Source: an uncultured Bacilli bacterium (GTDB lineage: Bacteria; Bacillota_I; Bacilli_A; RF39; UBA660). From it: a DNA stretch of 53,159 nt. Positions 1 to 53,159 of this stretch are shown in pieces. A program made the translations under genes and the position numbers. The stretch lies in NCBI GenBank assembly GCA_947625215.1, contig CANQNL010000003.1, positions 1 to 53,159 on the forward strand, read 5' to 3'. Below the pieces are notes generated by a model. That model saw only the letters and a list, made by a program, of their open reading frames with translations, had not been told where the DNA came from and did no database searches. Within the stretch, counting starts at the first letter, position 1. Every line of letters begins with the position of its first letter.

Positions 1-62
1 GGCCTTTACTATAAAGACAATTTTAAGTTAAAGGTTGATTTATTGCCTTTTGACTGATAATG

Positions 63-269
63 TTATTGTGTCAATTCTTCAGTCCCAATATCAGTTAGTA
101 AAGCTTTACCACGATCATCTGGCATAATATATCTTTGATCTAAATATTGCCAAGCTGCAGCAAGTTCTCCGGCAGGTCCACCATATTGCGTTAGAATATA
201 TTTTGCCATTTTTAAATCTTTTTTCTTAATGTTTACTGGATATTGAAGTTTTTTTTCATATTTCCACAT
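63..269 (-). pseudogene. cotJC: CotJC / manganese catalase family, N-terminal 68 aa only (truncated or interrupted)
   Basis: MWKYEKKLQYPV...QYGGPAGELAAAWQYLDQRY...LLTDIGTEEL is the CotJC N-terminus and the gene follows cotJB. The frame stops (EELTQ*) where the E-x-x-H metal ligand motif should continue. Confidence 0.85.
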
Positions 270-284
270 TTTATTTTACCCCCT

Positions 285-845
285 TTAATTATTTTCCCAA
301 GGCCAAGGTGCTTTGTTCCAAGCCCAAGGGCAAGTTGTACTGGCATCCACTAATAGTGGACCATATTTGCTTTCATACTCTTTTTTAAGCTCTGAAGCCT
401 TTTTAGTGTATTTGGCAAATAAGGCAATCATTTCCTGATTATCAGGGTGATTGTCTAAGAAAAGATTAAGGTCGTGTGCCGCAAAGCAGTAAGCGTCAAG
501 ATAAGTTAATAATTGTCCTCTTTCACTCATTGGTTCAATTTCAAAAGGTTTACTTATCTTGAATTGATTATAGATGTCAGGAAACATATTACCACGAATA
601 AAACCGCCATATGGATCGTATAATGTATTAGGTTCTATGTTTTCTTGATCATATCCGCATTTGTTAAAATTCATATTGTCACCAGCTTGTTTAGCTAGTT
701 TTTGTTTTAGTATTTGGTCTTCAGATATTTTACTCTTTTGCATCATCATATTTACCTGCTGTTGATTTGGCATACCAAAATTATACATTCTATTTATATA
801 GTCAAAGTCATCAGGCATATAATTCATTTTTGAATAGTTATTCAT
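285..845 (-). CDS. cotJB: Spore coat protein CotJB with a CotJA-like N-terminal extension
   Basis: C-terminal DLNLFLDNHP...YESKYGPL...WAWNKAPWPWE is CotJB-like; the upstream YDPYGGFIRGNMFPDIY resembles CotJA; adjacent to cotJC. Confidence 0.8.
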   Translation of the reverse strand: MNNYSKMNYMPDDFDYINRMYNFGMPNQQQVNMMMQKSKISEDQILKQKLAKQAGDNMNFNKCGYDQENIEPNTLYDPYGGFIRGNMFPDIYNQFKISKPFEIEPMSERGQLLTYLDAYCFAAHDLNLFLDNHPDNQEMIALFAKYTKKASELKKEYESKYGPLLVDASTTCPWAWNKAPWPWENN

Positions 846-986
846 TTAATTACCTCCTCAGTTTAGGTTATGTTAATGAAAAACCTAGGTATGGGTTATT
901 AACTAAATTTTACGAATAAAAATAGGAATTTATAATAAAACACTTGTCAAATAAAGAAATACCTGATAAAATACTATTTGTTATAT

Positions 987-1063
987 GGCGGAATTGGTGA
1001 AGGGGTTAACACAGTGGATTGTGGTTCCACCACGCATCGGTTCGAATCCGATATTCCGCCCCA
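987..1063 (+). tRNA. tRNA-His (GUG)
   Basis: G-1 plus acceptor stem GCGGAAT/ATTCCGC, anticodon arm GTGGA-TTGTGGT-TCCAC, T-loop GGTTCGAATCC, encoded CCA. Confidence 0.97.
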
Positions 1064-1251
1064 TATAAAAATAAAAGGTAATCCTATTAAAAGGTTACCT
1101 TTTTATGTTGAAAATATTTTCTGGGTTTATAACATTAAATCGGGTTTTATACTACGTAATTACATAATTAATGAGTTGGAATCCATCACATTAAGTTTTT
1201 TATTAAAATGCATCTATATTTCAATAAAAAAGGTACAAATTGATGTACCTT

Positions 1252-1644
1252 TTATCTATGCTTTGATGCTTGATGTGAAATTTGTTCTTCCATCATTTCA
1301 TCAAGCATAAGTTCAGCAGTTGAATGAATGAAAGTTGTTTTTAAAGAATATAATTCTTCAAGTGATAGCTGTTCTAAATCAGTAATTCCTAAATCATAGC
1401 CATTGCCTTTCCATTTCTTTTTTAAACTTTCAAGAGCATTTTTATCTCTAGCCCATGAGGGATTATCTTTTAGGAAATCTTCCATACTATCATATACTTT
1501 ATGACCATGACCTTCTTTAATTTTATCAGGTGTTGTATATTCATATTTATGGACAGTTCCATCACTACGTTGTTCGGTTTTTGATACTACTTCATCAGTT
1601 TCATCATCACAACCAAACCATCCCCATTTTCCCATTTTTTTCAC
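1252..1644 (-). CDS. Hypothetical protein
   Basis: 130-aa ORF with a GGAGGTG RBS upstream; no family recognised. Confidence 0.6.
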   Translation of the reverse strand: MKKMGKWGWFGCDDETDEVVSKTEQRSDGTVHKYEYTTPDKIKEGHGHKVYDSMEDFLKDNPSWARDKNALESLKKKWKGNGYDLGITDLEQLSLEELYSLKTTFIHSTAELMLDEMMEEQISHQASKHR

Positions 1645-1700
1645 CTCCCCCTGAATTTATAATTAACAAAACCTATTGGTATTTGATAATTGTTAAACCT

Positions 1701-1979
1701 TTAATTATTTTCTTCAATATAATCTATTACTTTGCCCGTTTCATCGTTAATTATTTCAATTTTATAAAAATCAGGCAAAAAACCTTTATAATTTTTCATA
1801 GCCATTTCTAAAATTTTATGAGTAGTCATATCTGTTTCAGTAAGACTATCAAATTCATCCCAATCCATTAGACCATCAAAATCATTAAACAAAAGAGTTG
1901 GTCTTTTCCCACCACCATCGCTTAATTTAGTTGTACCATCCTTAAAATAAAATTTAAATCTAAACATTCTATCCCCCAC
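1701..1979 (-). CDS. Hypothetical protein
   Basis: 92-aa ORF co-oriented and closely spaced with its neighbours; no family recognised. Confidence 0.55.
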   Translation of the reverse strand: MGDRMFRFKFYFKDGTTKLSDGGGKRPTLLFNDFDGLMDWDEFDSLTETDMTTHKILEMAMKNYKGFLPDFYKIEIINDETGKVIDYIEENN

Positions 1980-1989
1980 TTTCTTTTTA

Positions 1990-2889
1990 TTAAATATGTT
2001 TAGTTAATGATTTATAATTTTGACTATTATCAAAAGTAACATCATTTTTTTGTAATAAATCTTCTAAATAATAGTTGCCATCAAATATATTTTGAATATC
2101 ATTAATCATATCTATTTTATCATTATTTGTTCCATATATAAACTTATTAAACAGATTTTCTGATTTTAACAGGGATGTAATTGACATAGATATATTTAAA
2201 CTTTCAAATGATGATAAATTTTCTTTCTCTGATAATGTTAATGATTTTAATAAAAGTTTTAATCTTAATAATTCATTTTTTTTAAGTAATATTTTACTAG
2301 AATCTAAATATAGTGATACTAATTTATCAAAGAAAATTGGTAATACTTCATAGTTCAAATAACTTTTTATAGTATTTGCATTTTCAAGTTCTGAATGGAT
2401 AATTTCATGAGCATATATACCTGAAGTTAGTTCTGATAATTTGTTAGTTAATATATATTCTGAAAAGATTAATTGCATATCTTTTTTATGCTCACCAATA
2501 TATATGGGTCTAAAAGAACCATATTCAATACTAGAATCTTTATCATAAATTAATGGAATGTCGAAAGGGTATTTTTCTTCTTCATAATTATCAATCAAAT
2601 CTAGTAGTGAAGAAAGATTACCATCATTTTTTATATTTTCTTTATTGCATTTTTCTATGGTCTTATATTTAATAAATGGTAGTTTTTGTAAACTAATATC
2701 ATAATGTTTAAAAAAATCTATTGTTTGCTTTGTCATTCTATATTTATTATTGACTTTGGCTATTGGTATTTTATCAAAGTTCATAACACTTAATTTATTT
2801 TTTAAATTTAATAAATTGTCATTTAATGTTATAGGCTCAAATTTATAATAATAATTATTTTTTATAATTTTTTTCATCTTTTCCCCCAT
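1990..2889 (-). CDS. Hypothetical protein with an HExxH motif (possible zinc metalloprotease fold)
   Basis: 299-aa very AT-rich ORF containing IYAHEIIHSELE. Confidence 0.55.
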   Translation of the reverse strand: MGEKMKKIIKNNYYYKFEPITLNDNLLNLKNKLSVMNFDKIPIAKVNNKYRMTKQTIDFFKHYDISLQKLPFIKYKTIEKCNKENIKNDGNLSSLLDLIDNYEEEKYPFDIPLIYDKDSSIEYGSFRPIYIGEHKKDMQLIFSEYILTNKLSELTSGIYAHEIIHSELENANTIKSYLNYEVLPIFFDKLVSLYLDSSKILLKKNELLRLKLLLKSLTLSEKENLSSFESLNISMSITSLLKSENLFNKFIYGTNNDKIDMINDIQNIFDGNYYLEDLLQKNDVTFDNSQNYKSLTKHI

Positions 2890-3150
2890 AATTAAGGCTT
2901 AGCTTCCCCTAATGTTGAGATATATACTATCACGGTTTTATTAAAGTGTCAATAAAAAAGGGATTTTGTTAATCAATTCGATGTTATTCGAATATATATT
3001 GTGAATCAATAGGAACAAAGGATTTTGTTTTATCATTATAATCTCGAACTATGAATCTCGAATCCAATATGCTGTTTCATTGTAAAATCTACTCGAACTT
3101 TTTGGTATAAATGACAATATAGTGATATAATTTATATAGTAGGTGATAAA

Positions 3151-3906
3151 ATGAAATATGAAGTAAAAGAAATACCAATAGATAAAAATGATAAACACAT
3201 TTATGGCAAAGCTTATATTTTAAAAGGTAAAAAAAGACCACTTGTAATTTTGGCTCACGGACTTGCTAGCTCACATAAAGAAGGAATTTTATATGCTGAA
3301 AAGCTAGTAGATAATGGATATAATGTTTATTTATTTGATTTTTGTGGTGGTGGGCCTAAAAGTAAAAGTAGTGGGAAAACTACTGAAATGTCTATTATGA
3401 CTGAGGTTAATGATTTAGAAATAGTAATTAATCAAGCTAAAACTTGGGATTTTGTAGATACTAATAATATATTTATAATTGGTAGTAGTCAGGGAGGAAT
3501 AGTTGCCGCTATTGTAGCTTCAAGGTGTATGAAAGATATCAAAGGTCTTATTTTAAAATATCCAGCATTTGCTATTCCAGATCAGGTACACGAACAATTT
3601 GAAAGCCTTGAAAGTCTTCCTGAAGTTGCCGATATCTTTAACTGGCTTACTGTTGGAAGAATATATGCTGAAGATATATGGGATTATGATGTTTATGAAG
3701 AAATAAAAAAATATAATAAACCAACACTTATCTTGCACGGCGATAAAGATATTCTAGCGCCAATAAGCTATTCAAAAAAAGCTAATGAATTATATCCGAA
3801 TTCTGAATTTTATACTATTAAGGGTGCTGGTCACGGTTTTACTGGTGAAGCTTTTGATAAAAGTGTTAAGTATATTTTAGATTATTTAAAGAAAAATATA
3901 GATTAG
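3151..3906 (+). CDS. Alpha/beta hydrolase
   Basis: HG oxyanion motif (LAHGL), nucleophile elbow GSSQGG, ILHGDKD and catalytic His in GAGHGF. Confidence 0.9.
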   Translation: MKYEVKEIPIDKNDKHIYGKAYILKGKKRPLVILAHGLASSHKEGILYAEKLVDNGYNVYLFDFCGGGPKSKSSGKTTEMSIMTEVNDLEIVINQAKTWDFVDTNNIFIIGSSQGGIVAAIVASRCMKDIKGLILKYPAFAIPDQVHEQFESLESLPEVADIFNWLTVGRIYAEDIWDYDVYEEIKKYNKPTLILHGDKDILAPISYSKKANELYPNSEFYTIKGAGHGFTGEAFDKSVKYILDYLKKNID

Positions 3907-3916
3907 GAGATAAAAA

Positions 3917-4345
3917 ATGAACGAACAAGGATTAAATAGATTTTTAAGAGCTCACGATGCCTATTATAATGATGCTTTAAATGAAATAAGAAATGGGAAA
4001 AAGGAAGGACACTGGATTTGGTTTATTTTCCCTCAGTTAAAAGGATTAGGCGCTAGTAGTACTAATGCAATGTATTATGAACTTAAAGATATAAATGAAG
4101 CTAAAGAGTATTTAAACAATCCTACTTTAAGAAAAGATTTAATTGAAATTAGTGAAGCTTTGTTAATGTCTAATGAATACGATATCACTAAGATAATGCA
4201 TTATCCTGATAATTTAAAATTACACTCATCGATGACTTTATTTTCACTATTAGAACCTAACTGCAAAACTTTTAGAATGGTATTAGAAAAGTTTTATGAT
4301 GGCAAATTAGATGAGGCAACAGTAAACTTAATAAAGAATAGTTAG
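3917..4345 (+). CDS. DUF1810 family protein
   Basis: GLNRFLRAH...ALNEIRNGKKEGHWIWFIFPQLKGLG...KLHSSMTLF signature. Confidence 0.85.
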   Translation: MNEQGLNRFLRAHDAYYNDALNEIRNGKKEGHWIWFIFPQLKGLGASSTNAMYYELKDINEAKEYLNNPTLRKDLIEISEALLMSNEYDITKIMHYPDNLKLHSSMTLFSLLEPNCKTFRMVLEKFYDGKLDEATVNLIKNS

Positions 4346-4442
4346 CTACGGTAAAGCCGTAGTTTTTTAATAAAAAAGATTAAAATAAGTAAAAACAATA
4401 AAAAATAATGGTATAATGAAAAAGAGAGGGTGGTTTATAAAT

Positions 4443-5834
4443 ATGAATTATGATGTAATAATTATAGGTGCTGGTCCAGCCGGTTTATTTACGGCCTATG
4501 AACTTATAACTAAAAATAATAAATTAAATATATTATTGTTAGATCAAGGAAATTTTGCTAGTAAAAGAAATTGTCCTATGAAAAAAACAAAGAAATGCGC
4601 TAATTGTCCAACGTGTAATGTTTTATCTGGTTACGGTGGTGCTGGTACTTTTTCCGATGGCAAGTTGAATTTTATTCCTAAACTTGGAAAAAGTGATTTA
4701 TTTAAATATATGGATGAAGATACGGCTAATAAATTAATTGATGACTGTGAAGAAATATTTACTAAATTTGGTATGGATAGTGATGTATATCCATCTAATA
4801 TGGAAGAAGCTATGAAAATTAAAAGTAAAGTAGCTTTAGTAGGAGCAAGATTACTACTTATAAAACAAAAACATTTAGGCAGTGATCGCCTGCCAAAATA
4901 TATCGAAAATTTTACTAAATTTTTAGTAGATAAAGGCGTAAATGTAATAGAAAAATCAGAAGTAATTGATGTCCATAGTAAAAATAAAAATAACCACGAT
5001 GTTATCTGCAAAGAAAATGGCAAGGAAAAAATATATACAGCTTCTAAAGTTGTAGTGGCACCTGGTAGAACTGGGGCTAAATGGGTTCAACATTTAGCGG
5101 ATAAATATAAAATTCCTTATTTATCTAAAAGCATTGAAATTGGTGTTAGAGTTGAAGTTAGAAAAGAAATTATGGAACAAATTTGTAGTATCATTTATGA
5201 TCCAACAATCTTTATTCATACTGATACTTATGGGGATGAAATACGAACTTTTTGTACTAACCCCGGTGGCTTTGTAGCCAAAGAAAATTATTATGGATAT
5301 ATATGTGTTAATGGACACGCTCTAAAGGATACAAAATCTAATAATAGTAACTTTGCTTTTATTAGTAAAGTTAATTTAACTGAACCAGTAACAAATACTA
5401 GAGAGTATGGTGAGAGTATTGCTAGAATTGCCAATGTATTAGGTGATGGTAAACCAATTATCCAAACTTTAAAGGATTTAAAACAATCTAGACGTAGTGA
5501 CTGGCACCGGATAAATAAAGGATTTATTACTCCAACTTTAAAAGACTGTGTAGCTGGTGATTTAGCTTTAGTTCTTCCTCATAGGATAGTTACAAATATT
5601 ATTGAGGGATTAGAAAAATTAGATGAAATAATTCCTGGAGTTAATAATGGTGAAACGTTATTATATGGTCCAGAAATAAAATTTTTTAGTAATGAAATTG
5701 AAACTAATAATAAATTTAAATTAGAAGATTATGATGTATACTTTATCGGTGATGGCGCTGGTAAAGCTGGTAACATTGTTACTGCGGCTGCTACTGGTTT
5801 AGTAGTTGCTAGAGACATTTTGGATGAAGATTAA
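4443..5834 (+). CDS. FAD-dependent oxidoreductase
   Basis: Rossmann motif IIIGAGPAG, C-x7-C-x2-C-x2-C cluster, GGAGTFSDGKLN, RTFCTNPGG and C-terminal GDGAG. Confidence 0.85.
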   Translation: MNYDVIIIGAGPAGLFTAYELITKNNKLNILLLDQGNFASKRNCPMKKTKKCANCPTCNVLSGYGGAGTFSDGKLNFIPKLGKSDLFKYMDEDTANKLIDDCEEIFTKFGMDSDVYPSNMEEAMKIKSKVALVGARLLLIKQKHLGSDRLPKYIENFTKFLVDKGVNVIEKSEVIDVHSKNKNNHDVICKENGKEKIYTASKVVVAPGRTGAKWVQHLADKYKIPYLSKSIEIGVRVEVRKEIMEQICSIIYDPTIFIHTDTYGDEIRTFCTNPGGFVAKENYYGYICVNGHALKDTKSNNSNFAFISKVNLTEPVTNTREYGESIARIANVLGDGKPIIQTLKDLKQSRRSDWHRINKGFITPTLKDCVAGDLALVLPHRIVTNIIEGLEKLDEIIPGVNNGETLLYGPEIKFFSNEIETNNKFKLEDYDVYFIGDGAGKAGNIVTAAATGLVVARDILDED

Positions 5835-6028
5835 TCAAAGGTAATATATCTTTAAAATATATTACCTTTTTATCTTGCTTTCATTGTTTTATAACTGCTT
5901 TAAAAAAACATAAAATTGAGATTTAACTATTAAAAATGTCAAACTTAGTAAAAAAATGACAACCATATGATGATAAATTTTTACATAAAATAAAGATACT
6001 TCTCCATAATAAAAGTTAGGAGGAGTAT

Positions 6029-6532
6029 ATGGATAAAAGAGAGATAGTTAAAAAATTAGTTAATCAAAAATTAGATGAAAAAGATCGTGAAGAACTATTA
6101 GAAATGGTAGTTAATAGTTCTATCTCAGTTGATATTGATAAAGAACAAGAGGAAAACATTACCTTTGGGGAAAAAATGGCTGATAAAATATCGGCAGTGG
6201 CAGGTAGTTGGTGGTTTATTTTAATTTTTTTAATTTTTTTAATCATTTGGATAGTTTTAAACGTTTATATTCTTAAAGATAAAATAGATCCATATCCATT
6301 TATCTTATTAAATTTATTATTATCTTGCATAACTGCTGTTCAAGCGCCTATTATTATGATGAGTCAAAATAGGGATGCTAAAAAGGATAGTATGCGAAAT
6401 CAAAACGATTACATAATTGATTTAAAAAGTGAACTTATTTTAGAAGATTTACATCGTAAATTAGAATTAATATTAAAAAATCAGGCTAAACTTTTAGAAA
6501 TATATAAAGAGGAATTAGAAAAAGAGGACTAA
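6029..6532 (+). CDS. DUF1003 domain membrane protein
   Basis: [16 protein letters not shown]...[27 protein letters not shown]. Confidence 0.85.
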
Positions 6533-8646
6533 TCCTCTTTTATAATGAATTTATCATTATCAATATCAATAGTGACCGTGGTATTAAATTTAACTTTATC
6601 ATTAATAATTGCTGTAGCTAACAAGCTTTCAATATTTCGGCTAACATACCTTTTGATTGGTCTTGCGCCATATTTTTCATCATAAGAATGTTCAATTATA
6701 TATTTTTTAGCATTATCAGTTAATGACAAAGTAATTTTTTTATCAGCCAAACGCATTTCAACTTCTTTAATAATTTTTTCTAAAATATCATAGATAACTT
6801 CTTTAGATAAAGAGTTAAAGATAATAATTTCATCAATACGGTTAATAAATTCAGGTTTAAATGTTTGACGTAATTCACCCATAACTAGATTATTACTATT
6901 TTCTTTATTATCTAAAATATAATCACTACCTAGATTAGATGTCATAATGATAATGGTATTTTTAAAATCAACAGTACGGCCCTGAGAATCAGTAATACGG
7001 CCATCATCTAAAATTTGCAGTAAAATATTAAATACATCTTTATGCGCTTTTTCTATTTCATCAAATAAAACAATACTATATGGATTTCTTCTAACGGCTT
7101 CGGTTAACTGGCCACCATCATCGTATCCAACATATCCTGGAGGTGATCCGATTAATCTAGCAACTGAATGACTTTCCATATACTCACTCATATCGATACG
7201 AATCATATGTCTTTCATCATCAAAAAGTTCATAAGCTAAACTTCTTGCAATTTCGGTTTTACCAACTCCAGTTGGGCCTAAAAAGATAAATGAACCAATA
7301 GGTCTATTAGGATCTTTAATACCGGCTCTAGCTCTTATAATTGCTTCACTTACTAAATGAATAGCCTCATCTTGACCTTTAACACGTTTTCCAAGATTTT
7401 CAGCTAAATGAATTAATTTTTCTTTTTCACCGCCTACTAATTTGTTAATTGGAATATGGGTCCATTTAGAAACAATACTAGCGATAGATTCATCAGTTAC
7501 GGTATCACTTAAAATAACAGATTTATCTTCTTTTCTTAAATTATCTAATTCTTTTTGAAGCTCTGGAATAATGCCGTGTCTTAAACGAGCAGCAGTTTCC
7601 AAATCATATTTAGCTTCAGCTTGTTCAAGCTCGTGATTAGCGGTTTCAATTTCTTCTTTTTTCTTGCTTATTTTATTGTTAATATCTCTTTCGTTTTCCC
7701 AATCGTTGCGTAAAGCTGCTTCTTTAGTTTTTAGTTCAGAAAGATTTTTTTCGATTTCAGCCATTCTATTTTTAGAAAGTTCATCTTTTTCTTTTTTAAT
7801 TGCTTCTTTTTCAATTTCAAGGCTCATTATTTTTCTAGTTAATGAGTCTAGTTTAGTTGGAACTGATTCCATTTGAACTTTAATAGTAGCGCAGGCTTCA
7901 TCAACTAAATCAATTGCTTTATCTGGTAAAAATCTATCAGTAATATATCGATCAGACAAAGTGGCAGCGGCAACTAAAGCGTTATCTTTAATATTAACGC
8001 CGTGGTAAACTTCAAATCTTGATTTTAATCCACGCAAAATAGTAATAGTATCCATTACTGTGGGTTCATTAACTTGAACTTTTTGAAAACGTCTTTCTAG
8101 AGCTCCATCTTTTTCAATATATTTACGATATTCATTTAAAGTTGTAGCACCAATACAGTGGATTTCTCCGCGGGCAAGCATTGGTTTAAGCATATTTCCA
8201 GCGTCCATTGCGCCTTCAATGGCACCAGCACCAACGATCATATGAATTTCATCGATAAACATAATGATTTCACCATCGGATTCTTTAACTTCCTTTAAAA
8301 CAGCTTTTAATCTGTCTTCAAATTCACCACGATATTTAGCGCCAGCAATTAAAGCGCCCATATCAAGTTCCCAAACTTTTTTGTTTAGTAAACTGTTAGG
8401 GACATCGCCTTTAACAATACGGGCGGCTAGACCTTCAACGATAGCTGTTTTACCAACACCTGGTTCACCAATTAAAACTGGGTTATTTTTAGTTTTTCTA
8501 GATAAAATACGGGTGATACTACGAATTTCTTCATCACGTCCAATGACAGGGTCTACTTTACCAGCCCTAACACTTTCAGTAATATCACGGCCATATTTTT
8601 CTAATGGATTTTGTAAGTTTTCTTCATATCCTGTTTGTTCATTCAT
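6529..8646 (-). CDS. clpB: ClpB chaperone lacking the N-terminal Clp-repeat domain
   Basis: Two Walker A motifs ([16 protein letters not shown]), a coiled-coil middle domain and RIDMSEYME; starts directly before LEKYGRD; CIRCE upstream. Confidence 0.93.
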
Positions 8647-8699
8647 ACTTGTCCCTCCTTTATTATTATATTTCGCCCATTAATAATTATACTCACTTT

Positions 8700-8726
8700 T
8701 TAGCACTTGTCAATAGCGAGTGCTAA
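8700..8726 (-). promoter_or_regulatory. CIRCE (HrcA operator) overlapping the clpB -35 box
   Basis: Minus strand TTAGCACTC-N9-AAGTGCTAA, one mismatch from consensus. TTGACA at 8708-8713 and TATAAT at 8686-8691 give a 16-nt spacer. Confidence 0.92.
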
Positions 8727-8785
8727 TGAATAGACAGAGATATATTTTCGTGTTATAATCTATGTTAGAAAAAGTGGGGTGACCT

Positions 8786-9406
8786 ATGGAAAAATTAAGT
8801 AATAGAGCTGTTGTAATCATTGGATTTATTGCCATTGGCTTTGGTATTTTCTTACTTACTTATGATTATTTTGCTGGTAAAAAGGAAAAAGCATATGAAA
8901 AGGTTAATATATCATTATTTAGTGAAAGTGAAGAGGGAATAGTAATTGATAATACACCACAAAATATTGCTGCTGCTGATATTGGAACGACAGTTGAATC
9001 TGGTGAAGGTGGGCAATATCTAGGAGTATTAAAGATAGATAAAATTAATCTTGAACAAGGATTTTATGATAAAGGAAACGCTTATAATAATGTTGGTAAA
9101 AGTGTTACTTTACTAGAACCATCTAATTATCCGGATGAAAAAAATGGTAATACTATTTTAGTTGCTCATTCAGGTACTAGTTATCTTGGATATTTTAGAA
9201 ATTTATATCAGTTACAAATAGGTGATGAAGCAACAATTAAATATAAAGGTAATACTTATATTTATAAAATAACTAATATTTATAATGAAACTAAAGATGG
9301 GGACGTTATGATATATAGAAATAAAAATAAATCTACATTAACACTTATCACTTGTACAAAAAATAGTGATACTGAGCAAACTATTTATATAGCTGAATTA
9401 CAATAA
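8786..9406 (+). CDS. Sortase family protein
   Basis: N-terminal TM anchor, ILVAHSG (His) and TLTLITC (Cys). Gln lies where the conserved Arg is usually found (TEQTIY). Confidence 0.85.
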   Translation: MEKLSNRAVVIIGFIAIGFGIFLLTYDYFAGKKEKAYEKVNISLFSESEEGIVIDNTPQNIAAADIGTTVESGEGGQYLGVLKIDKINLEQGFYDKGNAYNNVGKSVTLLEPSNYPDEKNGNTILVAHSGTSYLGYFRNLYQLQIGDEATIKYKGNTYIYKITNIYNETKDGDVMIYRNKNKSTLTLITCTKNSDTEQTIYIAELQ

Positions 9407-9415
9407 AAATAATTG
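9224..9415 (+). repeat. 192-bp direct repeat, copy 1 (3' end of sortase gene)
   Basis: Aligns without gaps to 12822-13013 at offset 3598, with about 11 mismatches counted by eye. Confidence 0.92.
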
Positions 9416-9472
9416 CTTATTTGGCAATTGTTTTTTTAATGCATAATTTTTTCATAAAATGTCCGAAAATAC

Positions 9473-9508
9473 TTGCCAAAAACCTGGGGGGGGGGGGGGG
9501 GGTATAAT
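9473..9508 (+). promoter_or_regulatory. Poly-G (G17) spacer promoter of P1
   Basis: TTGCCA(9473-78)-AAAACCT-G17-TATAAT(9503-08); spacer 24 nt. Confidence 0.85.
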
Positions 9509-9541
9509 GTTTATATAGTAAACTAGGTAAGGAGAAAATAT

Positions 9542-11074
9542 ATGAGCGAAAAAAGAAAGAGAAATATAATAATATTTTCATTATGTGGAGTACTATTATT
9601 AATGACTATCGGATATGCTGCCTTTAATACACTACTAAATATAAATGGGACAACAAGTATAACAAGTAACTGGGATATAAAAATAACAAATATTACTAGT
9701 AAAGATAAAATAGGAGATGCTTCTGATGAAGAATCACAAGTAGTAGATGATCTATCTGCTACATTTAAAGCAAATTTAGTAAGTCCCGGTGATTCCATAA
9801 CCTACGATATAACCGTTGAAAATAAAGGAAATATAAATGCCGAGTTAGATAGTATTGATGTTAGTGAAAACACTAACGAAAATATAAAAATAGACATTTC
9901 AGGAATAGCTGAAGGAGATAAATTAAATGCCAGTAGCACGGCAACATTAAGTGTAAAAGTAACATATAGTGATGATGTAACAACGCAGCCTGATAATCTA
10001 GAAACAGAAGTAACTATAACCTTAAATTATGTTCAGGAAGGAATGAGAACACTATTTCCAACTTCAATAGATTTTGAAACAGTATCAACAACTAATTCAA
10101 TAACCGTAACGGCAACAAAAGTAAGTGGGGCTACTTATGAATTTAAAAAAGATGGTGAAGCTTATATAAGTAATGGTAAAAATAATGTTTATACCTTTAG
10201 TGAAATAACTCATAATACAGAACATCAAATTCAAGTTAAAGTAACAAAAGGAGAAAATACTTTAGAATCTGAAACTAAACCGATAAGAACCAACACCTTA
10301 CAAGCGCCAACCATCTCTATATCTTCATATACCGTTAATATGACCTTTCCTGCAGAATGTGCAGATGGGACATATACTTGTTCATATACTTTATCAGGAG
10401 CTCTAACTGGGACAACAACTGTTACCTCAACATCAGCTAGTGTTACTAATTCGAACATTGGTGTCAGTTTAACTGTAAAAGCCGATGTTAGTGATGGATA
10501 TAATACTGTTTCACAGTCACGTACGATGGAAACAGGTAGTTGTTTTGTAGCTGGAACGAAAGTATTAACTGAAAATGGCTTAAAAAATATTGAAGAATTA
10601 AAAATAGGGGAAAAAGTATATTCATATAATGAAAAAACCGAAAAATCTGAATTAAAGCCAATAACTAAAGTATACGTGCGTGAAAGATATGGAATAGTAA
10701 CATTAAAATATGAAAAATTAGATAACATAAACGGAAAAGTATATAATAACATCGATACACATTTTAATAAAAAAGAAAAAAATAATGAAATACAATCAAC
10801 CTTTGATCATCCATATTATGTCATAAATAAAGGATGGGTGGTAGCATCAAAATTAGAAATAGGAGATAGGATATTATCTATAGATAATAGTGAAATAGTT
10901 GTAAGAAGCTTACAAACTAATGAAGTAGATAAAACAAAAGTATATAATATGGAGGTAGAAGACAATCACAATTATTATGTAGGCTATGATAATCTTTTAG
11001 TTCACAATGATGAAAATTGGGGAAATCCTATTATGCCTATGGCTGGGGATTGCACTCGACCTGGGGTATATTAG
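9542..11074 (+). CDS. Family member P1: exported modular protein with C-terminal Hint domain and 21-aa tail
   Basis: N-terminal basic+hydrophobic segment, NLVSPGD..Y.I.VEN.G domain, FN3-like segment, variable domain. Hint motifs CFVAGT (Cys1), STFDHPY (block B) and VYNMEVEDNHNYYV..LLVHN. Confidence 0.88.
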   Translation: MSEKRKRNIIIFSLCGVLLLMTIGYAAFNTLLNINGTTSITSNWDIKITNITSKDKIGDASDEESQVVDDLSATFKANLVSPGDSITYDITVENKGNINAELDSIDVSENTNENIKIDISGIAEGDKLNASSTATLSVKVTYSDDVTTQPDNLETEVTITLNYVQEGMRTLFPTSIDFETVSTTNSITVTATKVSGATYEFKKDGEAYISNGKNNVYTFSEITHNTEHQIQVKVTKGENTLESETKPIRTNTLQAPTISISSYTVNMTFPAECADGTYTCSYTLSGALTGTTTVTSTSASVTNSNIGVSLTVKADVSDGYNTVSQSRTMETGSCFVAGTKVLTENGLKNIEELKIGEKVYSYNEKTEKSELKPITKVYVRERYGIVTLKYEKLDNINGKVYNNIDTHFNKKEKNNEIQSTFDHPYYVINKGWVVASKLEIGDRILSIDNSEIVVRSLQTNEVDKTKVYNMEVEDNHNYYVGYDNLLVHNDENWGNPIMPMAGDCTRPGVY

Positions 11075-11085
11075 CTAATAATTTT

Positions 11086-11112
11086 AACCGCACCATCGTG
11101 GTGTGGTTTTTT
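11086..11112 (+). terminator. Intrinsic terminator after P1
   Basis: AACCGCACCA-TCG-TGGTGTGGTT hairpin followed by a T run. Confidence 0.75.
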
Positions 11113-11210
11113 ATAAAAATATTTATGATAATTTGGTAAATTTGTAATTGGATTATAAAAATAAGTCCTAATTCCAAATGTCAATTTACGGCAAAAATGC
11201 CCGAAAATGC

Positions 11211-11241
11211 TTGCCAGAAACCTGGGGGGGGGGGGTATAAT
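11211..11241 (+). promoter_or_regulatory. Poly-G (G12) spacer promoter of P2
   Basis: TTGCCA-GAAACCT-G12-TATAAT; spacer 19 nt. Confidence 0.85.
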
Positions 11242-11274
11242 ATACTTAGAGTAAACTAGATAGGAGAATAATGT

Positions 11275-12795
11275 ATGAGTGAAAAAAGAAAGAGAAATGT
11301 AATAATATATTCATTATGCGGAGTATTACTATTAATGACTATTGGATATGCCGCATTTAATACACTTTTAACGATAAACGGAACAACATCAATTAGTAGT
11401 AACTGGGATATAAAGATAACAAATATTACCAACAAAGATATAGTAGGTAAAGCTTCAGATGAAGAATCACAAGTAGTAGATGACTTAAAAGCTACCTTTA
11501 AAGCTAATTTAGTAAGCCCTGGAGATTCTATAACTTATGATATAACCGTAGAAAACAAAGGAAATATAAATGCTGAGTTAGATAGTATCGATGTTAGTGA
11601 AAACACCAATGAAAATATAAAAATAGTAACTTCAGGAATAGCTGAAGGTGATAAATTAAATCCTAGTAGTACGGCAACCTTAAGTGTAAAAGTAACATAT
11701 AGTGATGAAGTTACAACGCAACCTGATAATTTAAAAGCGGAAGTAACAATAACTTTAAATTATATTCAAGAAGGAACAGGAATGCCAGAAACAATAGATT
11801 TTGAAACAGAATCAACAACAAGAGCAATAACTGTAACTGCACCAGCAGTTAGAGGTGCTACATATGAATTTAAAAAAGATACTGAAGAATACGTAAGTAA
11901 TGATGACCCCACTAATAATATATATACCTTTGACCAAATAACTCATAATACTCAGCATAATATCCAAGTAAAAGTAACAAAAGGAAGCAAAGTAATTGAA
12001 TCAGATGTGAAACCTGTTAGTACTAATGCTTTACCATCTCCTTCTATCACTGGGTCGGGCGAGACCGCTTATATGACATTTCCAGAGGAATGCGCCACAG
12101 GTGTATTTACTTGTCAGTATCGTACAGTAACCGACGTTAGTAGCCAAAATGTCACAAGAAGTGTAACTTCGCAGTCAGCTTCCTGGACTATCCAAGTTCA
12201 ATATGTTGGTTCTGATACTTATGGCGTTCACGGGACCGTTTATGCTAGTGTATCAGATGGATTTAATAAGGTTGAGGTTTCTGCGGGTTTAGTGAAACAA
12301 TGCTTTGTGGCTGGAACGAAAGTCTGGGCAGAAAAAGGTTTAGTGAATATAGAAGATTTGAAAGATGGGGATAAAGTATATTCATATAATGAAAAAACAA
12401 GAAAAGTGGAATTAAATGAAATATATAATACATATAACCGAAAAACGGATAAACTAATAACTTTAAGATATGCAAAAAATAATAAGATAAAACCAAATTA
12501 TAATACAAATAATATAGAAGAACATTATAATTCATCATCATCAGAAGAAGATAATATAATTAAATGTACACTTACTCATCGCTTTTATGTAGTAGGAAAA
12601 GGCTGGACACCTGCTAAAAAAATAGAAGTAGGAGATGAAATATTATCAATAGATGGTAGTGAAATTATAATAACAGATATTCAAACAAATACAGTTAAGC
12701 CAACTGCAGTATATAACTTTAGTGTAGTAGGTAATCATAATTATTATGTAGGTATGGGACTACTTGTCCATAATAAATATATGGTAGGAGTGTAG
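11275..12795 (+). CDS. Family member P2: exported modular protein with C-terminal Hint domain and 6-aa tail
   Basis: Same N-terminus as P1; Hint motifs CFVAGT, CTLTHRF and VYNFSVVGNHNYYVGMGLLVHN, followed by KYMVGV*. Confidence 0.88.
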   Translation: MSEKRKRNVIIYSLCGVLLLMTIGYAAFNTLLTINGTTSISSNWDIKITNITNKDIVGKASDEESQVVDDLKATFKANLVSPGDSITYDITVENKGNINAELDSIDVSENTNENIKIVTSGIAEGDKLNPSSTATLSVKVTYSDEVTTQPDNLKAEVTITLNYIQEGTGMPETIDFETESTTRAITVTAPAVRGATYEFKKDTEEYVSNDDPTNNIYTFDQITHNTQHNIQVKVTKGSKVIESDVKPVSTNALPSPSITGSGETAYMTFPEECATGVFTCQYRTVTDVSSQNVTRSVTSQSASWTIQVQYVGSDTYGVHGTVYASVSDGFNKVEVSAGLVKQCFVAGTKVWAEKGLVNIEDLKDGDKVYSYNEKTRKVELNEIYNTYNRKTDKLITLRYAKNNKIKPNYNTNNIEEHYNSSSSEEDNIIKCTLTHRFYVVGKGWTPAKKIEVGDEILSIDGSEIIITDIQTNTVKPTAVYNFSVVGNHNYYVGMGLLVHNKYMVGV

Positions 12796-12821
12796 CAGAT
12801 AATCATAATTATTATGTAAGA

Positions 12822-13013
12822 GATGGAGCAACGGTCAAATATAAAGGTAATACTTATATTTATAAAATAACTAATATTTATAATGAAACCAAAGATGGAG
12901 ACGTTATGATATATAGAAATAAAAATAAATCCACTTTAACACTCATCACTTGTACAAAAAATAGTGATACTGAGCGAACTATATATATAGCTGAATTACA
13001 ATAAAAATAATTG
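12822..13013 (+). pseudogene. Sortase 3' fragment (192-bp direct repeat, copy 2)
   Basis: Encodes ...KYKGNTYIYKITNIY...TLTLITCTKNSDTERTIYIAELQ* with no start codon; about 94% identical to 9224-9415. Confidence 0.88.
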
Positions 13014-13107
13014 ATTTTAGAAAACTAACATCTATTTATTGTTAAGATGTTAGTTTTTTAATACCCATTTTTAAATATTTACATATAATACTTTAGGGGT
13101 GACAAAA

Positions 13108-13554
13108 ATGTATAAAATTTATGAAGTACAAATGGGTGATACTTTAGATAGTATTGCTAGAAAATTAGGAGTAAATTCTGATGTCCTTGCTACTTTAAAT
13201 GGATTAAATGTAATGGCACCTTTAATGCCACAAACCTATATTGTAATTCCAAGTACAGATTCATTATTTAACAAATACACAGTAAGACCAGGTGATACTC
13301 TTAATAATATTGCTGAAGCATATGATGTTGATTTAGGACAACTTGCTAAATTAAATGGTATAAAAGATGTCGATTATATTTATGCTGGTGAAGAACTTAT
13401 GGTACCAAAACCTGGGACTAAATTCTATATTACTGGCAGAGGTGATGCTCTAAATATGGTAGCAAATTTCTTTGGAACATCAGCAGGTCAGCTTCTAAAT
13501 CAAAATCCAAATATTGTTTTGGGTGAAGAACAATTAATAGTTTATAAGAAATAA
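13108..13554 (+). CDS. LysM repeat protein
   Basis: YEVQMGDTLDSIA, YTVRPGDTLNNIA and a third degenerate LysM. Confidence 0.9.
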   Translation: MYKIYEVQMGDTLDSIARKLGVNSDVLATLNGLNVMAPLMPQTYIVIPSTDSLFNKYTVRPGDTLNNIAEAYDVDLGQLAKLNGIKDVDYIYAGEELMVPKPGTKFYITGRGDALNMVANFFGTSAGQLLNQNPNIVLGEEQLIVYKK

Positions 13555-13612
13555 CTTCTTATAATCTTTTTTTTTATGCGATTTTGTTATATAATAATAT
13601 ATGGTGAGGATT

Positions 13613-14029
13613 ATGAAAAAAATAATTGCAGTATTAATTATGTTGACGTTATTATTTAGTATTACTGGTTGCGGAGGACCAAAGACTTATAAAGAAATTA
13701 GTTTTGAAGAACTAAATAAAAAAATAGATGCTAAAGAAGATTTTATTTTATTTATTGGTTCTGAAACTTGTAGTGCTTGTTCGGCATATAAAATAACGCT
13801 TAATAAAGTGATTGAAAAAAACAAAGTTGAAGTTAATTACATAGATATTAGTAAATTATCTGATGATGAAAATAGCGACTTATTAGCCAATTTTTACTTT
13901 TCTTCAACGCCAACTACCGTGTTTGTTGAAAAGGGAAAAGAAAAGGATACTAATGACAGATTAGTAGGAGCTCAAAAATATAGCAAAGTAGTAAAGAAAT
14001 TTAAAGAAAAAGGATATATAAAGGAGTAG
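13613..14029 (+). CDS. Thioredoxin-fold lipoprotein
   Basis: Lipobox-like SITGC, CSAC active site and STPT cis-Pro motif. Confidence 0.8.
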   Translation: MKKIIAVLIMLTLLFSITGCGGPKTYKEISFEELNKKIDAKEDFILFIGSETCSACSAYKITLNKVIEKNKVEVNYIDISKLSDDENSDLLANFYFSSTPTTVFVEKGKEKDTNDRLVGAQKYSKVVKKFKEKGYIKE

Positions 14030-14033
14030 ATAT

Positions 14034-15005
14034 ATGCAAGGAAACTATTTAGACCCAAAAGAATTTCCCGTAATTTGTAATTATTGTGAGGATTTAACTG
14101 CAAAAACATATGTGACAGATCCTGCTATTGCTAGAGATGAGGAAATAAAAAGAACAATAATGGTTTTATTAACTCCAGAAAAATCAGCTTTGTTAGTTGG
14201 TAAAGCTGGTATTGGTAAAACGGCCATTGTTGAAGGTATTTGCTATAGAATTCAAAAAGGTGAAGTTCCTAATGCTATTAAAGATCATCGAATTTTAAAA
14301 ATAAATTCATCATCAATGTTAGGTTCAATGATGGTTGATGGTAAAGAAGAATCAGTAACTAATTTATTAGTGGCCGAACTTAAGAGATGCCCTAAGGCTA
14401 TTTTATTTATCGATGAGGTTCATACCCTAATTGGTGGTTCAGCAGATGGACCTATGGATCTTGCTAATATTTTAAAGCCAGCCTTAGACCGTGGTGATAT
14501 TAAAGCAATTGGTGCAACTACGACAATTGAATATGAAACATATATCATCAAGGATAGAGCCTTTTTAAGACGTTTTGATAGAATTGATGTCGAGGAGCCA
14601 GATCACGATGCTACAGTTAGAATTCTTTTAGGAACAATTCCTAAAATTGAATATAGAACAGGTATCAAAATGCTTCCAAATGCTTATTTAACTGAAGAAC
14701 TTATGCATTCAATTGTATCAGCAACTTCAGAATTTAAACGTGTTTATGGTATTTCAGCAATGTATCCAGACGTTTCATTATCTGTTTTATCAGGTGCCTT
14801 TTCTAATGCTTTATTTGAAAACAGAACTATTGTTGGAATTTTAGATGTTTATATGGCAATTAGAAATAGTAAACGTATTTATCCTGATAGTAGGGTAAAA
14901 GAATGTGAAGCTTTTAGACAAAAATTTTCACGTGTATGTGCTGCCGAAAATATAGTTTTACCACCGGTAGTACTAGCGGATATCGATAATGATTTAGATT
15001 TATAA
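14034..15005 (+). CDS. Stand-alone ClpA/ClpB-type AAA+ ATPase (single D1-like domain)
   Basis: GKAGIGKT Walker A, ILFIDEVH Walker B, IGATT..EY and AFLRRF arginine finger; no N domain and no second ATPase domain. Confidence 0.82.
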   Translation: MQGNYLDPKEFPVICNYCEDLTAKTYVTDPAIARDEEIKRTIMVLLTPEKSALLVGKAGIGKTAIVEGICYRIQKGEVPNAIKDHRILKINSSSMLGSMMVDGKEESVTNLLVAELKRCPKAILFIDEVHTLIGGSADGPMDLANILKPALDRGDIKAIGATTTIEYETYIIKDRAFLRRFDRIDVEEPDHDATVRILLGTIPKIEYRTGIKMLPNAYLTEELMHSIVSATSEFKRVYGISAMYPDVSLSVLSGAFSNALFENRTIVGILDVYMAIRNSKRIYPDSRVKECEAFRQKFSRVCAAENIVLPPVVLADIDNDLDL

Positions 15006-15020
15006 AAAGGAGAATATGAT

Positions 15021-15548
15021 ATGGACAAAAATGTTAAAAAAATTGAAACTAAAAATTATATTATTTTAGCCGTAGTTTTAGTAGTAACAGTGATTGCCGT
15101 TTTTTATGCTAGAAGTTGGTATTTAGAGACTAAAAGTGTTACCGTCAATAGTTCTCAAATGTTAGAGGTAGTAAAAGAGATTCATCAAGAAGAATTAGAA
15201 AATTATACCTTAGAAAATCCGAGGTTCATATTATATGTTGCCTCTTCCCAGGATAAAAGTATATCAGAATTTGAAAAAGAATTAAAAAGAATGATTATAA
15301 GTGAGGAACTTGAAAATTATTTTCTTTATTTAAATAGTGATGAAATTCAAAAAAGTAAACTTAATAAAACATTAATTGAAATGGCTAAAAACGCTAGCGT
15401 AAGAAAAGATATAAGTAATGCCGATGAAGTTTCATTATATATAGTTGAAACAGGAAGAATTACAAAAGTAATTTCTAATGCTGAAAAATTATCAGCTCCA
15501 GAGATTAGAAATACTTTAACAAAATACGGAGTGATTGATAATGCTTAA
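15021..15548 (+). CDS. Membrane-anchored hypothetical protein, possibly a redox-inactive thioredoxin fold
   Basis: Single N-terminal TM helix; ILYV...FLYLN strand pattern without cysteines; overlaps trmL. Confidence 0.6.
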   Translation: MDKNVKKIETKNYIILAVVLVVTVIAVFYARSWYLETKSVTVNSSQMLEVVKEIHQEELENYTLENPRFILYVASSQDKSISEFEKELKRMIISEELENYFLYLNSDEIQKSKLNKTLIEMAKNASVRKDISNADEVSLYIVETGRITKVISNAEKLSAPEIRNTLTKYGVIDNA

Positions 15549-16047
15549 TGTGGTTCTTTATGCACCAGAAATTCCGCAAAATACAGGTAACATAATGCGT
15601 ACCTGTGCAGCCACTAATACTAAATTGCATTTGATTAAACCACTAGGTTTTAGTTTAGATGAAAAACAAATAAAAAGATCAGGCGCTAATTATATTAATG
15701 AATGTGACTACACAGTATATGAAAATTTTGAGGAATTTGAAAAAGTTAATAAAGGGGAATATTATTTTTTAACAAGATATGGGCATAAACCACATACGTC
15801 ATTTGATTATAGCGATAATAAAAAAAATATATATTTGATTTTTGGAAGAGAAAGTACCGGAATTCCAAAAGAAATTTTAAAAGATCATTTAAATACTTGT
15901 CTTAGAATACCAATGACTGATAAAGTGCGCGCACTTAATTTATCGAATTGTGTAGCTATAATGGTATATGAAGTTCTAAGACAACAAAATTATAATAACC
16001 TTTTAAGAGAAGAGCCTTTTAAAGGAAAAGATTATTTAGAAAAATAA
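15541..16047 (+). CDS. trmL: tRNA (cytidine(34)-2'-O)-methyltransferase
   Basis: VVLYAPEIPQNTGNIMRTC, IFGRESTG and RALNLSN SPOUT motifs. Confidence 0.93.
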   Translation: MLNVVLYAPEIPQNTGNIMRTCAATNTKLHLIKPLGFSLDEKQIKRSGANYINECDYTVYENFEEFEKVNKGEYYFLTRYGHKPHTSFDYSDNKKNIYLIFGRESTGIPKEILKDHLNTCLRIPMTDKVRALNLSNCVAIMVYEVLRQQNYNNLLREEPFKGKDYLEK

Positions 16048-16058
16048 GGAGGGGTAAA

Positions 16059-16877
16059 ATGGCATTTTTAACAAATTGGATTTTTTGGGCAATTTTAGTA
16101 GCTATTATAGTTGTCCTTGCAATAATTGGTTATTTAGCTGAAGGAACTAAATTAGGAAGGAAACAAGCAGAAAAACAAACGACTGTTACACCAAATCCTT
16201 CTGCAGTTAATGAGACGTCTACAGAAGCGGCAGCGCCAGCACCAAGTGCTTGGACTGGGGAAATTAAAAAAGAAGATACTAGGCACGAAACCGTTCATCA
16301 AGCTTCTTCGATTGATGATTGGACAAAGATGCCTGGTGTTAATGAACCAGAAACTCAAAATCCAGCAACTCCAGAGCCTGAAGAAAAATTATTTACACAA
16401 GCTGAAATTCATACAACAAAGCCAAGTGCTGAAATGGTAAATCCAAATCCAACACCGACTGCTAAAATTGAAATTGAGCAGCCTGTTTCATCAGCTACTA
16501 ATACGGTTCCAAGTGAGGCACCAGCTCCTATAGAAGATTTATCAACAGTTTCTGCGAAAGAACCAACTGCTGCGGAAGTTCAGACTCCTACGCCAGAAAT
16601 TAAGGCATCAGAACCTGTTACTTCACCAGCGCCTAAAGCACCTATAGAAGCGCCAAAAACTGGTGAAACATCTGATGTGTTTAATACACCATCGCCAGAA
16701 CCTACCACCTTAGCTTCAGAACCTAAAGCGACTATAGAAACACCAAAAACAATTGAAACTCCTGATGTATTTAGTGCTCCAGCGCCAACTGTTGAAACTC
16801 CTGCCCCAGCTGAAGTTCCAGCTTCAGTACCAGAACCAGAAATAAATCAACCGGCAAATGATGATGTCTGGAAATAA
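16059..16877 (+). CDS. Membrane-anchored Pro/Thr/Glu/Ala-rich low-complexity protein
   Basis: N-terminal TM helix and a long PEST-like tail with the internal repeat PKAPIEAPKTGETSDVF / PKATIETPKTIETPDVF. Confidence 0.75.
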   Translation: MAFLTNWIFWAILVAIIVVLAIIGYLAEGTKLGRKQAEKQTTVTPNPSAVNETSTEAAAPAPSAWTGEIKKEDTRHETVHQASSIDDWTKMPGVNEPETQNPATPEPEEKLFTQAEIHTTKPSAEMVNPNPTPTAKIEIEQPVSSATNTVPSEAPAPIEDLSTVSAKEPTAAEVQTPTPEIKASEPVTSPAPKAPIEAPKTGETSDVFNTPSPEPTTLASEPKATIETPKTIETPDVFSAPAPTVETPAPAEVPASVPEPEINQPANDDVWK

Positions 16878-16943
16878 GCGCTTCAATATTTGTTAAAACT
16901 AGGAGGAATATAATATACTTGTAAGAAATTAGGAGACTTAGGT

Positions 16944-18143
16944 ATGTTAGAAAAAAAGAAAAGAAATGTAATAATAATTTCGTTATGCGGAGTACTATTA
17001 TTAATGACTATCGGATATGCTGCGTTTAATACACTACTTAATATAAACGGAACAACAAGTATAACTAGTAACTGGGATATAAAAATAACAAGTATTACTA
17101 GTAAAGATATAGTAGGAAAAGCTACCGATGAAGATTCACAAGTAGTAGATGATTTGTCAGCTACTTTTAAAGTTAATTTAGTAAGTCCAGGAGACTCGAT
17201 AACTTATGAAATCGCTGTTGAAAATAATGGAAATATAGATGCTGAAGTAGCCAGAGTAAAATTAAGTGAGCCCGAAAATGATGCCATAAAATTTGAAACA
17301 AATGGCATAGAAGAAAGCGAAATATTAACGGCAAATGGCGGAACTGATATATTAACCGTAAAAGTCACATATAGTGATGAAATAACCAAACAACCTGATA
17401 ATTTAGAAGCAAGTTTCACCGTAACTTTAGATTATATAGAAAAAGGTAAAAAATCTGAATGGGTACCAATTGATGGGATAATTCCAGCCGAATTAGTTAA
17501 AAATTTAACAACTGAAGGTGATGGTTTATATGCCGATACCTATGAAAGTGGCAGATATATTTATAAAGGAGTTAATCCTAGCAATTATATAACCTTTAAT
17601 AATCAAGCATATAGGATAATAGCAATTGAAACTGATGGTACACTTAAAATAATGCCAAATGAACGCATAAATGTTTTAAATTGGGATTCAGGTGGTTCAA
17701 ATACTTGGGCCAGTTCAAGCTTAAAAGCATATTTAAATGATACCTATTATAATGGAATTACGGCAAATAAGAGTGCTATTATATCTCACGATTGGTATGC
17801 AGGAGTACTTTCTTCAGCATCGATAAATATGTCAGCAGAAAAAAGTACAATTGTTACTGATTATGTGGGAATTCCTTCAGTAAGTGATTATTTAAAAGCC
17901 GGAGGAAAAAGTTCGTGGATGAATAAAGCAGGTTTATATTATTGGTTAATTAATCCATACTATAATACTTATAGCCATAATATTTTCTTTGTAGATGCCT
18001 CACGATCTGGTGAGCTTGGAATATATGGAAATCCGAGTGAGTTATCTTCTGTTTTCCCGGCTATTTTTCTAAAAGCTGATACAAGAATAAGTGGTGATGG
18101 TCAAGAAGATCATCCATATATAATCGAAAATTATAAATTATAA
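16944..18143 (+). CDS. Family member P3: conserved N-terminus with a DUF6273-like C-terminal head
   Basis: Family N-terminus followed by GRYIYKGVNPSNYITFN..YRII, SSLKAYLN and YWLINP...VFPAIFLK...GDGQEDHPY. Confidence 0.8.
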   Translation: MLEKKKRNVIIISLCGVLLLMTIGYAAFNTLLNINGTTSITSNWDIKITSITSKDIVGKATDEDSQVVDDLSATFKVNLVSPGDSITYEIAVENNGNIDAEVARVKLSEPENDAIKFETNGIEESEILTANGGTDILTVKVTYSDEITKQPDNLEASFTVTLDYIEKGKKSEWVPIDGIIPAELVKNLTTEGDGLYADTYESGRYIYKGVNPSNYITFNNQAYRIIAIETDGTLKIMPNERINVLNWDSGGSNTWASSSLKAYLNDTYYNGITANKSAIISHDWYAGVLSSASINMSAEKSTIVTDYVGIPSVSDYLKAGGKSSWMNKAGLYYWLINPYYNTYSHNIFFVDASRSGELGIYGNPSELSSVFPAIFLKADTRISGDGQEDHPYIIENYKL

Positions 18144-18249
18144 TAACGAAAATAAAAGAAAATTTAAAATAGATTTTCTTTTTTTATCGTAAATCATTTT
18201 CAATATATATTCAAATGTGTTATAATTAAAATAATGAAAATTTGGAGGT

Positions 18250-19071
18250 ATGAGAATGACAGTAGACACAATTCTAGAACTCGCAAGAAAAATTTTAGAT
18301 GTCCTATTAGTATGGGCAATGTTATATTATGTATTTAAAAGTTTAAGAAAAAATGTAAAAATGGTTTTACTATTTAAAGGAATTTTAATAATTGTAGTAG
18401 TGAAAATAATATCTTCGCTTTTAGACTTAGTAACCATTGGATATTTAATCGATTATATTATTGAGTGGGCGCCATTTGCTTTAATTGTTATCTTTCAACC
18501 CGAAATTAGAGATGCCTTAGAACAACTTGGTAGGACAAAACTACTAGGTAATAGAAAAAGATTATCATCAAGTGAAAGAGAAAAGACGATAAATGAAATT
18601 GCAATGGCTTTAGATAGTTTAAGAAAACAAAAAATGGGAGCCTTAATTGTGCTTGAAAGGGAAACTAGTTTAGCTAATTACATAAGTCACGCTCAAAAAA
18701 TATATGCTGAAGTTACCAACCCACTTCTTACAGCTATTTTCTTTGTCAATAACCCATTACACGATGGTGGCGTTATTATTCAAGGCGATCAAATTGCGTG
18801 TGCTAATGCGGTATTTCCAACCAGTGATAACGTTAATTTAAGTAAGAGATTAGGAACAAGACATAGAGCAGCTTTAGGAATATCAGAACAATCTGATTGT
18901 ATTGCTATTATTCTTTCAGAAGAAACTGGTCGTATTTCACTCGCTATCGCTGGACAATTAATATATAATGTTTCTTTAGATGAATTAAAAGTTCGTTTAT
19001 TAGAAAGTTTAGCTCCTGCTAAAAAACTACTTGTAGATGATGAGGAGGAGAATAGTAATGAGAAAAAATAA
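18250..19071 (+). CDS. cdaA: Diadenylate cyclase CdaA
   Basis: Three TM helices, IVIFQPEIR, PLHDGGVII (DGA-like motif) and LGTRHRAALG. Confidence 0.93.
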   Translation: MRMTVDTILELARKILDVLLVWAMLYYVFKSLRKNVKMVLLFKGILIIVVVKIISSLLDLVTIGYLIDYIIEWAPFALIVIFQPEIRDALEQLGRTKLLGNRKRLSSSEREKTINEIAMALDSLRKQKMGALIVLERETSLANYISHAQKIYAEVTNPLLTAIFFVNNPLHDGGVIIQGDQIACANAVFPTSDNVNLSKRLGTRHRAALGISEQSDCIAIILSEETGRISLAIAGQLIYNVSLDELKVRLLESLAPAKKLLVDDEEENSNEKK

Positions 19072-20422
19072 AAAAAGAGGATTTTTTAAATCTATCGCGC
19101 ATTTTTTTGATAAAAAATTAGTTATGCCTATTACTAGGGTAATTGTCAAAATAGCAAAAGCTTTTGAACGTTCTGAGAAGACAATTGAAAGCTGGCTTTC
19201 TAAGCAAAATACATTGTTATTTGTTTCACTCATTATAGCCGTAATTATCTTTATTGTAATCGATAGGCGATTAGTAGTATTTACTAGTCAAACAGCAGAA
19301 ATTTTAAAAGATCAGACAGTTGAGGCAACTTATAATGAAGAAGCATATGTTGTTGAAGGATTACCTGAAACAGTTGATATTACTCTAATGGGTAGTCGTT
19401 CAGATTTATTCATTGCTAAACAGTCAACTACTTCAAAAGTGGCAATTGATCTAACAGGTCTTCAGCCAGGTGCTCATCGTGTTAATGTTGAGTACAGTCA
19501 ACCACTTAGTTCAATTGAATATAGTGTTAACCCATCAATCGCCACAGTAAATATTTATCCAAAAGTTTCTGAAACTAAGACTCTTACTACTGATATTTTA
19601 AATCAAGACAATCTTGATGATAAATTAGTTATTAATAGTATTACACCAGAAACTGATCAAGTTGTTATAAAAGGAACTGATGATAAAAATGCCGTTAACA
19701 GTTTAACTAAAGTGTCAGCAGTTAAAGCATTAGTTGATATTGATCAGTTAAGTACCCAAACAGCGGGGACAACAACAATAAAAGATGTTCCATTAAAAGC
19801 TTATGATAAAGATGGTAATATTCTCGATATTGAAATTGTTCCATCAAAAATCAATGTTGATTTAGAAATTGATTCACCAAGTAAAGAAGTACCAATTCAA
19901 GTAATACCTAATGGTGAAATTGGTTTTGGTAAAGCTATTAGCTCTATTAATATGAGTGATTCAAGCGCAATTGTATATGCTACTAGGGATGTTTTAGAGA
20001 ATTTGAAAAATATTCCAGTTGAAGTAGATGTAACTGGTTTAAGAGAAAATAGAGAATACAAACTTGAACTTACAAAACCTAAAGGTGTTAAATCAATGTC
20101 TCTAAGTACAATTACTTTAAAATTTACTTTAGGTGATTCAACTGATAAAGATATTGATAATGTTAATATCGATGTTCGTAATTTAGATGATCGATATAGT
20201 GTACAAGGACTTAGTGAAAATGATATTAAGGTCACGGTCAATGTTAAAGGTGTTGATGGTGTACTTAAAGGACTTACAGCTGATGATATTACCGCTTATA
20301 TTGATCTTAAAGATTACAAAGCTGGAGAGTATGAAATTCCAGTTAAAGTTGAAGGCTCAGATTCAAGAGTACAATATCTATCAAAAACTAAAAAAGTTAA
20401 GATTAGAATTGTTGAAAAATAA
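19058..20422 (+). CDS. cdaR: CdaR (YbbR-like) regulator
   Basis: Overlaps cdaA; single TM helix followed by repeated YbbR-like domains (AIDLTGLQPG, AYIDLKDYKAGEY). Confidence 0.88.
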   Translation: MRKNKKRGFFKSIAHFFDKKLVMPITRVIVKIAKAFERSEKTIESWLSKQNTLLFVSLIIAVIIFIVIDRRLVVFTSQTAEILKDQTVEATYNEEAYVVEGLPETVDITLMGSRSDLFIAKQSTTSKVAIDLTGLQPGAHRVNVEYSQPLSSIEYSVNPSIATVNIYPKVSETKTLTTDILNQDNLDDKLVINSITPETDQVVIKGTDDKNAVNSLTKVSAVKALVDIDQLSTQTAGTTTIKDVPLKAYDKDGNILDIEIVPSKINVDLEIDSPSKEVPIQVIPNGEIGFGKAISSINMSDSSAIVYATRDVLENLKNIPVEVDVTGLRENREYKLELTKPKGVKSMSLSTITLKFTLGDSTDKDIDNVNIDVRNLDDRYSVQGLSENDIKVTVNVKGVDGVLKGLTADDITAYIDLKDYKAGEYEIPVKVEGSDSRVQYLSKTKKVKIRIVEK

Positions 20423-20495
20423 CTGCTAAATGCAGTTTTTTCTTGACATAAAAGGTTAAAAAAGTTATTATAGTTATAGAGAATAGGAGGGAATT

Positions 20496-21044
20496 ATGGA
20501 ATTTTTAAAAGAAATAAAATCTTCGCTATTAATTATGGCAGGCTTTTATTTAATTATTGGGTTAATAATGCTTCTTGCCCCAACTTTTGTCAGTAACTCA
20601 ATTTGCTATTTGATAGGAGCTATTTGTCTAGTAGTTGGCGGGCTTGCTATCTATACTTATATAGCATCTGAGGTTTATGGATCTTTAGGAGCTGCATTAT
20701 TAATTGTTTCAGTGATATTTATTGGATCAGGTATATTTATAATTTTAAATCCTGAACTGCTTGCATCATTTATTCCAATAGTGATGGGAATAATTTTAGT
20801 TGTTGATGCCTTTGGAAAAATGCAATCATCAGCAACCTTACATAAATATGGGTACAGTAATTGGTGGCAAGTTTTAGTATCTGCCCTTATTGTCTTTGTA
20901 TTTGGAATTGTACTATTATTTAATCCATTTGAAACTATAACGCTTCTTATTAGAGTTTTAGGCGCTTTCTTAATTATTGATGGGTTATCTAGTGCATTAA
21001 CTGTTGGAAGTTATACAAAAATTGAAAAGGCTATCAAAAATTGA
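20496..21044 (+). CDS. DUF308 / HdeD family membrane protein
   Basis: Six hydrophobic segments in two repeats, with LLFNPF. Confidence 0.78.
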   Translation: MEFLKEIKSSLLIMAGFYLIIGLIMLLAPTFVSNSICYLIGAICLVVGGLAIYTYIASEVYGSLGAALLIVSVIFIGSGIFIILNPELLASFIPIVMGIILVVDAFGKMQSSATLHKYGYSNWWQVLVSALIVFVFGIVLLFNPFETITLLIRVLGAFLIIDGLSSALTVGSYTKIEKAIKN

Positions 21045-21165
21045 TAGCTTTTTATTATAAACTTTATGTTTATTTAATTTTGCTAATAAAGATTATATTA
21101 AAAAAAGCGCCTAGCTAAAGCTAAGTACTTTTTCTTAAATGGATTAAGCTTTATAAAAAACATAT

Positions 21166-21597
21166 TTATTTTGTTTTTTTAGTTTTGTTTTCTTTTAATA
21201 AATCTCTAATTTCTTCAAGTAAGATAACCTCATCACTTTTAGAAGGAGCAGGCTCTTCTTTTTTACGGATAATTTTATTAACAATTTTAATTAATATAAA
21301 AATACATATTGCTGTAACTAAAAAGTCAAATACAGCTTGAAAAAACGTTCCATATTCTACAGTAAGGCTACCAATAGTATAACTTAAACCACGGAAGTTA
21401 ATTCCGCCAAGAATCGTTCCAATTAAGTCAGTTAATATTTTGGTAAAAGCGGTAACAATATTACTAAAAGCTGCACCTATAATAACTCCAATAGCAAGAT
21501 CCATTACATTGCCGCGAGCAATAAATTCTTTAAATTCCTTAATGATTCCTTTAGATTCTTTTGATAGTTTTTCTTTATCAATTTTCATTTTTTTCAT
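21166..21597 (-). CDS. mscL: Large-conductance mechanosensitive channel
   Basis: EFKEFIARGNVMDLAIGVIIGAAF and LLEEIRDLL. Confidence 0.95.
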   Translation of the reverse strand: MKKMKIDKEKLSKESKGIIKEFKEFIARGNVMDLAIGVIIGAAFSNIVTAFTKILTDLIGTILGGINFRGLSYTIGSLTVEYGTFFQAVFDFLVTAICIFILIKIVNKIIRKKEEPAPSKSDEVILLEEIRDLLKENKTKKTK

Positions 21598-21804
21598 AGT
21601 TTCACCTCTCGAAGGTTATTATATCGCAAAAAATAAAAAAATCAAGTTATAGATAGCTAAATAATCAATTTCCCTTTATTTAATCATATAATTTTGGTAT
21701 ACTAATGTTGTGGAAAAGGAATATTTTCTTAAAATAAGAGTAAAAAGAAAAATTTTAACAATAAAAATTTAATTGTATTTATTGATGAAAGTAAGGTGTA
21801 AGAT

Positions 21805-22284
21805 ATGAATAATAAAAATGTTGTATATAATAAAGTAAAAGAATTTGTGCGAAAATATCCAGGAACAATAGCTTGGCGTTTAAAAGCACATTCTAGAGTT
21901 GCTGAAAAATACCTTAATGATGATGAAGAAGTTTTATATGTTTTTGCAGGTCAAAAAGGACCTAGTTCTTTAGATATGATTAGAACGTATGTCGTTGTTA
22001 TTACTAATAAAAGATTTATTCTTGCCCAAAAACGTTTAATTTTTGGTTATTTTTATCATAGTATTACTCCAGATTTATTTAACGATTTTACAATTAAATC
22101 CGGAATTCTTTGGGGAAGAATTATCATTGATACGGTTAAAGAGACAGTTGTTATGACAAATCTTTCAAAAAGTTCTCTCCCAGAGCTTGAAACAGTTGTC
22201 TCAAAATATATGATTCAAAAGAAGCGTAGTTATAAAACTTCTGATGAAGAAGATAAAGATATTTTAAGTGAAGAGAGCGAATAG
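21805..22284 (+). CDS. Bacterial PH-domain protein
   Basis: YLNDDEEVLYVFAG...VVVITNKRFILAQK pattern. Confidence 0.7.
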   Translation: MNNKNVVYNKVKEFVRKYPGTIAWRLKAHSRVAEKYLNDDEEVLYVFAGQKGPSSLDMIRTYVVVITNKRFILAQKRLIFGYFYHSITPDLFNDFTIKSGILWGRIIIDTVKETVVMTNLSKSSLPELETVVSKYMIQKKRSYKTSDEEDKDILSEESE

Positions 22285-22344
22285 GCTCTTTTTTCTTGAA
22301 AAAAAATCTTTAATTATATATAATTGATATAGGAGGATTGCTTT

Positions 22345-23586
22345 ATGAAGTATTTAGTAAAAACCTTATTAATTTTATTAGTAATTCTTTTATCTTTAAA
22401 ATTAATTTTTCATATATTTGATAAAGGTCATATTACTGATTATTCAGTAGGTAATTTTCAAGTAAAAGAACAGTTAAAAACTAAATCTTTATATGGAAAA
22501 GATAATTACTATTTTGAAATTACACACGAGAAATTTAATATGAATTTTCAACTGCCAATTAATTATAATAAAGCTGAAAAAATAATAAATAAAATTAAAT
22601 ATATAAAAACTTCAAATATGAACTGTATTATGCCTATATTTAAAGGCAATAAAATTGTAACTGATATTATGTGCTTAACAAATGATTCTATGATTAAGTT
22701 TTATCACGATTTAAATGATAGTGAAAAATCATCACTTTCTAAATTTGTAAAATCCTTAAAAAAATATAATTATGATCCAGAAATTTATATAGATAAGGCT
22801 AACGCTAGGAAATTATCAAATACCCAAAGTGTATACGATGATAATTTAACAGAAAATCATTATTTAGCGATTGAAAATTATAAAGGACTTACGCTATTTA
22901 ATAGTAAGCAAAATTCAGTTAAATTATTTAATAATGATATTTATACTAAGCCAGTAAAAACATTTACTGATAAATATTATATTGTCGCTGATTATAATGA
23001 AGAATATAGTTTTAAAAATTTTTATATTGTTAATATCATAAATGGCAATACAAAGAAAATTCGCAGTTATGATGATATATCGTTTGATTCTATTGTTGAG
23101 GGAACAGTTGGTGAAAATACTTACATTTTTGACAAAGATGCCGAAACACAATATAAAGTAAATCTCAAATATGAAAGCGTAGAAAAAGCAGGGACTAAAG
23201 ATAATATTAAATATTATAATGGTAAATGGGGAACAATGACTTTAAATGAAGCCCTAGATGGAAAGAAATTTGAAAACGATTATAAAAAAGCCCCAAAAGG
23301 TTATATTAAGGCCGTATGTAAATCTAATAAAACAGGATATTGTTATTATTATAAAAAAGTAAATGATATTTATGAAGTATACCGTAGTGATGTTCAAAAC
23401 CCTAAGTTAAAGACTTATTTATTTAAGACAACTGATATTGATAGTATCATATACTTAAATAACTACATTTATTTTATTAATGGTAATATAATTAATTATT
23501 ACTATGATAATGGTGTAAGAAAAGTACTTACAGATACTGAATTAGAATTTAATGATGATATTTCTTTCGGTGTATATGCAAAGTAA
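22345..23586 (+). CDS. Hypothetical exported/membrane-anchored protein
   Basis: 413-aa ORF with an N-terminal hydrophobic helix and a good RBS; Tyr/Lys/Asn rich. Confidence 0.7.
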   Translation: MKYLVKTLLILLVILLSLKLIFHIFDKGHITDYSVGNFQVKEQLKTKSLYGKDNYYFEITHEKFNMNFQLPINYNKAEKIINKIKYIKTSNMNCIMPIFKGNKIVTDIMCLTNDSMIKFYHDLNDSEKSSLSKFVKSLKKYNYDPEIYIDKANARKLSNTQSVYDDNLTENHYLAIENYKGLTLFNSKQNSVKLFNNDIYTKPVKTFTDKYYIVADYNEEYSFKNFYIVNIINGNTKKIRSYDDISFDSIVEGTVGENTYIFDKDAETQYKVNLKYESVEKAGTKDNIKYYNGKWGTMTLNEALDGKKFENDYKKAPKGYIKAVCKSNKTGYCYYYKKVNDIYEVYRSDVQNPKLKTYLFKTTDIDSIIYLNNYIYFINGNIINYYYDNGVRKVLTDTELEFNDDISFGVYAK

Positions 23587-23595
23587 GGGGTGATT

Positions 23596-24864
23596 ATGGT
23601 GAAAGAAGAAAAACTTGGATTAGTATTATCAGGTGGTGGATCTAAAGGAGCCTATGAGATTGGGGTATATAAGGCTTTAAAAAAACTAGGGAAATTTCCT
23701 GATATTGTTACAGGCACTTCTGTAGGCGCTCTTAATGGCGTAATGATTGTGCAAAAAGATTACCATAAGGCTTTAAAGCTATGGAAAAATATTTCATTTT
23801 CAAAAGTATATGATGAAGATGCATTTCCAATATGTGATAATCCAGACATTGCTGATGTCTATAAAATGTATGCTAAAACATTTATTACCGAAGGTGGTTT
23901 AGATATTGATGCTTTAGAAAGGCTTTTTGAACAATTATATAAACCACATAAATTTTTCTCATCGAATATTGACTATGGTTTAGTTACATATAATTTAAGT
24001 AAAAACAAACCTGTTTTTAAAACTAAAGCTGAACTAACTTTTGAAAATGTTAAAGATTATGTTATTGCATCAGCTTCTTGTTATCCGGCTTTTAAACCAC
24101 GTAAGATTGGTGATGAGTTATTTATAGATGGGGGCTATTATGACAATCTTCCTATTAATTTAGCTTTAAAAATGGGGGCAACAGAGATAATAGCGGTTGA
24201 TCTTCGCGCGGTTGGTTTTAAAAGACCTGTTAAGACAGACGCACCAATTACAACTATTATACCTAGAAATAAAATAGTTTCATTCTTAGTTTTTGATAAA
24301 GCTAAATCAAGAGAAGCTTTAAGATTTGGTTATAATGATACAATGAAAACTTTTGGCCATTTTGATGGTGATGAGTATACATTTAAAAAGCATAATTTAA
24401 TAAACAATTATAATCGTTATGGAAAATTGTTTGAAGATAAGATAAATGATATTTTAAAAGATGTCGATGATGGAATATTAGGGAAAATTATCAATGCTTC
24501 TATTTTTAAGGCCATAGTTAAGGATAAAGTTTCTTACAACCATTTTAATCAATTAGTTGAGGAAGCTGGGAAATGTTTTAAATTTGCTGAAGATGTTTTA
24601 TATAATATAAGAACATATAATAAAGGTTTACTTACAGAATTATCTAAAGTAGAACCAGTAGATATTAATAATATTATTAATAAAATAAAAAATCGAAAAT
24701 TAAAAAATTTGATTGATAGAAGGCAAATAGTTAGACTATTTTATGAAGCAATTATTAATGATAAGGTTCGTGAAGTCTTTGTATTACTACCAGTTTTTGC
24801 TGATGAATTTTTAATTGCTTTATATCTTTATATTGTTAAAAATAATGTTATTGGATTTTATTAA
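23596..24864 (+). CDS. Patatin-like phospholipase
   Basis: LSGGGSKG, GTSVG nucleophile and IDGG. Confidence 0.92.
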   Translation: MVKEEKLGLVLSGGGSKGAYEIGVYKALKKLGKFPDIVTGTSVGALNGVMIVQKDYHKALKLWKNISFSKVYDEDAFPICDNPDIADVYKMYAKTFITEGGLDIDALERLFEQLYKPHKFFSSNIDYGLVTYNLSKNKPVFKTKAELTFENVKDYVIASASCYPAFKPRKIGDELFIDGGYYDNLPINLALKMGATEIIAVDLRAVGFKRPVKTDAPITTIIPRNKIVSFLVFDKAKSREALRFGYNDTMKTFGHFDGDEYTFKKHNLINNYNRYGKLFEDKINDILKDVDDGILGKIINASIFKAIVKDKVSYNHFNQLVEEAGKCFKFAEDVLYNIRTYNKGLLTELSKVEPVDINNIINKIKNRKLKNLIDRRQIVRLFYEAIINDKVREVFVLLPVFADEFLIALYLYIVKNNVIGFY

Positions 24865-24908
24865 AATGATATTTGTGCTATAATCTTAAATAAGAAAGGG
24901 TGATTTTG

Positions 24909-25916
24909 ATGTCAAAGACAATTTTGACTGGCTTAAGGCCAACTGGAAATCTACATTTAGGACATTATTTTGGAGCTGCCCAAAATTGGCTTAGACTTCA
25001 AGATGACTATGATTTTTATCTAGAAATAGCTGACATTCAGGCTTTGACAGATAATTTTGATAATCCTGAAAAAGTCAGAAAAAATGTTCACGAAATAGCT
25101 ATTGATTTATTATCAATAGGAATTAATCCTGATAAAGTACATTTATTTATTCAATCAGCAGTTCCAGAAATAGCTGAACTTACGGTTATTTATTCAAATT
25201 TAGTTACGATGTCTAGACTTTATCGTAATCCAACAGTTAAAAATGAAATTGCTCAAAGGAAAGCTTTATTTGGAAATGAAGGCGAAAGTGTAACTTATGG
25301 ATTTGTAGGTTATCCTGTAAGTCAAGCTGCTGATATTACCGCTTTTAATGGACAGCTTGTTCCTGTTGGTGAAGATCAGCTACCACTTATTGAACAGTGC
25401 CGAGAAATTGTCCGTAAATTTAATTCGATTTATGGCAAAGTTTTAATTGAACCAGAACCTTTATTATCTAAATTTAGACGAGTAAAAGGTTTAGATGGTA
25501 GTGAAAAAATGGGTAAAAGTTTAAATAATGGCATTTTTCTATCTGATAGTGAAGAAGTTGTTTCAAAAAAAATAATGGGAGCAGTTACTGACCCAGATAA
25601 AATTAAAAAAGATGATCCAGCTAATCCAGATATTTGTATGGTTTATTACTATCATAAACTTATTGGTAGTAAAAACCTAGAAAATATATGCGAAGAATGT
25701 AAACTTGGCAAACGTGGCTGCGTTGCTTGTAAAAAGGAGTTAATTAAAAATATGATGGAATTTTTAAAACCTATTCACGAAAAAAGAGCTTATTATGAAG
25801 CTCATCCTGAAGAAGTTGATGCTATTTTATTAAAAGGAACTAAAGAAGCTAGAGCAAAGGCTAAAGAAGTTATGAAGACAGTTCGTCAAGCCGTAAAAAT
25901 TGATTATTTTGACTAA
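24909..25916 (+). CDS. trpS: Tryptophan--tRNA ligase
   Basis: TGLRPTGNLHLGH (HIGH), YPVSQAADI, VPVGEDQ and KMGKS. Confidence 0.96.
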   Translation: MSKTILTGLRPTGNLHLGHYFGAAQNWLRLQDDYDFYLEIADIQALTDNFDNPEKVRKNVHEIAIDLLSIGINPDKVHLFIQSAVPEIAELTVIYSNLVTMSRLYRNPTVKNEIAQRKALFGNEGESVTYGFVGYPVSQAADITAFNGQLVPVGEDQLPLIEQCREIVRKFNSIYGKVLIEPEPLLSKFRRVKGLDGSEKMGKSLNNGIFLSDSEEVVSKKIMGAVTDPDKIKKDDPANPDICMVYYYHKLIGSKNLENICEECKLGKRGCVACKKELIKNMMEFLKPIHEKRAYYEAHPEEVDAILLKGTKEARAKAKEVMKTVRQAVKIDYFD

Positions 25917-25938
25917 AAGGATTTAAAGTCCTTTTTTT

Positions 25939-26065
25939 CATAATAAAAACGCACCATATTTTTACTTATAAAAAGCAGAATATAATTAAGTAAAAAATGA
26001 CTTGGTGCGCATATGGAGCCTAAGCCCCTTTAGATAAGCTTTACTTACCTAAAGGAGCCTAGGCT
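25939..26065. repeat. 127-bp double-hairpin element, copy A (downstream of P4)
   Basis: Matches 45697-45823 with 2 mismatches. Contains the arms CGCACCA..TTTTTACTTA / TAAGTAAAAA..TGGTGCG and CCTTTAG..TAAG / CTTA..CTAAAGG. Confidence 0.9.
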
Positions 26066-26079
26066 CATTTAATATAAAC

Positions 26080-27102
26080 TCAATCAGCACAATTCCATGC
26101 ATTAACCCACTCTAAATCTGAGGTAGTATTATACCCATCGCTTACTTCTGCCAATATATTGACTCTTTGATTCCAATTTCCAATATACACATTTATTGTT
26201 GGAGACGTTACTGTTACCTTTTCATTTCGACCACCAGAAAATGTATATGAGCAAATATATGTACCGTTACATTCAGCAGGGAATGTCATACTAGTAGAAC
26301 AGTCAGGAGTTACACTTGGTGATGGCAACAATAAGGTACTAACAGATTTAACTTCTGATTCTATCTCTTTTCCATCTTTTGTTGTTAGTTTAACTTGAAT
26401 ATTATGTTCCGTATTATGGGTTATTTGGTCAAAGATGTGCGTAGAACTATCTTCAACATAATCTGCTGTATCTAATTTATATTCATATTTTGTTATTTCT
26501 GCCCTTGGTTCTATTTTTGGTGTTACCGTTATTGACCTAGTTGTTGATACTGTTTCAAAATCTACTATAGGATCTGGGTCTGGTATTACCTCTCCTTTTC
26601 CTAATTGTTCAAAGGTAAAGCTTATCTTTACTTCACTACTTCCTATTTCTGGTACGCCGTTAAAATCTGGATTATATTCGATTTTTACTTTGATTATTTT
26701 TACCCCTTTACTTGATAATGTCTCTCCCTTTTCATATCCACTTGTTGTTATTTTTATAGCATCGTGATTACTTACAGTTGTCTGTTCAACATTTGTAAGT
26801 ACAGCATCCAATGTTCCTTTATTTTCGATAGTTACATCGTATTCTATGGAATCCCCTTTTTGATATAAGTTAGCTTCCATACTGGCCGTTAATTCTGACC
26901 AAACTGGATTATTTACTTCTTCGGCCATATTAGTTATATTAGTTCTTTCTACATTAGTTATTTTTATTTCCCAGTTACTTGTTATACTAGTTGTTCCATT
27001 TATATCAAGGAGTGTATTAAAAGCGGCATACCCTACAGTCATAAAGAGTAATACTCCGCATAGCGAGCATATTATTATATTTCTTTTTTTGCGTTCACTC
27101 AT
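26080..27102 (-). CDS. Family member P4: conserved N-terminus, FN3-like segment and variable Cys domain, no Hint
   Basis: MSERKKRNIIICSLCGVLLFMTVGYAAFNTLL; ends VSDGYN...NAWNCAD*. Confidence 0.85.
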   Translation of the reverse strand: MSERKKRNIIICSLCGVLLFMTVGYAAFNTLLDINGTTSITSNWEIKITNVERTNITNMAEEVNNPVWSELTASMEANLYQKGDSIEYDVTIENKGTLDAVLTNVEQTTVSNHDAIKITTSGYEKGETLSSKGVKIIKVKIEYNPDFNGVPEIGSSEVKISFTFEQLGKGEVIPDPDPIVDFETVSTTRSITVTPKIEPRAEITKYEYKLDTADYVEDSSTHIFDQITHNTEHNIQVKLTTKDGKEIESEVKSVSTLLLPSPSVTPDCSTSMTFPAECNGTYICSYTFSGGRNEKVTVTSPTINVYIGNWNQRVNILAEVSDGYNTTSDLEWVNAWNCAD

Positions 27103-27194
27103 AATTATCACTCCTAAAATTAATATAGCCAAAATATTTTATTTTATTTATCATTACATAACTAATTTATTACTTTATATTTTTTCTACTTTAT

Positions 27195-27229
27195 ATTATA
27201 ATTATGGGTCTGAGTATTGTCAATACTCA
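27195..27229 (-). promoter_or_regulatory. Consensus sigma-A promoter of P4 with a palindromic operator over the -35 box
   Basis: Minus strand TTGACA-N17-TATAAT; TGAGTATT-GTC-AATACTCA perfect 8-bp inverted repeat at 27211-27229. Confidence 0.8.
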
Positions 27230-27282
27230 AAAAGATAAAAAATTTCGTATAGTTGATAAACTGATATTCGAGGTGATTGTTA

Positions 27283-27507
27283 ATGAAAATAGTTGCCAAT
27301 AACTACAAATCAAATGAAATTATGAGAATAATAAGGGAGTGGACAGAATTATCACAAAAAGATTTTGCTAAATCAATTGGTAGAAGTCGTGATAGTATTA
27401 ATAGTATTGAAAATGGAAGAAATAGAGTCTTCTTAAATACCTTATTAGAGATCGCTAAAGAGCACGATATTACAATTACAATCGAAAAGAAAACTAAAGT
27501 TCATTAA
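27283..27507 (+). CDS. XRE-family HTH transcriptional regulator
   Basis: IREWTELSQKDFAKSIGRSRDSINSIENGR; divergent from P4. Confidence 0.88.
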   Translation: MKIVANNYKSNEIMRIIREWTELSQKDFAKSIGRSRDSINSIENGRNRVFLNTLLEIAKEHDITITIEKKTKVH

Positions 27508-27555
27508 ATATTTTCTTGCAAAAAAAATGACAATATTGTTTTGTCATTTTTTGTT

Positions 27556-29142
27556 TTAACGAACTCCGCCACCTGATGATGCTCCGCCAGCACCACCACC
27601 GCCAGAAGAAAAACTACCACCATTAGAGGCTGTATACATAGCGCTGTGGCTAAAATAATGTATACTATAACAACTATTATAATACATAATATTTTGGTCA
27701 TACTCTGCAGGATGAAAATCTTTAAACTGTTTAGCTACCTCTTCGGCAATTCCGAAAGCTTCTGCAAAAATTAAATATTCATCCCATAAATGAACCTCAA
27801 CAGCTTTCTTATCTTCAATAACTGTCATATCACAAAGAAATTGTTTTAATCCTTTTAACTTGATAAATTCATCTCTTAAACTAGCTGTAAATTTATACTG
27901 TTTTTTACCCTTACTATTGGTAATTTTAGTAATATATCCTTTATTAATTAATAATTCTTTCGAATATTCTTCAGTATCCTTAAGCCACTTATTTATTTTT
28001 TCATAATTTTTTCGGCACCATTTTTCAAACTGCTTTGATGTTAAATGTGAATTATTATCGGCTGCGCTTTGTAAATACCCCATTAATGTTGCTTCTACTT
28101 TATGATCGCAATGTTTTAAATTTGTTAAATCTAAATAATAATTATCGGCTTTATTAAAATCTAATAATCCTCCTTCGGTAGGAACTATCGTTATATTCTT
28201 ATTTTTAATCCATTTTAAAAGTAAACAACCGATAAGAGAATCCGAGCGTATTAATGATTTATATTTACCAATAAAATAAGCTTCGATTATATCTTTATCA
28301 AATGGTATATCTCTAAAATTAGGAATTTCTTTTGGGATAATAAATTCACTTTCATCATATTCTTTACGTACCAAAACTTTACCAAAAACTAATACACATA
28401 TAATAAAAACAAATATAGAAATTATAGCACCAAAACTATCATCAGTCTCTACGCCCTTTAAAGCTTTAGATGCTACATCATTATAAGTTCCTCCTTGCGT
28501 TATTGCCGGAGTAAAAGTACCATTTGGAAAACCGACTAAAACAACGACATAATCACTAGAAGTTAAACTATTATTACTTTTAAAAGTAATTTGACTATCT
28601 TCTTTCGTATTAGTACTATTAAAGCCATATGAACTATACTTAATATCTGAAAGTAAAGTACCATATTTAATATTTAAAGTAAATGATTTGGGAGCTGGAT
28701 TCATATCTTTAGGCAAAAACTGAAAATACATTATTTGATTATCACTATACTGCCAAACTAAATTTTTGATAGTATATTTAGATGTATATGTATGAAGGCC
28801 ATATTCAATTCCATAACAAAGTTCCAAACCATCTGAAGTATAATTAATTCCATTTTTATTAGCTTTTTCTTCTTTACTAGCGCTTACATCCCAATTAGGA
28901 ATTGCCGTATATTCTGTTTCATCTCTAGTAACACTAAAGTTTTCAATACTGCGGTTTTGCATATTTCCAAATGAGTGATAACTTTCAGTTCCTTCATCAG
29001 CATCTAACGACCATACTTCAGTAACATAGCCATCACCATTTTGATTAAGCTCTACTGTTATATCAACGCTATTTAAAGTATTAGCTTTAACTACTGGCAT
29101 AAAACAAAATAAACTAACAATAATTAAAATTGTTTTTTTCAT
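27556..29142 (-). CDS. DUF2207 domain membrane protein
   Basis: Signal peptide, VDITVELNQNGDGYVTE, central TM helix, LWDEYLIFAEAFGIA and a Gly-rich C-terminus. Confidence 0.85.
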   Translation of the reverse strand: MKKTILIIVSLFCFMPVVKANTLNSVDITVELNQNGDGYVTEVWSLDADEGTESYHSFGNMQNRSIENFSVTRDETEYTAIPNWDVSASKEEKANKNGINYTSDGLELCYGIEYGLHTYTSKYTIKNLVWQYSDNQIMYFQFLPKDMNPAPKSFTLNIKYGTLLSDIKYSSYGFNSTNTKEDSQITFKSNNSLTSSDYVVVLVGFPNGTFTPAITQGGTYNDVASKALKGVETDDSFGAIISIFVFIICVLVFGKVLVRKEYDESEFIIPKEIPNFRDIPFDKDIIEAYFIGKYKSLIRSDSLIGCLLLKWIKNKNITIVPTEGGLLDFNKADNYYLDLTNLKHCDHKVEATLMGYLQSAADNNSHLTSKQFEKWCRKNYEKINKWLKDTEEYSKELLINKGYITKITNSKGKKQYKFTASLRDEFIKLKGLKQFLCDMTVIEDKKAVEVHLWDEYLIFAEAFGIAEEVAKQFKDFHPAEYDQNIMYYNSCYSIHYFSHSAMYTASNGGSFSSGGGGAGGASSGGGVR

Positions 29143-29155
29143 AAGTTCACCTCTT

Positions 29156-30016
29156 TTAATCTTCTGGTTTAAAGTCAAGATTGACATATCGTATTTTAAC
29201 TACTTTATCATTTTTAAGTTCACTGACAATTTTTTCTCTTAAATGATACATTTGTCTTAAAGTTGTACTTGGGTCTAACTCTAATTCTAAATATACCTTA
29301 TAATATGAGCCATATTTTATTAACTGTGTTTTATGATCACGAATTACCTTAAACTCTTTTAAAACATCTTCAATATATTTTAAGTGTTCCTTATCAATAT
29401 CGGCTTCACCAATTAAATTCATAACGTTTTGTTTTATAATTGGAATACCTGTTTTAATAACTAATAAGGATAAAAATATACTACCAACTAAATCAGCATA
29501 TTCCAAAAATTCAAAAGTACTGGATAACTGCATTACCAAAACTACAATTATAACAACGATTGTCGAATATAAATCAGTAGTTGATTCTTTTGCCGCAGTA
29601 AGTAAAATTCCACTATTAATTTTCTCTCCATTTTTAACAAGAACTCTAATCATTACAAATTTCATAATTGAAACAACTAGTAATAAAACAATAACAATAA
29701 GGGGTGGGATTACTGGCTTTTTCATAAAACTAGATATCAATATAAATATTCCTAGGAAAATAATTACCATACCGATTAGTAAATTAGTTAAATATTCTAT
29801 TCTACCAAAACCAAATGGATGAATTTTAGTTGGTCTTTTTTTAGATATTTTAGCCCCTATAAGCGCAAAAATATCAGTTATGAAATCAACAAAGGTATGC
29901 ATCCCATCGGCAAATAATGATGATAAACTAAATATTATCCCGCCGCCGACTTTGATAATTGAAATAAGCAAATTATTTATCATACTATGAATAAGGCATC
30001 TTTTTTCTATTTTCAT
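29156..30016 (-). CDS. Cation diffusion facilitator family transporter
   Basis: SLFADGMHTFVD and HPFGFGRIEY, six TM helices. Confidence 0.9.
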   Translation of the reverse strand: MKIEKRCLIHSMINNLLISIIKVGGGIIFSLSSLFADGMHTFVDFITDIFALIGAKISKKRPTKIHPFGFGRIEYLTNLLIGMVIIFLGIFILISSFMKKPVIPPLIVIVLLLVVSIMKFVMIRVLVKNGEKINSGILLTAAKESTTDLYSTIVVIIVVLVMQLSSTFEFLEYADLVGSIFLSLLVIKTGIPIIKQNVMNLIGEADIDKEHLKYIEDVLKEFKVIRDHKTQLIKYGSYYKVYLELELDPSTTLRQMYHLREKIVSELKNDKVVKIRYVNLDFKPED

Positions 30017-30073
30017 ATTATCACCACATTTATTATAACACAGAAAAATAAAAACTAACATTGATTTGTTAGT

Positions 30074-31297
30074 TTAAATTTTACCAATAAAATATTTTTT
30101 CTTGCCACGTCTTACGACAAGCACTTCATTATCAATTGCGAGATCTTTAGTAATTATGTAATTTTCATCAGTAATTTTTTCTTCATTGATAGTTATACTT
30201 CCAGCATTTACAAATTCTCTAGCTTCTCTTTTACTTGAAGCAATTTTACCTTCAACTAACATATCAATAATATTAGTGTTTTCTTTAGCCACAAAAGTTG
30301 GAACACCATTAAAAACATTTTCAATTTCATCTTTAGTTAATTCTTTAACGTGGCCACTAAATAAAGCTTCACTCATTTTAATTGCTTTTAAAGCTTCATC
30401 AGAACCGTGTAAGAAAGTAACTACTTCTTTAGCTAAAGTTTTAGCGGCTTCTCTAAGTTCAGGTCTTTCATTATGCCTTTTTTCAATTTCTTCTATTTCT
30501 TCTTTTGATAAAAATGTAAATATTTTCAAATAACTAATAACCATTTCATCTTCACTATTTAATAAATATTGATACATTTCATAAGGTGAAGTTTTATTCT
30601 TATCAAGCCATAAAGCATTACCTTCACTTTTACCAAATTTATGTCCTTCTTTGTCGGTTACAAGCGGCATCGTAAAACCATAAACATCCTTGCCAGTAGC
30701 TTTTCTAATTAAATCAACTCCGGCAGTAATATTTCCCCATTGATCTGAACCAGCGCACTGAAGAGTGCAGTTTTTGGTTTTATATAAATGAAGAAAATCT
30801 AAAGCTTGCATAATCATATATGAAAATTCTGTATAGGTAATTCCAGTATCTAATCTTCTTTTAATTATATCTTTATCAAGCATATAATTAACACTAAAAT
30901 ATTTACCATAATCTCTTAAAAAATCGACAAAATTTATTTCTTTACACCAATCATAATTATTAACAACTTCAAAGCCAAATAGTTTCTCTACTTGTTTTTT
31001 AATAGCTTCAAAATTAGCATCAATCTCTGAAGCTGGTTTTATTTGTCTTTCTTCGGTAGGTCTTGGATCGCCAATTCTTCCAGTAGCTCCACCAACTAAT
31101 AAGATTGGATGATGTCCAGCCTTTTCAAGCCTTTTACTAATTAAAAAGCTAGATAAGTGGCCTAAATGAAGACTATCAGCAGTTGGATCAGTACCAATAT
31201 AAAATGTCATTCCACCTTCATTTAATTTTTCTTTTAAATCATCACCGGCTTCATCTTTTAATAGCCCGCGCCATTTAAGTTCTTCATATAATGTCAT
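30074..31297 (-). CDS. tyrS: Tyrosine--tRNA ligase
   Basis: YIGTDPTADSLHLGH, GSDQWGNI, KFGKSEG and a C-terminal S4 domain. Confidence 0.96.
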   Translation of the reverse strand: MTLYEELKWRGLLKDEAGDDLKEKLNEGGMTFYIGTDPTADSLHLGHLSSFLISKRLEKAGHHPILLVGGATGRIGDPRPTEERQIKPASEIDANFEAIKKQVEKLFGFEVVNNYDWCKEINFVDFLRDYGKYFSVNYMLDKDIIKRRLDTGITYTEFSYMIMQALDFLHLYKTKNCTLQCAGSDQWGNITAGVDLIRKATGKDVYGFTMPLVTDKEGHKFGKSEGNALWLDKNKTSPYEMYQYLLNSEDEMVISYLKIFTFLSKEEIEEIEKRHNERPELREAAKTLAKEVVTFLHGSDEALKAIKMSEALFSGHVKELTKDEIENVFNGVPTFVAKENTNIIDMLVEGKIASSKREAREFVNAGSITINEEKITDENYIITKDLAIDNEVLVVRRGKKKYFIGKI

Positions 31298-31299
31298 TT

Positions 31300-31953
31300 T
31301 TACTCTCCTTTCATATTAGTTACAATCTCAACTCCACTACTAGTTCCTATTCTTGTAGCACCAGCTTCAATTAACTCATTCATTTGGTCAAAAGTTTTAA
31401 TTCCTCCTGAAGCTTTAATTTCTAAAACCTCATTACGATGTTTAGCCATAATTTTAATATCTTCTAATGAAGCTCCTCTTTTACCAAAACCTGTTGATGT
31501 TTTTATAAAATTAACAAATGTTTCGTTACAAATTTCAGTCATTTTAATTATTTCTTCTTCAGTAAGTAAACTAGTTTCAACAATTACTTTTAAAGTTTTG
31601 CCATCGGCTGAATCACGTACTTCTTCGATTTCTGATTTAACATAATCATAATCTTTATCTTTTAAAGCTCCTACATTAATAACCATATCTATTTCATCTG
31701 CTCCATTTTCTACGGCATCAATAGCTTCAAAAGCTTTTGTTTTAGGTGTATTCATTCCAAGCGGAAAACCAATAACGGTACATACTCCAATGTTAGTGCC
31801 CTTAAGCAAATCTTTAGCTAAACTAACATAATATGGGTGCACGCACACTGTTTCAAAACCATATTCTATGGCCTCACTACATAATTTAGCAATATCTTTA
31901 CTAGTCGCATCCATCTTTAAATTTGTGTGATCAATATATTTTCCTATTTCCAT
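31300..31953 (-). CDS. deoC: Deoxyribose-phosphate aldolase
   Basis: IDHTNL, TVIGFPLG, DEIDMVIN, FIKTSTGF and KASGGI. Confidence 0.95.
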   Translation of the reverse strand: MEIGKYIDHTNLKMDATSKDIAKLCSEAIEYGFETVCVHPYYVSLAKDLLKGTNIGVCTVIGFPLGMNTPKTKAFEAIDAVENGADEIDMVINVGALKDKDYDYVKSEIEEVRDSADGKTLKVIVETSLLTEEEIIKMTEICNETFVNFIKTSTGFGKRGASLEDIKIMAKHRNEVLEIKASGGIKTFDQMNELIEAGATRIGTSSGVEIVTNMKGE

Positions 31954-31969
31954 AAACTACCTCCTATAA

Positions 31970-32173
31970 TAAAAAATACTATGAATATAAGGACGATATT
32001 ACTCGCGGTACCACCTTATTTCATAGAATTTCTATGCCCTTTATCAACTAACGGTGATTAACCGATTTGACTCCAAATTTGTATTTCATTAAATAACTTT
32101 GGCTAGTTTTCATCAGTCCACTAACTTTCTAATTACTAGTTAAATAACTACTTATAATTTTTCTTCATCAATT
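31970..32173 (-). promoter_or_regulatory. T-box riboswitch leader, Tyr (UAC) specifier
   Basis: Minus-strand T-box AAGGTGGTACCGCG (32004-32017); stem I AG-box-like AGAAAG..CTGATGAAA; GAAA-TAC specifier (32081-83); terminator arms CTATGAA..ATAAGG / CCTTA..TTCATAG plus T run; promoter TTGACT-N17-TATATT. Confidence 0.88.
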
Positions 32174-32220
32174 AATTAAAATATAACATATCTCATATAT
32201 TTAGTCAATATTTTTGGGGG

Positions 32221-32649
32221 TTACCATTTTTTAAAAACAACTATTTTACTTAAAATATAATTCATAACAATAACAACTACTTGAACAGATATTTTAGCAA
32301 TAGTATCATCAATATGCATTATACTATAAAGTAAATACATAAGAGCCATATCGACTAATAAAGAAAATACTCTAGCTAAAACAAAATTAAAGGCTTCTTT
32401 TATTTTTGTTTTTCCTTGTGTTTTACTTTTAAAGACAAATCTTCTATTAGTTAAATAAGCAAATGTTACAGCGCATATCCAAGATAATACATTAGCAATC
32501 TGAATATCTAAATCACTTTTATTTGGAAAACAAATATTTGCGAATAACAAATATGTAACTATACTAACAACTGTAGTTAAAAACCCAAAAATTAAATAAT
32601 TTATTATTTCTTCATATTTTATATATGTATCTTTTATTTTACTAAACAT
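32221..32649 (-). CDS. GtrA family membrane protein
   Basis: EIINYLIFGFLTTVV, ANVLSWICAV.FAY.TNRRFVF and NYILSKIVVF. Confidence 0.9.
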   Translation of the reverse strand: MFSKIKDTYIKYEEIINYLIFGFLTTVVSIVTYLLFANICFPNKSDLDIQIANVLSWICAVTFAYLTNRRFVFKSKTQGKTKIKEAFNFVLARVFSLLVDMALMYLLYSIMHIDDTIAKISVQVVVIVMNYILSKIVVFKKW

Positions 32650-32660
32650 CGTATTTCCTT

Positions 32661-33035
32661 TTATTTTACTTTACAATCTATATCATAAATATATTCGTAT
32701 TGCTTATAAGTAGCATCATATTTTAACGTTACACTACCTGTCATCTCTTCATTATTGGCAGGATTATTCAACTCCTGATCACTGGCTAAATAACCATTCT
32801 TTTTTAAATTACTAATAGATATAGAAGTGTTTTTACCTTGTAATAATGCACTGTTATCCGCTGCCCATCTTTCAGCGGCACTTTCAATCCTTTGTTTTTG
32901 CTCTTCACAAGCTTTTTCTCTTGAATTTTTAATAGCTTCCTGAATGAATGGAAAAGCTATAGCAGCAATAATGGCAAGAATAACTATTACAGCCATTAAT
33001 TCAATTAGAGTAAAACCTTTTTTCATTCTTATCAC
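32661..33035 (-). CDS. Type IV pilin-like protein (prepilin cleavage/methylation domain)
   Basis: KKG-FTLIELMAVIVILAIIAAIAFP. Confidence 0.9.
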   Translation of the reverse strand: MIRMKKGFTLIELMAVIVILAIIAAIAFPFIQEAIKNSREKACEEQKQRIESAAERWAADNSALLQGKNTSISISNLKKNGYLASDQELNNPANNEEMTGSVTLKYDATYKQYEYIYDIDCKVK

Positions 33036-33092
33036 CCTTTATTATAGTTAAATTATATCGTTGAGTCAGTATTATTGTCAAGAAAAAACTGA

Positions 33093-33434
33093 TTAATCAG
33101 TTTCTTTTATCTCTTTTAATTTTTCTTCTATTCTTTGTCCATATTCTATTGATTCATCATAAATAAATTTAAGTTCTGGGATTTGTCTAATATCTACTCT
33201 ATCTCTAAGAGCGTGACGAATAAATCCACTAGCACTTTTTAAAGCCTTTTCAGTTACTTCTCTTTTACTTTCGTCTAAAACTGTGAAGTATATCTTAGCG
33301 TAACTTAAATCATTCGTAACACTAGCATCAGTAATCGTTACAAAATCTATATCTTTATTTTTTACTTCGTTAGCAAGGATATAACTTATTTGTTCAATTA
33401 TTAAATCGGCTATTCTTTCAGATTTAATACTCAT
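33093..33434 (-). CDS. rbfA: Ribosome-binding factor A
   Basis: VTITDASVTNDLSYAKIY, ASGFIR and IPELKFIYDESIEYG. Confidence 0.95.
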   Translation of the reverse strand: MSIKSERIADLIIEQISYILANEVKNKDIDFVTITDASVTNDLSYAKIYFTVLDESKREVTEKALKSASGFIRHALRDRVDIRQIPELKFIYDESIEYGQRIEEKLKEIKETD

Positions 33435-33460
33435 ATTATCACTCTTTTCTAAAAAGGTAA

Positions 33461-33781
33461 TTACTTTTTTAAAATTTTTTGAAGTTTTTTCTGCTCAGTT
33501 CTTGCTTGATCATAATGGTATAAAGAAATTAATGAGGTTAAACCAAGACCGCTTGCGAATGGTATTTTATCTACACCTTCTAACGCAAAAGGAATGATAA
33601 GTACAGCAAGCGTTCCTGCACAAATAGCCATCATCGTTTTTTCTTTTTTTAATTTGTTTATTTTTTCACTAACAAAAGTGAAATTTATTTTTTCTTCAGC
33701 TTCTTTTTTGATTTTTTCTTCATTTTCTTCTTTTATGCTTTCTTGAAGTTTATTCCAATCAGCAACAAATTCTGCCCACAT
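33461..33781 (-). CDS. Hypothetical membrane protein
   Basis: 106 aa with two hydrophobic helices, co-oriented within the infB-rbfA operon. Confidence 0.6.
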   Translation of the reverse strand: MWAEFVADWNKLQESIKEENEEKIKKEAEEKINFTFVSEKINKLKKEKTMMAICAGTLAVLIIPFALEGVDKIPFASGLGLTSLISLYHYDQARTEQKKLQKILKK

Positions 33782-33791
33782 AATTCGCCTC

Positions 33792-34088
33792 CTATTTATG
33801 TTTTTTTATGTAAGCTTCTTTTTTGGGATACTTATCATCTAATTCTTTACGGCACATTTTATATTCACTATTAAGTGAATAAAGTTCTGGTAAAGTAAGC
33901 AATGTAATTATTCCAAAACCACTAATAAGTCCAGCATTTTCAGGACTTTGAATAGCAGTCCCAATTAAACCAGCTACTGAAGCTACTGTAAAAATAGCTG
34001 CCATATTTCTAGCACGTTTATAAACTTTCATTTTCTTACTAGTAAATATAATATCAAATGTTTCATCTTTAATATCAAAACCACCCAT
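33792..34088 (-). CDS. Hypothetical membrane protein
   Basis: 98 aa with two hydrophobic helices and a GGAGG RBS. Confidence 0.6.
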   Translation of the reverse strand: MGGFDIKDETFDIIFTSKKMKVYKRARNMAAIFTVASVAGLIGTAIQSPENAGLISGFGIITLLTLPELYSLNSEYKMCRKELDDKYPKKEAYIKKHK

Positions 34089-34102
34089 AATTTTTCCTCC
34101 TA

Positions 34103-36169
34103 CTACCTTTGAATCTCTACCATTTCATAAGATTCAATAATATCTCCTGGTTTTATATCACTATAGTTTTCTATAGTAATTCCACATTCAAGACCTTTTT
34201 TAACCTCTTTAACACTATCTTTTTCTCTTTGAAGTGAGCCTATAGATCCATCATAAATAACGACACCATCTCTAATAATTCTGGCTTTACTATTTCTAGT
34301 AATAACACCATCGATTACTAAAGATCCTGCAATATTACCGACTTTTGAAAATTTAAAGATTTGTTTTATTTCGGCATTACCTAAAATCTTTTCTTCAAAC
34401 TCAGGATCAAGCATACCCCTCATTGCCGCTTCCATTTCTTCGACAACTTTATAGATAATGTCATATAATCTAATTTCTACGCCATTTTCTTTGGCTTTAT
34501 CTTTTATATCATTAGTTGGTCTAACATTAAACCCAATAATGATTGCATTTGAGGCATTAGCTAAAACAATATCACTTTCAGTAATTGCCCCAACACTACT
34601 ACGAATGACATTTACTCTAACACCTTCAACATCAATTTTATTAAGTGAATTTTTAACTGCTTCCGCACTACCATTAACATCAGCTTTTAAAATAACATTT
34701 ATTTCTTTTAAACCTTCACCGATTTTAGAAAATAAATCATCTAAGGTAACTGAAGCTTTTTTATGTACTTCTTTTAATCTAGCTTTATTTTTTCGCTCTT
34801 CAGCGATACTTCTAGCTTGTTTTTCAGTTTCAAAAGCCATAAATTTATCACCAGCACTAGGTATTTCACTAACACCAGTAATTTCAACTGGCTTAGAAGG
34901 TCCTGCTTCAGTTATTTCTTCACCTTTATCATCTTTTAATGTTCTTATTTTACCAAAAGATGTGCCTACAACAATAGGATCGCCTAATCTTAAAGTACCA
35001 TTTTGAACTAAAATAGTTACAATTGAACCAACTTGTTTACTAAGTCTAGATTCAACAACAGTTCCAATAGCATATCTATTTGGATTAGCTTTAAATTCAC
35101 TCATATCTGCAACTAATAAAATATTTTCTAAAAGCTCGTTAATACCTTCACCTGTAGCCGCTGATATCTTAGTAAATATTGTATCGCCACCCCACTGTTC
35201 TGGCATTAAACCATATTCACTAAGTTCAGTCATAATTTTTTCCGGATTAGCTCCTGGTTTATCCATTTTGTTTATAGCTACTAAAATAGGAACGCCAGCA
35301 GCTTTTGCGTGGTCAATAGCCTCTTTAGTTTGTGGCATAACACCATCATCGGCAGCTACTATAATAATAACGATATCTGTCATACTAGCGCCCCTAGCTC
35401 GCATTTCTGTAAAAGCCGCGTGCCCTGGAGTATCTATGAATGTAATTAAACGGTTATTGCATTTAACCTGATAAGCTGATATAGCCTGGGTAATTCCTCC
35501 AGCTTCAGTAGATACTACATCGGTTCTTCTAATAGCATCTAATAAAGTTGTTTTTCCGTGATCAACGTGACCCATTATCGTTACAACTGGTGGGCGAACC
35601 ACTAAATCTTTTTCATCATCAATTATTTCATATTCTTCAAAGTTTGTTAAATCAGCACTTTCTTCTCTTTTAAGTTCTTTATTATAATAAGAAATTAGTA
35701 TTTCAGCATTTTCAAAAGAAATTGGACTATTGATATTAACCATAAGACCTAAACTAAATAATTTTTTAATTAATTCAGAGCTAGGAACATTTAAAGCATT
35801 AGCTAAATCTCCAATAGTCATATTTTCTTTGTATAAAACAACATTATCATTTATTGTATTACTTTGTAATTTACCTTTGTTTTTATACATTTCTTTTTTC
35901 TTTTGAGCTAAAGCATTTTTATCTTCTTTCTTTTCCTCTTTCTTTTCTTTTTTTATTTTTTTAACAGGTGTTTTTTGTTTGACAATTTTTTCTTCATAAG
36001 CTTCTTCGATTTCTTCATCAGTTTCTAAGTTGTTATCTAATAGAACGATAGCATCTTCATCTAATAGATCATCTTCACTATTAGCATCAATACCTAATTC
36101 AGCACATTTTTCTAAAATATATTCTACTGTTCTATTAACATCTTCAGCATATTCTAATATACTCATCAT
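34103..36169 (-). CDS. infB: Translation initiation factor IF-2
   Basis: GHVDHGKTT, DTPGHAAF, NKMD and C-terminal GLECG. Confidence 0.97.
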   Translation of the reverse strand: MMSILEYAEDVNRTVEYILEKCAELGIDANSEDDLLDEDAIVLLDNNLETDEEIEEAYEEKIVKQKTPVKKIKKEKKEEKKEDKNALAQKKKEMYKNKGKLQSNTINDNVVLYKENMTIGDLANALNVPSSELIKKLFSLGLMVNINSPISFENAEILISYYNKELKREESADLTNFEEYEIIDDEKDLVVRPPVVTIMGHVDHGKTTLLDAIRRTDVVSTEAGGITQAISAYQVKCNNRLITFIDTPGHAAFTEMRARGASMTDIVIIIVAADDGVMPQTKEAIDHAKAAGVPILVAINKMDKPGANPEKIMTELSEYGLMPEQWGGDTIFTKISAATGEGINELLENILLVADMSEFKANPNRYAIGTVVESRLSKQVGSIVTILVQNGTLRLGDPIVVGTSFGKIRTLKDDKGEEITEAGPSKPVEITGVSEIPSAGDKFMAFETEKQARSIAEERKNKARLKEVHKKASVTLDDLFSKIGEGLKEINVILKADVNGSAEAVKNSLNKIDVEGVRVNVIRSSVGAITESDIVLANASNAIIIGFNVRPTNDIKDKAKENGVEIRLYDIIYKVVEEMEAAMRGMLDPEFEEKILGNAEIKQIFKFSKVGNIAGSLVIDGVITRNSKARIIRDGVVIYDGSIGSLQREKDSVKEVKKGLECGITIENYSDIKPGDIIESYEMVEIQR

Positions 36170-36186
36170 AATTATGCACCTCTTTT

Positions 36187-36441
36187 CTATAATGTTTTTA
36201 ATTCTTCATATAATTCATCAGGAACTTCTGTTTCTAAAATTTTGTCTAAAATTTTAGTTTGTTTAGCTTTTTCAAATACTGCTAAATCTTTTTTTAAATA
36301 AGCTCCGTGACCATTTACTTTTCCAGTTGGATCAGCTATAACTCCTTCTTCTGTTTTTACAATTCTAATAAGTTCTTTTTTGGGAAATTTTTCTTTAGTA
36401 ACCACACACATACGCATTGGAATTTTTTTTATTTTATTCAC
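36187..36441 (-). CDS. ylxR: YlxR family RNA-binding protein
   Basis: KKIPMRMCVVT...ELIRIV...GKVNGHGAYL; canonical position after nusA. Confidence 0.9.
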   Translation of the reverse strand: MNKIKKIPMRMCVVTKEKFPKKELIRIVKTEEGVIADPTGKVNGHGAYLKKDLAVFEKAKQTKILDKILETEVPDELYEELKTL

Positions 36442-37585
36442 TTATATTTATTCCCATTTCACTAGCTTCATTATACGTTTTAATATCTAAAGTATAATGT
36501 GTAAGTCTAGCCGCTAAACGGACATTTAAACCTTTTTTACCAATGGCAAGTGATAGATTATCATTATCGACAACAACTAAAGCTTGTTTTTTCTTTTCAT
36601 CAGTTATAAATATATGAAGGTTTTTAGCCGGGCTTAAAGCATTTTCAATAAATCTAGCGTCATCGGTATCATAAGGAACGACATCGATTTTTTCTCCATT
36701 TAGTTCATCGATAATTCTATTTATTCGGCTTCCTCTTTCACCGATACAAGCGCCAACTGGATCGACATTTGGATTTTCCGAATAAACTGCTATTTTAGTA
36801 CGGTTACCAGCATCTCTAGCTACACTATAAACTAAAATAATCCCTTCGTTTATTTCTGGTATTTCAAGTTCAAATAAACGTTTTACAAATCCATAGTGAT
36901 TTCTTGAAAGTAAAATAAGTGGTCCTTTACTATTATTTTCAACTTTAGTAATATATACTTTTATACTAGAGCCCATTTTAATAGTCTCACCAGGTATAAT
37001 TTCACTTTTAGGTAAAATACCTTGTGTTCTTCCTAAATCAATATAATAATTACGAACGTCTTCCATTGCAACTGTTCCTACAACCATTTCATCTTTTTTA
37101 TCTTCAAATTCGTTATTAATAATTTCTCTTTCAGCTTCTCTTATTTTTTGAATCACTACTTGCTTAGCTGTAGCTGCAGCTACCCTACCAAAATCTTTTG
37201 GCGTAACTTCTTCTTCAATTGTCTCACCAATTTTAATATTAGGAACGATCTTTTTAGCATCTTTTAAGGTAATATGAATTCTTTCATCATATACGTATTC
37301 TTTTTCTACCTCTTCTTCGTTTCCTTCTTCATCAGTAATAATTTCGGTTTCAACTTTACCTTTTTCTTTTTCCCAATTTTCATCATAAACTACAGTTTTA
37401 AATGAATAAATTTTAATTTCGCCTGTTTTTTTATTGATATCAACTCTAACATTTGATAATGAATGATAATTCTTTTTGTAAGCAGATGTTAAAGCAAGTT
37501 CCATCGCTGAATAAATAATTTCTTTATCAATTCCTTTTTCTTCTGATAAATTATTAACAGCTTTCAAAAATGCCTTTCCGTCCAT
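36434..37585 (-). CDS. nusA: Transcription termination/antitermination factor NusA
   Basis: FGRVAAATAKQV, ARDAGNRTKIAV, VGACIGERGSRI and LSLAIGKKGLNVRLA. Confidence 0.96.
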   Translation of the reverse strand: MDGKAFLKAVNNLSEEKGIDKEIIYSAMELALTSAYKKNYHSLSNVRVDINKKTGEIKIYSFKTVVYDENWEKEKGKVETEIITDEEGNEEEVEKEYVYDERIHITLKDAKKIVPNIKIGETIEEEVTPKDFGRVAAATAKQVVIQKIREAEREIINNEFEDKKDEMVVGTVAMEDVRNYYIDLGRTQGILPKSEIIPGETIKMGSSIKVYITKVENNSKGPLILLSRNHYGFVKRLFELEIPEINEGIILVYSVARDAGNRTKIAVYSENPNVDPVGACIGERGSRINRIIDELNGEKIDVVPYDTDDARFIENALSPAKNLHIFITDEKKKQALVVVDNDNLSLAIGKKGLNVRLAARLTHYTLDIKTYNEASEMGINISE

Positions 37586-37586
37586 T

Positions 37587-37838
37587 TTATTCACTTCCTT
37601 TCTCTTTTGAACATACATCTAATACATAACTTTCACTTATTAAATCAGCTTCATCTAAAAGAGGATCTACGATTTTATTAACTTTTAAACAATCATTTAT
37701 ATTAATATATCCTTCTTTATCAATTATTAAGGTAAGAGTCCAAACTTTGTTCTCTTTTGTATAAGTAACTTTATCTAATATATATCCTGCTTTTTTTATC
37801 TCCTTTTCTAATAAGTCTCTTACTTTTTCTTCTATCAT
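37587..37838 (-). CDS. rimP: Ribosome maturation factor RimP, N-terminal domain only (83 aa)
   Basis: LIIDKEGYININDCLKVNKIVDPLLDEAD...YVLDVCS; directly upstream of nusA. Confidence 0.85.
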   Translation of the reverse strand: MIEEKVRDLLEKEIKKAGYILDKVTYTKENKVWTLTLIIDKEGYININDCLKVNKIVDPLLDEADLISESYVLDVCSKEKGSE

Positions 37839-38076
37839 TTTCCCTCCTACTACATTAAAGAGTGGGAATTCCCACTCTTTGTTTTTTTCTCGAAGCACTT
37901 ATATTATAGCATATCTTTTATTTTTTTCAAAGACTTTATATCATTTTATGCCTGTTTTTATTTGTTTATACCAAAAAACTTATCTATTTTTTTCAACTTA
38001 AACTATAAGATATATCAAAATTTTTATTTTAGTTTTCATATTTTGTTAAGAAACGTGTTATAATGATAAAGGAGGA

Positions 38077-38787
38077 ATGAATATGGTAACATTCGAAAAA
38101 AAAGAAAGACTTATTAACATTATAAAAGGTATTAGTATTATAACGTTATATTTTTTAATTACTGAATATCGCACAGTTCCACTTGCGATTGCTCACATAG
38201 ATTATAATGGTACCAGTCTTTTATTTAGAGAACTTTATACAACAATGATTGAATGTATAATAATATTTATAATTTTAATAATGTTCAAAAATCAAATAAT
38301 AAACGCAATTAAAGATATAAAGAAAAATCATTTAACTTATTTTAAAAATAACTTAAAATACTATTTATTAGGTTTCTTTATAATGGCCGCTTCGAACGCT
38401 ATAATAATGGTGCTGGGGGGATCATCATCAAACAATGAAATAGCCGTTAGAAATCAGCTTGAGTTTGCTCCTATTTATTCTTTTATTGCCGCTGTTTTTT
38501 TAGCGCCTATCATTGAAGAAGGAGTATTTAGATTAGGGCTTAGAAACATTTTTAAAAACAATTTTCTCTTTATTCTTGCTTCAGGGTTAATTTTCGGTGG
38601 ACTTCATTTATCTGGAATGCTTGGTAATCCTTTACTTGGATTATATTTACTTTCATATAGTTGTTTTGGAATTACTTTCGCTTATATGCTTGTAAAAACA
38701 AACAATATATTCGTTTCAATGGGATTTCATTTTATGCATAACGGACTACTAATATCTTTACAGTTATTTGTAGCATTATTTGGATAG
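38077..38787 (+). CDS. CPBP (Abi/CAAX-like) intramembrane metalloprotease
   Basis: APIIEEGVFR, FGGLH and HFMHN motifs. Confidence 0.9.
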   Translation: MNMVTFEKKERLINIIKGISIITLYFLITEYRTVPLAIAHIDYNGTSLLFRELYTTMIECIIIFIILIMFKNQIINAIKDIKKNHLTYFKNNLKYYLLGFFIMAASNAIIMVLGGSSSNNEIAVRNQLEFAPIYSFIAAVFLAPIIEEGVFRLGLRNIFKNNFLFILASGLIFGGLHLSGMLGNPLLGLYLLSYSCFGITFAYMLVKTNNIFVSMGFHFMHNGLLISLQLFVALFG

Positions 38788-38837
38788 AAGACTTTAGTCT
38801 TTTTTCTTTTTATGATAAAATTATGATAGGTGGTAAT

Positions 38838-39725
38838 ATGGCAAACAAAAAGAAGAAAAAAAGACATATTATTTTAAAAACTATTTTATTAATCATCACT
38901 CTAGGGCTTTTTGTATATGCTTATGGAACTTATATCGAGCCTAAACAGTTAATGATAAAGGAAAATAAAATTGTCAGTAACAAAATTACCGATAATTTTG
39001 ATGGTTTTAAAATTGTCGGTATTAGTGATATTCATTATGGAAAATATTACACAATTAAAGATTTAAATAATTTAGTAACCACTATCAATAGTCTTAATCC
39101 TGATATCGTTGTCTTTACTGGCGATTTAATTGATAAAACCACTAAAATGACTACTAGTAAAGCTGATAAAATTGCTAGCGAATTAAATAAAATATCTGCA
39201 AGCAGCGGTAAATACATTATTAATGGTGAAAATGACATTAAATTCGATGAATGGGAAAATATTATTACTAATGGCGGATTTATTAATTTAAATAATAATT
39301 ACGATACCATTTATCAAAATAGTTATGACAGCATTTTAATTGCCGGATTAAGTACTAGTGCGGATAAAGAAGCTATTATCAATAAAAATCAAAAAACTAT
39401 GAATTATATCAATTCTTTTGAAAAAGGTGGGCCAATATTTAACATTTTATTGATCCACGAACCTGATTACATCGATGAACTTGAAGATAATAAATTTGAT
39501 CTAATTTTATCTGGACATTCCCATAATAGTCAAATAAATGTTCCATTTATAAGAGATTTATTATCTAGAAAAGGGGCGGTCAAATACAACCACGGACACT
39601 ATAAAATTGATACTAGTGATTTATATGTATCTAGTGGAATTGGAACGACAAACTTTAACTTTAGAATATTTAATACCCCAAGCATTGATGTATATAGATT
39701 AATTCAAGGCAAAAAATCAAAATAA
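38838..39725 (+). CDS. Metallophosphoesterase (YkuE-like)
   Basis: ISDIH, FTGD, NGEND, HEPD and SGHSH. Confidence 0.9.
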   Translation: MANKKKKKRHIILKTILLIITLGLFVYAYGTYIEPKQLMIKENKIVSNKITDNFDGFKIVGISDIHYGKYYTIKDLNNLVTTINSLNPDIVVFTGDLIDKTTKMTTSKADKIASELNKISASSGKYIINGENDIKFDEWENIITNGGFINLNNNYDTIYQNSYDSILIAGLSTSADKEAIINKNQKTMNYINSFEKGGPIFNILLIHEPDYIDELEDNKFDLILSGHSHNSQINVPFIRDLLSRKGAVKYNHGHYKIDTSDLYVSSGIGTTNFNFRIFNTPSIDVYRLIQGKKSK

Positions 39726-39740
39726 ACTTTAATTTAAATG

Positions 39741-39779
39741 ATATGAACCTCGTTTCTATGTTAAAAACGAGGTTCATAT
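39741..39779. terminator. Bidirectional terminator between convergent genes
   Basis: 15-bp perfect stem ATATGAACCTCGTTT / AAACGAGGTTCATAT. Confidence 0.75.
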
Positions 39780-39791
39780 TAGTTTATAGCT

Positions 39792-40568
39792 TTAGTTTAA
39801 TTTTTTCTGATAACTATGAGCAGTTTGTTTTTGTTTAATATCTAACTCATAAATTGCTTCGCAGATTTTATAATAATAAAAGGCTTTAATTTTATCATAA
39901 TTTCCTTCACCAATTGCCTCCTCTAAAAACTCTCTATATGGTTTATGTTCATATGCTTTAAGACAAACTGATGGAAGACCGACATTTAAAAATAGTTTAT
40001 TAATAAATCCTCTAATACTTCTTTTATTGCCATCAACAAACGGATGAACTTTAATTAAATTACATTTTAATTCGACGCATCTATCAATATATTCAAAAAT
40101 TTTACTGTAATCTTTTTTTACGTCTTCACCTAATTTAACAATATCACCAATTTCATAATCTAAATTATTAAGGCAATTTCTTATTTCATAATGAGGAATA
40201 ATATCTACAGCAATACCATTTAAATGAGCTGTAGCATTTCTAATTGTTCCGCCTACTTCTGGATAAGGTGCTTTCGAATATAATTTTCTATGAATTTCTA
40301 ATAAAGTATATACATCAAAACGATAGTTAATATCATCTGAATGTATATAATTATACATTTCTCTAAGTCCTTCTTTAGCAAATGGCTCATCATTATTTTC
40401 TAAACCACTTTCATTATCAATAAAATCATTAATCGCACTTTCTCTTATATCATCTAAATTTCTATATTCTTTATCTATTTTATAATACTCACTAATAAAG
40501 TCTTTAGATGAAATTTCATTATCATCATAAAGAATTTCTAATCTTTGTTTTTGAACATCAGCATTCAT
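39792..40568 (-). CDS. Fic family protein
   Basis: HPFVDGNKRSIR matches HPFxDGNxRxxR. Confidence 0.88.
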   Translation of the reverse strand: MNADVQKQRLEILYDDNEISSKDFISEYYKIDKEYRNLDDIRESAINDFIDNESGLENNDEPFAKEGLREMYNYIHSDDINYRFDVYTLLEIHRKLYSKAPYPEVGGTIRNATAHLNGIAVDIIPHYEIRNCLNNLDYEIGDIVKLGEDVKKDYSKIFEYIDRCVELKCNLIKVHPFVDGNKRSIRGFINKLFLNVGLPSVCLKAYEHKPYREFLEEAIGEGNYDKIKAFYYYKICEAIYELDIKQKQTAHSYQKKLN

Positions 40569-40646
40569 ATAATTTCCCCCTTTAATTCGGTGGTTATATT
40601 ATCAAAAAAATTAAAATTAGTCAAATTAAAAAGGCTTTTTAAGCCT

Positions 40647-41426
40647 TTATACTCCAACCGACATAGTTTCTGGCAAAGTCGAACCACCATCAATTACTAT
40701 TCCTTGACCGGTTATATAACTAGATTCTTCACTAGCTAAAAAAGCAGTTAAATTGCCAAGTTCTTCTATTGTTCCCAGTCTTTTCATTGGAATTCCTTGA
40801 GCAATACCATCTATAACGCCTTCTGGATTATTTGCATCAGTTTCTTTGGCTATGGCTTCAACCATCGGAGTCATAATATAACCCGGCATAATCGCATTTA
40901 CTCTAATGCCTTTTTCTACTAATTCAGCAGCTAATCCTTTAGTAAAACCAATTAATGCTGCCTTAGTTGTTGCATAAGCTACTTCTCCGCTATCAGCTAC
41001 CATTGGACCTGTTACACTCGATAAATTGATAATTGATCCTTTATCCATATAAGGTAAAGTTGCTTTAGTAACATTCCAAGTTCCTTTAATATTAACATCA
41101 AAATGGAAATCTCTAACATCATCTTCCATATCTTCAAAAGTTTCCAATTGGCATACACCGGCATTGTTAACTAAAATATCAATATTTCCATATTTATTAT
41201 ATATTTCAGTTATATATTCATTTACTTTTTCTTTATTACGAATATCGACTTTATACCCAACTACTTCATAGTTTTCACTTTGAAGTTCTTCAGTAGTATC
41301 ATTTACCTTATCATTATAATCTAAAATTGCCACTTTAGCGCCTTCTTTCAAAAACACTTTGACAATTCCTAAACCATTCCCCATCGCACCCCCAGTTACA
41401 ACTGCTACTTTATCTTTTAATTTCAT
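40647..41426 (-). CDS. ucpA: SDR oxidoreductase, UcpA-like
   Basis: TGGAMGNG, NNAG, YATTK and the C-terminal IDGGSTLPETMSVGV typical of UcpA. Confidence 0.85.
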   Translation of the reverse strand: MKLKDKVAVVTGGAMGNGLGIVKVFLKEGAKVAILDYNDKVNDTTEELQSENYEVVGYKVDIRNKEKVNEYITEIYNKYGNIDILVNNAGVCQLETFEDMEDDVRDFHFDVNIKGTWNVTKATLPYMDKGSIINLSSVTGPMVADSGEVAYATTKAALIGFTKGLAAELVEKGIRVNAIMPGYIMTPMVEAIAKETDANNPEGVIDGIAQGIPMKRLGTIEELGNLTAFLASEESSYITGQGIVIDGGSTLPETMSVGV

Positions 41427-41430
41427 ATTA

Positions 41431-42000
41431 TCACCTTTCCTTTAATACTTCTACTTCATCATCATCTTTTAGTAAAAAAGCATTGCCATCATCGGTATCT
41501 AAATGGAGTCTCAAAGAAGCATCATCTAATATTTTTAAATACACATTTTTTAATATACCCGGTTTTTCACTATTTACTCTTATACATACTTTATCAGTAT
41601 TTTCTAGGCCATATTTTTTAACATCAAGAGGAGTTAAATGGATATGACGATTAGCCATAATTAAACCTTCTTCTAAAAATACTTCTCCAAGCGGTCCAAT
41701 TAAAGTAATTGGAAGACTACCAGTAACATCACCAGAGGTTCTAATTGGTGGATTTACTTTCAACTTGAATGCATCAGTTTTTGATATTTCAATTTGATTA
41801 TAGGAACGAAAAGGTCCTAAAATACGCACATTAGGAATCTCTCCTTTTTCCGTTTTTATCGTTACTGTACTAGTACTAGCGAACTGCGTAGGTTGATCTA
41901 AATCACGCAATTTTTCTAATTTATCATTTCCAAATAATTTCATATAAGTTTCTTTAGTTAAATGAATATGCCTAGCTGAAATACCAACTTTAACTTTCAT
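41431..42000 (-). CDS. pduL: Phosphate propanoyltransferase PduL
   Basis: VGISARHIHL, RILGPFR..QIEISKTDA, NRHIH and LHLDTDDGNA. Confidence 0.92.
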   Translation of the reverse strand: MKVKVGISARHIHLTKETYMKLFGNDKLEKLRDLDQPTQFASTSTVTIKTEKGEIPNVRILGPFRSYNQIEISKTDAFKLKVNPPIRTSGDVTGSLPITLIGPLGEVFLEEGLIMANRHIHLTPLDVKKYGLENTDKVCIRVNSEKPGILKNVYLKILDDASLRLHLDTDDGNAFLLKDDDEVEVLKER

Positions 42001-42078
42001 TCTATCACCCCTTATTATTAATAATTATATCATATTTGATGGTCCTATTAAATATATTTCTATAGAAAGGATGATTGA

Positions 42079-42453
42079 ATGAACAATAATTTTGTAAACC
42101 CTAGTACTTTTCCAGGTACTCCATTATATACTGGTGGTACGGCGGTTCCCAATCAAGATACGGCTCAAAATTATCAAACAGTTATGTCTGATACTGAGTT
42201 TGAGCAATCCTATATTGAAAACATTTTAAGATTAAATCGAGGTAAACAGGTAGAAGTATATGCATCATACCCAGATAGTACTGAATGGCGTGATAAAGTT
42301 TTTAAAGGAATTATTGAGCAGTCTGGCCGTGATCATATTATTTTAAGTGATCCAGCTACCGGTAATTGGTATTTAATTTTGATGATTTATGTTAATTACA
42401 TAAAATTTAATGAACGCATTATTTCAAGTTCAGAATTTTATCCAAATAATTGA
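42079..42453 (+). CDS. gerQ: Spore coat protein GerQ
   Basis: EQSYIENILRLNRGK...FKGIIEQSGRDHIILSDPATG.WYL.LMIY. Confidence 0.9.
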   Translation: MNNNFVNPSTFPGTPLYTGGTAVPNQDTAQNYQTVMSDTEFEQSYIENILRLNRGKQVEVYASYPDSTEWRDKVFKGIIEQSGRDHIILSDPATGNWYLILMIYVNYIKFNERIISSSEFYPNN

Positions 42454-42495
42454 AATAGATAAAGATATTTGCTATAATGATAATAGGTGATTAGT

Positions 42496-43041
42496 ATGAC
42501 AATATTATTCATTGTATTAGCAAGTCTTTTTATTTTATTTATTATAATAATATTAATTGCAAATACTTATAACAATTTCCAAAATTATATTATTAGAATA
42601 AATGAAGCAGAAGCAAATATTGATTCTACTCTTAGAAACAGATTCGATTTACTTAATAAATCAATTGATATTATTAAGGCTAACACCGAAATAGAAGGCG
42701 AAATTTTTAAAAGTGTTATTAAACTTCGTTCACAAAAACTTTCTAACTTTGATTTAGACCGCGAATTATATGAAGGAATTAAAGAATTTAATAAACATAA
42801 AGAAGAACATCCTGAGCTTAGAAAAAGTGAAGTATTTACAAAAATCGATATTTCTTTAAATGAATCAGAAACAGAAATTGTCGCTTTTAGAAAATATTAT
42901 AATGATATTATTACAAACTATAATAAATTAGTTAGAAGATTTCCTTCTAATCTTATTGCTTTATGTTTCAAATTTAAAACTAAACCATATTTCGATGGTA
43001 AAAATATGGAAGATGATGATACTAAAGATTTTAAACTATAA
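42496..43041 (+). CDS. LemA family protein
   Basis: N-terminal TM helix, EAEANID..L..RFDL, PELRKSE and RKYYN....YNKLVRRFPSNLIA. Confidence 0.88.
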   Translation: MTILFIVLASLFILFIIIILIANTYNNFQNYIIRINEAEANIDSTLRNRFDLLNKSIDIIKANTEIEGEIFKSVIKLRSQKLSNFDLDRELYEGIKEFNKHKEEHPELRKSEVFTKIDISLNESETEIVAFRKYYNDIITNYNKLVRRFPSNLIALCFKFKTKPYFDGKNMEDDDTKDFKL

Positions 43042-43057
43042 AAAAAGATATACTTTG

Positions 43058-43654
43058 TTATATCTTTTTTAGTACTTTAATTTTTCCTTTAACTAAATAT
43101 TCTAATGAACTTTCATCACATTTATTAAAATCAGGATTCCAATAATTATGTGCCATTTCTAAACTCTCGTTGTAGCTAATTCCAATACTAGGAAGAAAAT
43201 CAGCACTTGATACAAACATTGTTCCCGACACTGCCACTTTAAGTAACTCTCTATCACCTGGCAAATCTTTTTTCCAAGTTATTATTTGTGGTTCATCACA
43301 AACCCAAATAGCTTCTCTACGACTAATTTTATTGGGATAATATTCTCTTCTTACTTCTTCTAAAGCATTTTCTCTCTGACAAATAAGTAGATTATGAATA
43401 TATATATCGGAATACTCAAGCAATATATCAATTGTATTATCATCTGGTTTACTTTTTCTATAATGTCTTATTATTTGATAAAATGGTAAATATTCATTAT
43501 CAAATTGTTCTAAATAAGATGTATTATTTCCTGAACTTGTATAGTTACTTAAAAAATCTTTTGAAGTATTATCAATAGTGCTACCTTCAACCCATAACTC
43601 TGGATAAATATTAAGTCTATGTAAATGATACATTGTTTTATTATTAACTTCCAT
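43058..43654 (-). CDS. Hypothetical protein, DUF2441-like
   Basis: RENALEEVRREYYPNKISRREAIWVC...AHNYW...EYLVKG pattern. Confidence 0.6.
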   Translation of the reverse strand: MEVNNKTMYHLHRLNIYPELWVEGSTIDNTSKDFLSNYTSSGNNTSYLEQFDNEYLPFYQIIRHYRKSKPDDNTIDILLEYSDIYIHNLLICQRENALEEVRREYYPNKISRREAIWVCDEPQIITWKKDLPGDRELLKVAVSGTMFVSSADFLPSIGISYNESLEMAHNYWNPDFNKCDESSLEYLVKGKIKVLKKI

Positions 43655-43746
43655 AAAAGGTCCCCCTTTTTAACCGAAAATATTTTATCATATAATCGAT
43701 AAATGTCAAACTAAAGATTATATAAAATTATATTTATTAAAAAATT

Positions 43747-43778
43747 AATCATATGAAACTATTATATTTCATATGATT
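43747..43778. terminator. Hairpin terminator downstream of the P5 / orphan Hint cassette
   Basis: 12-bp perfect stem AATCATATGAAA / TTTCATATGATT. Confidence 0.65.
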
Positions 43779-43793
43779 TTCTTTGAATATTAA

Positions 43794-43967
43794 TTATGGA
43801 TAATTATTACAAGGTCCAAACGCATAGTTATGAACTAAAAGGCCATAAAAACTTACATAATAATTTTGATTATCTTCTACTGATATATTATATACTGATA
43901 TTGTTTTAACCCTATTTACTTGTTTATTTGTTATTGTAACTTCATCATTGTCACGTTTTTTACTCAT
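43794..43967 (-). other. Orphan Hint C-terminal fragment plus tail (57-codon ORF, absent from the ORF track)
   Basis: Hand translation MSKKRDNDEVTITNKQVNRVKTISVYNISVEDNQNYYVSFYGLLVHN-YAFGPCNNYP*; same frame as P5, 54 nt after its stop. Confidence 0.85.
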
Positions 43968-44021
43968 ACCGCATCAACCAGCCCACGTCTCCTATGGATT
44001 ACCTTAACCAGATATAACTTA

Positions 44022-45023
44022 CTAGCACCAGCTCGGATTCGCCGTCACCTGATTAATACCATCCGACACAGTAGTAGTACATCCCACACCCACCTTGCAA
44101 GGGGACGATGGGGTAGTAACAGAAACCGACGTCGAATGTACTTGGCCAGATCCCACAGAAGCAGGATAACAAACATATGAACAAGTATAAGTACCATCTG
44201 CACAGCCAGTTGGAAATGTTATTGTCATTATCCGACCTGAACCAAAGCTAGTAGATGTAGATGGTAAAGCATTAGTACTAACAGGTTTCATATCTGATTC
44301 TACTACTTTGCTTCCTTTTGTTACTTTAACTTGAATATTGTGAGAAGTATTATGAGTTATTTGATCAAAGGTATATACATTATTAGTGGGGTCATCATTA
44401 CTTACGTATTCTTCAGTATCTTTTTTAAATTCATATGTCGCACCTCTAACTACTGGTGCAGTTACAGTTATTGCTCTTGTTGTTGATTCTGTCTCAAAAT
44501 CTATTGCCTCTGGCATTCCTGTTCCTTCTTGGATATAATTTAAAGTTATAGTTACTTCCGCTTTTAAATTATCAGGTTGCGTTGTGACTTCATCACTATA
44601 TGTTACTTTTACGCTTAAGGTTGCCGTACTACTAGGATTTAATTTATCCCCTTCAGCTATTCCTGAAGTTGCTATTTTTATATTTTCATTTGTGTTTTCA
44701 CTAACATCAATACTATCTAACTCAGCATTGATATTTCCTTTATTTTCAACAGTTATATCATAAGTTATAGAATCTCCAGGGCTTACTAAATTAGCTTTAA
44801 AGGTAGCAGATAGGTCATCTACTACTTGGGACTCTTCATCAGAAGCTTTTCCTACTATATCTTTACTAGTAATTCCAGTTATCTTTATATCCCAGTTACT
44901 ACTAATTGATGTTGTTCCGTTTATAGTTAAAAGTGTATTGAAAGCAGCATATCCGATAGTCATTAATAATAGTACTCCGCATAATGAATATATTATTATA
45001 TTTCTCTTTCTTTTTTCACTCAT
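44022..45023 (-). CDS. Family member P5: P2-type constant region with a different variable domain, ending at Cys
   Basis: First 255 codons are near-identical to P2; ends VSDGINQVTANPSWC*. Confidence 0.88.
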   Translation of the reverse strand: MSEKRKRNIIIYSLCGVLLLMTIGYAAFNTLLTINGTTSISSNWDIKITGITSKDIVGKASDEESQVVDDLSATFKANLVSPGDSITYDITVENKGNINAELDSIDVSENTNENIKIATSGIAEGDKLNPSSTATLSVKVTYSDEVTTQPDNLKAEVTITLNYIQEGTGMPEAIDFETESTTRAITVTAPVVRGATYEFKKDTEEYVSNDDPTNNVYTFDQITHNTSHNIQVKVTKGSKVVESDMKPVSTNALPSTSTSFGSGRIMTITFPTGCADGTYTCSYVCYPASVGSGQVHSTSVSVTTPSSPCKVGVGCTTTVSDGINQVTANPSWC

Positions 45024-45057
45024 ACATTTTTCTCCTTACCTAGTTTATTCTATAAAT

Positions 45058-45088
45058 ATTATACCCCCCCCCCCCAGGTTTTTGGCAA
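45058..45088 (-). promoter_or_regulatory. Poly-G (G12) spacer promoter of P5
   Basis: Minus strand TTGCCA-AAAACCT-G12-TATAAT; spacer 19 nt. Confidence 0.85.
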
Positions 45089-45244
45089 GTATTTTTAAGG
45101 AAAAAAATGATATTTTTCTATTTCTAAATTTAGTTTTACCTATATTTCTTATTTTATACCTTGGTATGGGTAATACAAATGCCTTATTATAATAATATCA
45201 CGCATAATGCTAATTAGTAAATATGAACAAAACCAAAATAAATT

Positions 45245-45598
45245 TTGACTGCCTTACTTCACAGTAAGGCATTTCTACTTCACCGAAACTACTGCTCTCC
45301 ATAGACCAATTTCCGATGGTCACCACCGTATTTGTATTTTTTTAGTCAAAAATTTATTGGTTATTAAACGTTTATTGTTCTAATATATTGTTTTAATCAT
45401 TCAAATAATATATTCTCAGCGCATTATAATCTCTATCGTGTATTGTAGACATTCACACTTTCTTATACTTAAATCTTTTATCTCCTTATTTTGAATTACA
45501 TCTACTACATATCTGACTACTTGGATAGTATCTATCTATTTTGATTAATTTTTCTGTTTATCATTAGGATACATCCTAAATACATAAGCTTTATACAT
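45245..45598 (-). mobile_element. Internally deleted IS200/IS605-family tnpB remnant with right end / omega-RNA region
   Basis: RBS AGGGGG followed by MYKAYVFRMYPNDKQK (TnpB N-terminal HTH), then frameshifted YPSSQICSRC, KDLSIRK and HDRDYNA (Zn ribbon / RuvC-III). The 3' tail ACGGTGGTGACCATCGG..TGGAGA..TCGGTGAAGTAGAAA leads to a 9-bp hairpin TGCCTTACT/AGTAAGGCA and terminal TCAA. Left end not defined. Confidence 0.82.
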
Positions 45599-45696
45599 AA
45601 TTATCCCCCTATCTTTGTTAATTCAAGTGTAATATATCTTTGGACATTTGTTCAATAGATTTTTAATATTTTCTTTAAAAGTGCACTTCCCTTATA

Positions 45697-45823
45697 CATA
45701 ATAAAAACGCACCATATTTTTACTTATAAAAAGCAGAATATAATTAAGTAAAAAATGACTTGGTGCGTATATGGAGCCTAAGCCCCTTTAGATAAGCTTT
45801 ACTTACCTAAAGGAGCCTGGGCT
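45697..45823. repeat. 127-bp double-hairpin element, copy B (downstream of P6)
   Basis: Matches 25939-26065 with 2 mismatches; abuts the P6 stop codon. Confidence 0.9.
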
Positions 45824-46863
45824 TAGTAATACAAACACGGTGTAGATGAGTTAGATGAACAAGAATTAGTTACTGTATTATATCCATCACTAACACTTGT
45901 TGAAGTAATAGTACTACCACCAGTCATATAAGTATCGCATGAACATAAGCCAGCATTACATACAGAAGAACAATTACTACAACCAGAAACACTCAAACTA
46001 CAGGTTAATCCATTTGAACATCCTTCAGGAAAACTAGCCTGGCCACCAACAGGTACTCTAGAAGCTGAACACCCAGTTGTATTTTCAAGTAATAAAGTAC
46101 TAACAGGTTTAACTTCTGATTCTATCTCTTTTCCATCTTTTGTTGTTAGTTTAACTTGAATATTATGTTCCGTATTATGCGTTATTTGGTCAAAGATGTG
46201 CGTAGAACTATCTTCAACATAATCTGCTGTATCTAATTTATATTCATATTTTGTTATTTCTGCCCTTGGTTCTATTTTTGGTGTTACCGTTATTGACCTA
46301 GTTGTTGATACTGTTTCAAAATCTACTATAGGATCTGGGTCTGGTATTACCTCTCCTTTTCCTAATTGTTCAAAGGTAAAGCTTATCTTTACTTCACTAC
46401 TTCCTATTTCTGGTACGCCGTTAAAATCTGGATTATATTCGATTTTTACTTTGATTATTTTTACCCCTTTACTTGATAATGTCTCTCCCTTTTCATATCC
46501 ACTTGTTGTTATTTTTATAGCATCGTGATTACTTACAGTTGTCTGTTCAACATTTGTAAGTACAGCATCCAATGTTCCTTTATTTTCGATAGTTACATCG
46601 TATTCTATGGAATCCCCTTTTTGATATAAGTTAGCTTCCATACTGGCCGTTAATTCTGACCAAACTGGATTATTTACTTCTTCGGCCATATTAGTTATAT
46701 TAGTTCTTTCTACATTAGTTATTTTTATTTCCCAGTTACTTGTTATACTAGTTGTTCCATTTATATCAAGGAGTGTATTAAAAGCGGCATACCCTACAGT
46801 CATAAAGAGTAATACTCCGCATAGCTAGCATATTATTATATTTCTTCTTTTGCGTTCACTCAT
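45823..46863 (-). pseudogene. Family member P6: P4-type constant region with an in-frame TAG at codon 13 and a Cys/Ser-rich variable tip
   Basis: ATG at 46863 with the family RBS. Codon 13 is TAG (46825-27) where P4 has TCG; the remainder is open to PCLYY*. Confidence 0.85.
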
Positions 46864-46897
46864 ACATTCTTCTCCTTACCTAGTTTACTCTAAGTAT

Positions 46898-46928
46898 ATT
46901 ATACCCCCCCCCCCCAGGTTCTTGACAA
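46898..46928 (-). promoter_or_regulatory. Poly-G (G12) spacer promoter of P6
   Basis: Minus strand TTGTCA-AGAACCT-G12-TATAAT; spacer 19 nt. Confidence 0.85.
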
Positions 46929-47003
46929 GTATTTTTGGGGTATTTTGTGAAAATTTTGCAATATAAAAACAAGCACGTTCAAATATGCTTGCTTTTATAT
47001 ATT

Positions 47004-48017
47004 CTATTTATTTGGATCTACTAATATTTTGACAGCTGGGTCAGTTCCAGAAGTTAATCTCTCATAAGAATGTTGTACTTCTTCTAAACTAACAATATCA
47101 TCGATAAATTTAGTTACATCTATCTGCTTTTTAGCCATTAAATTTATACAAGTTTCAAATTCTAATTTAGTATAAGCAATTGCTCCCTGAACTGTAAGTT
47201 CGTGCATAACAGCAATAACAGTTGGAATAGTAATAGGTTCTGATGATACACCAACTAAAACTACTGTTCCTCCTGGTTTAGTAAGCATTAAAGCCGAAGT
47301 TACAGCTGGTGCATTACCGCAGCATTCAATAACAGCATCAAATTTAGCAGATAATTTTTCTGTTAATTTAGCATTTTTAGCATCTATCCATTCATCGGCA
47401 ACTCCTAAATCTACGGCTTTCTTTCCTCTCGCTTCATTGGTTTCTGATACAACGACATAACTAGCGCCTTCCATTTTGGCAAACATTGCTGAAACAAGAC
47501 CAATTATACCGCCTCCAATAACTAATACTTTTTGTCCCATTTTAATATCAGCTAAATGTGCGGCGTGAAGACCAACTGCGGTAGGTTCTACCATCGCAAC
47601 TTCTTCATCACTAACACTATCTGGTACTTTAAAAACCATATCAGGTCTAAGAGCCATTTTAGGCGCAAGTCCTCCTGGATTATCTAATGATAACCCGGTG
47701 GCATTATTCCAAGTTTCTAGACAATATTGAACATTACCACTTTCACAGGCTTCACAATGCCCACAAGGTGAAATTGGTAAGGCGGTTACTCTATCTCCTA
47801 CTTTTAAATCTTTTCTACTACCAGGATCGGTTACCACTCCACAATATTCGTGCCCCATAACTAAACCTTGGGGTGCGCCACCTACCCAATAATGTAAATC
47901 AGAACCACAAATTCCACATTTTTTAACGTCAACGATTACACTTCCATTTTTTGAAACAGGTGGTTCTATTTCCTTAATTTCAAATTCTTTTACTCCTTTA
48001 ATTGCTACTGCTTTCAT
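47004..48017 (-). CDS. Zn-dependent medium-chain alcohol dehydrogenase
   Basis: CGICGSDLH, GHEY.G, CGHCEAC..C, VEP.AV and GGGIIG. Confidence 0.92.
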   Translation of the reverse strand: MKAVAIKGVKEFEIKEIEPPVSKNGSVIVDVKKCGICGSDLHYWVGGAPQGLVMGHEYCGVVTDPGSRKDLKVGDRVTALPISPCGHCEACESGNVQYCLETWNNATGLSLDNPGGLAPKMALRPDMVFKVPDSVSDEEVAMVEPTAVGLHAAHLADIKMGQKVLVIGGGIIGLVSAMFAKMEGASYVVVSETNEARGKKAVDLGVADEWIDAKNAKLTEKLSAKFDAVIECCGNAPAVTSALMLTKPGGTVVLVGVSSEPITIPTVIAVMHELTVQGAIAYTKLEFETCINLMAKKQIDVTKFIDDIVSLEEVQHSYERLTSGTDPAVKILVDPNK

Positions 48018-48460
48018 TTTTTCCTCCCCTTTTTCTTCTTATTTTTTCTTCGTCTTATTATTTTTAAGATTATGTAAAATAGTATAAGTGTTCCTAAGAC
48101 AAATATACCATACATTATATGGTCGCTAGTTAATTCAATTTTTTTAGTTTTCTTTTCTTCTTCATCAGCAGGGACTTTAATAACATATTCGCCATCTCTA
48201 GTATATAAATAATTTTCTCTAGCGTACCTAGCTACATAATCTTTATCTTGAAGTTTATTTATTTCTGTTTTTAAGTCCTCCGATTTGCCTTTTAAATCAT
48301 TTAATTCCTCTTTTAAACTAGCTTCTTCGTGGTGTAGTTTATAAATAGAATTAACGGTGGCAACTAAGGTAAAAGCACAATACCCAATTGCTATAATAAC
48401 AATTGGGGTAATTACAGTAAGTCTTCTTTTAGCAGTTTTAGTTACCTTTTTATTAGCCAT
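48014..48460 (-). CDS. divIC: Septum formation initiator DivIC/FtsB-like, with an extra C-terminal TM helix
   Basis: TM helix, coiled coil and YVARYARENYLY..GE; follows yabP-yabQ as in Bacilli. Confidence 0.82.
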   Translation of the reverse strand: MANKKVTKTAKRRLTVITPIVIIAIGYCAFTLVATVNSIYKLHHEEASLKEELNDLKGKSEDLKTEINKLQDKDYVARYARENYLYTRDGEYVIKVPADEEEKKTKKIELTSDHIMYGIFVLGTLILFYIILKIIRRRKNKKKKGRKK

Positions 48461-48489
48461 TTTCTATCACCACTACTATAAAAAGTATA

Positions 48490-48762
48490 TCATTTTTTAA
48501 AATGTTTGGCAATTACTTGTTCAAGATAATAGCCCCCTATTAACATTATTAAACAGTAGGGATGAAAAACTGCATTATTTATTTCTTTAAGCAAAATGAA
48601 ATATATAAGCACACTTATTAAAACAACTAAAAAAGTCCCTAAGAATTTAATCCATTTTTTACTATTATAAATTATTTTATGATTAACATTTATAAATAAG
48701 GAAAAAAAGATTCCATATAAAAAAGAAAAAAGTAATGCAAAAATTTGAGTTTTTAGATCCAT
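48490..48762 (-). CDS. yabQ: Spore cortex protein YabQ-like (short)
   Basis: Hydrophobic 90-aa protein with a QIFALLFSFLYG start, located between yabP and divIC. Confidence 0.7.
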   Translation of the reverse strand: MDLKTQIFALLFSFLYGIFFSLFINVNHKIIYNSKKWIKFLGTFLVVLISVLIYFILLKEINNAVFHPYCLIMLIGGYYLEQVIAKHFKK

Positions 48763-49049
48763 TATTTAAACAGTTTTGTAAATATGCTACTTTCTTTATC
48801 TTTTTTTCCATTTTCAGTATAATTTAAGCTATTTACCTTTCCTTTAATGGAAACATTGCCTTGATAAGTATCTAATTTAATTATTTCTAACTCTTCACCC
48901 TTAATAATTAAATCACCCATCGTGGTTTCCAAATAAAATTCATCTTCATCAAAACTATCAATTTTTTTTACTCCTGTAATAACTATATTTTTTCTCTCAT
49001 TAAGCGTAATTCCGTGCGTTAATGAAGAAATTGCTTCCATCTTGTCCAT
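48762..49049 (-). CDS. yabP: Sporulation protein YabP
   Basis: HGITLNERKNIVITGVKKIDSFDE...LETTMG.L.IKGEEL...V.IKG. Confidence 0.9.
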   Translation of the reverse strand: MDKMEAISSLTHGITLNERKNIVITGVKKIDSFDEDEFYLETTMGDLIIKGEELEIIKLDTYQGNVSIKGKVNSLNYTENGKKDKESSIFTKLFK

Positions 49050-49088
49050 AATTTTCCTCCTAGAAAATTATATGCACAAAAAAGAAGA

Positions 49089-49355
49089 CTATTCATCTTC
49101 TTTTAAATTATTATATTCTTCGATAATTGCATCTTCAAACATCTTACGACAATCTTGTGTAATTGGGTGTGCAATATCGTGGTACTCATCATTATTGGTT
49201 TTGCGACTTGGCATAGCAATAAATAATCCACCATCACCCTCGATAATTCTGATGCCGTGAACTGCAAAGCAATCATCTAATACCACAGATGCAATTCCAC
49301 GAATACGAGAATTCTCCTTTTCAATCTTTCTAACGTTTATTGATGTAATTTTCAA
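49089..49355 (-). CDS. spoVG: SpoVG
   Basis: MKITSINVRK...ASVVLDDCFAVHGIRIIEG..GLFIAMPSRK...DIAHPI; TTG start. Confidence 0.95.
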   Translation of the reverse strand: MKITSINVRKIEKENSRIRGIASVVLDDCFAVHGIRIIEGDGGLFIAMPSRKTNNDEYHDIAHPITQDCRKMFEDAIIEEYNNLKEDE

Positions 49356-49422
49356 GCTAACCTCTCCCTTCTGGTACCTTAAATTCCAATTTAAGTATAC
49401 AATATTTTAAAGAAAAAAACAA

Positions 49423-49671
49423 CTATTTATCAAAAATTTTAATTGTTTTTGTAATAATATCTGCATATGAGAAAGATTTTACACTTTTATTTTCGTCCAT
49501 TACTTCAACTAAAAAGATACAATTATATAATTTTGTAATCTTTGCCTTATAAGTTTCGTGCTTATTACGACCAAGATTATACTTGATAGTTAAAGGTTTC
49601 CCAATATAACTACTTAAAGTCTTTCTAATAATTTCATTATCACATACACCTTTATCTAGGATATCCCACAT
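49423..49671 (-). CDS. veg: Veg family protein
   Basis: YIGKPLTIKYNLGRNK...LY..IF.VE...SFSYADIIT; follows yabG. Start codon uncertain. Confidence 0.82.
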   Translation of the reverse strand: MWDILDKGVCDNEIIRKTLSSYIGKPLTIKYNLGRNKHETYKAKITKLYNCIFLVEVMDENKSVKSFSYADIITKTIKIFDK

Positions 49672-50434
49672 ACATTGTTCCTTTCGTAATAATTCCTCCA
49701 ATTCCATCTTTACCGTATTTGGTTTTTTCTAATATTTCTTTTAAATTAATATCTTTGTTAATATCCGATAAACTCATTTTAGCCGCTACAATGGCTGGAT
49801 CTAGAGCGTGAATATTTATTCTTTTAGGACTTGAAGCAAAATTAGCTCCCGCTTTTATAAGCTCTTCATAATAAGAAGCACACGCGCCAGCAATTATAAT
49901 TAATTTTTCGTGACTGCTTTCATATTTACGAGCATTTTTAACCGCTTCAGCAAAATATAAACTTGACTTATAAGCTGATAAATCATCCGTATTTCCTTTA
50001 CGTTTATTATAAGCATCGTGTCCTGTAATTACCACGATATTTGGTTTATACTCTTCTAATAATTTTATAATATTTCTAGGAATATCTTCTTCTTTTTCAT
50101 TAATACCCATTGCCCAAATATTTATTTTTTTATAATACTCAAGACACCTATTTAAGTAATCCATATCACTATCAATATGAAGAATTTTCCCTGGTAAATA
50201 AAAATAGTCATTACGATCTAAATCAACTTTTGTCTCTAGTCTATCTAAAAAGTCTTTTTCGTGTTCGATATCTTTATCATCGTGTTTCTTTAAATCATCG
50301 ATATTGGCATCAGCGATTAATCTTATATTCATTCCTTTTAATTTAACTTCATTTCCGTTTATTTCAATAATCTTAAAGACGACATCATTATCATAAGAAT
50401 TACGCGTTACTAAATCACCTACATTAAATTCCAT
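49652..50434 (-). CDS. yabG: Sporulation peptidase YabG
   Basis: VGDLVTRNSYDND, PGKILHIDSD, VVITGHDA, GACASYYE and ASSPKRINIHALDP. Confidence 0.93.
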   Translation of the reverse strand: MEFNVGDLVTRNSYDNDVVFKIIEINGNEVKLKGMNIRLIADANIDDLKKHDDKDIEHEKDFLDRLETKVDLDRNDYFYLPGKILHIDSDMDYLNRCLEYYKKINIWAMGINEKEEDIPRNIIKLLEEYKPNIVVITGHDAYNKRKGNTDDLSAYKSSLYFAEAVKNARKYESSHEKLIIIAGACASYYEELIKAGANFASSPKRINIHALDPAIVAAKMSLSDINKDINLKEILEKTKYGKDGIGGIITKGTMYVGYPR

Positions 50435-50702
50435 ATTATCACCCAAACAATTATATGAATTAAAAACTAAAAGTATTCTTAACACTTTTAGTTTTTTAAA
50501 ATATAAAAATTACCTTCATTATTGCTTTGATTAATATTTAAATCAGTCAAAAACGCTGAAATAGTTATTGTAATTATCAAAAAGGTACATAGTAAAATAG
50601 TTGTAATCAAGTTTGCTTTATTTAAACGAACTATCTTAATCACCTCCCTTTTATCGTCAAAAATTGCACTTTATATATAATAAAATTATGATCGGTGATA
50701 AT

Positions 50703-50927
50703 ATGATTAAATTGCAAAGATTAAAAGATTTAAGAGAAGATATGGATCTTAATCAAACTGATTTATCTAAAATTCTTAAAATGTCACAGGCACAATATTC
50801 ACGAATTGAAACTGGTGAAAATATGATAAGTTTAGATAGTCTAATTAGATTATCAGAATTTTATAATGCCAGTACAGATTATATTTTAGGTTTAACTGAT
50901 GAAAAAAGGCCATATTCTAAAAGATAA
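50703..50927 (+). CDS. XRE-family HTH transcriptional regulator
   Basis: RLKDLREDMDLNQTDLSKIL.MSQAQYSRIETG...LSEFYNASTDYILGL. Confidence 0.9.
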   Translation: MIKLQRLKDLREDMDLNQTDLSKILKMSQAQYSRIETGENMISLDSLIRLSEFYNASTDYILGLTDEKRPYSKR

Positions 50928-51111
50928 TTTAATCTTAATTAATTATATTCTTAATATGTATTATAAATGTCAAATCTAAATACCCTTATAATAAGAAAAA
51001 CATATCTTTAAATATTTAAAGGTATGTTTTATTCGCATAAAAGTAACATTTTAGAAAAATACATTTCTTTTTGACTAAAAAATGTAAAGAAAAAAAGGAA
51101 TTTTAAATTCC

Positions 51112-52509
51112 CTAATAATTTTCTATTGTATATGGTTTATCTTGGGTACCTGCTCCTGATAATTTAATATCGGATTTTAGATAGAGAGTTGGAACAACAT
51201 TACGTTCCCAACCTGCAGCATCCATACCAAGACTACCATTAGATAAAAACACAACTATTCCATCAGCATTGTCATTTGTACCTACTCCTGGTCGATATTC
51301 TGGTAAAATAGTCCAAGCAGCCACATCATCAAGAGAATGATGCATCCACTGAGTATTTCCACAAAATGTTACATTCCAAATCGCATTCGGGCTTTGCCCA
51401 CATTGTGCTTGATTTGAATTTGACTTTAAAAAATCACTTGGTGATATAAGCCCAATATAACTTTTGGAGCTGTATTGTTTTTCTTCAGAAACAATGGTAG
51501 ATAAACTTTGTGATGCCCAAGTAATTGGCCCATAATACCAATTATGATTTTCTATATATGTTTTAAAAGTTGGATTTATAGTATCATAATATGTATTATT
51601 TAAATAATTTTTTATATTAGAGTCGCTTTCGACTGTTCCACTTACTCCATCTCTTGAAAAAAAATGATTATCAAAATTTTCTGTTTCAGCCCAAACACCA
51701 CAGGCACATTTTGGTTCATCGCATTGCACATAACTACAATATCCAGTAGTTCTAGCATCTTTAGAATCAAATGCCCTCTTTTCTGGCAATGCATTATTTC
51801 GCATTATCTTAATAGTACCATCAGTTTCAATTGCTATTATTCGCCATTGTTCTCCATTAAAGGTTATATAGTTATTTGGGTTTCCACCTTTATATACATA
51901 TCTTCCCGGTTCTACAGGGTCATTATATAATCCATCTTCTGCAGTTACTATAGGCACTTCTATTCCTTTCATATCGATAACTGTACTAGGTTCCACTTCT
52001 GATTTATTCTTTTGTACATAATCTAATTTCATTTCAAAACTTGCAGTCTTATTTTCTGGTTGCTTTGTTACTTCAGGATTATATTCTATCTTTACTGTTA
52101 AGGTTGCACTATGATCTGCTAGTAACTCATCTCCTGCTGCAAGTCCAGTTGTTGTTATTAATATGGCTTCATTATTTAACTGTGGCAAGATTATTTTATT
52201 TAGCTCAGCATCTATTGTTCCTTTATTTTCTATAGTCACATCATAAGTTATATAATCTCCTGGACTTACTAAATTTACATTAAATGTTGCTTCTAAATCT
52301 TCATATTTTGGAAATTCCTCTACTGAAGATGCATCTCCTTCTTTTGCATTTTGTTTAATGTCTGTTATTTTTATATCCCAGTTACTAGTTATACTTGCTG
52401 TTCCATTTATATTTAAAAGTGTATTAAAAGCCGCATACCCTACAGTCATTAATAATAGCACTCCGCATAACGTACATATTACTATATTTCTTTTTTTCTT
52501 TTCACTCAT
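51112..52509 (-). CDS. Family member P7: conserved N-terminus with a DUF6273-like C-terminal head
   Basis: Family N-terminus followed by GRYVYKGGNPNNYITFNGEQWRII, IKNYLNNTYY, IGLISPSDF and VVPTLYLK...GAGTQDKPY. Confidence 0.82.
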   Translation of the reverse strand: MSEKKKRNIVICTLCGVLLLMTVGYAAFNTLLNINGTASITSNWDIKITDIKQNAKEGDASSVEEFPKYEDLEATFNVNLVSPGDYITYDVTIENKGTIDAELNKIILPQLNNEAILITTTGLAAGDELLADHSATLTVKIEYNPEVTKQPENKTASFEMKLDYVQKNKSEVEPSTVIDMKGIEVPIVTAEDGLYNDPVEPGRYVYKGGNPNNYITFNGEQWRIIAIETDGTIKIMRNNALPEKRAFDSKDARTTGYCSYVQCDEPKCACGVWAETENFDNHFFSRDGVSGTVESDSNIKNYLNNTYYDTINPTFKTYIENHNWYYGPITWASQSLSTIVSEEKQYSSKSYIGLISPSDFLKSNSNQAQCGQSPNAIWNVTFCGNTQWMHHSLDDVAAWTILPEYRPGVGTNDNADGIVVFLSNGSLGMDAAGWERNVVPTLYLKSDIKLSGAGTQDKPYTIENY

Positions 52510-52543
52510 ACATTTTTCTCCTTACCTAGTTTACTCTATAAAT

Positions 52544-52571
52544 ATTATACCCCCCCCCAGGTTTTTGGCAA
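52544..52571 (-). promoter_or_regulatory. Poly-G (G9) spacer promoter of P7
   Basis: Minus strand TTGCCA-AAAACCT-G9-TATAAT; spacer 16 nt. Confidence 0.85.
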
Positions 52572-52650
52572 GTATTTTCAGGGAAAATATTGAAAAAATT
52601 TGCAAAAAGAAATAGTTGAACTTTTTAAAATAATATAGTATAATTTAGTT

Positions 52651-52745
52651 AGTGAATTTATTTCACAAAAAAGGAAGCGCTGAAACTTATCAGCGACTAC
52701 CTTGTTGTTGGTAGCCTACTTAGCTTACGCTAATAGGCTTTTTTT
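52651..52745 (+). ncRNA. Candidate ~95-nt small RNA (possible antisense/antitoxin RNA)
   Basis: Promoter TTGAAC(52616)-N17-TATAAT(52639); hairpin CGCTGA/TCAGCG; terminator AGCCTA-C-TTAGC-TTAC-GCTAA-TAGGCT plus T run; no ORF. Confidence 0.55.
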
Positions 52746-53018
52746 GTTACCAAATCCCCCTGAGAGTTTATAAGCTCCTACTTGAATAAGATAAGCAAAA
52801 TGATAATAGCTAGTAAAACAATAGTAAGTATGTCTTTTTTATTTAGCCTATTATCAAACCGCCTTTTGAATCTTTTTTGATAAAAGAAGGTAGCCTATGA
52901 TAGTGGTTTCTGCACTTCAAAAAAGCAATATTATTACACAGTATTTTTATAGTCAAATTACAAATTTGCCAAATTACCATAAATAATTATATAAATAAAC
53001 CGCACCACATTGGTGCGG

Positions 53019-53159
53019 CTAATCCCAAGTACAAGGGGCAAAGACCATAGGCATAATAGGATATGATCCCATTTCATCATTGTGAACTAAAAGGTTATCA
53101 TAGCCTACATAATAATTGTGATTATCTTCTACCTCCATATTATATACTTTTGTTTTATC
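53019..53159 (-). CDS. Family member P8 (3' end only): Hint C-terminus plus 19-aa tail
   Basis: Hand translation DKTKVYNMEVEDNHNYYVGYDNLLVHN-DEMGSYPIMPMVFAPCTWD*. The first 81 bp match P1 10928-11008 with 2 mismatches; the ORF runs off the window end. Confidence 0.88.
   Translation of the reverse strand, partial: DKTKVYNMEVEDNHNYYVGYDNLLVHNDEMGSYPIMPMVFAPCTWD

Follow-up and report, generated by a model that had tools for sequence, protein, structure and literature searches.

The gene family and its loci

Eight loci of one surface-protein gene family (P1 to P8) are present in the window, i.e., the whole 53,159-nucleotide stretch of DNA that was analyzed (GC 29%), seven of them full-length and the eighth cut by the window end (Table 1). 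The host, which carries at least eight copies of the gene, is a "Bacilli" bacterium of the gut that is uncultured, forms spores and has a GC content of 29%; its lineage is related to the Mollicutes, and its relatives are filed as "uncultured Tenericutes/Bacilli". All eight loci lie where the initial annotation had placed them, and its description, many dispersed genes of one family that encode modular proteins of the secreted or surface type, agrees with the comparison of the paralogues, which have in common a signal/anchor helix and an Ig-like N-domain (42–97% amino acid identity). The shared 5′ block of ~45 codons that it reported corresponds to the best conserved DNA, the first ~150 nt (77–86% nucleotide identity between subfamilies), but the sharing extends over the whole N-domain of ~165–170 residues. 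Not all of the seven longer copies, which had been called complete, are so: codon 13 of P6 is TAG where P4 has TCG, and because of this codon P6 is, as read from its sequence, a nonsense pseudogene or a silent copy.

Table 1. Positions of the family members and associated features in the window (HTH, helix-turn-helix)
Feature	Position	Strand	Description
Sortase, 206 aa	8786-9406	+	TLITC motif; adjoins P1
P1 promoter	9473-9508	+	TTGCCA, AAAACCT + G17 (9486-9502), TATAAT; spacer 24 nt; not called in 16–18 nt spacer scan
P1, 510 aa	9542-11074	+	Helix, Ig-like N-domain, FN3-like domain, Cys cassette, Hint, 21-aa tail
P1 Hint	10541-11008	+	aa 334-489; tail DENWGNPIMPMAGDCTRPGVY at 11009-11071
Intrinsic terminator behind P1	11086-11112	+	
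P2 promoter	11211-11241	+	TTGCCA, GAAACCT + G12 (11224-11235), TATAAT; spacer 19 nt
P2, 506 aa	11275-12795	+	P1-like architecture; Hint aa 343-500 (12301-12774); 6-aa tail KYMVGV
Recombination scar behind P2	12796-13016	+	Hint-end scrap DNHNYYV joined to copy of sortase 3′ end (12817-13016 matches 9219-9418, 93% identical)
P3 upstream	16890-16914	+	Degenerate, interrupted tract promoter TTGTTA-AAACTAGGAGGAA-TATAAT; 13-nt spacer
P3, 399 aa	16944-18143	+	N-domain + DUF6273-like head
3′ flank common to P4/P6	25934-26065	-	Two hairpins; second copy 45692-45823; 96–97% identical
P4, 340 aa	26080-27102	-	N-domain, FN3-like domain, Cys cassette; without Hint
P4 promoter	27195-27229	-	TTGACA-17-TATAAT; 19-bp palindrome 27211-27229 over -35
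XRE-type HTH gene, 76 aa	27277-27507	+	Divergent from P4
Hint remnant behind P5	43827-43952	-	Blocks F and G + tail, VYNISVEDNQNYYVSFYGLLVHN-YAFGPCNNYP
P5, 333 aa	44022-45023	-	Terminal Cys, then two stop codons
P5 promoter	45058-45088	-	G12 (C run 45064-45075 on + strand); spacer 19 nt
P6	45823-46863	-	P4-like aa 1-259 (99%), different cassette with 10 Cys, TAG codon 13
P6 promoter	46898-46928	-	TTGTCA, AGAACCT + G12, TATAAT; spacer 19 nt
P7, 465 aa	51112-52509	-	N-domain + DUF6273-like head
P7 promoter	52544-52571	-	TTGCCA, AAAACCT + G9, TATAAT; spacer 16 nt
Terminator behind P8	52998-53020		
P8, 3′ end only	53019-53159 (coding 53022-53159, stop 53019-53021)	-	Hint blocks F and G + 19-aa tail DEMGSYPIMPMVFAPCTWD; 82% aa identity to P1 end

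Architecture of the proteins

The N-terminus of the proteins is positively charged and leads into a hydrophobic helix with a near-invariant GYA-AF motif at its end; a conserved unstructured linker and the Ig-like beta-sandwich follow. Downstream lie either an FN3-like spacer and a Cys-containing beta-sandwich of ~80 residues (the "tip cassette") or a DUF6273-like (lectin-type) head. In an AF2 model of residues 1–335 of P1 (pLDDT 90), the helix spans residues 3–31 and a disordered stretch residues 32–39, and three beta-sandwich domains are formed; the linker residues L32, I34, G36 and W44 are at least 90% conserved in 120 relatives. The assignment of the head to DUF6273 holds in part, in that P3 gave a match below threshold (E 8e-4) and relatives with the same C-terminal end match at up to 3e-15, but P7 itself has no match.

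No Pfam or NCBIfam model scored above cut-off for the conserved N-terminal module (N-module), and its membership in TasA is not supported, the scores being below cut-off and the fold giving no match to TasA. The module, which is always N-terminal, has homologues in 3581 clusters (50% identity, E up to 1e-3), the best 150 of which comprise proteins of 132–2335 residues. Its fusion partners are of the adhesin type (DUF6273, Flg_new, DUF285, BspA-type LRR, PA14, LamG, phage tail collar). The family proteins are probably displayed on the surface, a location deduced only from the types of domain and from the helix at the N-terminus; no cell-wall anchor was found in them. The sortase that had been associated with the family is a real gene next to P1, but the functional link is not supported, as no LPXTG-type sorting signal was found in any family copy or any ORF of the window, and no sortase in 14 related loci.

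The Hint domain

Three of the eight copies (P1, P2 and P8) bear a C-terminal Hint domain, which in P1 and P2 matches PF07591 (E 1e-18 and 2e-15). Cys1, TxxH, the DxH of block F and the terminal HN are conserved in these two, every catalytic residue being intact, and position +1 is occupied by D or K; in P8, blocks F and G alone are visible. The domain is assigned in all three to the A-type BIL/PT-HINT autoprocessing domains and would remove itself, along with the tail, from the mature protein. Only 6–21 residues follow it, and therefore the Hint proteins are not toxins; the proposed analogy with the exchangeable tips behind the PT-Hint of polymorphic toxins is not supported, since the variable tip here precedes the Hint. 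The closest relatives are C-terminal Hints, with tails of 4–9 residues, on type-IV-pilin-like proteins with Listeria-Bacteroides repeats, an architecture on which a literature search found no paper.

The terminal Cys of P5 corresponds, by its position after an SDG motif, to Hint Cys1 of P1 and P2. What had been taken for an orphan Hint-end cassette is not a free cassette, but a deletion remnant directly downstream of the P5 stop that has lost its N-terminal Hint half. As the Hint is present in only three of eight copies and has been lost from P5, it is not essential to the family.

Promoters with poly-G tracts

The promoters of P1, P2, P5, P6 and P7 read TTG(C/T)CA-(A/G)(A/G)AACCT, then a run of G, then TATAAT, the run lying precisely between CCT and TATAAT and making up most of the spacer between -35 and -10; these five are the only G or C runs of at least 7 in the window. 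In the alignment the run is the sole length difference, and its lengths of 9 to 17 (taken from consensus assemblies, in which homopolymers are error-prone) differ among the copies. The five poly-G spacers of the initial annotation are thus borne out, as is its reading of the promoter anatomy as that of slipped-strand phase variation. P7 is the sole tract promoter within the sigma-70 range and the only one called in a scan for spacers of 16–18 nt (11 of 12 consensus matches); that of P1 is predicted to be OFF. The leader described as common, GTAAACTAG..GGAGA, occurs in P1, P2, P6, P7 and, with one change (ATAAACTAG), in P5, but is degenerate in P3 and absent from P4. At the equivalent promoter position, homologues in other MAGs have G17 (L003) or T18 (L006), with a more distant T run in L001, and a tract-less relative has ...AAAACAGGGTATAAT, which would likely be the seed of the run.

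In place of a tract promoter, P4 would be under the control of a repressor-type operator with a divergent HTH gene. The candidate operator is the perfect 9+9 palindrome TGAGTATTG-A-CAATACTCA, and both it and the XRE gene are present as had been described.

Cassette exchange

P4 and P6 fall into three successive parts that are 99%, 30% and 96–97% identical: at the nucleotide level, 99.4% identity over 774 nt is followed by ~250 unrelated nt and then by the common 3′ flank, which is the downstream border of the exchanged cassette. P2 and P5 are 97%, 93% and 41% identical in their successive parts (amino acids), and in P0237, an instance of variation between assemblies, the N-domain is 98% and the FN3 domain 92% identical, the cassette only 33%. 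The borders between modules are sharp, in keeping with the mix-and-match arrangement first described. It is evident from these alignments that recombination between near-identical flanks has exchanged one tip cassette for another; this recombination is historical. In another assembly, locus L015 is a mosaic of P1 end, P2 promoter and P5 body with G4 instead of G12, read from a contig of ~2x coverage that may have been assembled chimerically through an 844-nt repeat.

Interpretation

The arrangement would be one of simple-repeat phase variation combined with cassette recombination. The overall interpretation, regarded as moderately probable, is that of a multigene family of exported, modular proteins in which independent promoter switching and cassette recombination would vary the displayed tip. 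Slipped-strand mispairing in the poly-G run would alter the distance between -35 and -10, and therefore the state of each copy (on, off or another level) would change independently of the others; in the present assembly, P7 alone among the tract copies would be at a workable spacing. The population would then vary in which tip is shown, and recombination among copies would generate new combinations, for which P6, with its nonsense codon, and the Hint scraps may serve as donors. Host antibody and phage are candidates for the likely selective pressure.

The N-module might instead, although this is unlikely, be a TasA/BsaA-like subunit that is processed by a SipW-type signal peptidase and polymerizes by donor-strand exchange, the conserved disordered strand behind the cleavage site entering the Ig-like domain of the next subunit. 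The family members would be alternative fibre or tip subunits, and the ~164-residue relatives consisting of the domain only would be the major subunits. Many relatives are indeed N-domains alone, the linker is disordered yet conserved like the BsaA donor loop (PMC11580942), and Phe occupies P2′ of the GYA↓AF site, the position that it has in TasA, for which SipW is required (PMC10269814). Weak matches recur (BsaA TIGR04090 in 10/64 N-domains, best 2.6e-4; TasA in 4/64; camelysin at 9e-4), but all are far below curated cut-offs, a PDB-sequence profile search did not return TasA even at E up to 10, Foldseek of the N-domain model gave generic Ig sandwiches (best E 8e-3) with TasA outside the top 50, and neither the window nor 9 related loci with annotation contained a SipW or S26 peptidase. 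Quite unlikely is a role of the Hint in freeing the short variable tails (DENWGNPIMPMAGDCTRPGVY, DEMGSYPIMPMVFAPCTWD, KYMVGV and the remnant's YAFGPCNNYP) as secreted signalling or antimicrobial peptides, comparable to polymorphic toxins. The terminal HN required for C-terminal cleavage is intact, the P1 tail is unchanged in another assembly and shares PIMPM and one Cys with that of P8, and the Hint relatives P0226 and P0227 carry toxin-module-like C-terminal extensions of ~90–100 residues; against this, the 4–9-residue tails of P2 and most relatives (ASSPC, AGTK, EGSKE, IKSPT, HCGGSN) are too short and too dissimilar, no toxin domain was detected, and directly behind P1, P2 and P8 there is a terminator and the next promoter rather than an immunity-like ORF.

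The initial annotation had favored one integrated system, in which switching picks a tip that is then set free, or coupled to a target, by the thioester of the Hint acting with the sortase. This is very unlikely: the sortase does lie directly upstream of P1, and Cys1 and TxxH would permit a thioester at the end of the tip cassette, but each copy is a transcription unit of its own, with genes for housekeeping and sporulation lying in between, five of the eight have no Hint, and the missing sorting signals and the lack of a sortase in related loci also argue against it. That the paralogues are merely decaying duplicates, with homopolymers that are neutral or assembly artefacts, would account for the P6 nonsense codon, the lost Hint of P5 and the scraps behind P2, and short-read assemblies are unreliable for homopolymer length; it is nevertheless hardly credible when five of five long G runs occupy an identical position, to the base, in one type of promoter and in a genome with 29% GC, distant relatives have a homopolymer of a different base at the equivalent place, six copies retain long intact reading frames, and the family is large and widespread.

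Comparison with known systems

Phase variation of surface protein families through homopolymers in promoter spacers is known from Mycoplasma hyorhinis vlp (poly-A), Neisseria porA (poly-G) and opc (poly-C) and Bordetella pertussis fim2/fim3 (poly-C). As there, a homopolymer lies between or beside the promoter hexamers, slippage would alter the spacing, and a separate tract precedes each of several paralogous genes for surface or fimbrial proteins, which would allow combinatorial expression; with vlp there is also the relatedness of the host lineage to the Mollicutes. The present proteins, however, belong to an unrelated family, being neither lipoproteins nor porins nor chaperone-usher fimbriae. 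Their host is a gut Firmicute that has a wall and forms spores, the poly-G runs reach an unusual length (up to 17), and the predicted switch is joined by cassette replacement and, in three copies, by a Hint. Simple-repeat phase variation as such is an established mechanism (PMC11868660).

BIL domains self-cleave and are found in hypervariable secreted proteins, whose variability they have been suggested to increase post-translationally (Amitai 2003 and Dassa 2004, as reviewed in PMC7765530). The present domains resemble the A-type BIL/PT-HINT (PF07591) in Cys1, TxxH, block F, the terminal His-Asn and a +1 residue that is no nucleophile, as well as in their occurrence in hypervariable, non-conserved secreted proteins, but differ in their extreme C-terminal position, with hardly any C-extein and no toxin module, and in following the variable module.

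Cassette-type antigenic variation among paralogues occurs in Neisseria pilE/pilS, Borrelia vlsE and Mycoplasma genitalium MgPa. The variable cassette is likewise flanked by conserved sequence, defective copies or fragments are possible donors, and a mosaic allele occurs in another sample; in contrast, most copies here combine a full reading frame with a separate promoter, and the arrangement is therefore not one expression site supplied by silent donors. The three known systems are classed as contingency loci (PMC11868660), and no dedicated recombination signal or enzyme was identified for the present family.

TasA, BsaA and camelysin are SipW-dependent matrix fibre proteins (PMC9674648, PMC11580942, PMC10269814). 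The likeness consists of a predicted signal peptide with ...A↓AF... at its end, a strand near the N-terminus that is conserved though disordered and precedes a beta-sandwich, and, for TasA and BsaA, the weak HMM matches; the differences are the sub-cut-off scores, the absence of a TasA fold match and of a nearby SipW gene, and the large, diverse C-terminal domains.

The literature searches found no description of this protein family, nor of Hint domains on pilin-like proteins. The earlier claim that no description combines these parts is therefore half right, because all of the parts are classical, be it promoters with simple repeats, the recombination of cassettes or BIL domains carried by hypervariable secreted proteins (PMC7765530, PMC11868660). 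The protein family is new, and its predicted mode of switching is the classical one of Mycoplasma, Neisseria and Bordetella.

Family and protein architecture

The family comprises seven full-length paralogues and one copy cut by the end of the window, at the eight loci where the initial annotation had placed them (see the table). An N-terminal region of ~165–170 aa is common to all copies and runs from MSEKRKRN through a 20-residue hydrophobic helix to GYA-AF, followed by a linker, NTLLNINGTTSITSNW, and an eight-stranded beta-sandwich. The best-conserved DNA is the first ~150 nt, with 77–86% identity even between the P4/P6 and P1/2/3/5/7 subfamilies. The AF2 model of P1 residues 1–335 has a pLDDT of 90, with a helix at 3–31, disorder at 32–39 and beta-sandwiches at 46–165, 178–249 and 257–329. 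P1, P2, P4, P5 and P6 carry an FN3-like second domain and a third domain of ~80 aa, the tip cassette, in which the frame FPxEC..G.Y.CSY ... SDG(Y/F)N is conserved and the remaining sequence is unrelated between copies. A fold search with the three-domain model returned generic tandem Ig/FN3 proteins only.

In P3 and P7, the FN3-like and third domains are replaced by a larger head that ends ...LSG(A/D)G..(D/H)(K/P)PY.IENY. These heads missed the gathering score of DUF6273 (PF19789), with 19.8 bits for P3 against a cut-off of 23.5 and no match for P7. Since DUF6273 is matched by 16 of 120 relatives (up to 3e-15), and many relatives end ...LSGxGTxxxPYxI, as the P3 and P7 heads do, remote homology of the two heads to DUF6273 is likely.

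Two genes between P2 and P3 encode a thioredoxin-like lipoprotein (lipobox ITGC, CSAC motif) and a membrane-anchored DUF6568 protein with a weak thioredoxin-like domain match; their products may be extracytoplasmic thiol-disulfide enzymes serving the Cys-rich tip cassettes.

Coordinates of the family copies, other window features and loci from related contigs (L numbers)
Feature	Location	Strand	Description
P1	9542-11074	+	full length, Hint
P2	11275-12795	+	full length, Hint
Hint-end scrap with sortase 3' end copy	12796-13016		after P2
Thioredoxin-like lipoprotein	13601-14029		
DUF6568 protein	15021-15548		
Protein with Pro/Thr/Glu-rich tail	16059-16877	+	272 aa
P3	16944-18143	+	full length, larger head
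Tyr/Asn/Lys-rich protein (413 aa) and patatin-like phospholipase	22345-24864	+	
P4	26080-27102	-	full length, Hint-less
Type IV pilin/pseudopilin	32661-33035	-	
Fic/DOC family protein	39792-40568	-	258 aa
Hint with N-terminal half deleted	43827-43952		behind P5
P5	44022-45023	-	full length, Hint-less
P6	45823-46863	-	full length, Hint-less
P7	51112-52509	-	full length, larger head
P8	53019-53159	-	3' end only
Tandem pilin-like Hint genes	L013:3734-4624, 7638-9017		gut metagenome contig
Tandem pilin-like Hint genes	L014:6537-7595, 8001-8693		gut metagenome contig
Domain-only family members	L010-L012:10001-10495		164 aa
Region with the closest tract-less family member	L017:643-10915		JGI contig

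Promoters and homopolymer tracts

The promoters of P1, P2, P5, P6 and P7 have the form TTG(C/T)CA-(A/G)(A/G)AACCT-Gn-TATAAT and are followed by a conserved leader, TAAACTAG..GGAGA, and the ATG. The poly-G promoter spacers ascribed earlier to five copies were borne out, the tract lying between -35 and -10 at all five loci, where the run length sets the spacing of the two elements; in the promoter alignment, the G run is the sole length difference. It counts 17 G in P1, 12 each in P2, P5 and P6, and 9 in P7, giving spacers of 24, 19, 19, 19 and 16 nt, and no other run of seven or more G or C was found in the window. A scan for spacers of 16–18 nt called the promoter of P7 alone, at 11 of 12 consensus positions, and left P1 and P2 uncalled. 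Slippage of the run would switch each copy independently, as simple-repeat phase variation does in established cases (PMC11868660), and in the present assembly P7 alone would lie in the active spacing range.

Upstream of P3 the tract is interrupted and shortened (AAACTAGGAGGAATATAAT). The P3 promoter lies directly 3' of the gene for the 272-aa protein, which stops 66 nt 5' of P3, and the two may be co-transcribed; the 272-aa product has one N-terminal TM helix, a long Pro/Thr/Glu-rich low-complexity tail and no family match. P4 has TTGACA-17-TATAAT and no tract, and the operator with a divergent XRE gene that had been noticed at one copy corresponds here to a perfect 9+9 palindrome over the -35, as candidate operator, and a divergent 76-aa XRE-type HTH gene upstream. 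With Rfam, neither the leaders nor the 3' flanks matched an RNA family; a single tRNA was the sole match.

Among the relatives on other contigs, L003 has G17 between TTGCCT and TATAAT, L006 has T18-GGG-T-TATAAT, and in L001 a run of more than 20 T stands farther upstream; L005, L007, L008 and L017 are tract-less. That another species has a homopolymer at the corresponding place in its promoter, built from a different base, speaks for selection on the repeat itself. The tract-less L017 promoter reads ...AAAACAGGGTATAAT, apparently the starting sequence for the expansion of the G run. The L017 family member stands just 3' of a serine recombinase, an ORF6N-domain protein and an FtsK/SpoIIIE ATPase, neighbours that suggest it may reside on an integrative element. 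Searches of the JGI metagenomes with the promoter pattern, and for loci with the N-domain alignment, gave no match. Exact look-ups of P2, P7, P0001, P0002 and P0237 likewise retrieved no contig.

Cassette replacement and variation between assemblies

The first 774 coding nt of P4 and P6 agree at 99.4%; the ~250 nt that come next are unrelated (30% identity at the aa level), and identity returns to 96–97% at the stop codon and across a 3' flank of ~135 nt that contains two hairpins. The two promoters differ 5' of the ATG. Between P2 and P5, identity is 97% in the N-domain, 93% in the FN3-like domain and 41% in the cassette. The 90%-identity cluster of P5 contains two further proteins, the first of which, P0237 from another NCBI contig, shows 98% in the N-domain, 92% in FN3 and 33% in the cassette. 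The second, P0238, is a mosaic encoded on the ENA contig L015, where the Hint end and tail of P1 are followed by an intergenic region and promoter of P2 type, a 5' end resembling that of P2, and the P5 body with its downstream DNA. The promoter tract of L015 has 4 G, against 12 in the window and a range of 9–17 among the paralogues; because its coverage is ~2x and the assembly may be chimeric through a shared repeat, L015 is suggestive only. A variable segment between conserved flanks occurs both in P4/P6 and in P2/P5/P0237/L015, and recombination among the copies would generate new tips. Given these cassette and mosaic differences between assemblies, the loci are not invariant between strains in the few available sequences (P0237, P0238/L015), invariance being one of the outcomes that the initial annotation had named as speaking against its proposal.

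Remnants of family genes were also found. Behind P5 lies a Hint that has lost its N-terminal half, and the terminal Cys of P5 corresponds to Hint Cys1 of P1 and P2 by its position after the SDG motif (tblastn read-through and visual comparison). After P2, a DNHNYYV Hint-end scrap continues in frame into a 200-nt duplicate of the sortase 3' end (93% identity), a trace left by some old rearrangement that involved the P1 and P2 units. Codon 13 of P6 is TAG.

Family genes lie at contig ends in L002, L004, L006 and L009 (MAGs CANRSQ01 and CALVJP01), and several related-MAG contigs break within the conserved 5' block. CANRSQ01 holds at least four family copies; copy numbers are probably underestimated, since the family fragments short-read assemblies.

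The C-terminal Hint domain

PT-HINT (PF07591) is matched by P1 with 68.2 bits (E 1e-18) and by P2 with 58.0 bits (E 2e-15), the gathering cut-off being 27.7. An alignment of 14 Hints shows conservation at every catalytic position: Cys1 (CFVAGT), TxxH of block B, block F (DNHNYYV) and the terminal LVHN. Of the P8 Hint, truncated where the window stops, blocks F and G alone are visible. At +1, P1 and P8 have D and P2 has K, neither of them a nucleophile, and the residues of P1 and P2 correspond to the A-type BIL pattern. BIL domains cleave themselves and are known from hypervariable secreted proteins (PMC7765530); by homology, the Hint of the family would likewise cleave itself off.

The initial annotation had pointed to polymorphic toxins, where PT-Hint domains precede exchangeable tips, as a precedent, and had proposed one integrated system of tip display and release or conjugation, with the sortase associated. 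In polymorphic toxins, an exchangeable toxin and an immunity gene stand behind PT-HINT, whereas in the family a short tail (21 aa in P1, 6 aa in P2, 19 aa in P8) is followed by a terminator and then the next promoter. Neither a toxin domain nor an immunity gene was found after the Hint of P1, P2 or P8, nor was any toxin family matched, and tails of 6–21 aa are too short for the polymorphic-toxin reading, which was rejected. The sortase 5' of P1 is intact (206 aa, TLITC), and what had linked it to the family was its adjacency to P1. No LPXTG-type motif with a hydrophobic stretch and charged tail occurs in P1–P7 or any ORF of the window, and no sortase homologue turned up in 14 related loci; the sortase was therefore discarded as a functional partner, and the integrated reading is not supported.

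When the Hint region was searched against an index of 5.8 billion proteins, the closest Hint relatives (36–47% identity) were also C-terminal and belong to type-IV-pilin-like proteins with Listeria-Bacteroides repeats and an N-terminus MKKQKG↓ITLIALV.... The tails of the pilin-like relatives measure 4–9 aa (ASSPC, ATASKC, NNSAC, HCGGSN, IKSPT, EGSKE, AGTK), and two Hint relatives only have extensions of ~90–100 aa. Pilin-like Hint genes stand in tandem on L013 and L014, where the proteins end in PT-HINT with tails of 4–6 aa. Found both in the GYAAF family and in pilin-like proteins, the Hint with a minimal tail recurs at the end of filament-like surface proteins among these bacteria. A literature search found no paper on a pilin-like protein with a C-terminal Hint and minimal tail.

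A more daring reading, to which we give little credence, takes the Hedgehog Hint as its parallel. The Hint, with nearly no C-extein, would convert the peptide bond that closes the tip domain into a thioester. An external nucleophile would then resolve this thioester; candidates are a cell-wall amine, a ligand of host or prey, and the next subunit, through its free N-terminus or a lysine. The outcome would be sortase-independent covalent polymerisation or adhesion of filament-type proteins in uncultured gut Firmicutes. The Hint-less P4, P5 and P6 end close to the would-be cleavage site and would on this reading be non-reactive variants.

The N-module across databases

HMMER, run in full against 1.84 billion cluster representatives, found the N-module, i.e., the shared N-terminal region, in 3581 proteins at E ≤1e-3, counted as clusters at 50% identity, and in 1148 at 1e-10. 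Among the best 150 matches, the module begins within the first ~10 residues in nearly all, and protein length varies from 132 to 2335 aa. The C-terminal partners among 120 relatives include DUF6273 (16), Listeria-Bacteroides repeats (9) and DUF285 (5), besides BspA-type LRR, fn3, PA14, LamG and phage tail collar, with PT-HINT occurring once; judged by these domain matches, the repertoire is typical of adhesins and binding proteins. On L010–L012, contigs of up to ~1 Mb, domain-only members are encoded beside ltaS and ylbD/ylbE; their position is conserved, their promoter has no homopolymer, and they look like a stable "core" version of the module.

The N-module reached no Pfam or NCBIfam cut-off, its weak matches being DUF7507/CLIPPER_2, DUF11-repeat and choice-of-anchor-D. 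Membership in TasA/BsaA was considered, as BsaA was weakly matched by 10 and TasA by 4 of 64 N-domains, and camelysin occasionally. The A↓AF motif is nearly invariant and puts Phe at P2' of the predicted cleavage site, as in TasA (PMC10269814), and the linker, with a pLDDT <50 yet at least 90% conserved (L32, I34, G36, W44), is comparable to the donor strand of BsaA (PMC11580942). The TasA/BsaA/camelysin HMM cut-offs were missed (TIGR04090 best 17.8 bits, cut-off 60; Peptidase_M73 19.6, cut-off 22.5), a profile search of PDB sequences came back empty, and Foldseek with the N-domain-only model (pLDDT 83) gave generic Ig sandwiches (best E 8e-3), TasA being absent from the top 50. On these results, the N-module was not filed under TasA/BsaA. 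No S24/S26 or SipW-type signal peptidase is encoded within the window.

Genomic setting

The 53,159-bp NCBI MAG contig (29% GC) is chromosomal. Housekeeping genes (ClpC-type ATPase, cdaA, ybbR, mscL, TrpRS, TyrRS, deoC, IF-2, nusA, divIC) and sporulation genes (cotJB, gerQ, yabP, yabQ, yabG) are interspersed with the family copies, and no prophage or plasmid signature was found in the window. A prophage suspected at 27.5–38 kb was rejected, the region being housekeeping (CDF transporter, TyrRS, DeoC, IF-2, NusA). The nearest TyrRS sequences, at most 84% identical, come from "Bacilli bacterium" MAGs, and the contig with the closest one (L016) has no synteny with the window and no family gene; family relatives were found in "uncultured Bacilli/Tenericutes" MAGs.

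Several other genes were noted. The Tyr/Asn/Lys-rich protein, which matches no family and starts with a signal or anchor, is encoded directly 5' of a patatin-like phospholipase, and the Fic/DOC gene stands amid metabolic genes. A canonical type IV pilin/pseudopilin gene (MKKGFTLIELMAV...) is solitary, between a GtrA-like gene and an unidentified 113-aa ORF, and no pilus assembly genes were found in the window.

Significance and comparison with known systems

The finding is real and coherent, though no new category of system: two classical variation mechanisms are employed by a new protein family, three copies of which carry an unexplained Hint ending. Should the switch function as its anatomy suggests, this large uncharacterised family would give uncultured gut Bacilli a major repertoire of variable surface proteins, with a bearing on IgA coating, phage receptors and strain persistence. 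Its genes break MAG assemblies, as seen from the relatives at contig ends, and standard annotation would miss them. The minimal-tail C-terminal Hint, common to pilin-like proteins, raises a testable question about the roles of bacterial Hints outside toxin delivery.

Phase variation by promoter-spacer homopolymers is textbook knowledge for Mycoplasma, Neisseria, Haemophilus and Bordetella, and the vlp, porA, opc and fim systems are the established precedents for the switching proposed here. To our knowledge, it is hardly documented in walled, spore-forming gut Firmicutes, where invertible promoters are the main focus. The variable cassette between flanks common to the copies resembles pilE/pilS; unlike that system, the family has no single expression locus with silent donors, as six intact copies have their own promoters and the silent elements are P6 and scraps only. 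The A↓AF motif with its P2' Phe and the disordered, conserved linker are reminiscent of TasA/BsaA.

Follow-up and report, generated by a model that had tools for sequence, protein, structure and literature searches.

Why should a genome of about 29% GC carry long guanine runs inside its promoters, and could those runs switch the genes behind them on and off? The question arises from a stretch of 53,159 nt (the window: the whole of the DNA analyzed here, contig CANQNL010000003.1 of assembly GCA_947625215.1) from an uncultured Bacilli bacterium (RF39; UBA660), an AT-rich, spore-forming gut commensal of the Bacillota. A first-pass annotation of this DNA had described five sites of the form TTG(C/T)CA-(A/G)(A/G)AACCT-Gn-TATAAT and had proposed that the length of the G run sets the spacing of the two hexamers. 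All five are present, with coordinates and G counts (n = 17, 12, 12, 12 and 9) as claimed:

9473-9508, + strand, promoter P1: -35 TTGCCA (9473-9478), AAAACCT, G17 (9486-9502), -10 TATAAT (9503-9508); spacer 24 nt
11211-11241, + strand, promoter P2: -35 TTGCCA (11211-11216), GAAACCT, G12 (11224-11235), -10 TATAAT (11236-11241); spacer 19 nt
45088-45058, - strand, promoter P3: -35 TTGCCA (45088-45083), AAAACCT, G12 (45075-45064), -10 TATAAT (45063-45058); spacer 19 nt
46928-46898, - strand, promoter P4: -35 TTGTCA (46928-46923), AGAACCT, G12 (46915-46904), -10 TATAAT (46903-46898); spacer 19 nt
52571-52544, - strand, promoter P5: -35 TTGCCA (52571-52566), AAAACCT, G9 (52558-52550), -10 TATAAT (52549-52544); spacer 16 nt

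The distance between the hexamers is indeed set only by the G run, the spacer being 7 + n nt at all five promoters, and each of these promoter-like elements lies 39-40 nt 5' of the ATG of a paralogous gene with the G's on the coding strand. Words of eight G's occur at these five sites and nowhere else in the 53 kb, as had been supposed; since shuffled sequence is expected to hold 0.04 such words, and the composite promoter motif has 5 matches vs 0.00 expected, a chance origin of the five sites is excluded. Apart from the tracts, no G or C run in the window exceeds 6, and A or T runs reach at most 9.

All sequencing platforms make errors in homopolymers, and short-read contigs do break at these tracts: the single ENA contig adjoining P1 ends at the first G, and independent short-read contigs carrying related genes (L065, L043, L077, L058, L061, L081) begin or stop exactly at the tract. 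An origin of the G runs in sequencing or assembly error, such as the poly-G of dark cycles in two-colour chemistry, is nevertheless extremely improbable, as they lie in the interior of a 53-kb contig with a conserved promoter half on either side, occur five times in one orientation relative to the gene, and are found again in assemblies made independently by different projects and with different assemblers. The existence of the tracts is firm and doubt is limited to their exact lengths, the absolute G counts being one assembly's consensus in which a miscall by one or more bases is possible. Exact-protein look-ups for the flanking and family genes returned either no hit or ENA contigs of just 1-3 kb with 2-3x coverage, and a metagenome scan with the full promoter pattern gave zero matches.

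What surrounds the tracts is well conserved. The hexamers TTGCCA and TATAAT give 11 of 12 matches to a consensus of the sigma-A type, and paralogues share 76-92% identity over the 25 nt preceding the tract and 73-97% in the leader, with homology fading upstream of about -50, such that tract length is the main difference among otherwise conserved promoter cassettes. A standard promoter scan, which applies a 16-18 nt spacer as a rule of thumb, accepts P5 alone of the five (11/12). Terminators were called before P2 (11086-11108) and before P5 (52695-52678), with similar ones visible by eye before P1 and P4; these would shield each promoter from read-through. The Shine-Dalgarno sequence of the gene behind P1 is GGTAAGGAG at 9526-9534. 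Rfam and tRNA scans for a known RNA element in the leaders returned only a tRNA-His at 988-1063.

We consider slipped-strand phase variation of transcription, acting through promoter spacer length, the probable reading of this arrangement, and the layout probably represents a genuine, hitherto undescribed case of a familiar type of switch. Runs of at least 9 G:C pairs would gain or lose units by slipped-strand mispairing in replication, at rates far above those of ordinary mutation, while RNA polymerase would require about 17 +/- 1 bp between the hexamers; with a spacer of 7 + n, a promoter would be active at n = 9-11 and weak or silent at other lengths. With its own sigma-A-type promoter, short leader and strong ribosome-binding site, each gene would flip ON or OFF stochastically, heritably, reversibly and independently of the others, and a population would carry many combinations in which the N-terminal module is constant and the C-terminal modules differ. 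In the consensus state P5 (16 nt) would stand at the edge of ON, P2-P4 (19 nt) would reach 18 nt by losing one G and 17 nt by losing two, and P1 (24 nt) would be deeply OFF, its G17 lying 6-8 steps from ON. Against switching, G17 is too distant from ON for a practical switch; the identical length of three tracts (G12) and the nonsense mutation in one tract-driven gene also count against it.

An invertible promoter was considered and rejected, shared inverted repeats being absent around the five promoters; a Pfam scan of 43 window ORFs detected no recombinase.

Related gut Bacilli have the same layout. Among 60 homologous gene starts with sufficient upstream sequence in related MAGs and metagenomes, 22 carry a homopolymer within 160 nt upstream, G>=8 in 13 and T>=12 in 9. 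These tracts span G8-G22 or T15-T29, lie on the coding strand in every case, and stand between -35-like and -10-like hexamers wherever hexamers are readable; the base varies (G or T), and the homopolymer and its position are kept. Within otherwise conserved cassettes, lengths compared among paralogues and species rather than within one population are G13 vs G22 (L026, L074), T20, T17 and T19 (L007, L047, L073), and G15, G14 and an interrupted G9-T-G5 (L049, L057, L038). Variation of both length and base at a kept position across relatives argues that repetitiveness, and hence mutability, is maintained.

The same comparison bears on whether the tracts are instead effectively fixed, serving as a protein-binding or DNA-structure element, or as an over-long spacer that needs an activator, with the genes under conventional regulation rather than slippage. 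Promoters of the MerR type have 19-20 bp spacers and need an activator; here three of the five spacers are exactly 19 nt, and the G-type spacers of the clade concentrate at 19-20 nt, with 16-18 nt in only 2 of 13. There is also a precedent for a non-switching tract: the T-tract at the Mycoplasma agalactiae vpma promoter has no part in variation (PMC2268961). We nonetheless regard a fixed tract as unlikely: lengths run from 9 to 17 in one genome and from 8 to 22 among relatives; a sequence-specific binding site would hardly be expected to have G in one lineage and T in another at the same place; dyad symmetry is absent from the spacer; and no inverted repeats or operator-like motifs common to the five promoters are conserved. 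The 19-20 nt clustering fits a system that is mostly OFF, although it could instead reflect a different optimum or a fixed function. In a sub-variant of the bolder, clade-wide proposal given below, the helical geometry of G:C tracts would make poly-G spacers optimal at about 19 nt in these organisms, and G12 would then be ON.

Slipped-strand switching, as the preferred reading, would act on part of a larger gene family. The five tract-driven members stand, but the window holds at least eight members in all, two of them with ordinary promoters:

9542-11074, + strand, family gene 1 (behind P1): 510 aa; signal/anchor helix, Ig-like N-domain, FN3-like domains and C-terminal PT-HINT/BIL (PF07591, 68.2 bits)
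11275-12795, + strand, family gene 2 (behind P2): 506 aa; PT-HINT/BIL C-terminus (PF07591, 58.0 bits)
16944-18143, + strand, family member without a tract promoter, beginning 66 nt past the preceding gene
26080-27228, - strand, family member (ATG at 27102) with a canonical promoter: perfect TTGACA (27223-27218), 17 nt, TATAAT (27200-27195)
44022-45023, - strand, P3-driven family gene: 333 aa; Cys-rich tail
46863-45823, - strand, P4-driven family gene with an in-frame TAG at codon 13
51112-52509, - strand, P5-driven family gene: 465 aa; different C-terminal module, also found in gene 16944-18143
53028-53159, - strand, further PT-HINT family member, 3' end only (window edge)

The first-pass annotation had also suggested that few members are expressed at a time. 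Because two members, 27102-26080 and 16944-18143, have ordinary promoters and would lie outside tract control, this can hold only for the tract-driven subset. The canonical promoter of gene 27102-26080 is overlapped by the palindrome GAGTATTGACAATACTC (27228-27212), and a 61-aa HTH_3 gene (about 27322-27507) lies divergent from it. Upstream of 16944-18143, the sequence CTAGGAGGAATATAATATACTT looks like a decayed tract.

The ordinary-promoter copies raise a further alternative, namely that the tract genes are mostly a silent archive, that recombination or gene conversion into copies such as 27102 generates most of the variation, and that the off-length promoters are decaying relics. Genes 46863-45823 and 27102-26080 share about 750 nt at about 100% identity, followed by an unrelated 3' third and then a conserved 3' flank in common, and a Hint-domain remnant lies at 43952-43827, downstream of gene 44022-45023. 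Such remnants, the nonsense codon, the decayed-looking tract at 16944 and the interrupted one in L038 also favour an archive. Silent cassettes, however, normally have no promoter, Shine-Dalgarno sequence, ATG or signal sequence, whereas every tract copy retains all of these, with complete near-consensus -35 and -10 hexamers and a strong Shine-Dalgarno sequence; the reading frame is intact in four of the five tract-driven genes, and hexamers and leader are conserved at least as well as the coding sequence. We therefore judge a mostly silent archive quite improbable, and recombination and slippage can in any case coexist.

The products are consistent with the cargo expected of a switch, since exported proteins are what contingency loci usually carry. 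The tract-driven genes encode proteins with a signal/anchor helix and an Ig-like N-terminal domain in common and with differing C-terminal modules; from the N-terminal helix and the Ig-like and FN3-like beta domains that follow it, they are predicted to be secreted or surface-located. In genes 1 and 2 the PF07591 scores of 68.2 and 58.0 bits compare with a cut-off of 27.7, and the best fold match of the Hint domain is 2lwy, a BIL domain of C. thermocellum (E = 1.4e-4). A polymorphic-toxin role was rejected for these two proteins, which end just 21 and 6 residues after the ...VHN motif and lack a toxin domain behind Hint. A lipoprotein signal was likewise rejected, by eye, there being no conserved lipobox and no conservation of the FSLCG Cys in relatives. 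NCBIfam and PDB sequence searches of the family proteins gave no match.

The N-terminus, a basic stretch and hydrophobic helix followed by G-Y-A-A-F-N, resembles the TasA-type signal of the SipW-dependent TasA/camelysin proteins. The relationship of the window proteins to the TasA family lies below every threshold, however: PF12389 (Peptidase_M73) scores 19.6 bits, under its 22.5 cut-off, in one of the five proteins, and a fold search with the model of the conserved N-terminal domain (pLDDT 89) places the TasA fibre 8aur second as a weak match (E = 0.031, TM 0.39/0.26), with none reaching E <= 0.001. No SipW gene is present in the window.

To our knowledge, multi-locus phase variation by slippage has hardly been described outside host-adapted pathogens (such as Neisseria, Haemophilus, Campylobacter, Helicobacter, Treponema and mycoplasmas). 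If the tracts switch, a whole clade of uncultured gut Bacilli would bet-hedge a large modular family of exported proteins, which would bear on commensal escape from IgA or phages, or on changes in adhesion. A bolder proposal, possible but on balance doubtful, is that the tracts belong to an old contingency system common to a whole clade of commensal, spore-forming gut Bacilli, which would be the first multi-locus SSR 'phasome' to be described outside pathogens in Bacillota. Such a system would keep the position of the spacer homopolymer while swapping its base (G or T by lineage), would layer promoter slippage on cassette-type gene conversion of C-terminal modules, and would include Hint/BIL autoprocessing in some members. 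The literature searched describes neither the family nor homopolymers in promoters of these gut Bacilli, which is not proof of novelty; the tracts break short-read assemblies at the family promoters, and the family and its regulation are thus under-represented in MAG catalogues.

Known systems place this arrangement in context. In Neisseria meningitidis porA, a surface-protein gene, poly-G likewise makes up most of the spacer, and experiments on porA and Treponema pallidum tp0126 have shown that a poly-G spacer separating -35 from -10 works best at 17 nt (PMC7864442). The porA tract, of about 9-11 G, belongs to a single locus in a Gram-negative pathogen, whereas here a multigene family of an AT-rich, spore-forming Bacillota commensal carries tracts of up to G17 (G22 in relatives). 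T. pallidum comes closer in that several paralogous surface-protein genes, tp0126 and tpr (E, G, J, L), each have their own promoter poly-G, and its poly-G lengths vary within isolates (PMC7864442). It differs in being a spirochaete pathogen whose outer-membrane proteins form an unrelated gene family, and its tpr tracts are located immediately 5' of the transcription start, with <=8 G's permissive.

The phylogenetically nearest case, because it too belongs to Bacillota/Mollicutes, is the vlp family of Mycoplasma hyorhinis (also M. arthritidis maa2 and M. mycoides vmm), in which, as here, a surface-protein multigene family has a spacer repeat at each promoter. The repeat is poly-A in vlp and TA in vmm, and vlp-type proteins are internally repetitive lipoproteins. 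Indels in the spacer turn vlp, maa2 and vmm on and off (PMC2268961), and families of the vlp type show combinatorial ON/OFF expression (PMC2268961; PMC11868660). The T-tract relatives of the window organism resemble these A/T-type spacer repeats of mycoplasmas; in contrast to the vlp type, the window itself pairs poly-G tracts at about 29% GC with Ig-like/FN3/Hint proteins that bear a non-lipoprotein signal.

The poly-G tracts of the promoters P1 to P5 are extreme outliers in the window, and across the clade they are tied to one family of genes for predicted exported proteins. Words of eight G occur at 9486-9502, 11224-11235, 45064-45075, 46904-46915 and 52550-52558 and nowhere else in the window, against 0.04 such words expected from dinucleotide-preserving shuffles; a search for the composite motif, TTGYCARRAACCT with 8 or more G after it, returns these sites again (+ strand, two; - strand, three) against an expectation of 0.00. 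When aligned, P1 to P5 all read TTG(C/T)CA, the 7 nt (A/G)(A/G)AACCT, a tract of G17, G12, G12, G12 and G9, respectively, and TATAAT; the spacer is thus 7 + n, where n is the number of G, or 24, 19, 19, 19 and 16 nt, with the exact G counts doubtful because they are read from one assembly. The first-pass annotation had described five TTG(C/T)CA-N7-Gn-TATAAT promoters with these G counts and spacers, and word and motif searches, direct reading and alignment bear this out in full. Its remark that such long G runs were noticed nowhere else in the AT-rich window also holds: GC content is ~29%, the next longest run of G or C is 6, and runs of A or T do not exceed 9.

Each of the five promoters lies directly ahead of a paralogous family gene, and two are preceded by terminators called by a scan:

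9542-11074, + strand, paralogue downstream of P1 (gene 1)
11275-12795, + strand, paralogue downstream of P2 (gene 2)
45023-44022, - strand, paralogue downstream of P3
46863-45823, - strand, paralogue downstream of P4
52509-51112, - strand, paralogue downstream of P5
11086-11108, terminator just upstream of P2
52695-52678, terminator just upstream of P5

In all five, TATAAT is separated from the ATG by a conserved leader of 39-40 nt with a strong ribosome-binding site (TAAACTAGGTAAGGAGAA). Identity among the five is 76-92% in the 25 nt preceding the tract, 73-97% in the leader and 75-92% in the 150 nt that open the coding sequence; it drops to 23-57% farther upstream, so that the conserved or duplicated unit begins just upstream of the -35. 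P1 and P4 are preceded by weaker hairpin-plus-T-run structures, found by eye, with a hairpin at 46961-47000; with these terminators and hairpins ahead of the promoters, each tract-driven gene seems to be transcribed as a separate unit.

Slippage is frequent in long G:C runs, and a promoter of the sigma-70/sigma-A type requires hexamers that are ~17 ± 1 bp apart. Slippage of the tract would alter the spacer and so switch the gene ON or OFF (active or silent promoter), an explanation of the poly-G promoters that we consider probable. We infer that the ON state here would correspond to n = 9-11, in which case P5 would be marginally ON, P2, P3 and P4 would be one or two deletions away, and P1 would be far OFF. 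A standard promoter scan, which demanded a spacer of 16-18 nt, accepted only P5 among the five, with 11/12 matches. Inversion of the promoters would be another way of switching, and no such signature was found around them; a search for a known RNA element as an alternative mechanism likewise found none.

Scanning genomes with the family alignment gave 64 homologous loci (given L-numbers), all from gut MAGs of uncultured 'Bacilli', 'Tenericutes' or 'Firmicutes' and all at no more than 60% identity in the common N-terminal domain, except for four short fragments (70%, 82%, 59% and 55%); a metagenome scan added 15 loci. At 60 family gene starts the available sequence extends 130 nt or more upstream; 22 of these have a homopolymer within 160 nt (G≥8 in 13, T≥12 in 9), and in all 22 it is the coding strand that carries the G or T. 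Wherever hexamers can be made out in these relatives, one resembling a -35 and one resembling a -10 flank the tract, as in the following promoters:

TTGACAAAGTA-G15-TATAAT
TTGCCAAAAAC-G14-TATAAT
TTGACAATAAA-G13-TATACT
CCTTG-T17-GGGTTATAAT

The chief difference between conserved cassettes in the relatives is tract length: G13 in L026 versus G22 in L074, whose coding starts are ~95% identical; T20 in L007 versus T17 in L047 and T19 in L073; and G15 in L049 versus G14 in L057 and an interrupted G9-T-G5 in L038. T tracts of T15-T29 (one copy reaching T29) replace the G tract in L007, L008, L023, L033, L047, L048, L056, L062 and L073, in the conserved context (A)ATATTAC(C)TTG-Tn; judging from this context, the TTG and first T's could themselves be the -35.

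In sequence terms, then, a homopolymer and its position are conserved, and its base and length are not, as expected if mutability itself were selected; a sequence-specific binding site could hardly account for this. The spacers of the G-type promoters across the clade cluster at 19-20 nt, with 2 of 13 within 16-18 nt. Such clustering fits a family that is mostly OFF; it could also reflect a bias in the consensus or an optimum that has shifted.

By tblastn and repeat analysis, the window holds at least eight family members, the five with tracts and three more:

16944-18143, + strand, tract-less family member without a good -35
27102-26080, - strand, family member with a perfect TTGACA-17-TATAAT promoter within 27228-27195
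53159-53028, - strand, PT-HINT family gene, 3' end only, cut by the window end

Upstream of the first of these, at 16880-16943, CTAGGAGGAATATAATATACTT resembles a poly-G cassette in which the tract is degraded and the -35 lost; this sequence and the interrupted tract of L038 resemble successive steps by which such tracts decay. For the second, the -35 lies within the palindrome GAGTATTGACAATACTC, and a divergent 61-aa HTH_3 (XRE-type) gene at ~27322-27507 (+ strand) adjoins the promoter; palindrome and gene together look like a classical repressor-operator pair that would govern one family member. Over ~750 nt, starting near codon 10, the gene at 27102-26080 is ~100% identical to 46863-45823; the two coding sequences are unrelated in their last ~250 nt, and the 3' flanks again agree at ~95% (27085-25928 versus 46846-45686, - strand); the promoters of the pair are wholly different, canonical versus poly-G12. 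This pattern suggests that the two recently underwent gene conversion or exchanged a cassette. An in-frame TAG at codon 13 of 46863-45823 (46827-46825, - strand), where its twin has TCG, means either that the gene is a pseudogene or that a base was miscalled. After gene 2 (12817-13016), the 3' end of a sortase gene and its terminator (9219-9418) recur at 93% identity, so that 200-nt direct repeats flank the tandem P1-gene 1-P2-gene 2. Fragments of Hint domains are present downstream of gene 2 (12775-12825, + strand) and of the short family gene 45023-44022 (43952-43827, - strand).

By prediction, we take the products to be modular proteins that are exported, to be secreted or displayed at the surface. 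All family members share an N-terminus made up of a basic stretch, a hydrophobic helix, G-Y-A-A-F-N-T and a conserved domain of ~120 residues; among homologues these N-terminal ~165 residues are common and the C-terminal modules vary (PT-HINT, DUF6273, DUF285/LRR_5, Flg_new repeats). Pfam gave only sub-threshold matches to the N-terminal part (DUF7507, CARDB and Peptidase_M73, the last with 19.6 bits against a cut-off of 22.5), and clear PT-HINT matches to the C-termini of genes 1 and 2 (68.2 and 58.0 bits). In the AlphaFold model of gene 1 (pLDDT 72), residues 3-30 form a helix and 46-165 a beta-sandwich, with FN3-like domains to ~327 and a Hint domain; a PDB fold search matched it best to the bacterial intein-like domain of Clostridium thermocellum and otherwise to FN3/Ig arrays. 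Modelled alone, the N-terminal domain reaches pLDDT 89, and the fold search returned no significant structural neighbour for it, the TasA fibre being second with E = 0.031. We rejected polymorphic toxins as a reading of the PT-HINT genes because only 6-21 residues follow the Hint domain in genes 1 and 2.

The neighbouring genes are ordinary chromosomal ones (IF-2, NusA, TyrRS, TrpRS, CdaA, a ClpB-like ATPase, a sortase), and the sporulation genes in the window (CotJB, GerQ, YabG, YabP, YabQ) indicate that the host is a spore-forming member of the Bacillota. Near ~26000, GC skew and gene orientation flip, from + strand genes and positive skew on the left to - strand genes and negative skew on the right; the spot could be a replication terminus or merely a switch point of gene orientation, and on either reading the G-rich strand carries all five G tracts. 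Public collections contain next to nothing from this species. Two ENA contigs, apparently from it, hold family members without poly-G: L083 (2060-3478), in which the leader is longer, the TATAAT looks ordinary and another family gene follows directly, apparently in the same operon, and L084 (1-60), which reads GATAGAAGGTATAAT. In several projects, contigs built from short reads have one end right at the homopolymer or the -10: the last bases of L065, which belongs to the window's own species, are ...AAACCTG; L043 and L077 start at TATAAT/TAAT, where L082 reads TTGACAATA-G16-TATAAT; and L058, L061 and L081 start inside the G run or at the -10. Because contigs break at the tracts, the family's promoters are systematically lost from MAGs.

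In the literature searched, neither the organismal setting nor the gene family nor the clade-wide G/T duality seems to have been described, and the confinement of phase variation at many loci to pathogens is named in a recent review as a question still open. The proposed mechanism itself is of a textbook kind. The poly-G spacers of porA and tp0126 have a measured optimum of 17 nt, and tpr-associated poly-G tracts vary in length within isolates (PMC7864442); the vpma T-tract lies beside the promoter yet has no switching role, and vlp, maa2 and vmm are switched by spacer indels (PMC2268961).

Follow-up and report, generated by a model that had tools for sequence, protein, structure and literature searches.

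The window, a 53,159-nucleotide stretch of DNA from an uncultured Bacilli bacterium, encodes proteins (P1, P2 and P8) in which a Hint domain is followed by a short tail, with no toxin domain behind it. The three proteins belong to a coherent, apparently undescribed subfamily of cargo-less bacterial intein-like (BIL) modules; these are carried by surface proteins, either pilin-like or with a SipW/TasA signal, in gut Bacilli, Clostridia and Mycoplasmatota. PT-HINT and BIL domains are currently read as toxin-releasing proteases. Because the toxin-less architecture belongs to a widespread family, its Hint domain probably does a job other than toxin release. In the literature searched, we found no description of a toxin-less Hint on surface or pilin-like proteins. 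Abundant gut bacteria that are uncultured carry this large and coherent group on their pilin-like and TasA-like surface proteins. It would represent a second, non-toxin extracellular use of intein chemistry, because its members keep all the splicing residues and a minimal Ser/terminal-Cys tail. Surface proteins with apparently variable expression might be matured, capped or covalently attached in this way, and a Hint system this small and self-contained might give new protein-ligation tools.

Hint domains and tails in the window

The genes under study belong to a multigene family whose N-terminal module is conserved and whose C-terminal domains vary. P1 (9542–11074, plus strand) lies directly downstream of a sortase gene (8786–9406, plus strand; Pfam Sortase E = 1e-17, with weak NCBIfam class C/D matches). 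Its promoter-like site (9473–9508, plus strand; TTGCCA-G17-TATAAT; repeat family D18) has a G17 tract and a 24-nt spacer; therefore, the gene was probably OFF in the sequenced population. The N-extein (9542–10540, plus strand) begins with a SipW/TasA-like signal or anchor helix (residues 3–31), followed by a beta-sandwich domain that is conserved (DUF7507/CARDB-like) and by Ig/FN3-like domains that vary. The Hint domain, of the A-type BIL/PT-HINT kind (10541–11008, plus strand), contains Cys1 in the motif CFVAGT (10541–10558), TFDH as block B and the terminal HN in VHN (11000–11008). The 21-residue tail DENWGNPIMPMAGDCTRPGVY is coded by 11009–11071 and ends with a TAG stop codon (11009–11074 in all, plus strand); it is disordered in the AlphaFold2 prediction. 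An intrinsic terminator hairpin with a T-run (11086–11108, plus strand) follows 12 nt past the stop, and this arrangement identifies the tail as the true gene end.

P2 (11275–12795, plus strand) has a promoter-like site at 11211–11241 (plus strand) with a G12 tract and a 19-nt spacer. Its N-extein (11275–12300, plus strand) is of the same family as that of P1 and is 93% identical in DNA over 785 nt to a paralog at 44022–45023 (I1). The Hint domain (12301–12774, plus strand) is 54% identical to that of P1 and is likewise intact, with Cys1 in CFVAGT (12301–12318), TLTH as block B and HN in VHN (12766–12774). The six-residue tail KYMVGV is coded by 12775–12792, and tail and stop codon together span 12775–12795 (plus strand; D13). 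It overlaps a 14-codon, out-of-frame fragment of Hint block F, IYGRSVADNHNYYV (12777–12818, plus strand), to which a duplicate of the sortase 3' end is joined (12816–13001, plus strand; last 62 codons, 92% identical; D5). Because a frameshifted copy of block F is joined to a sortase 3'-end duplicate, the P2 tail is a recombination scar rather than a designed tail.

The P8 gene runs past the end of the window, which holds the 3' end of its Hint and the tail DEMGSYPIMPMVFAPCTWD (53022–53159, minus strand; VHN and tail at 53087–53022). The P1 and P8 genes are 92% identical over 115 nt of Hint DNA (I12) and 88% identical over 57 nt of downstream DNA, the latter including the terminator hairpin. 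The preliminary description had noticed the shared Hint and downstream DNA but had described the tails between them as different. They are homologous and differ by indels; DE..PIMPM..C is common to both and is also found in the tail of a relative, P0001.

An orphan fragment (43797–43952, minus strand) comprises the last 42 Hint codons and the tail YAFGPCNNYP (VHN and tail at 43835–43797, minus strand). It sits behind the Hint-less paralog at 44022–45023, itself ending in ..NPSWC, and is a Hint remnant left as recombination debris. Neither this fragment nor the 14-codon one at 12777–12818 carries a toxin. Hairpins also follow the ends of P8, the orphan and the Hint-less paralog. The Hint-less paralogs have Cys in their tails too (..STPCLYY and ..AWNCAD), and their last domains differ; a clean intein-less allele was not found in the window family. 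Among the close homologues inspected in the pilin family, none had the same last domain minus the Hint.

All of the motifs and tails quoted in the preliminary description for P1, P2, the orphan and P8 are present in the sequence. The span to which it had assigned them (10540–12795) contains the Hints of P1 and P2, whereas the orphan and P8 lie outside it. As it had remarked, no immunity-like gene lies downstream of P1 (where the P2 promoter is found), P2 (the scar, then a LysM gene) or P8 (the promoter region of the neighbouring paralog at 51112–52509). The orphan is followed by a DUF2441 gene. DUF2441 belongs to the ADP-ribosyltransferase clan of Pfam. We considered this gene as a former Hint cargo and rejected it, since its product has no similarity to any collected Hint C-flank and the gene does not share the reading frame of the orphan.

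Relation to known Hint systems

The Hints of P1 and P2 match Pfam PT-HINT (PF07591) with E values of 1e-18 and 2e-15, respectively. C1, T87, H90, H155 and N156 are invariant among 16 aligned Hints, and both domains are catalytically complete by motif, in agreement with the initial reading that Cys1, TxxH and the terminal HN are intact. The same reading had noted the lack of a +1 nucleophile, and the +1 residue is indeed Asp in P1 and P8, Lys in P2 and Tyr in the orphan, none being Cys, Ser or Thr; the relative P0006 has Ser. In both sequence and fold, the best solved relative is the A-type BIL4 of Clostridium thermocellum (PDB 2LWY): the sequence match has E = 5e-23, and the P1 Hint matches the structure with an rmsd of 1.4 and a TM-score of 0.92 (normalised to 2LWY as the target). 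In the structural comparison, the Tetrahymena BUBL BIL2 domain came second, with a sequence identity of about 20%. A 28-residue insertion before block B of the P1 Hint has low model confidence, and the P2 Hint also carries an insertion.

A-type BILs of the 2LWY type share with the window Hints the fold, Cys1, TxxH, the C-terminal His-Asn and the lack of a +1 nucleophile, and they too are found where bacterial proteins that are secreted and not conserved vary. They differ in position and surroundings: here the Hint, carried by pilin-like or SipW-signal proteins, is located at the extreme C-terminus with 4–25 residues beyond it. The tails here also have their own consensus with a terminal-Cys bias, and P1 and P2 carry the 28-residue insertion before block B. 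A-type BILs are cleaved at both ends in vitro, and those without a +1 nucleophile splice at low yield (reviews). It had been proposed that a Hint without Cys, Ser or Thr at +1 cleaves instead of splicing. "Cleave only" is too strict, because such A-type BILs do splice at low yield.

With the PT-HINT domains of polymorphic toxins (PMC3482391), the window Hints have PF07591 in common; a Cys near the junction is frequent, and the window contains toxin-less Hint fragments and signs of recombination at the Hint. In contrast, the tails of 6–21 residues leave no C-terminal toxin domain after the Hint, no immunity gene accompanies it, the short-tail Hints form a separate sequence group, and what precedes the Hint is no trafficking module of the RHS, LXG or TpsA type. 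BUBL BIL2 (PDB 6Y75, 6TMM) is a BIL in a non-toxin, non-selfish use, with a thioester that conjugates the N-extein to Lys. However, it is a cytoplasmic domain of a eukaryote with ubiquitin-like domains on its flanks, and a whole-domain C-extein supplies its Lys. The Hog domain of Hedgehog is likewise a Hint at the C-terminus and converts the end of the secreted N-terminal domain to a thioester; its Hint is followed by a sterol-recognition region and lacks the terminal Asn, whereas here the HN is conserved and there is no adduct-recognition region. Canonical class 1 inteins share the fold and the catalytic blocks A, B, F and G, but their insertion at conserved sites of essential proteins, their Cys, Ser or Thr at +1 and their frequent homing endonuclease do not apply here.

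LPXTG/sortase sorting signals offer an analogy only, as C-terminal modules of surface proteins that are removed via a thioester acyl intermediate; the Hint module would be self-contained, without LPXTG and without a separate enzyme. When all ORFs of the window were scanned by regular expression for an LPXTG-like motif with a hydrophobic stretch and a basic tail behind it, no plausible sortase substrate emerged. A role of the adjacent sortase as the processing enzyme is not supported, because of this result and because a sortase is not linked in the other loci.

Short-tail Hints outside the window

A profile built from short-tail Hints was searched against 1.84 billion cluster representatives, and the best 150 matches were analysed. 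A complete ..HN end was present in 123 of these 150, and 67 of the 123 had a tail of 30 residues or fewer, a share that is biased upward because the profile was made from short-tail Hints. Most of the 67 (55) contain a single Hint, and the 52 single-Hint proteins analysed have prepilin-like N-termini in at least 27 cases and SipW-like ones in 4. The nearest Hint neighbour of a short-tail Hint is also short-tailed in 73 of 77 cases (42% expected), as are all eight of the nearest relatives of the P1 Hint. The catalytic residues are kept across 52 short-tail clusters, which are at most 50% identical to each other and provide 52 independent short tails. Five relatives in other assemblies have tails of 7–25 residues. 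In the genome contig scan, the species of the window was not among the matches, the best of which was 43% identical.

Recoding of TGA was rejected as the source of the short tails: 21 of 23 short-tail loci end in TAA or TAG, and hairpins resembling terminators follow the stops in many loci; therefore, the short tails are not a TGA-recoding artefact. Neighbourhood clustering of these 23 loci revealed no universal partner gene. An LtaS-like gene occurs in only 5 of them; in 4 loci it is the immediate downstream neighbour of the Hint gene, and another locus has a YfhO gene upstream.

Tails in this wider class mostly have 4–6 residues. The consensus of the 52 independent tails has a modal length of 5, with Ala at +1 in 26 and Ser at +3 in 32; among close paralogs, Ser at +3 alone is retained and the rest varies freely. 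The preliminary description had called the tails mostly Cys-containing, and Cys is in clear excess over chance in the class, being present in 21 of the 52 tails (3.45 expected), absent from 31 and the last residue in 14 (0.41 expected, P = 5e-18). The tails of P0006, P0105 and P0108 have no Cys. Those in the window deviate from the class consensus, with no Ser at +3 and with Cys at +6 to +16, 3–6 residues from the end. Some tail families are conserved across species, e.g. ..CGLEEYPIE. In the AlphaFold2 models, the tails had low confidence and took no ordered or docked pose.

The mature N-extein is free of Cys in 19 of 28 proteins with a tail Cys and in 11 of 38 proteins lacking one. A disulfide between the tail Cys and an N-extein Cys was rejected for most members, because their N-exteins have no Cys. 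Lys is not supported as the tail nucleophile, since it is not enriched in the tails (15 observed, 11.5 expected). Toxin-bearing PT-HINT relatives have Cys at +1 to +5 in 51 of 86 cases, whereas the remaining toxin contains 0.39% Cys. A junction Cys is thus a family-wide PT-HINT feature, and such a Cys is better explained by the processing chemistry than by a function in a signal peptide.

Fate of the Hint domain and the tail

The reading we favour, to which we give roughly even chances, is that P1, P2 and P8 are secreted surface proteins with phase-variable-looking promoters, in which a C-terminal A-type BIL with a minimal C-extein excises itself after export. Through an N-S acyl shift at Cys1, a thioester would replace the last peptide bond of the variable domain, and cyclisation of the terminal Asn would sever the tail from the Hint. 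The Hint would thereby be removed, and the variable domain would obtain a new C-terminus. The tail would be the few residues that the Hint chemistry requires. Its Cys, usually the sole Cys of the mature protein besides Cys1, may act as a displaced "+1" nucleophile to which Cys1 passes its acyl group, or it may latch Cys1 via a disulfide. Acyl transfer to the tail Cys would yield the variable domain plus the tail, and thioester hydrolysis would yield the variable domain alone. A domain that merely removes itself has no evident purpose, which counts against self-excision.

The thioester may instead, as the preliminary description had also proposed, be resolved by an outside nucleophile as in Hedgehog or BUBL, perhaps after a relay via the tail Cys. 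Candidate acceptors are an amine of the cell wall or lipoteichoic acid, a host protein or a Lys on an adjacent subunit. Such a transfer would anchor, polymerise or glue the variable domain to its target without a sortase. BUBL BIL2, our second-best structural match, conjugates its N-extein to a substrate Lys without ATP (PMC8616854); the N-exteins here are secreted and have no other C-terminal anchor, and the LtaS-like and YfhO neighbours also speak for transfer. However, transfer alone needs neither the terminal Asn nor the tail, yet both are conserved, and neither an adduct-recognition region like that of Hedgehog, a consistently adjacent partner gene nor an enrichment of tail Lys was found. 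We regard covalent transfer as unlikely. Slightly less likely still is a version in which the cargo-less BIL is an autocatalytic, sortase-independent C-terminal ligation device for phase-variable adhesins in gut Firmicutes. Here, the Hint would pass the variable domain to the tail Cys and discard itself, and the activated C-terminus would be coupled to an amine of the cell envelope, of a host molecule or of an adjacent subunit. If true, phase-variable adhesins would be anchored, polymerised or glued independently of sortase. A redox latch is more doubtful than either. A disulfide between the tail Cys and Cys1 would block Hint activity until conditions became reducing or changed in some other defined way, and would so time the cleavage. 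Disulfide control of inteins is known, the two residues are often the only cysteines in the protein, and a thioredoxin-like lipoprotein gene with a CSAC motif (13601–14029) lies about 800 nt downstream of the P2 stop. On the other hand, the majority of class members have no tail Cys, the AlphaFold2 models give no structural support, and the thioredoxin gene is not conserved as a neighbour.

The preliminary description had also proposed that the Hint releases a short polymorphic peptide; a freed, diffusible tail of this kind with a signalling or toxic action is a poor fit and highly improbable. Asn cyclisation would liberate the tail, and DE..PIMPM..C (in P1, P8 and P0001) and the cross-species tail families would agree with a functional peptide. 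However, the tails are predicted to be disordered, most are very short and vary freely among close paralogs except for Ser at +3, and no receptor, exporter or immunity gene is linked in the neighbourhoods of the 23 short-tail loci. Decay of polymorphic-toxin cassettes, with the toxins lost and the Hint and stub left as neutral debris or a recombination handle, seems improbable for the class, though less so than the redox latch. PT-HINT is normally placed before toxins (PMC3482391). Clear truncated toxin cassettes exist elsewhere, such as L067 and L060, whose Hints are 91% identical with tails of different lengths, and likewise L023 and L013; the P2 scar, the orphan and the ADP-ribosyltransferase-clan gene behind it point the same way. 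Against decay stand the catalytic residues kept in all of the diverse clusters, the position-specific tail consensus with its terminal-Cys enrichment, the separate sequence group of the short-tail Hints, the terminators directly after them, the lack of immunity genes there and the DUF2441 protein, which matches no Hint C-flank in the sets compared. The earlier view that the tails are not debris of truncated toxins is thus upheld for tails of the P1 type, by their terminator and short-tail relatives, but not for the P2 tail and the orphan.

With a scar as the P2 tail and debris as the orphan, part of the locus is decaying. In the favoured reading, the conserved Hint DNA serves the paralogs as a recombination handle, and this accounts for the common ends of P1 and P8, for the scar in P2 and for the orphan.

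A dispersed family of secreted proteins

The window (~29% G+C) comes from the chromosome of a low-G+C Firmicute with sporulation genes. It encodes CotJB, YabG, IF-2, NusA, TyrRS, and CdaA, and the relatives of its proteins are labeled as 'Bacilli bacterium' MAGs. One secreted-protein family is represented by eight paralogs dispersed over the window. Each has a SipW/TasA-like signal or anchor (MSEKRKRN..GYAAFNT) at the N-terminus, followed by a conserved beta-sandwich domain and a variable C-terminal part, and the N-termini match the BsaA and camelysin models weakly. P1 (9542-11074, 510 aa) and P2 (11275-12795, 506 aa) carry a C-terminal Hint domain, an intein-like self-cleaving domain that runs from Cys1 to a terminal His-Asn. 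P8 (53159-53022, minus strand) is cut by the edge of the window, which retains only its last 46 codons. Behind a Hint-less paralog (44022-45023) is the orphan, a 42-codon Hint remnant with a tail (43952-43797, minus strand). A Hint is also lacking in four other paralogs. The Hint-less paralogs at 45823-46803 and 26080-27132 (both minus strand) have segments in common that are 99% identical, and their downstream DNA is 97% identical; the former ORF begins only at MTVGYAAF, and its signal-peptide codons appear disrupted.

TTGCCA (-35-like), poly-G, and TATAAT (-10-like) elements are found upstream of the paralogs. The homopolymeric G (or C) tracts are located at 9486-9502 (17 nt), 11224-11235 (12 nt), 45064-45075 (12 nt), 46904-46915 (12 nt), and 52550-52558 (9 nt). 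Four sites were matched by a scan, with spacers of 24, 19, 19, and 16 nt for G17, G12, G12, and G9, respectively, and the tract at 46904-46915 was unmatched. This arrangement has the appearance of slipped-strand phase variation in a multigene family of surface proteins. Judging from the spacer lengths, P1 is probably OFF, and among the four matched sites a workable spacing is predicted only at the Hint-less 51112-52509 paralog (G9, 16 nt).

Identity of the Hint domain and the gene ends

All of the sequences quoted in the preliminary description were found in the window. The Hint motifs that it regarded as intact are conserved without exception among 16 related Hints that were aligned: Cys1, block B TxxH (TFDH in P1 and TLTH in P2), and the terminal His-Asn. 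The first residue after His-Asn (+1) is, as described, not Cys, Ser, or Thr (D in P1 and P8, K in P2, and Y in the orphan). The domains match Pfam PT-HINT (E = 1e-18 for P1 and 2e-15 for P2), and the best solved relative by sequence is the A-type bacterial intein-like (BIL) domain of Clostridium thermocellum (2LWY, E = 5e-23). The AlphaFold2 model of P1 (mean pLDDT 84.5) consists of an N-terminal helix, beta-sandwich and Ig/FN3-like domains, and the Hint, which superimposes on 2LWY (TM-score normalized to the target, 0.92; rmsd, 1.4 Å). The Tetrahymena BUBL BIL2 domain ranks second among the structural matches. In the tail (residues 492-510), the pLDDT is below 50. According to reviews, A-type BILs possess the terminal His-Asn, lack the +1 nucleophile, and mainly undergo cleavage at both junctions; weak splicing is also possible, in which Asn cyclization is followed by aminolysis of the thioester at Cys1. 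The Hint is thus an A-type BIL/PT-HINT domain on every testable criterion.

Unlike a polymorphic toxin system, the locus contains neither a toxin nor, as had been noted, an immunity gene. A canonical intein differs in having a +1 nucleophile and, apparently, in its conserved host site. Unlike in Hedgehog-type domains, the Asn is present and there is no adduct-recognition region, and no LPXTG motif of a sortase substrate was found here.

A 10-bp hairpin and a T-run (11086-11108) lie 12 nt past the TAG stop of P1 (11072-11074). P8 is followed by this hairpin too, and hairpins also lie just 3' of the orphan and the Hint-less paralog ends; these are therefore natural gene ends. The reported sharing of Hint DNA between P1 and P8 is correct (their Hint ends are 92% identical) and their tails do differ. 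However, the tails of P1, P8, and P0001, a relative from outside the window, are homologous, with the common pattern DE..(Y)PIM(P/T)M..C, and have diverged by indels. The descriptions of the other two tails also need correction. KYMVGV of P2 is a scar: the His-Asn is immediately followed by a copy of Hint block F that is frameshifted (12777-12818), and this copy is fused to a 92%-identical duplicate (12816-13001; compare 9219-9418) of the 3'-terminal 62 codons of the sortase gene upstream. This duplicate is a relic of a deletion or an unequal crossover that involved a Hint-bearing paralog and a copy of the sortase gene. The orphan is debris of a Hint with an internal deletion. The P1/P8 Hint ends, the orphan, in which a 3' Hint fragment is joined to a tail, and the P2 junction of Hint, Hint fragment, and sortase fragment indicate that the paralogs recombine along several conserved segments, including the Hint DNA.

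Directly downstream of the orphan, and out of frame with it, is the gene of a DUF2441 protein (43058-43654, minus strand), which belongs to a family of the Pfam ADP-ribosyltransferase clan and has its own ribosome-binding site. The protein did not match the Hint C-flanks of the analyzed sets.

Short-tail Hint domains in other genomes

The short tail is not a local accident. All five Hint-bearing relatives of P1 in other assemblies are short-tailed (DEMVAYPIMTMTGCTATIEPA; KSACTYMTG.., 25 aa; SITGGNDK; KTHSGSGGN; KQHSGGI), and a Hint-only search found small proteins ending in HN-ASSPC, HN-ATASKC, HN-NNSAC, HN-AACRT, HN-FYTDGGCG, HN-EGSKE, and HN-AGTK. When 1.84 billion cluster representatives were searched with a profile built from 16 Hints, 55,751 hits were obtained. 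Of the best 150, 123 have a complete ..HN end; the tail is at most 30 residues in 67 of these 123, a share inflated because the profile came from short-tail Hints, and 55 of the 67 have a single Hint. The single-Hint short-tail proteins mostly have a type IV prepilin-like N-terminus (KGITLIALVITIIVLLILAGVSI or KGFTLIELLAVI), and some have a SipW/TasA-like one (..ATYAYFT.., ..VAYAALS..). Among species-representative genomes, the cargo-less architecture was seen in MAGs of Bacilli, Clostridia, and Mycoplasmatota and in Clostridium sp. CAG:524, and toxin-bearing PT-HINTs are part of RHS, LXG, and similar proteins from many phyla. Of the stop codons after short tails at 23 loci, 21 are TAA or TAG, and many of these stops have a terminator-like hairpin behind them; TGA recoding is therefore ruled out as the cause.

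The short-tail Hints could be merely decayed toxin cassettes. Among 184 Hint domains, however, the nearest neighbor was short-tailed for 73 of the 77 short-tail Hints (42% expected) and long-tailed for 99 of the 107 long-tail Hints, an assortment that is free of the profile bias. Short-tail Hints have a mean identity of 0.48 with each other and 0.37 with long-tail Hints, and all eight nearest neighbors of P1 are short-tailed. The few exceptions (including L067 versus L060, 91% identical, and L023 versus L013) look like true truncated toxin cassettes. The cargo-less Hints thus form a stable subfamily, to which P1 belongs.

Tail composition was analyzed in 52 single-Hint short-tail representatives (from clusters with no more than 50% mutual identity). 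The modal length is 5, with Ala at +1 in 26, Ser or Thr at +3 in 32 and 5, respectively, and Pro at +4 in 15. Cys occurs in 21 tails, compared with 3.45 expected from the composition of the N-exteins (the parts before the Hint), and is the last residue in 14 (0.41 expected; binomial P = 5e-18). The Cys-ending tails vary in length and sequence (e.g., AGSPC, LVSPC, IPSSSAC, NPSVPGVC, ..GGSAC, ..EIGGC, ANDPRDC, ..SSPTC); the terminal Cys is therefore recurrent rather than one inherited motif. Reviews describe BILs as having no C-flank nucleophile. Of 86 toxin-bearing PT-HINTs from many phyla (loci L008-L082), however, 51 have a Cys among the first five residues (+1 to +5), with +2 the commonest position (28), and the remaining toxin has only 0.39% Cys. 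The tails, previously called mostly Cys-containing, are best read as retaining the C-flank Cys of a processing module, because toxin-bearing PT-HINTs also typically have a junction-proximal Cys.

Several other arrangements were observed. Locus L031 (5206-11230) has four consecutive prepilin-like genes (KKGFTLVELLAVIAILA..), of which only the first has a Hint (tail SPV), followed by an ORF whose N-terminus resembles a C39 peptidase domain by eye. The pilin-Hint gene is directly followed by the gene of an LtaS-like membrane protein with a sulfatase domain in L024 (6420-8300), L026 (6571-8328), L053 (1666-3525), and L066 (6454-8373), and directly preceded by a YfhO gene in L001 (1370-3595); this adjacency may reflect lineage synteny or a lipoteichoic acid link. 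The metagenomic proteins P0137, P0142, P0152, P0139, and P0133 contain 2-5 or more tandem Hints, joined only by KG, KGG, or KGGGG, with the next Cys1 3-6 residues past the previous His-Asn. Gly/Ser/Pro-rich regions follow many of these arrays.

Possible chemistry of the short tail

The catalytic residues for both junction reactions are conserved across the cargo-less subfamily, and every member has a tail of at least 3-4 residues. The terminal Asn, which can act only on the following peptide bond, has been kept; therefore, C-terminal cleavage probably matters. The Hint probably excises itself rather than merely shedding the N-extein. The tail Cys or Ser at +3 would be the obvious intramolecular acceptor of the acyl group held by Cys1, as a displaced '+1' nucleophile; the reaction would leave the N-extein linked to the tail, or by itself if hydrolysis follows. 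We consider the chances of self-excision overall to be even; an acyl-relay role for the tail Cys specifically is more doubtful.

Alternatively, the tail Cys may form a regulatory disulfide with Cys1. The mature N-extein has no Cys in 19 of the 28 proteins with a tail Cys, compared with 11 of the 38 without one, and in such proteins Cys1 is the sole available partner. Transfer of the Cys1 thioester to an outside amine would attach anchor-less secreted proteins covalently and has a real precedent in BUBL BIL2, which forms an isopeptide with substrate Lys residues (PMC8616854). However, it leaves the conserved Asn and the tail unexplained, and no partner gene is consistently linked to the short-tail Hint loci. 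The release of a bioactive peptide, as proposed in the preliminary description, is unlikely because the tails are 4-6 residues long and vary freely; those of close pilin-type paralogs (EGSKE, EGSREK, ARSITH, VKSID, APSII) vary freely apart from Ser at +3.

The chemistry is familiar, and the unexpected features are the toxin-free context, the conserved minimal C-extein with a terminal Cys, and the abundance in gut Firmicutes. We found no paper on pilin-like or TasA-like proteins that end in a BIL/PT-HINT and a minimal tail, in a search whose coverage did not extend to the original BIL papers; an earlier mention is possible. Just downstream of the P1/P2 pair are the genes of a LysM protein (13099-13554, plus strand) and a thioredoxin-like lipoprotein with a CSAC motif (13601-14029, plus strand), and the latter could matter if tail thiol chemistry is regulated outside the cell.

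Follow-up and report, generated by a model that had tools for sequence, protein, structure and literature searches.

Two surface-protein genes of an uncultured gut Bacilli bacterium as a probable recombination mosaic with diverged C-terminal domains and a common 3' element

Two genes of an uncultured rabbit-gut Bacilli bacterium, here called P4 and P6, begin and end with almost the same DNA and are very different in between. How did two copies come to share both flanks and not the part that the flanks enclose? The analysis covers the window, by which we mean the whole stretch of 53,159 nucleotides, and short Logan contigs of samples. The genes and their main parts are:

26080-27102, minus strand: P4 gene
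26330-27102, minus strand: P4 constant block, with signal peptide, domain 1 and domain 2 (residues 1-257)
26083-26329, minus strand: P4 tip, the third beta-sandwich domain (model residues 263-334) and a short tail ending NCAD
45823-46863, minus strand: P6 gene
46091-46863, minus strand: P6 constant block, from alignment and count
45826-46090, minus strand: P6 tip, the third domain in a Cys-rich form with CLYY at its end

Pairwise alignment and a direct count gave 768 identical bases of 773 for the two constant blocks. The differences lie at gene positions 17, 38, 684, 757 and 768 (in order K6R, S13stop in P6, a synonymous change, S253P and a second synonymous change), and positions 39-683 form a run of 645 bp without any difference. 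The homology begins at the ATG, and the regions upstream of it are unrelated to each other. On the other side of the tips, the 127-bp 3' elements (25939-26065 at P4, 45697-45823 at P6) are identical at 125 of 127 bases and differ at element positions 5 and 56. The earlier note had put these differences at about five and at two, and the counts are exactly that. While the flanks differ by 0.6-1.6%, the DNA between the blocks, 264 nt against 267 nt, is 49% identical when aligned, and shuffled controls gave 44.5 +/- 3.8%.

Each of the junctions is spanned by independent contigs of the source sample, which rules out an artefact of assembly. A 443-nt contig (X2, 26061-26503) runs from the element through the P4 tip into the constant block, and for P6 the same path is covered by two contigs from X1, one of 280 nt (45749-46028) from element to tip and one of 408 nt (46004-46411) from tip to constant block. 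The outer edges are crossed by a 287-nt contig from X1, from the trpS flank into the element, and by a 151-nt contig from X3, from the tnpB flank into the element.

An AlphaFold model (pLDDT 87) places domain 1 at residues 46-166, domain 2 at 179-255 and the tip at 263-334, and since the 5' breakpoint is at residue 257 or just after, it falls, according to the model, in the linker between the second and third domains. The P4 and P6 tip proteins are 26% identical and conserve F-P, C, G, C and V-S-D-G-x-N, with unequal lengths, several indels and substitutions at every kind of base. The tips had been called unrelated, which is contradicted here: they are diverged homologues of one beta-sandwich domain of about 80 residues that is common to P1, P2, P4, P5 and P6. 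The domain has no Pfam match, and it recurs inside pilin-like proteins and large surface proteins, where it is an internal repeat; in P1 and P0003 a 78%-identical tip is placed before a Hint domain.

The tips and the constant regions do not tell the same history. Domain 1 of P4 and P6 is 99% identical, as against 45-50% to the other paralogues in the window and 55% to P0038. With the tip of P0006 the P6 tip shares 66-72% identity, despite the fact that domain 1 of P0006 is of the P5 type (84%). A P6-type tip at this distance on another constant region means that the tip classes are older than the near-identity of P4 and P6. It had been proposed to look for tips identical to those of P4 and P6 on other constant regions; for P6 the same class, not an identical tip, was found on P0006, and for P4 none. 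P0006 was the sole match in the search with the P6 tip, and a profile of five tip sequences retrieved only 22 proteins out of 1.84 billion, none of them near the P4 tip. Domain 2 together with the P4 tip had no matches within the length range searched, and neither of these protein searches, with tip or with domain 2 plus tip, found a donor of the P4 tip. For P0006 and P0009 no encoding contig record was found. A third sample shows, at the same breakpoint, yet another tip start (LSPPSIAKSG) directly after the final 31 nt of the constant block, and the tip start in X6 is absent from the window. Paralogues of the same family in other genomes share 78-97% identity at their 5' ends and diverge in the later modules.

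Judged from the sequences, P4 and P6 make up a sharp-edged recombination mosaic, which fast point mutation did not produce. We regard the mosaic, the breakpoint at a domain boundary and the age of the tip classes as established here.

The other edge of the mosaic is formed by the 3' element, with these parts:

26066-26082, minus strand: P4 stop codon TGA and an in-frame remnant, GTT TAT ATT AAA TG(A), read from the sequence
26016-26066, minus strand: hairpin 1 of the P4 element, a stem of 24 bp that includes 4 G·U pairs, with a loop of 3 nt, beginning inside the ancestral stop codon
25939-26012, minus strand: hairpin 2 of the P4 element, a stem GCGCACCA...UGGUGCG followed by UUUUUAUUAUG, terminator-like
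45697-45823, minus strand: P6 3' element, with hairpin 1 at about 45774-45823 and hairpin 2 at 45707-45768, abutting the stop codon TAA

The remnant after the P4 stop codon has its homologue in the final codons of P6 (..TTG TAT TAC TAA) and in those of the X5 variant (..GTA TAT TAC TAA). The whole element folds at -58 kcal/mol (z = -8). The stem of hairpin 1 is continuous and without bulges, and its G·U pairs are possible in the sense RNA only, which reaches -38.7 kcal/mol (z -9.1) compared with -27.3 kcal/mol for the antisense. Hairpin 2 was not called by a simple terminator scan with a loop limit of 3-8 nt; its predicted loop of 18 nt exceeds that limit. With a sense-strand stem-loop and a U-tract (UUUUUAUUAUG) directly 3' of the stop codon, the element is in all appearance a sense-strand 3' UTR, in which a stable hairpin is followed by a terminator-like hairpin with its U-tract, and it probably functions as RNA. 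At P4 the element abuts the terminator of trpS, which is convergent with P4.

Of the 36-nt hairpin core the window has two occurrences and no more, and 100 shuffles gave none. In the source sample three different flanks lie distal to the element and three different tips proximal to it; the TGA of the third tip, which ends ..SGFCGSNAERK, is directly adjacent to the element, and the 30-nt flanks of this third copy are absent from the window. Another sample of the same species has a fourth tip end (..DGYNTVNNSCKSASGFCGSDVYY*) followed by 111 identical element bases. Asked what lies 5' of further copies, the data answer with a family-type tip in four of four recovered contexts, three from the source sample and one from the other, and all copies end at exactly the same base. 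Word depth over the element is 3-9x in single contigs and about 11x where three contigs overlap. The copy count rests on short Logan contigs of 3-7x, and the metagenome may hold several strains. That the element is of low copy number and has a constant place after family genes we also take as established here. Neither 185,579 species genomes nor the JGI metagenomes, collections that do not contain the source genome, had a match to the exact stem pattern of hairpin 1; blastn with the element gave none in 51 family loci of other species or in plasmid and phage collections. Rfam had no match over the element, and the scanned stretch gave only U7 (E 0.15, below threshold), outside the element at 45625-45686.

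The upstream ends of the two genes differ in another way:

27195-27223, minus strand: P4 promoter, TTGACA-17 nt-TATAAT, 12/12 in the scan, without a poly-G tract
46898-46928, minus strand: P6 promoter, TTGTCA, a 19-nt spacer with G12 (46904-46915), TATAAT
46825-46827, minus strand: in-frame TAG at P6 codon 13, TCG in P4

Comparison of the upstream regions of all paralogues showed that the P4 promoter differs from the design common to the family, and that the P6 type is found also upstream of P1, P2, P5 and P7. The TAG is confirmed by contigs of 328 nt (X3) and 330 nt (X4), which match 46570-46897 and 46570-46899 with 0 differences.

We find the most rational explanation, to which we give a probability of about 0.7 as a whole, to be ordinary homology-driven recombination within a subfamily, combined with a structured 3' UTR that its genes share. 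P4 and P6 would belong to a small subfamily, with at least three genes in the source sample, of a dispersed family of secreted, presumably three-domain surface proteins, and the genes of the subfamily would all end in one 3' UTR that starts at the stop codon. Hairpin 1 may protect the 3' end of the mRNA and hairpin 2 may stop transcription. The third domain exists in old and highly diverged classes, and recombination of one paralogue with another, or with the DNA of related strains, would have made the mosaic, probably by gene conversion of the RecA type. Its edges are the gene start, which is conserved in the family, and the linker in front of the tip, at which homology is lost, and the shared 3' UTR is the next stretch of resumed homology. 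Two routes are equally conceivable: the 773-bp front could have been copied between older paralogues, or the whole gene could have been duplicated and the tip then replaced. The earlier note had described the tip as a cassette swapped between homologous anchors. The sharp-edged recombination mosaic in that proposal stands. The tip may have been the moving part, but because the 3' element is common to at least three genes with three different tips, copying of the front onto an older paralogue fits equally well.

A more far-reaching possibility, and in our view an unlikely one, is programmed tip switching, i.e. antigenic variation, with P4 as the expression site, P6 and the third copy as donors, and exchange at high frequency in the population. 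As part of the same unlikely proposal, the exchange would have dedicated anchors of homology, one in the end of domain 2 and one in the 127-bp element, in the manner of the Sma/Cla repeat that is conserved 3' of the Neisseria pilE/pilS loci (PMC4023411). In its favour are the consensus promoter of P4 without a poly-G tract, the confirmed TAG of P6, the presence of one element behind at least three to four different tips, and, in another sample, a different tip start past the same breakpoint. But P6 keeps its complete family promoter and the ribosome-binding site, and it therefore looks recently broken and not like a silent cassette. No contig or read, among short Logan contigs of 3-7x, joins the flank of the P4 locus to a non-P4 tip, no recombinase or initiating structure was found, the three copies seen make a very small repertoire, and the G·U pairs of the hairpin point to a role in RNA, not DNA. 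It is accordingly doubtful that the P4 locus is repeatedly given new C-terminal domains, via dedicated anchors, by broken or phase-off paralogues and co-resident strains.

The element could also be the end of an IS200/IS605-type transposon, or a MITE derivative, so that the identity of its copies would come from transposition and not from the ancestry of the gene family. IS200/IS605 ends bear subterminal hairpins, and the fixed end of all copies as well as a remnant of tnpB, which begins 75 bp past the P6 copy, speak for this:

45545-45622, minus strand: N-terminal remnant of tnpB (MYKAYVFRMYPNDKQKN), PF12323 positions 1-18, E = 0.0011

The word depth is however 30-69x over the tnpB piece at 45461-45582, about 10-fold above the element, and the high depth stops before the element. 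The remnant belongs to a separate, degenerate multi-copy IS that starts just after the P6 element. The P4 and third copies of the element have other flanks without IS sequence, and its contexts are few and in each case the element starts at the stop codon of a family-type tip, where an IS end or MITE would have many dispersed copies tied to no single host gene. Continuity with a transposon and a similar second end are not seen either, as the far-end hairpin of the remnant (45250-45271, TGCCTTAC..GTAAGGCA) has by inspection no evident resemblance to the element hairpins. The lack of matches in species genomes, JGI metagenomes, plasmids, phages and the 51 family loci, and the G·U pairs that only sense RNA has, also count against it. 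The IS200/IS605 end that the earlier note had raised is very improbable.

That the whole gene was recently duplicated and that point mutation then accelerated in the tip alone, by diversifying selection or targeted hypermutation, would agree with the kept order of motifs (FP.xC, C, VSDGYN) and the similar length of the tips. We give this hardly any credence, and a tip that merely evolves far faster than its flanks, as had been suggested, is excluded: the tip DNA is at random-level identity between flanks that differ by less than 2%, there are several indels, the P6 tip class on the P0006 backbone is older than the split of P4 and P6, the window has no reverse transcriptase or template repeat, and the incongruent identities of the segments already contradict it.

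The ORFs scanned, most of those of at least 100 aa in the window, yielded neither a recombinase nor a reverse transcriptase. A diversity-generating retroelement target (reverse transcriptase and template repeat both absent from the window, tips varying in length and at all bases), an integron cassette (no tyrosine recombinase among the ORFs scanned, hairpin 1 without extrahelical bases) and a polymorphic toxin or CDI-Rhs tip (a beta-sandwich without Pfam match that is an internal repeat elsewhere, with a terminator-like hairpin after it, and convergent trpS at P4, in place of a cognate immunity gene) were rejected.

Recombination with shared edges, as we favour it, is already known in kind, from mosaics among paralogues of contingency genes. 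P4 and P6 add a clean and well-delimited case of diversification in a phase-variable surface-protein family of unstudied gut Bacilli, where whole C-terminal domains appear to be re-assorted at a linker with the shared, structured 3' UTR as the other edge, and this bears on how such commensals vary their surface in the host. The constant block, the tip and the 127-bp element give a handle for long-read surveys of tip repertoires. If tip switching were true, it would be an analogue in a Gram-positive commensal, an uncultured gut Firmicute, of pilE/pilS variation, with an entire folded domain as its object.

The opa and pil genes of Neisseria are mosaic paralogues that arise via ectopic gene conversion in contingency families of surface proteins. 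P4 and P6 resemble them in belonging to a dispersed family with switchable promoters, in having near-identical blocks beside saturated ones and in edges at module boundaries. They differ in that what varies is an entire C-terminal beta-sandwich domain, that the host is an uncultured gut Bacilli bacterium, and that they are known from mosaics and not from directly observed exchange. Stem-loops at the 3' end that stabilise mRNA, the positive retroregulators, are found for instance in the cry genes of Bacillus thuringiensis. The element is like these in having a long and stable sense-strand stem-loop right after the stop codon, at or within the terminator, and unlike them in its two separate hairpins; the stabilising role here is putative. 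With the ends of IS200/IS605 and their miniature derivatives it has in common hairpin-rich DNA and one copy beside a tnpB remnant, but it is low-copy, always after a family gene, without a partner end and outside the multi-copy IS. The likeness to Neisseria pilE/pilS lies in a conserved non-coding element directly 3' of each variable copy, and in one copy that is strongly expressed, P4 by its predicted promoter, beside another that is non-functional (PMC4023411). P4 and P6 differ from that system in having no promoterless truncated cassettes, G4 motif or evidence for unidirectional transfer, and in an element that looks like an RNA hairpin and terminator, not a protein-binding DNA repeat.

The window is chromosomal DNA of a spore-former, with a low GC content (about 29%), and the public runs that contain it are rabbit-gut metagenomes. 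Paralogues of a secreted surface-protein family, with protein relatives from uncultured Bacilli MAGs and Firmicutes bacterium CAG:822, are dispersed among its housekeeping genes (trpS, tyrS, infB, nusA, divIC, yabG and gerQ). These paralogues, P1 to P7, have a conserved N-terminus and weak matches to DUF11, DUF7507 and camelysin-like proteins, and Hint domains form the C-terminal ends of P1 and P2.

9542-11074: P1, family paralogue
11275-12795: P2, family paralogue
16944-18143: P3, family paralogue
26080-27102, minus strand: P4, family paralogue
44022-45023, minus strand: P5, family paralogue
45823-46863, minus strand: P6, family paralogue
51112-52509, minus strand: P7, family paralogue

Counted from the ATG, 768 of 773 bases are the same in P4 and P6, so the earlier note's count of about five differences is exact, as is its count of two between the 127-bp elements that lie 3' of the variable last domain, the tip. 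The five are K6R, a change of S13 to TAG in P6, S253P and synonymous changes in codons 228 and 256, with none in the 645 bp run across positions 39-683. The sequences upstream of the two genes are unrelated. The promoter of P4 (27223-27195, minus strand) is a perfect TTGACA-17-TATAAT, the sigma-70-type consensus, without a poly-G tract, a combination found in no other family gene examined in the window. In P6 the promoter is that of the family, its 19-nt spacer containing G12, and the same design is found 5' of P1, P2, P5 and P7, the spacer tract of the five ranging from G9 to G17; P3 likewise lacks this shared promoter. The in-frame TAG at codon 13 of P6 (46825-46827, minus strand; TCG in P4) is confirmed by P6-specific contigs of the source sample, and the sole start remaining after it is the internal Met21 (ATG 46803), from which the first 20 signal-peptide residues would be missing, so that P6 is probably non-functional at present. 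Contigs of the source sample also show a patch of 7-8 changes at 26504-26596, in the linker between domains 1 and 2, the rest being identical to P4/P6. A 393-nt contig of the public run X2 is 92% identical to 26729-27042, then continues into another signal peptide (..IVSLCAVLLL), and may be the front of the third subfamily member.

Between the constant block and the element there are 264 nt in P4 and 267 nt in P6, which are 49% identical, shuffled controls giving 44.5 +/- 3.8%. That the tips are unrelated, as first proposed, is not borne out: they can be aligned, both to one another and to the equivalent part of P1, P2 and P5, with F-P, C, G, C and V-S-D-G-x-N invariant, and as judged from this alignment they are homologous but diverged forms of a single domain. 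The AlphaFold model of P4 (mean pLDDT 87) has three beta-sandwich domains, at residues 46-166, 179-255 and 263-334, and resembles tandem FN3/Ig arrays in the PDB; by these limits the breakpoint between P4 and P6, which is at residue 257 or immediately C-terminal to it, falls in the linker that joins domain 2 to the tip. When the five tips of the window were made into a profile, it matched no more than 22 proteins out of 1.84 billion representatives, and no Pfam family matched the tip. Among the matches are pilin-like proteins in which the tip domain alternates with FN3 modules, the type IV pilin-like P0108, P0112, P0111, P0115 and P0116 being of this kind; in several of them the tip domain is followed by a conserved C-terminal tail, ..DLSYDN(T/A)NTG(M/L)DCxDAQCALDAIKKMLE.

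The arrangement is real, since every P4/P6 junction is spanned by independent Logan contigs of the source sample, and only one assembly path is consistent, as the repeats are in direct orientation, are both passed through and enclose single-copy genes. Domain 1 of P4 is 99% identical to that of P6, 45-50% to those of the other window paralogues and 55% to that of P0038, a related protein. The P6 tip is 66-72% identical to that of P0006, whose domain 1 is of the P5 type (84%). P0009 has a tip of the same Cys-rich class, though a more distant one, and P1 and P0003 have 78%-identical tips, each before a Hint domain. From these incongruent identities it follows that the tip classes predate the near-identity between the fronts of P4 and P6, and that tips have been combined with different fronts. 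The earlier note had left the choice between a replaced cassette and a fast-evolving tip; the mosaic holds, and on the segment identities the P4/P6 pattern is a result of recombination. Fast mutation of the tip is rejected on the same grounds.

Elsewhere in the family, in other genomes, the 5' ends of paralogues are 78-97% identical and the later modules are rearranged. In the MAG E40__bin28 the family promoter and the first ~300 nt are common to seven contigs (L016, L021, L031, L032, L034-L036) at 91-97% identity, and six of the seven stop at, or at most about 200 nt from, the end of the shared block, so the family is probably both under-counted and truncated in short-read assemblies. In the window, the Cys at which P5 terminates is the one that opens the Hint domain in P1 and P2, and just 3' of the P5 stop, at 43794-43973 (minus strand), lies a remnant of a Hint C-terminus (..VYNISVEDNQNYYVSFYGLLVHN), 81% identical in DNA to the window end at 53075-53148; P5 thus looks like a shortened Hint-bearing gene.

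The element starts in the stop codon (TAC TAA/GCC in P6, AAA TGA/GCC in P4). In its hairpin 1 the stem is 24 bp long and includes four G·U pairs, and the folding energy is -38.7 kcal/mol for the sense RNA but only -27.3 kcal/mol for the antisense. Hairpin 2 (GCGCACCA...UGGUGCG) and then UUUUUAUUAUG follow. The actual stop of P4 is five codons 5' of the TGA adjoining the element, and the in-frame remnant GTT TAT ATT AAA TGA has its homologue in the terminal codons of P6 and of an X5-sample variant, so that the conserved 3' module merges gradually into the final few codons without an abrupt start.

Three distal flanks of the element occur in the source sample, one towards trpS, one towards tnpB and another, ..TAACCTTTTTTTTAAATGTGTAAATTAATG. 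On its proximal side the element continues there into three tips: those of P4 and P6, and one with the end ..SGFCGSNAERK, whose TGA adjoins the element. Run X5 is from another sample, in which the same species is covered 2-3x and, judged on the longer contigs that match well, diverges by roughly 0-3%. Here 111 bases identical to the element come after a tip with the end ..DGYNTVNNSCKSASGFCGSDVYY and a stop. Further copies thus each lie 3' of a tip, in a census based on fragmentary contigs and a source sample that may hold several strains. Run X6 has the final 31 nt of the constant block joined, at the same breakpoint, to a further tip start, LSPPSIAKSG. The exact stem pattern of hairpin 1 had no match in 185,579 species genomes or JGI metagenomes, nor did blastn find the element in plasmid or phage sequences, or in 51 loci of the family from other species.

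An N-terminal remnant of tnpB lies 75 bp beyond the P6 copy of the element, which could suggest that the element is an IS200/IS605 end. This reading is not supported: different sequence flanks the P4 copy and the third copy, no likeness to the element's hairpins is evident in the hairpin on the far side of the remnant, and the multi-copy depth signal of the remnant (30-69x at 45461-45582) ends before the element, where depth is 3-9x on single contigs and rises to about 11x in an overlap of three. Most likely, to go by these flanks and depths, an IS was inserted next to a terminator. With the genome at 3-7x, the excess depth of the remnant's words indicates that related IS copies are numerous in the community or the genome; its 3' part matches a stretch of the CAG:822 locus L004 (12804-13025) at 73% identity.

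The recombination behind the mosaic would be a homology-driven exchange within a small subfamily sharing a structured 3' UTR. Either the 773-bp front would have been copied onto an older paralogue, or a whole-gene duplication would have been followed by replacement of the tip, and the difference rates, 0.65% in the front (five differences) and 1.6% in the element (two), are insufficient to separate these routes. The ORFs scanned, most of those of at least 100 aa in the window, yielded neither a recombinase nor a reverse transcriptase. A high-frequency programmed switch that uses P4 as its expression site is possible but unsupported; its analogue would be Neisseria pilE, which has a 66-bp Sma/Cla repeat 3' of the gene (PMC4023411).

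Follow-up and report, generated by a model that had tools for sequence, protein, structure and literature searches.

A C-terminal Hint fragment behind the TasA/SipW-type gene P5 is probably the remnant of a rearranged long-form gene

In the window (the whole 53,159-nt stretch of DNA that was analysed), the gene P5 is followed by a 54-nt spacer and then by a 57-codon open reading frame that covers only the last part of a Hint domain. This fragment is probably all that a rearrangement left of an A-type BIL/PT-HINT module, a 3' remnant that lies in the P5 3' UTR and is not translated. Judged by its sequence, it has the marks of a gene remnant: it covers part of a domain that some paralogs have in full, and the start signals and the essential parts are lost.

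Hint-bearing and Hint-less members of the family

The window belongs to a Bacilli/Clostridia MAG from rabbit gut, an organism present in the metagenome at about 3x depth. It has a GC content of about 29% and is chromosomal (nusA, infB, cdaA, spoVG, gerQ, cotJB). Eight paralogs encoded in it have the N-terminus MSEKRKRNIII...GYAAFNTLL.INGT in common, which resembles the SipW-dependent TasA signal (...GTWA followed by AFND), and domain searches gave weak camelysin and BsaA matches for the family. Poly-G tracts were observed in the family promoters. Three of the paralogs carry Hint sequence at their 3' ends:

9542-11074, paralog A, complete C-terminal PT-HINT domain (68 bits), 21-aa tail after HN
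11275-12795, paralog B, complete C-terminal PT-HINT domain (58 bits), 6-aa tail after HN
cut by the window end, paralog G, Hint 3' end present, 19-aa tail after HN

The Hint domain is absent from paralogs D and E, as it is from P5, and C and F have a different C-terminal domain. The solved structure closest to the domain of A and B is 2LWY, a BIL domain (E 3.9e-28). The presence of Cys1, TxxH and HN followed by a non-nucleophile assigns the A/B domain to the A-type BILs (as in PMC7765530). BILs have been described in hypervariable regions of non-conserved secreted proteins (PMC7765530), and A and B resemble the A-type BIL/PT-HINT domain (PF07591; 2LWY, Clostridium thermocellum) over its whole length, including this hypervariable secreted setting. 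The fragment behind P5, in contrast, consists of the last ~42 residues only, without Cys1 and blocks A and B, has a Gln in block F and lies behind a stop codon.

Relatives from other MAGs comprise long forms (P0004, P0007, P0008) and short forms (P0005, P0006, P0136). P0136 (336 aa) is a short form whose N-terminus is of the P5 type; its variable cassette is of a third kind, and it ends in ...ARCEAC. The recurrence of such Hint-less short forms in relatives may be counted in favour of a remnant behind P5. Species-representative genomes, most of them MAGs of gut Bacilli, Mollicutes and Clostridium, yielded 41 related Hint loci. Sixteen of them were readable by motif scan, and in 15 of these the Hint domain closes the protein apart from a tail of 1-31 residues, indicating that the Hints of this family are no toxin carriers; the only readable locus with a long C-terminal region after the Hint domain is L006 (Leptospirales). 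A limited text search of the literature retrieved no paper on a Hint-bearing TasA-type protein.

P5 ends at the position of the Hint catalytic cysteine

P5 has its own expression signals and is arranged as follows:

45035-45095, minus strand, P5 promoter/RBS region, located by the family upstream alignment and conserved across the family
44022-45023, minus strand, P5, 333 aa, short-form paralog with a TasA/SipW-type signal peptide, from the ORF list and homologs
44025-44252, minus strand, variable Cys-rich region of P5, 47% GC, DNA-unique from about 44175
44019-44024, minus strand, P5 double stop TAG-TAA, directly 3' of the Cys equivalent to Hint Cys1

The promoter reads TTGCCA, a 19-nt spacer with a G12 tract (45064-45075), and TATAAT, and an AAGGAG lies 8 nt upstream of the P5 ATG. 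A DUF7507/CARDB-like Ig region was found in P5 by domain search. The protein ends in ...ANPSW-C (SDGINQVTANPSW-C), followed by TAG (44024-44022) and TAA (44021-44019). In the protein alignment, Cys333, its last residue, shares a column with the Hint Cys1 of paralog B (CFVAGT...).

The DNA of P5 and B is 92.7% identical from 45095 (-70 relative to the start) to 44252, where the two diverge abruptly, and Hint homology comes back only at about 43952-43944. Identity to A is 81%, with a breakpoint at 44175 in blastn. From about 44252/44175 to about 43955, blastn of the window showed no DNA similarity to anything else in the window, nor was a second copy of the P5 3' block found there by the same search. 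This unique block, which spans 44252 to about 43955 and is richer in GC, corresponds at the protein level to the variable region of the family (...FPTGCADGTYTCSY...VSDGINQV...). A foreign origin of the P5 3' block, or its generation by a diversity-generating retroelement, was considered and rejected: the variable regions of all paralogs are similarly A-poor, with 36-47% GC, owing to their high content of Ser, Thr, Gly and Cys.

The fragment keeps blocks F and G of the Hint domain

The open frame behind P5 and its parts are:

43794-43967, minus strand, fragment ORF, 57 codons in P5 phase, ATG at 43967, stop at 43796-43794
43952-43827, minus strand, Hint part of the fragment, residues 6-47, blocks F and G
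43826-43797, minus strand, tail YAFGPCNNYP, residues 48-57, after HN

The preliminary description had placed here a P5 end W-C-TAG, 54 nt with stops and an in-frame 57-codon ORF, a layout that three-frame translation confirmed on the minus strand, the strand having been left unstated there. It had also read the ORF, whose translation is MSKKRDNDEVTITNKQVNRVKTISVYNISVEDNQNYYVSFYGLLVHNYAFGPCNNYP, as the last Hint strands followed by YAFGPCNNYP and a terminator, and this was borne out. The NCBIfam model TIGR01443 (intein C-terminal splicing region) matched the fragment with 30.8 bits (cutoff 15.6, E 2.4e-7). A tblastn search with the Hint domains of paralogs A and B against the window aligned 43952-43827. 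Finally, a hairpin with a fold z-score of -3.54 lies 3' of the stop codon. A family profile built from five full-length family Hints and used in a six-frame search of the window matched the fragment at positions 118-160 of about 173, while the PT-HINT model gave only 15.8 bits, below its cutoff of 27.7.

Over its length, the fragment retains nine of nine family-invariant columns; the residues VYN, N, YV, L and HN are all there. In block F, Gln stands in place of a His that every full-length member of the family has. Missing from the locus are about 115 Hint codons, including Cys1, block A, the most conserved part of the domain (CFVAGTKV...GEKVYSYN) and block B (TxxH). A six-frame HMM search of the window for an N-terminal Hint piece found it only within the complete domains of A and B. 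Without Cys1, block A and block B, the fragment would be unable to cleave or splice.

No stops or indels interrupt the fragment. As calculated from base frequencies, the chance of 57 open codons at this composition is about 0.3%, and the fragment is in frame with P5, for which the chance expectation is one in three. The open frame of 57 codons, its P5 phase and the key residues that it keeps count against the reading as a remnant. The dN/dS of the fragment against A, B and P0007 is 0.36-0.48, compared with 0.31-0.63 for functional pairs. No decay is therefore visible yet, which fits a recent loss and is also compatible with constraint; a functional-like ratio is to be expected after a recent truncation, since most of the divergence would predate it.

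The tail YAFGPCNNYP is peculiar to this locus in the libraries searched. Domain searches gave no Pfam or NCBIfam match beyond the Hint part, and a word-indexed search of 5.8e9 proteins for the tail returned nothing but the ORF itself. In an exhaustive phmmer search of 1.84e9 representatives, 12 of the 13 matches with a reported stretch stop at fragment residues 48-51, at HN or immediately behind it, the exception being one match of 27% identity that extends to residue 55. The tail was not found on a full-length gene in either library, so that the look for a full-length Hint gene carrying it, proposed in the preliminary description, ended without a sighting. We also considered whether the fragment start MSKKR could mark the beginning of another paralog (family start MSEKRKRN) that had lost its interior. 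The two starts match at 13 of 14 nt, but spacer plus start aligned with the family 5' regions at a score of 24, the level of shuffles (24.4 +/- 3.7), and the idea was rejected.

The extent of the fragment raises the possibility that it is a translated IntC-like micro-protein pairing in trans with an N-terminal Hint fragment. It resembles the IntC part of split inteins (e.g. DnaE), which covers blocks F and G in about 36-42 residues ending in HN and is encoded by a separate ORF. The preliminary description was accordingly right about the anatomy when it noted that the fragment spans about the IntC region (blocks F and G), and the 42 Hint residues, ATG, open frame, HN and own terminator all speak for such a peptide. 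Most testable features of split inteins are lacking, however (RBS, +1 residue, N-terminal partner in the window, tail), and the trans-acting role once suggested does not hold up. The closest AGGAG lies 21 nt before the fragment ATG, with nothing at 5-10 nt, whereas the corresponding distances are 8 nt for P5 and 6 nt for the downstream DUF2441 gene; on sequence grounds, this AGGAG appears too distant to act as an RBS, in line with the earlier remark that no strong RBS precedes the frame. Residue +1 after HN is Tyr, not the Cys, Ser or Thr of a +1 nucleophile. No conserved extein follows, the 10-aa "extein" being part of no known protein in the library searches, and the ATG precedes the stretch with detectable Hint homology. 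The window holds no IntN and no ORF with only the N-terminal part of Hint, P5 itself stops at Cys1, and the fragment has Gln in place of the block-F His. Moreover, the family domains are BIL-type autoprocessing domains rather than inteins in a conserved host protein. We regard a trans-acting peptide as very unlikely.

The transcript end and the downstream gene

Three features follow the fragment:

43731-43778, minus strand, terminator-like hairpin, arms 43778-43767 and 43758-43747, then UUAAUUUUUU
43058-43709, minus strand, next transcription unit, from promoter scan and Pfam
43654-43058, minus strand, DUF2441 gene, 198 aa (Pfam DUF2441, 31.4 bits), out of frame with the fragment

The hairpin 3' of the fragment stop has a perfect, AT-rich stem of 12 bp and a U-run, with a fold energy of -14.7 kcal/mol. 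In the stretch from the P5 stop to the fragment, the scan detected no terminator-like site. We presume that the hairpin once terminated the long-form gene and today ends the P5 transcript. The next transcription unit starts from a promoter TTGACA-16-TAAAAT (43709-43682; 11 of 12 matches, with TG).

The DUF2441 gene bears on a further reading, in which the fragment is an orphan module of a polymorphic toxin, possibly with the DUF2441 gene included. Many polymorphic toxins have PT-HINT as their pre-toxin domain, a Chryseobacterium locus (L025) has a true stub with a 118-aa orphan, and DUF2441 belongs to the ADP-ribosyltransferase (ART) clan of Pfam (PMC7955679). Like the orphans of Rhs, CdiA, WapA and PT-HINT toxins, the fragment lies downstream of a main gene and joins a short homology to the pre-toxin end with a different C-terminus. 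It differs from them in the size of that C-terminus, an "effector" of just 10 residues that matches the 1-31-residue tails of nearly all readable family and relative Hints (15 of 16). It also lacks an immunity gene, no small immunity-like ORF coming after it, and has low DNA identity to other copies, and the adjacent main gene P5 is now without the homologous region. The DUF2441 gene is separate and out of frame, behind a terminator and with a strong promoter and RBS of its own, and neither DUF2441 nor P5-type synteny was found among the 41 related Hint loci. A toxin module thus seems even less probable than a trans-acting peptide.

The spacer shows no similarity to Hint DNA

43968-44021, minus strand, spacer, 54 nt, 44% GC and 25% A, defined by three-frame translation

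Read in the P5 frame from the P5 TAG on, the spacer gives stop-stop-VISG-stop-GNP-stop-ETWAG-stop-CG, that is, five stops including P5's own TAG, the others being TAA, TAA, TAG and TGA. A decayed G-W-x-D-A-like trace of Hint had been seen in it, but this is no better than chance. The local alignment of the spacer with the Hint DNA of A, B and P0007 scored 18, against 20.1 +/- 2.7 for shuffles; 433 of 500 shuffles matched or exceeded the spacer score, whereas a control from the fragment itself topped every shuffle. With this shuffle-level alignment and no profile match in any frame, a relic of the Hint N-terminus or of a "KGW" segment was rejected. How readily such traces appear is plain from the spacer itself, where the same bases yield two mutually exclusive "relics", "ET..G.C" in the P5 frame and "GW" in a different one. 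Nor did the spacer show similarity above shuffles to the family 5' regions, and no RNA structure was found in it (fold z -0.02).

Read-through, recoding or ribosome hopping from P5 to the fragment was likewise rejected, as all three kinds of stop codon occur among the five in-frame stops and the gap is closed in every frame. Although TGC-TAG ... TGA-TGC offers a take-off/landing pair, there is no structure at this place, and a hopped product would still be without most of the Hint domain.

In base composition, the spacer (44% GC) is like the upstream variable block (47%), whereas Hint DNA has 27% GC and 45% A. A simple internal deletion fails to account for a locus whose spacer has no Hint similarity and differs so much in GC content, a point to be held against the reading as a remnant. 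Replacement of the sequence would fit the locus better than a clean internal deletion.

The layout recurs in other assemblies and in a second sample

The many near-identical paralogs and the depth of ~3x would favour an assembly chimera between paralogs at the junction. The P5 end, spacer and fragment are, however, 100% identical in two more ENA assemblies (L001 and L044), one of which extends to the start of the DUF2441 gene, and single Logan unitigs bridge the junction (X1 record, 43958-44161). Four runs matched the sequence, all of them DNA, at ~3x depth and from one rabbit-gut study. A diverged copy with the same layout was retrieved from a second rabbit sample (variant X4), as a 163-nt unitig over 43919-44080 with seven substitutions and no indels. 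A chimera is the least probable of all the readings weighed here, and the layout of the locus is real and predates the split from the strain in the second sample.

In the X4 variant, the P5 TAG is changed to GAG (stop-to-Glu), with the next TAA still terminating, three nonsynonymous changes fall within the last eight P5 codons and two changes within the spacer. The only substitution in the portion of the fragment covered is R5G, outside the Hint part. Divergence is 7/162 nt at the P5 end and spacer versus 2/296 nt (~0.7%) in the flanking sequence (Fisher p 0.011), a rough estimate from one 163-nt unitig and two flanking unitigs, which suggests that the P5 end and the spacer may evolve fast.

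We searched for an orthologous long-form allele, which would end in ...LLVHNYAFGPCNNYP and show the ancestral state, and did not find one. Exact-protein look-ups of P5, P0004, P0005, P0006 and P0136 returned nothing, and a scan of species-representative genomes for the orthologous long form gave only relatives of at most 52% identity or short partial matches.

Other rearrangement scars and the proposed history of the locus

Further traces of rearrangement were found among the paralogs. A second stub of Hint block F (IYGRSVADNHNYYV, 12777-12818) lies directly behind the B stop, in another frame, and is joined to a duplicated 3' end (~60 codons) of the sortase gene at 8786-9406; the tail of B, KYMVGV, is this stub read out of frame. 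Paralogs D and E share 99.35% identity over 774 nt, then carry unrelated variable cassettes of ~250 nt, and are again 95.7% identical over 141 nt, a pattern indicating that cassette exchange between conserved flanks occurs in the family. Paralog E has a premature stop in its signal peptide, and a TnpB relic lies in the same region:

45396-45557, TnpB relic, between E and P5

Taken at sequence level, these other scars in the family may be counted in support of a remnant behind P5.

The same mosaic structure invites the view that the stub is a silent reservoir or homology arm, which re-attaches a Hint domain with an alternative tail to P5 or donates its tail to paralogs. The swapped cassettes of D and E, the abrupt divergence of P5 and B and the different cassette of P0136 would suit such a role, as would the intact frame and catalytic HN of the fragment and the existence of the second stub behind B. 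The fragment would nonetheless be a poor substrate for homologous recombination: its DNA identity to the Hint 3' ends of G, A and B is 74-80% over 80-94 nt, and the longest exact run shared with other Hint copies in the window is ~14 nt (read by eye). In addition, its tail was never seen on a full-length gene in the two protein libraries, the short forms D and E lack a stub, and the fusion of the stub behind B to a sortase fragment marks that stub as a scar rather than a cassette. We consider a reservoir unlikely. Somewhat less credible still is the specific version in which a cassette-exchange system retains the stub as its right-hand recombination arm, making it a functional, silent part of programmed variation. 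If this were true, TasA-like members would be phase-variable, switching between Hint-bearing (self-cleaving) and Hint-less states and swapping their short post-Hint tails.

Of the three readings put forward in the preliminary description, the remains of a deleted Hint domain are the one that finds support, given the Cys1 alignment and the ~115 absent codons; for an orphan toxin cassette or silent reservoir, no toxin domain, no immunity gene in the unit and at most ~14 nt of exact identity were found.

For the remnant reading, we propose the following history, in which the order of events is reconstructed from the present layout. The Hint module would formerly have been the C-terminus of a long-form gene at the P5 locus. 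A rearrangement would then have overwritten the old variable region and the first ~115 Hint codons and put in their place the variable block that P5 has now, with its terminal Cys and double stop, together with about 54 nt. The event was probably a variable-cassette exchange of the kind that took place between other paralogs, with an illegitimate right junction inside the Hint domain. What remained would have been ~42 codons from the Hint end, the tail of 10 codons and the terminator of the old gene. The remnant is probably transcribed together with P5 up to the old terminator and presumably not translated. The loss may have been tolerated because P5 encodes about what N-terminal cleavage by the Hint domain would release.

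Significance for the family

Among known systems, the fragment shares most with the remnants of cassette exchange in multigene surface-protein families, with which it has in common the mosaic-block junction, homopolymer-tract promoters and scars nearby. It best fits this category of gene remnants, and there is nothing distinctive about it. Being an ordinary scar, it should receive no annotation as gene, intein or toxin cassette. Its use is that of a marker, recording that a long-form, Hint-bearing gene gave rise to a short form whose end coincides with the Hint catalytic Cys, and this supports the idea that the family's Hint domain has no other task than to detach itself from the secreted N-terminal part. 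The more interesting object is the family itself, with at least eight TasA/SipW-type secreted proteins, swapped cassettes, promoter poly-G and a C-terminal BIL with a tiny tail, and gut Bacilli MAGs commonly show this TasA-type architecture of a Hint domain followed by a short tail.

C-terminal boundary of the short forms

In every Hint-less short form of this TasA/SipW-type family (P5 and D in the window; P0005, P0006 and P0136 from other MAGs), a Cys lies 10-17 residues past the SDG(Y/F/I)N motif, with 0-15 residues remaining after it. Its position is that of Hint Cys1, the N-terminal nucleophile, in the long forms. This points either to repeated truncation at the Hint boundary or to insertion of Hint ahead of a Cys that was already present. 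The sites in the window are:

44025: Cys of P5
26080-26100: Cys region of D

A second Hint block-F stub, IYGRSVADNHNYYV, follows the long form B, out of frame with it, and is joined to a near-identical copy of the 3' end of a sortase gene (approximately the 60 last codons, TLITC included). The 6-aa tail of B, KYMVGV, is this stub in a different reading frame.

12777-13003 (+): block-F stub and sortase 3' duplicate, immediately 3' of the B stop
8786-9406: sortase gene, source of the duplicated 3' end

Exchange and divergence among paralogs

Two short forms were compared over the following regions:

25939-27103 (-): paralog D
45697-46864 (-): paralog E

They share 774 nt at 99.35% identity, followed by variable cassettes of about 250 nt that bear no relation to each other, and identity returns to 95.7% for 141 nt on the 3' side. 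The pair is a clean case of cassette replacement. The signal peptide of E is interrupted by an in-frame stop, and E is therefore a pseudogene.

The strain in X4, a run from a second rabbit sample, has three nonsynonymous changes in the final eight codons of P5 (44024-44047) and GAG in place of its TAG stop. The flanking housekeeping unitigs differ by about 0.7%; evolution of the variable C-terminus is fast. A third assembly contains a further allele:

L044 333-1334: P5 allele P0137

The 3' half is identical to P5 of the window; the 5' half has B-like substitutions together with a stretch, residues 154-172, that differs from the window P5. Either paralogs have recombined here, or the allele is a chimera produced by low coverage.

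Neighbours and promoters

P5 and the Hint fragment behind it are flanked by:

45396-45557 (-): degraded TnpB/Cas12f1-like zinc-ribbon (TNB) segment (PF07282, 35.8 bits)
43058-43709 (-): DUF2441 gene (198 aa) with promoter, adjoining the downstream side

The TnpB segment, which has internal stops and sits between E and P5, is a relic of IS200/IS605 type. The DUF2441 promoter has an extended -10 element and is near consensus. DUF2441 belongs to the ADP-ribosyltransferase clan in Pfam (PMC7955679); no linkage between DUF2441 and Hint genes was found in 41 related loci.

In five genes of the family, a run of G lies between the -35 (TTGCCA/TTGTCA) and -10 (TATAAT) boxes. Tract lengths, read from a 3x metagenome assembly in which homopolymer counts are uncertain, therefore give these spacers:

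9486-9502: G17, 24 nt
11224-11235: G12, 19 nt
45064-45075: G12 (P5 promoter), 19 nt
46904-46915: G12, 19 nt
52550-52558: G9, 16 nt

The arrangement suggests that promoter strength is phase-variable through strand slippage.

Hint layout and tails

In gut Bacilli, Mollicutes and Clostridium MAGs (loci L002-L034), Hint is commonly the extreme C-terminus of secreted proteins of 250-450 aa, with commonly only 1-13 residues past the terminal HN (e.g. SPV, KGV, ESVF). This resembles the 'cut yourself off' layout of Hedgehog, unlike that of pre-toxin Hint proteins. At two Mollicutes-type MAG loci (L038 4524-5520; L040 287-710), frameshifts in A-runs split the Hint gene. A Chryseobacterium locus holds a textbook orphan:

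L025 7833 (+): Hint stub, then about 118 aa

Past HN, three long forms share the motif DE..(Y)PIM(P/T)M..G.C:

11009-11071: tail of A
53078-53022: tail of G
P0004: tail of a relative

Only the Cys is common to this motif and the fragment tail, YAFGPCNNYP. The shared motif could be a peptide that is released, or it could serve in recognition.
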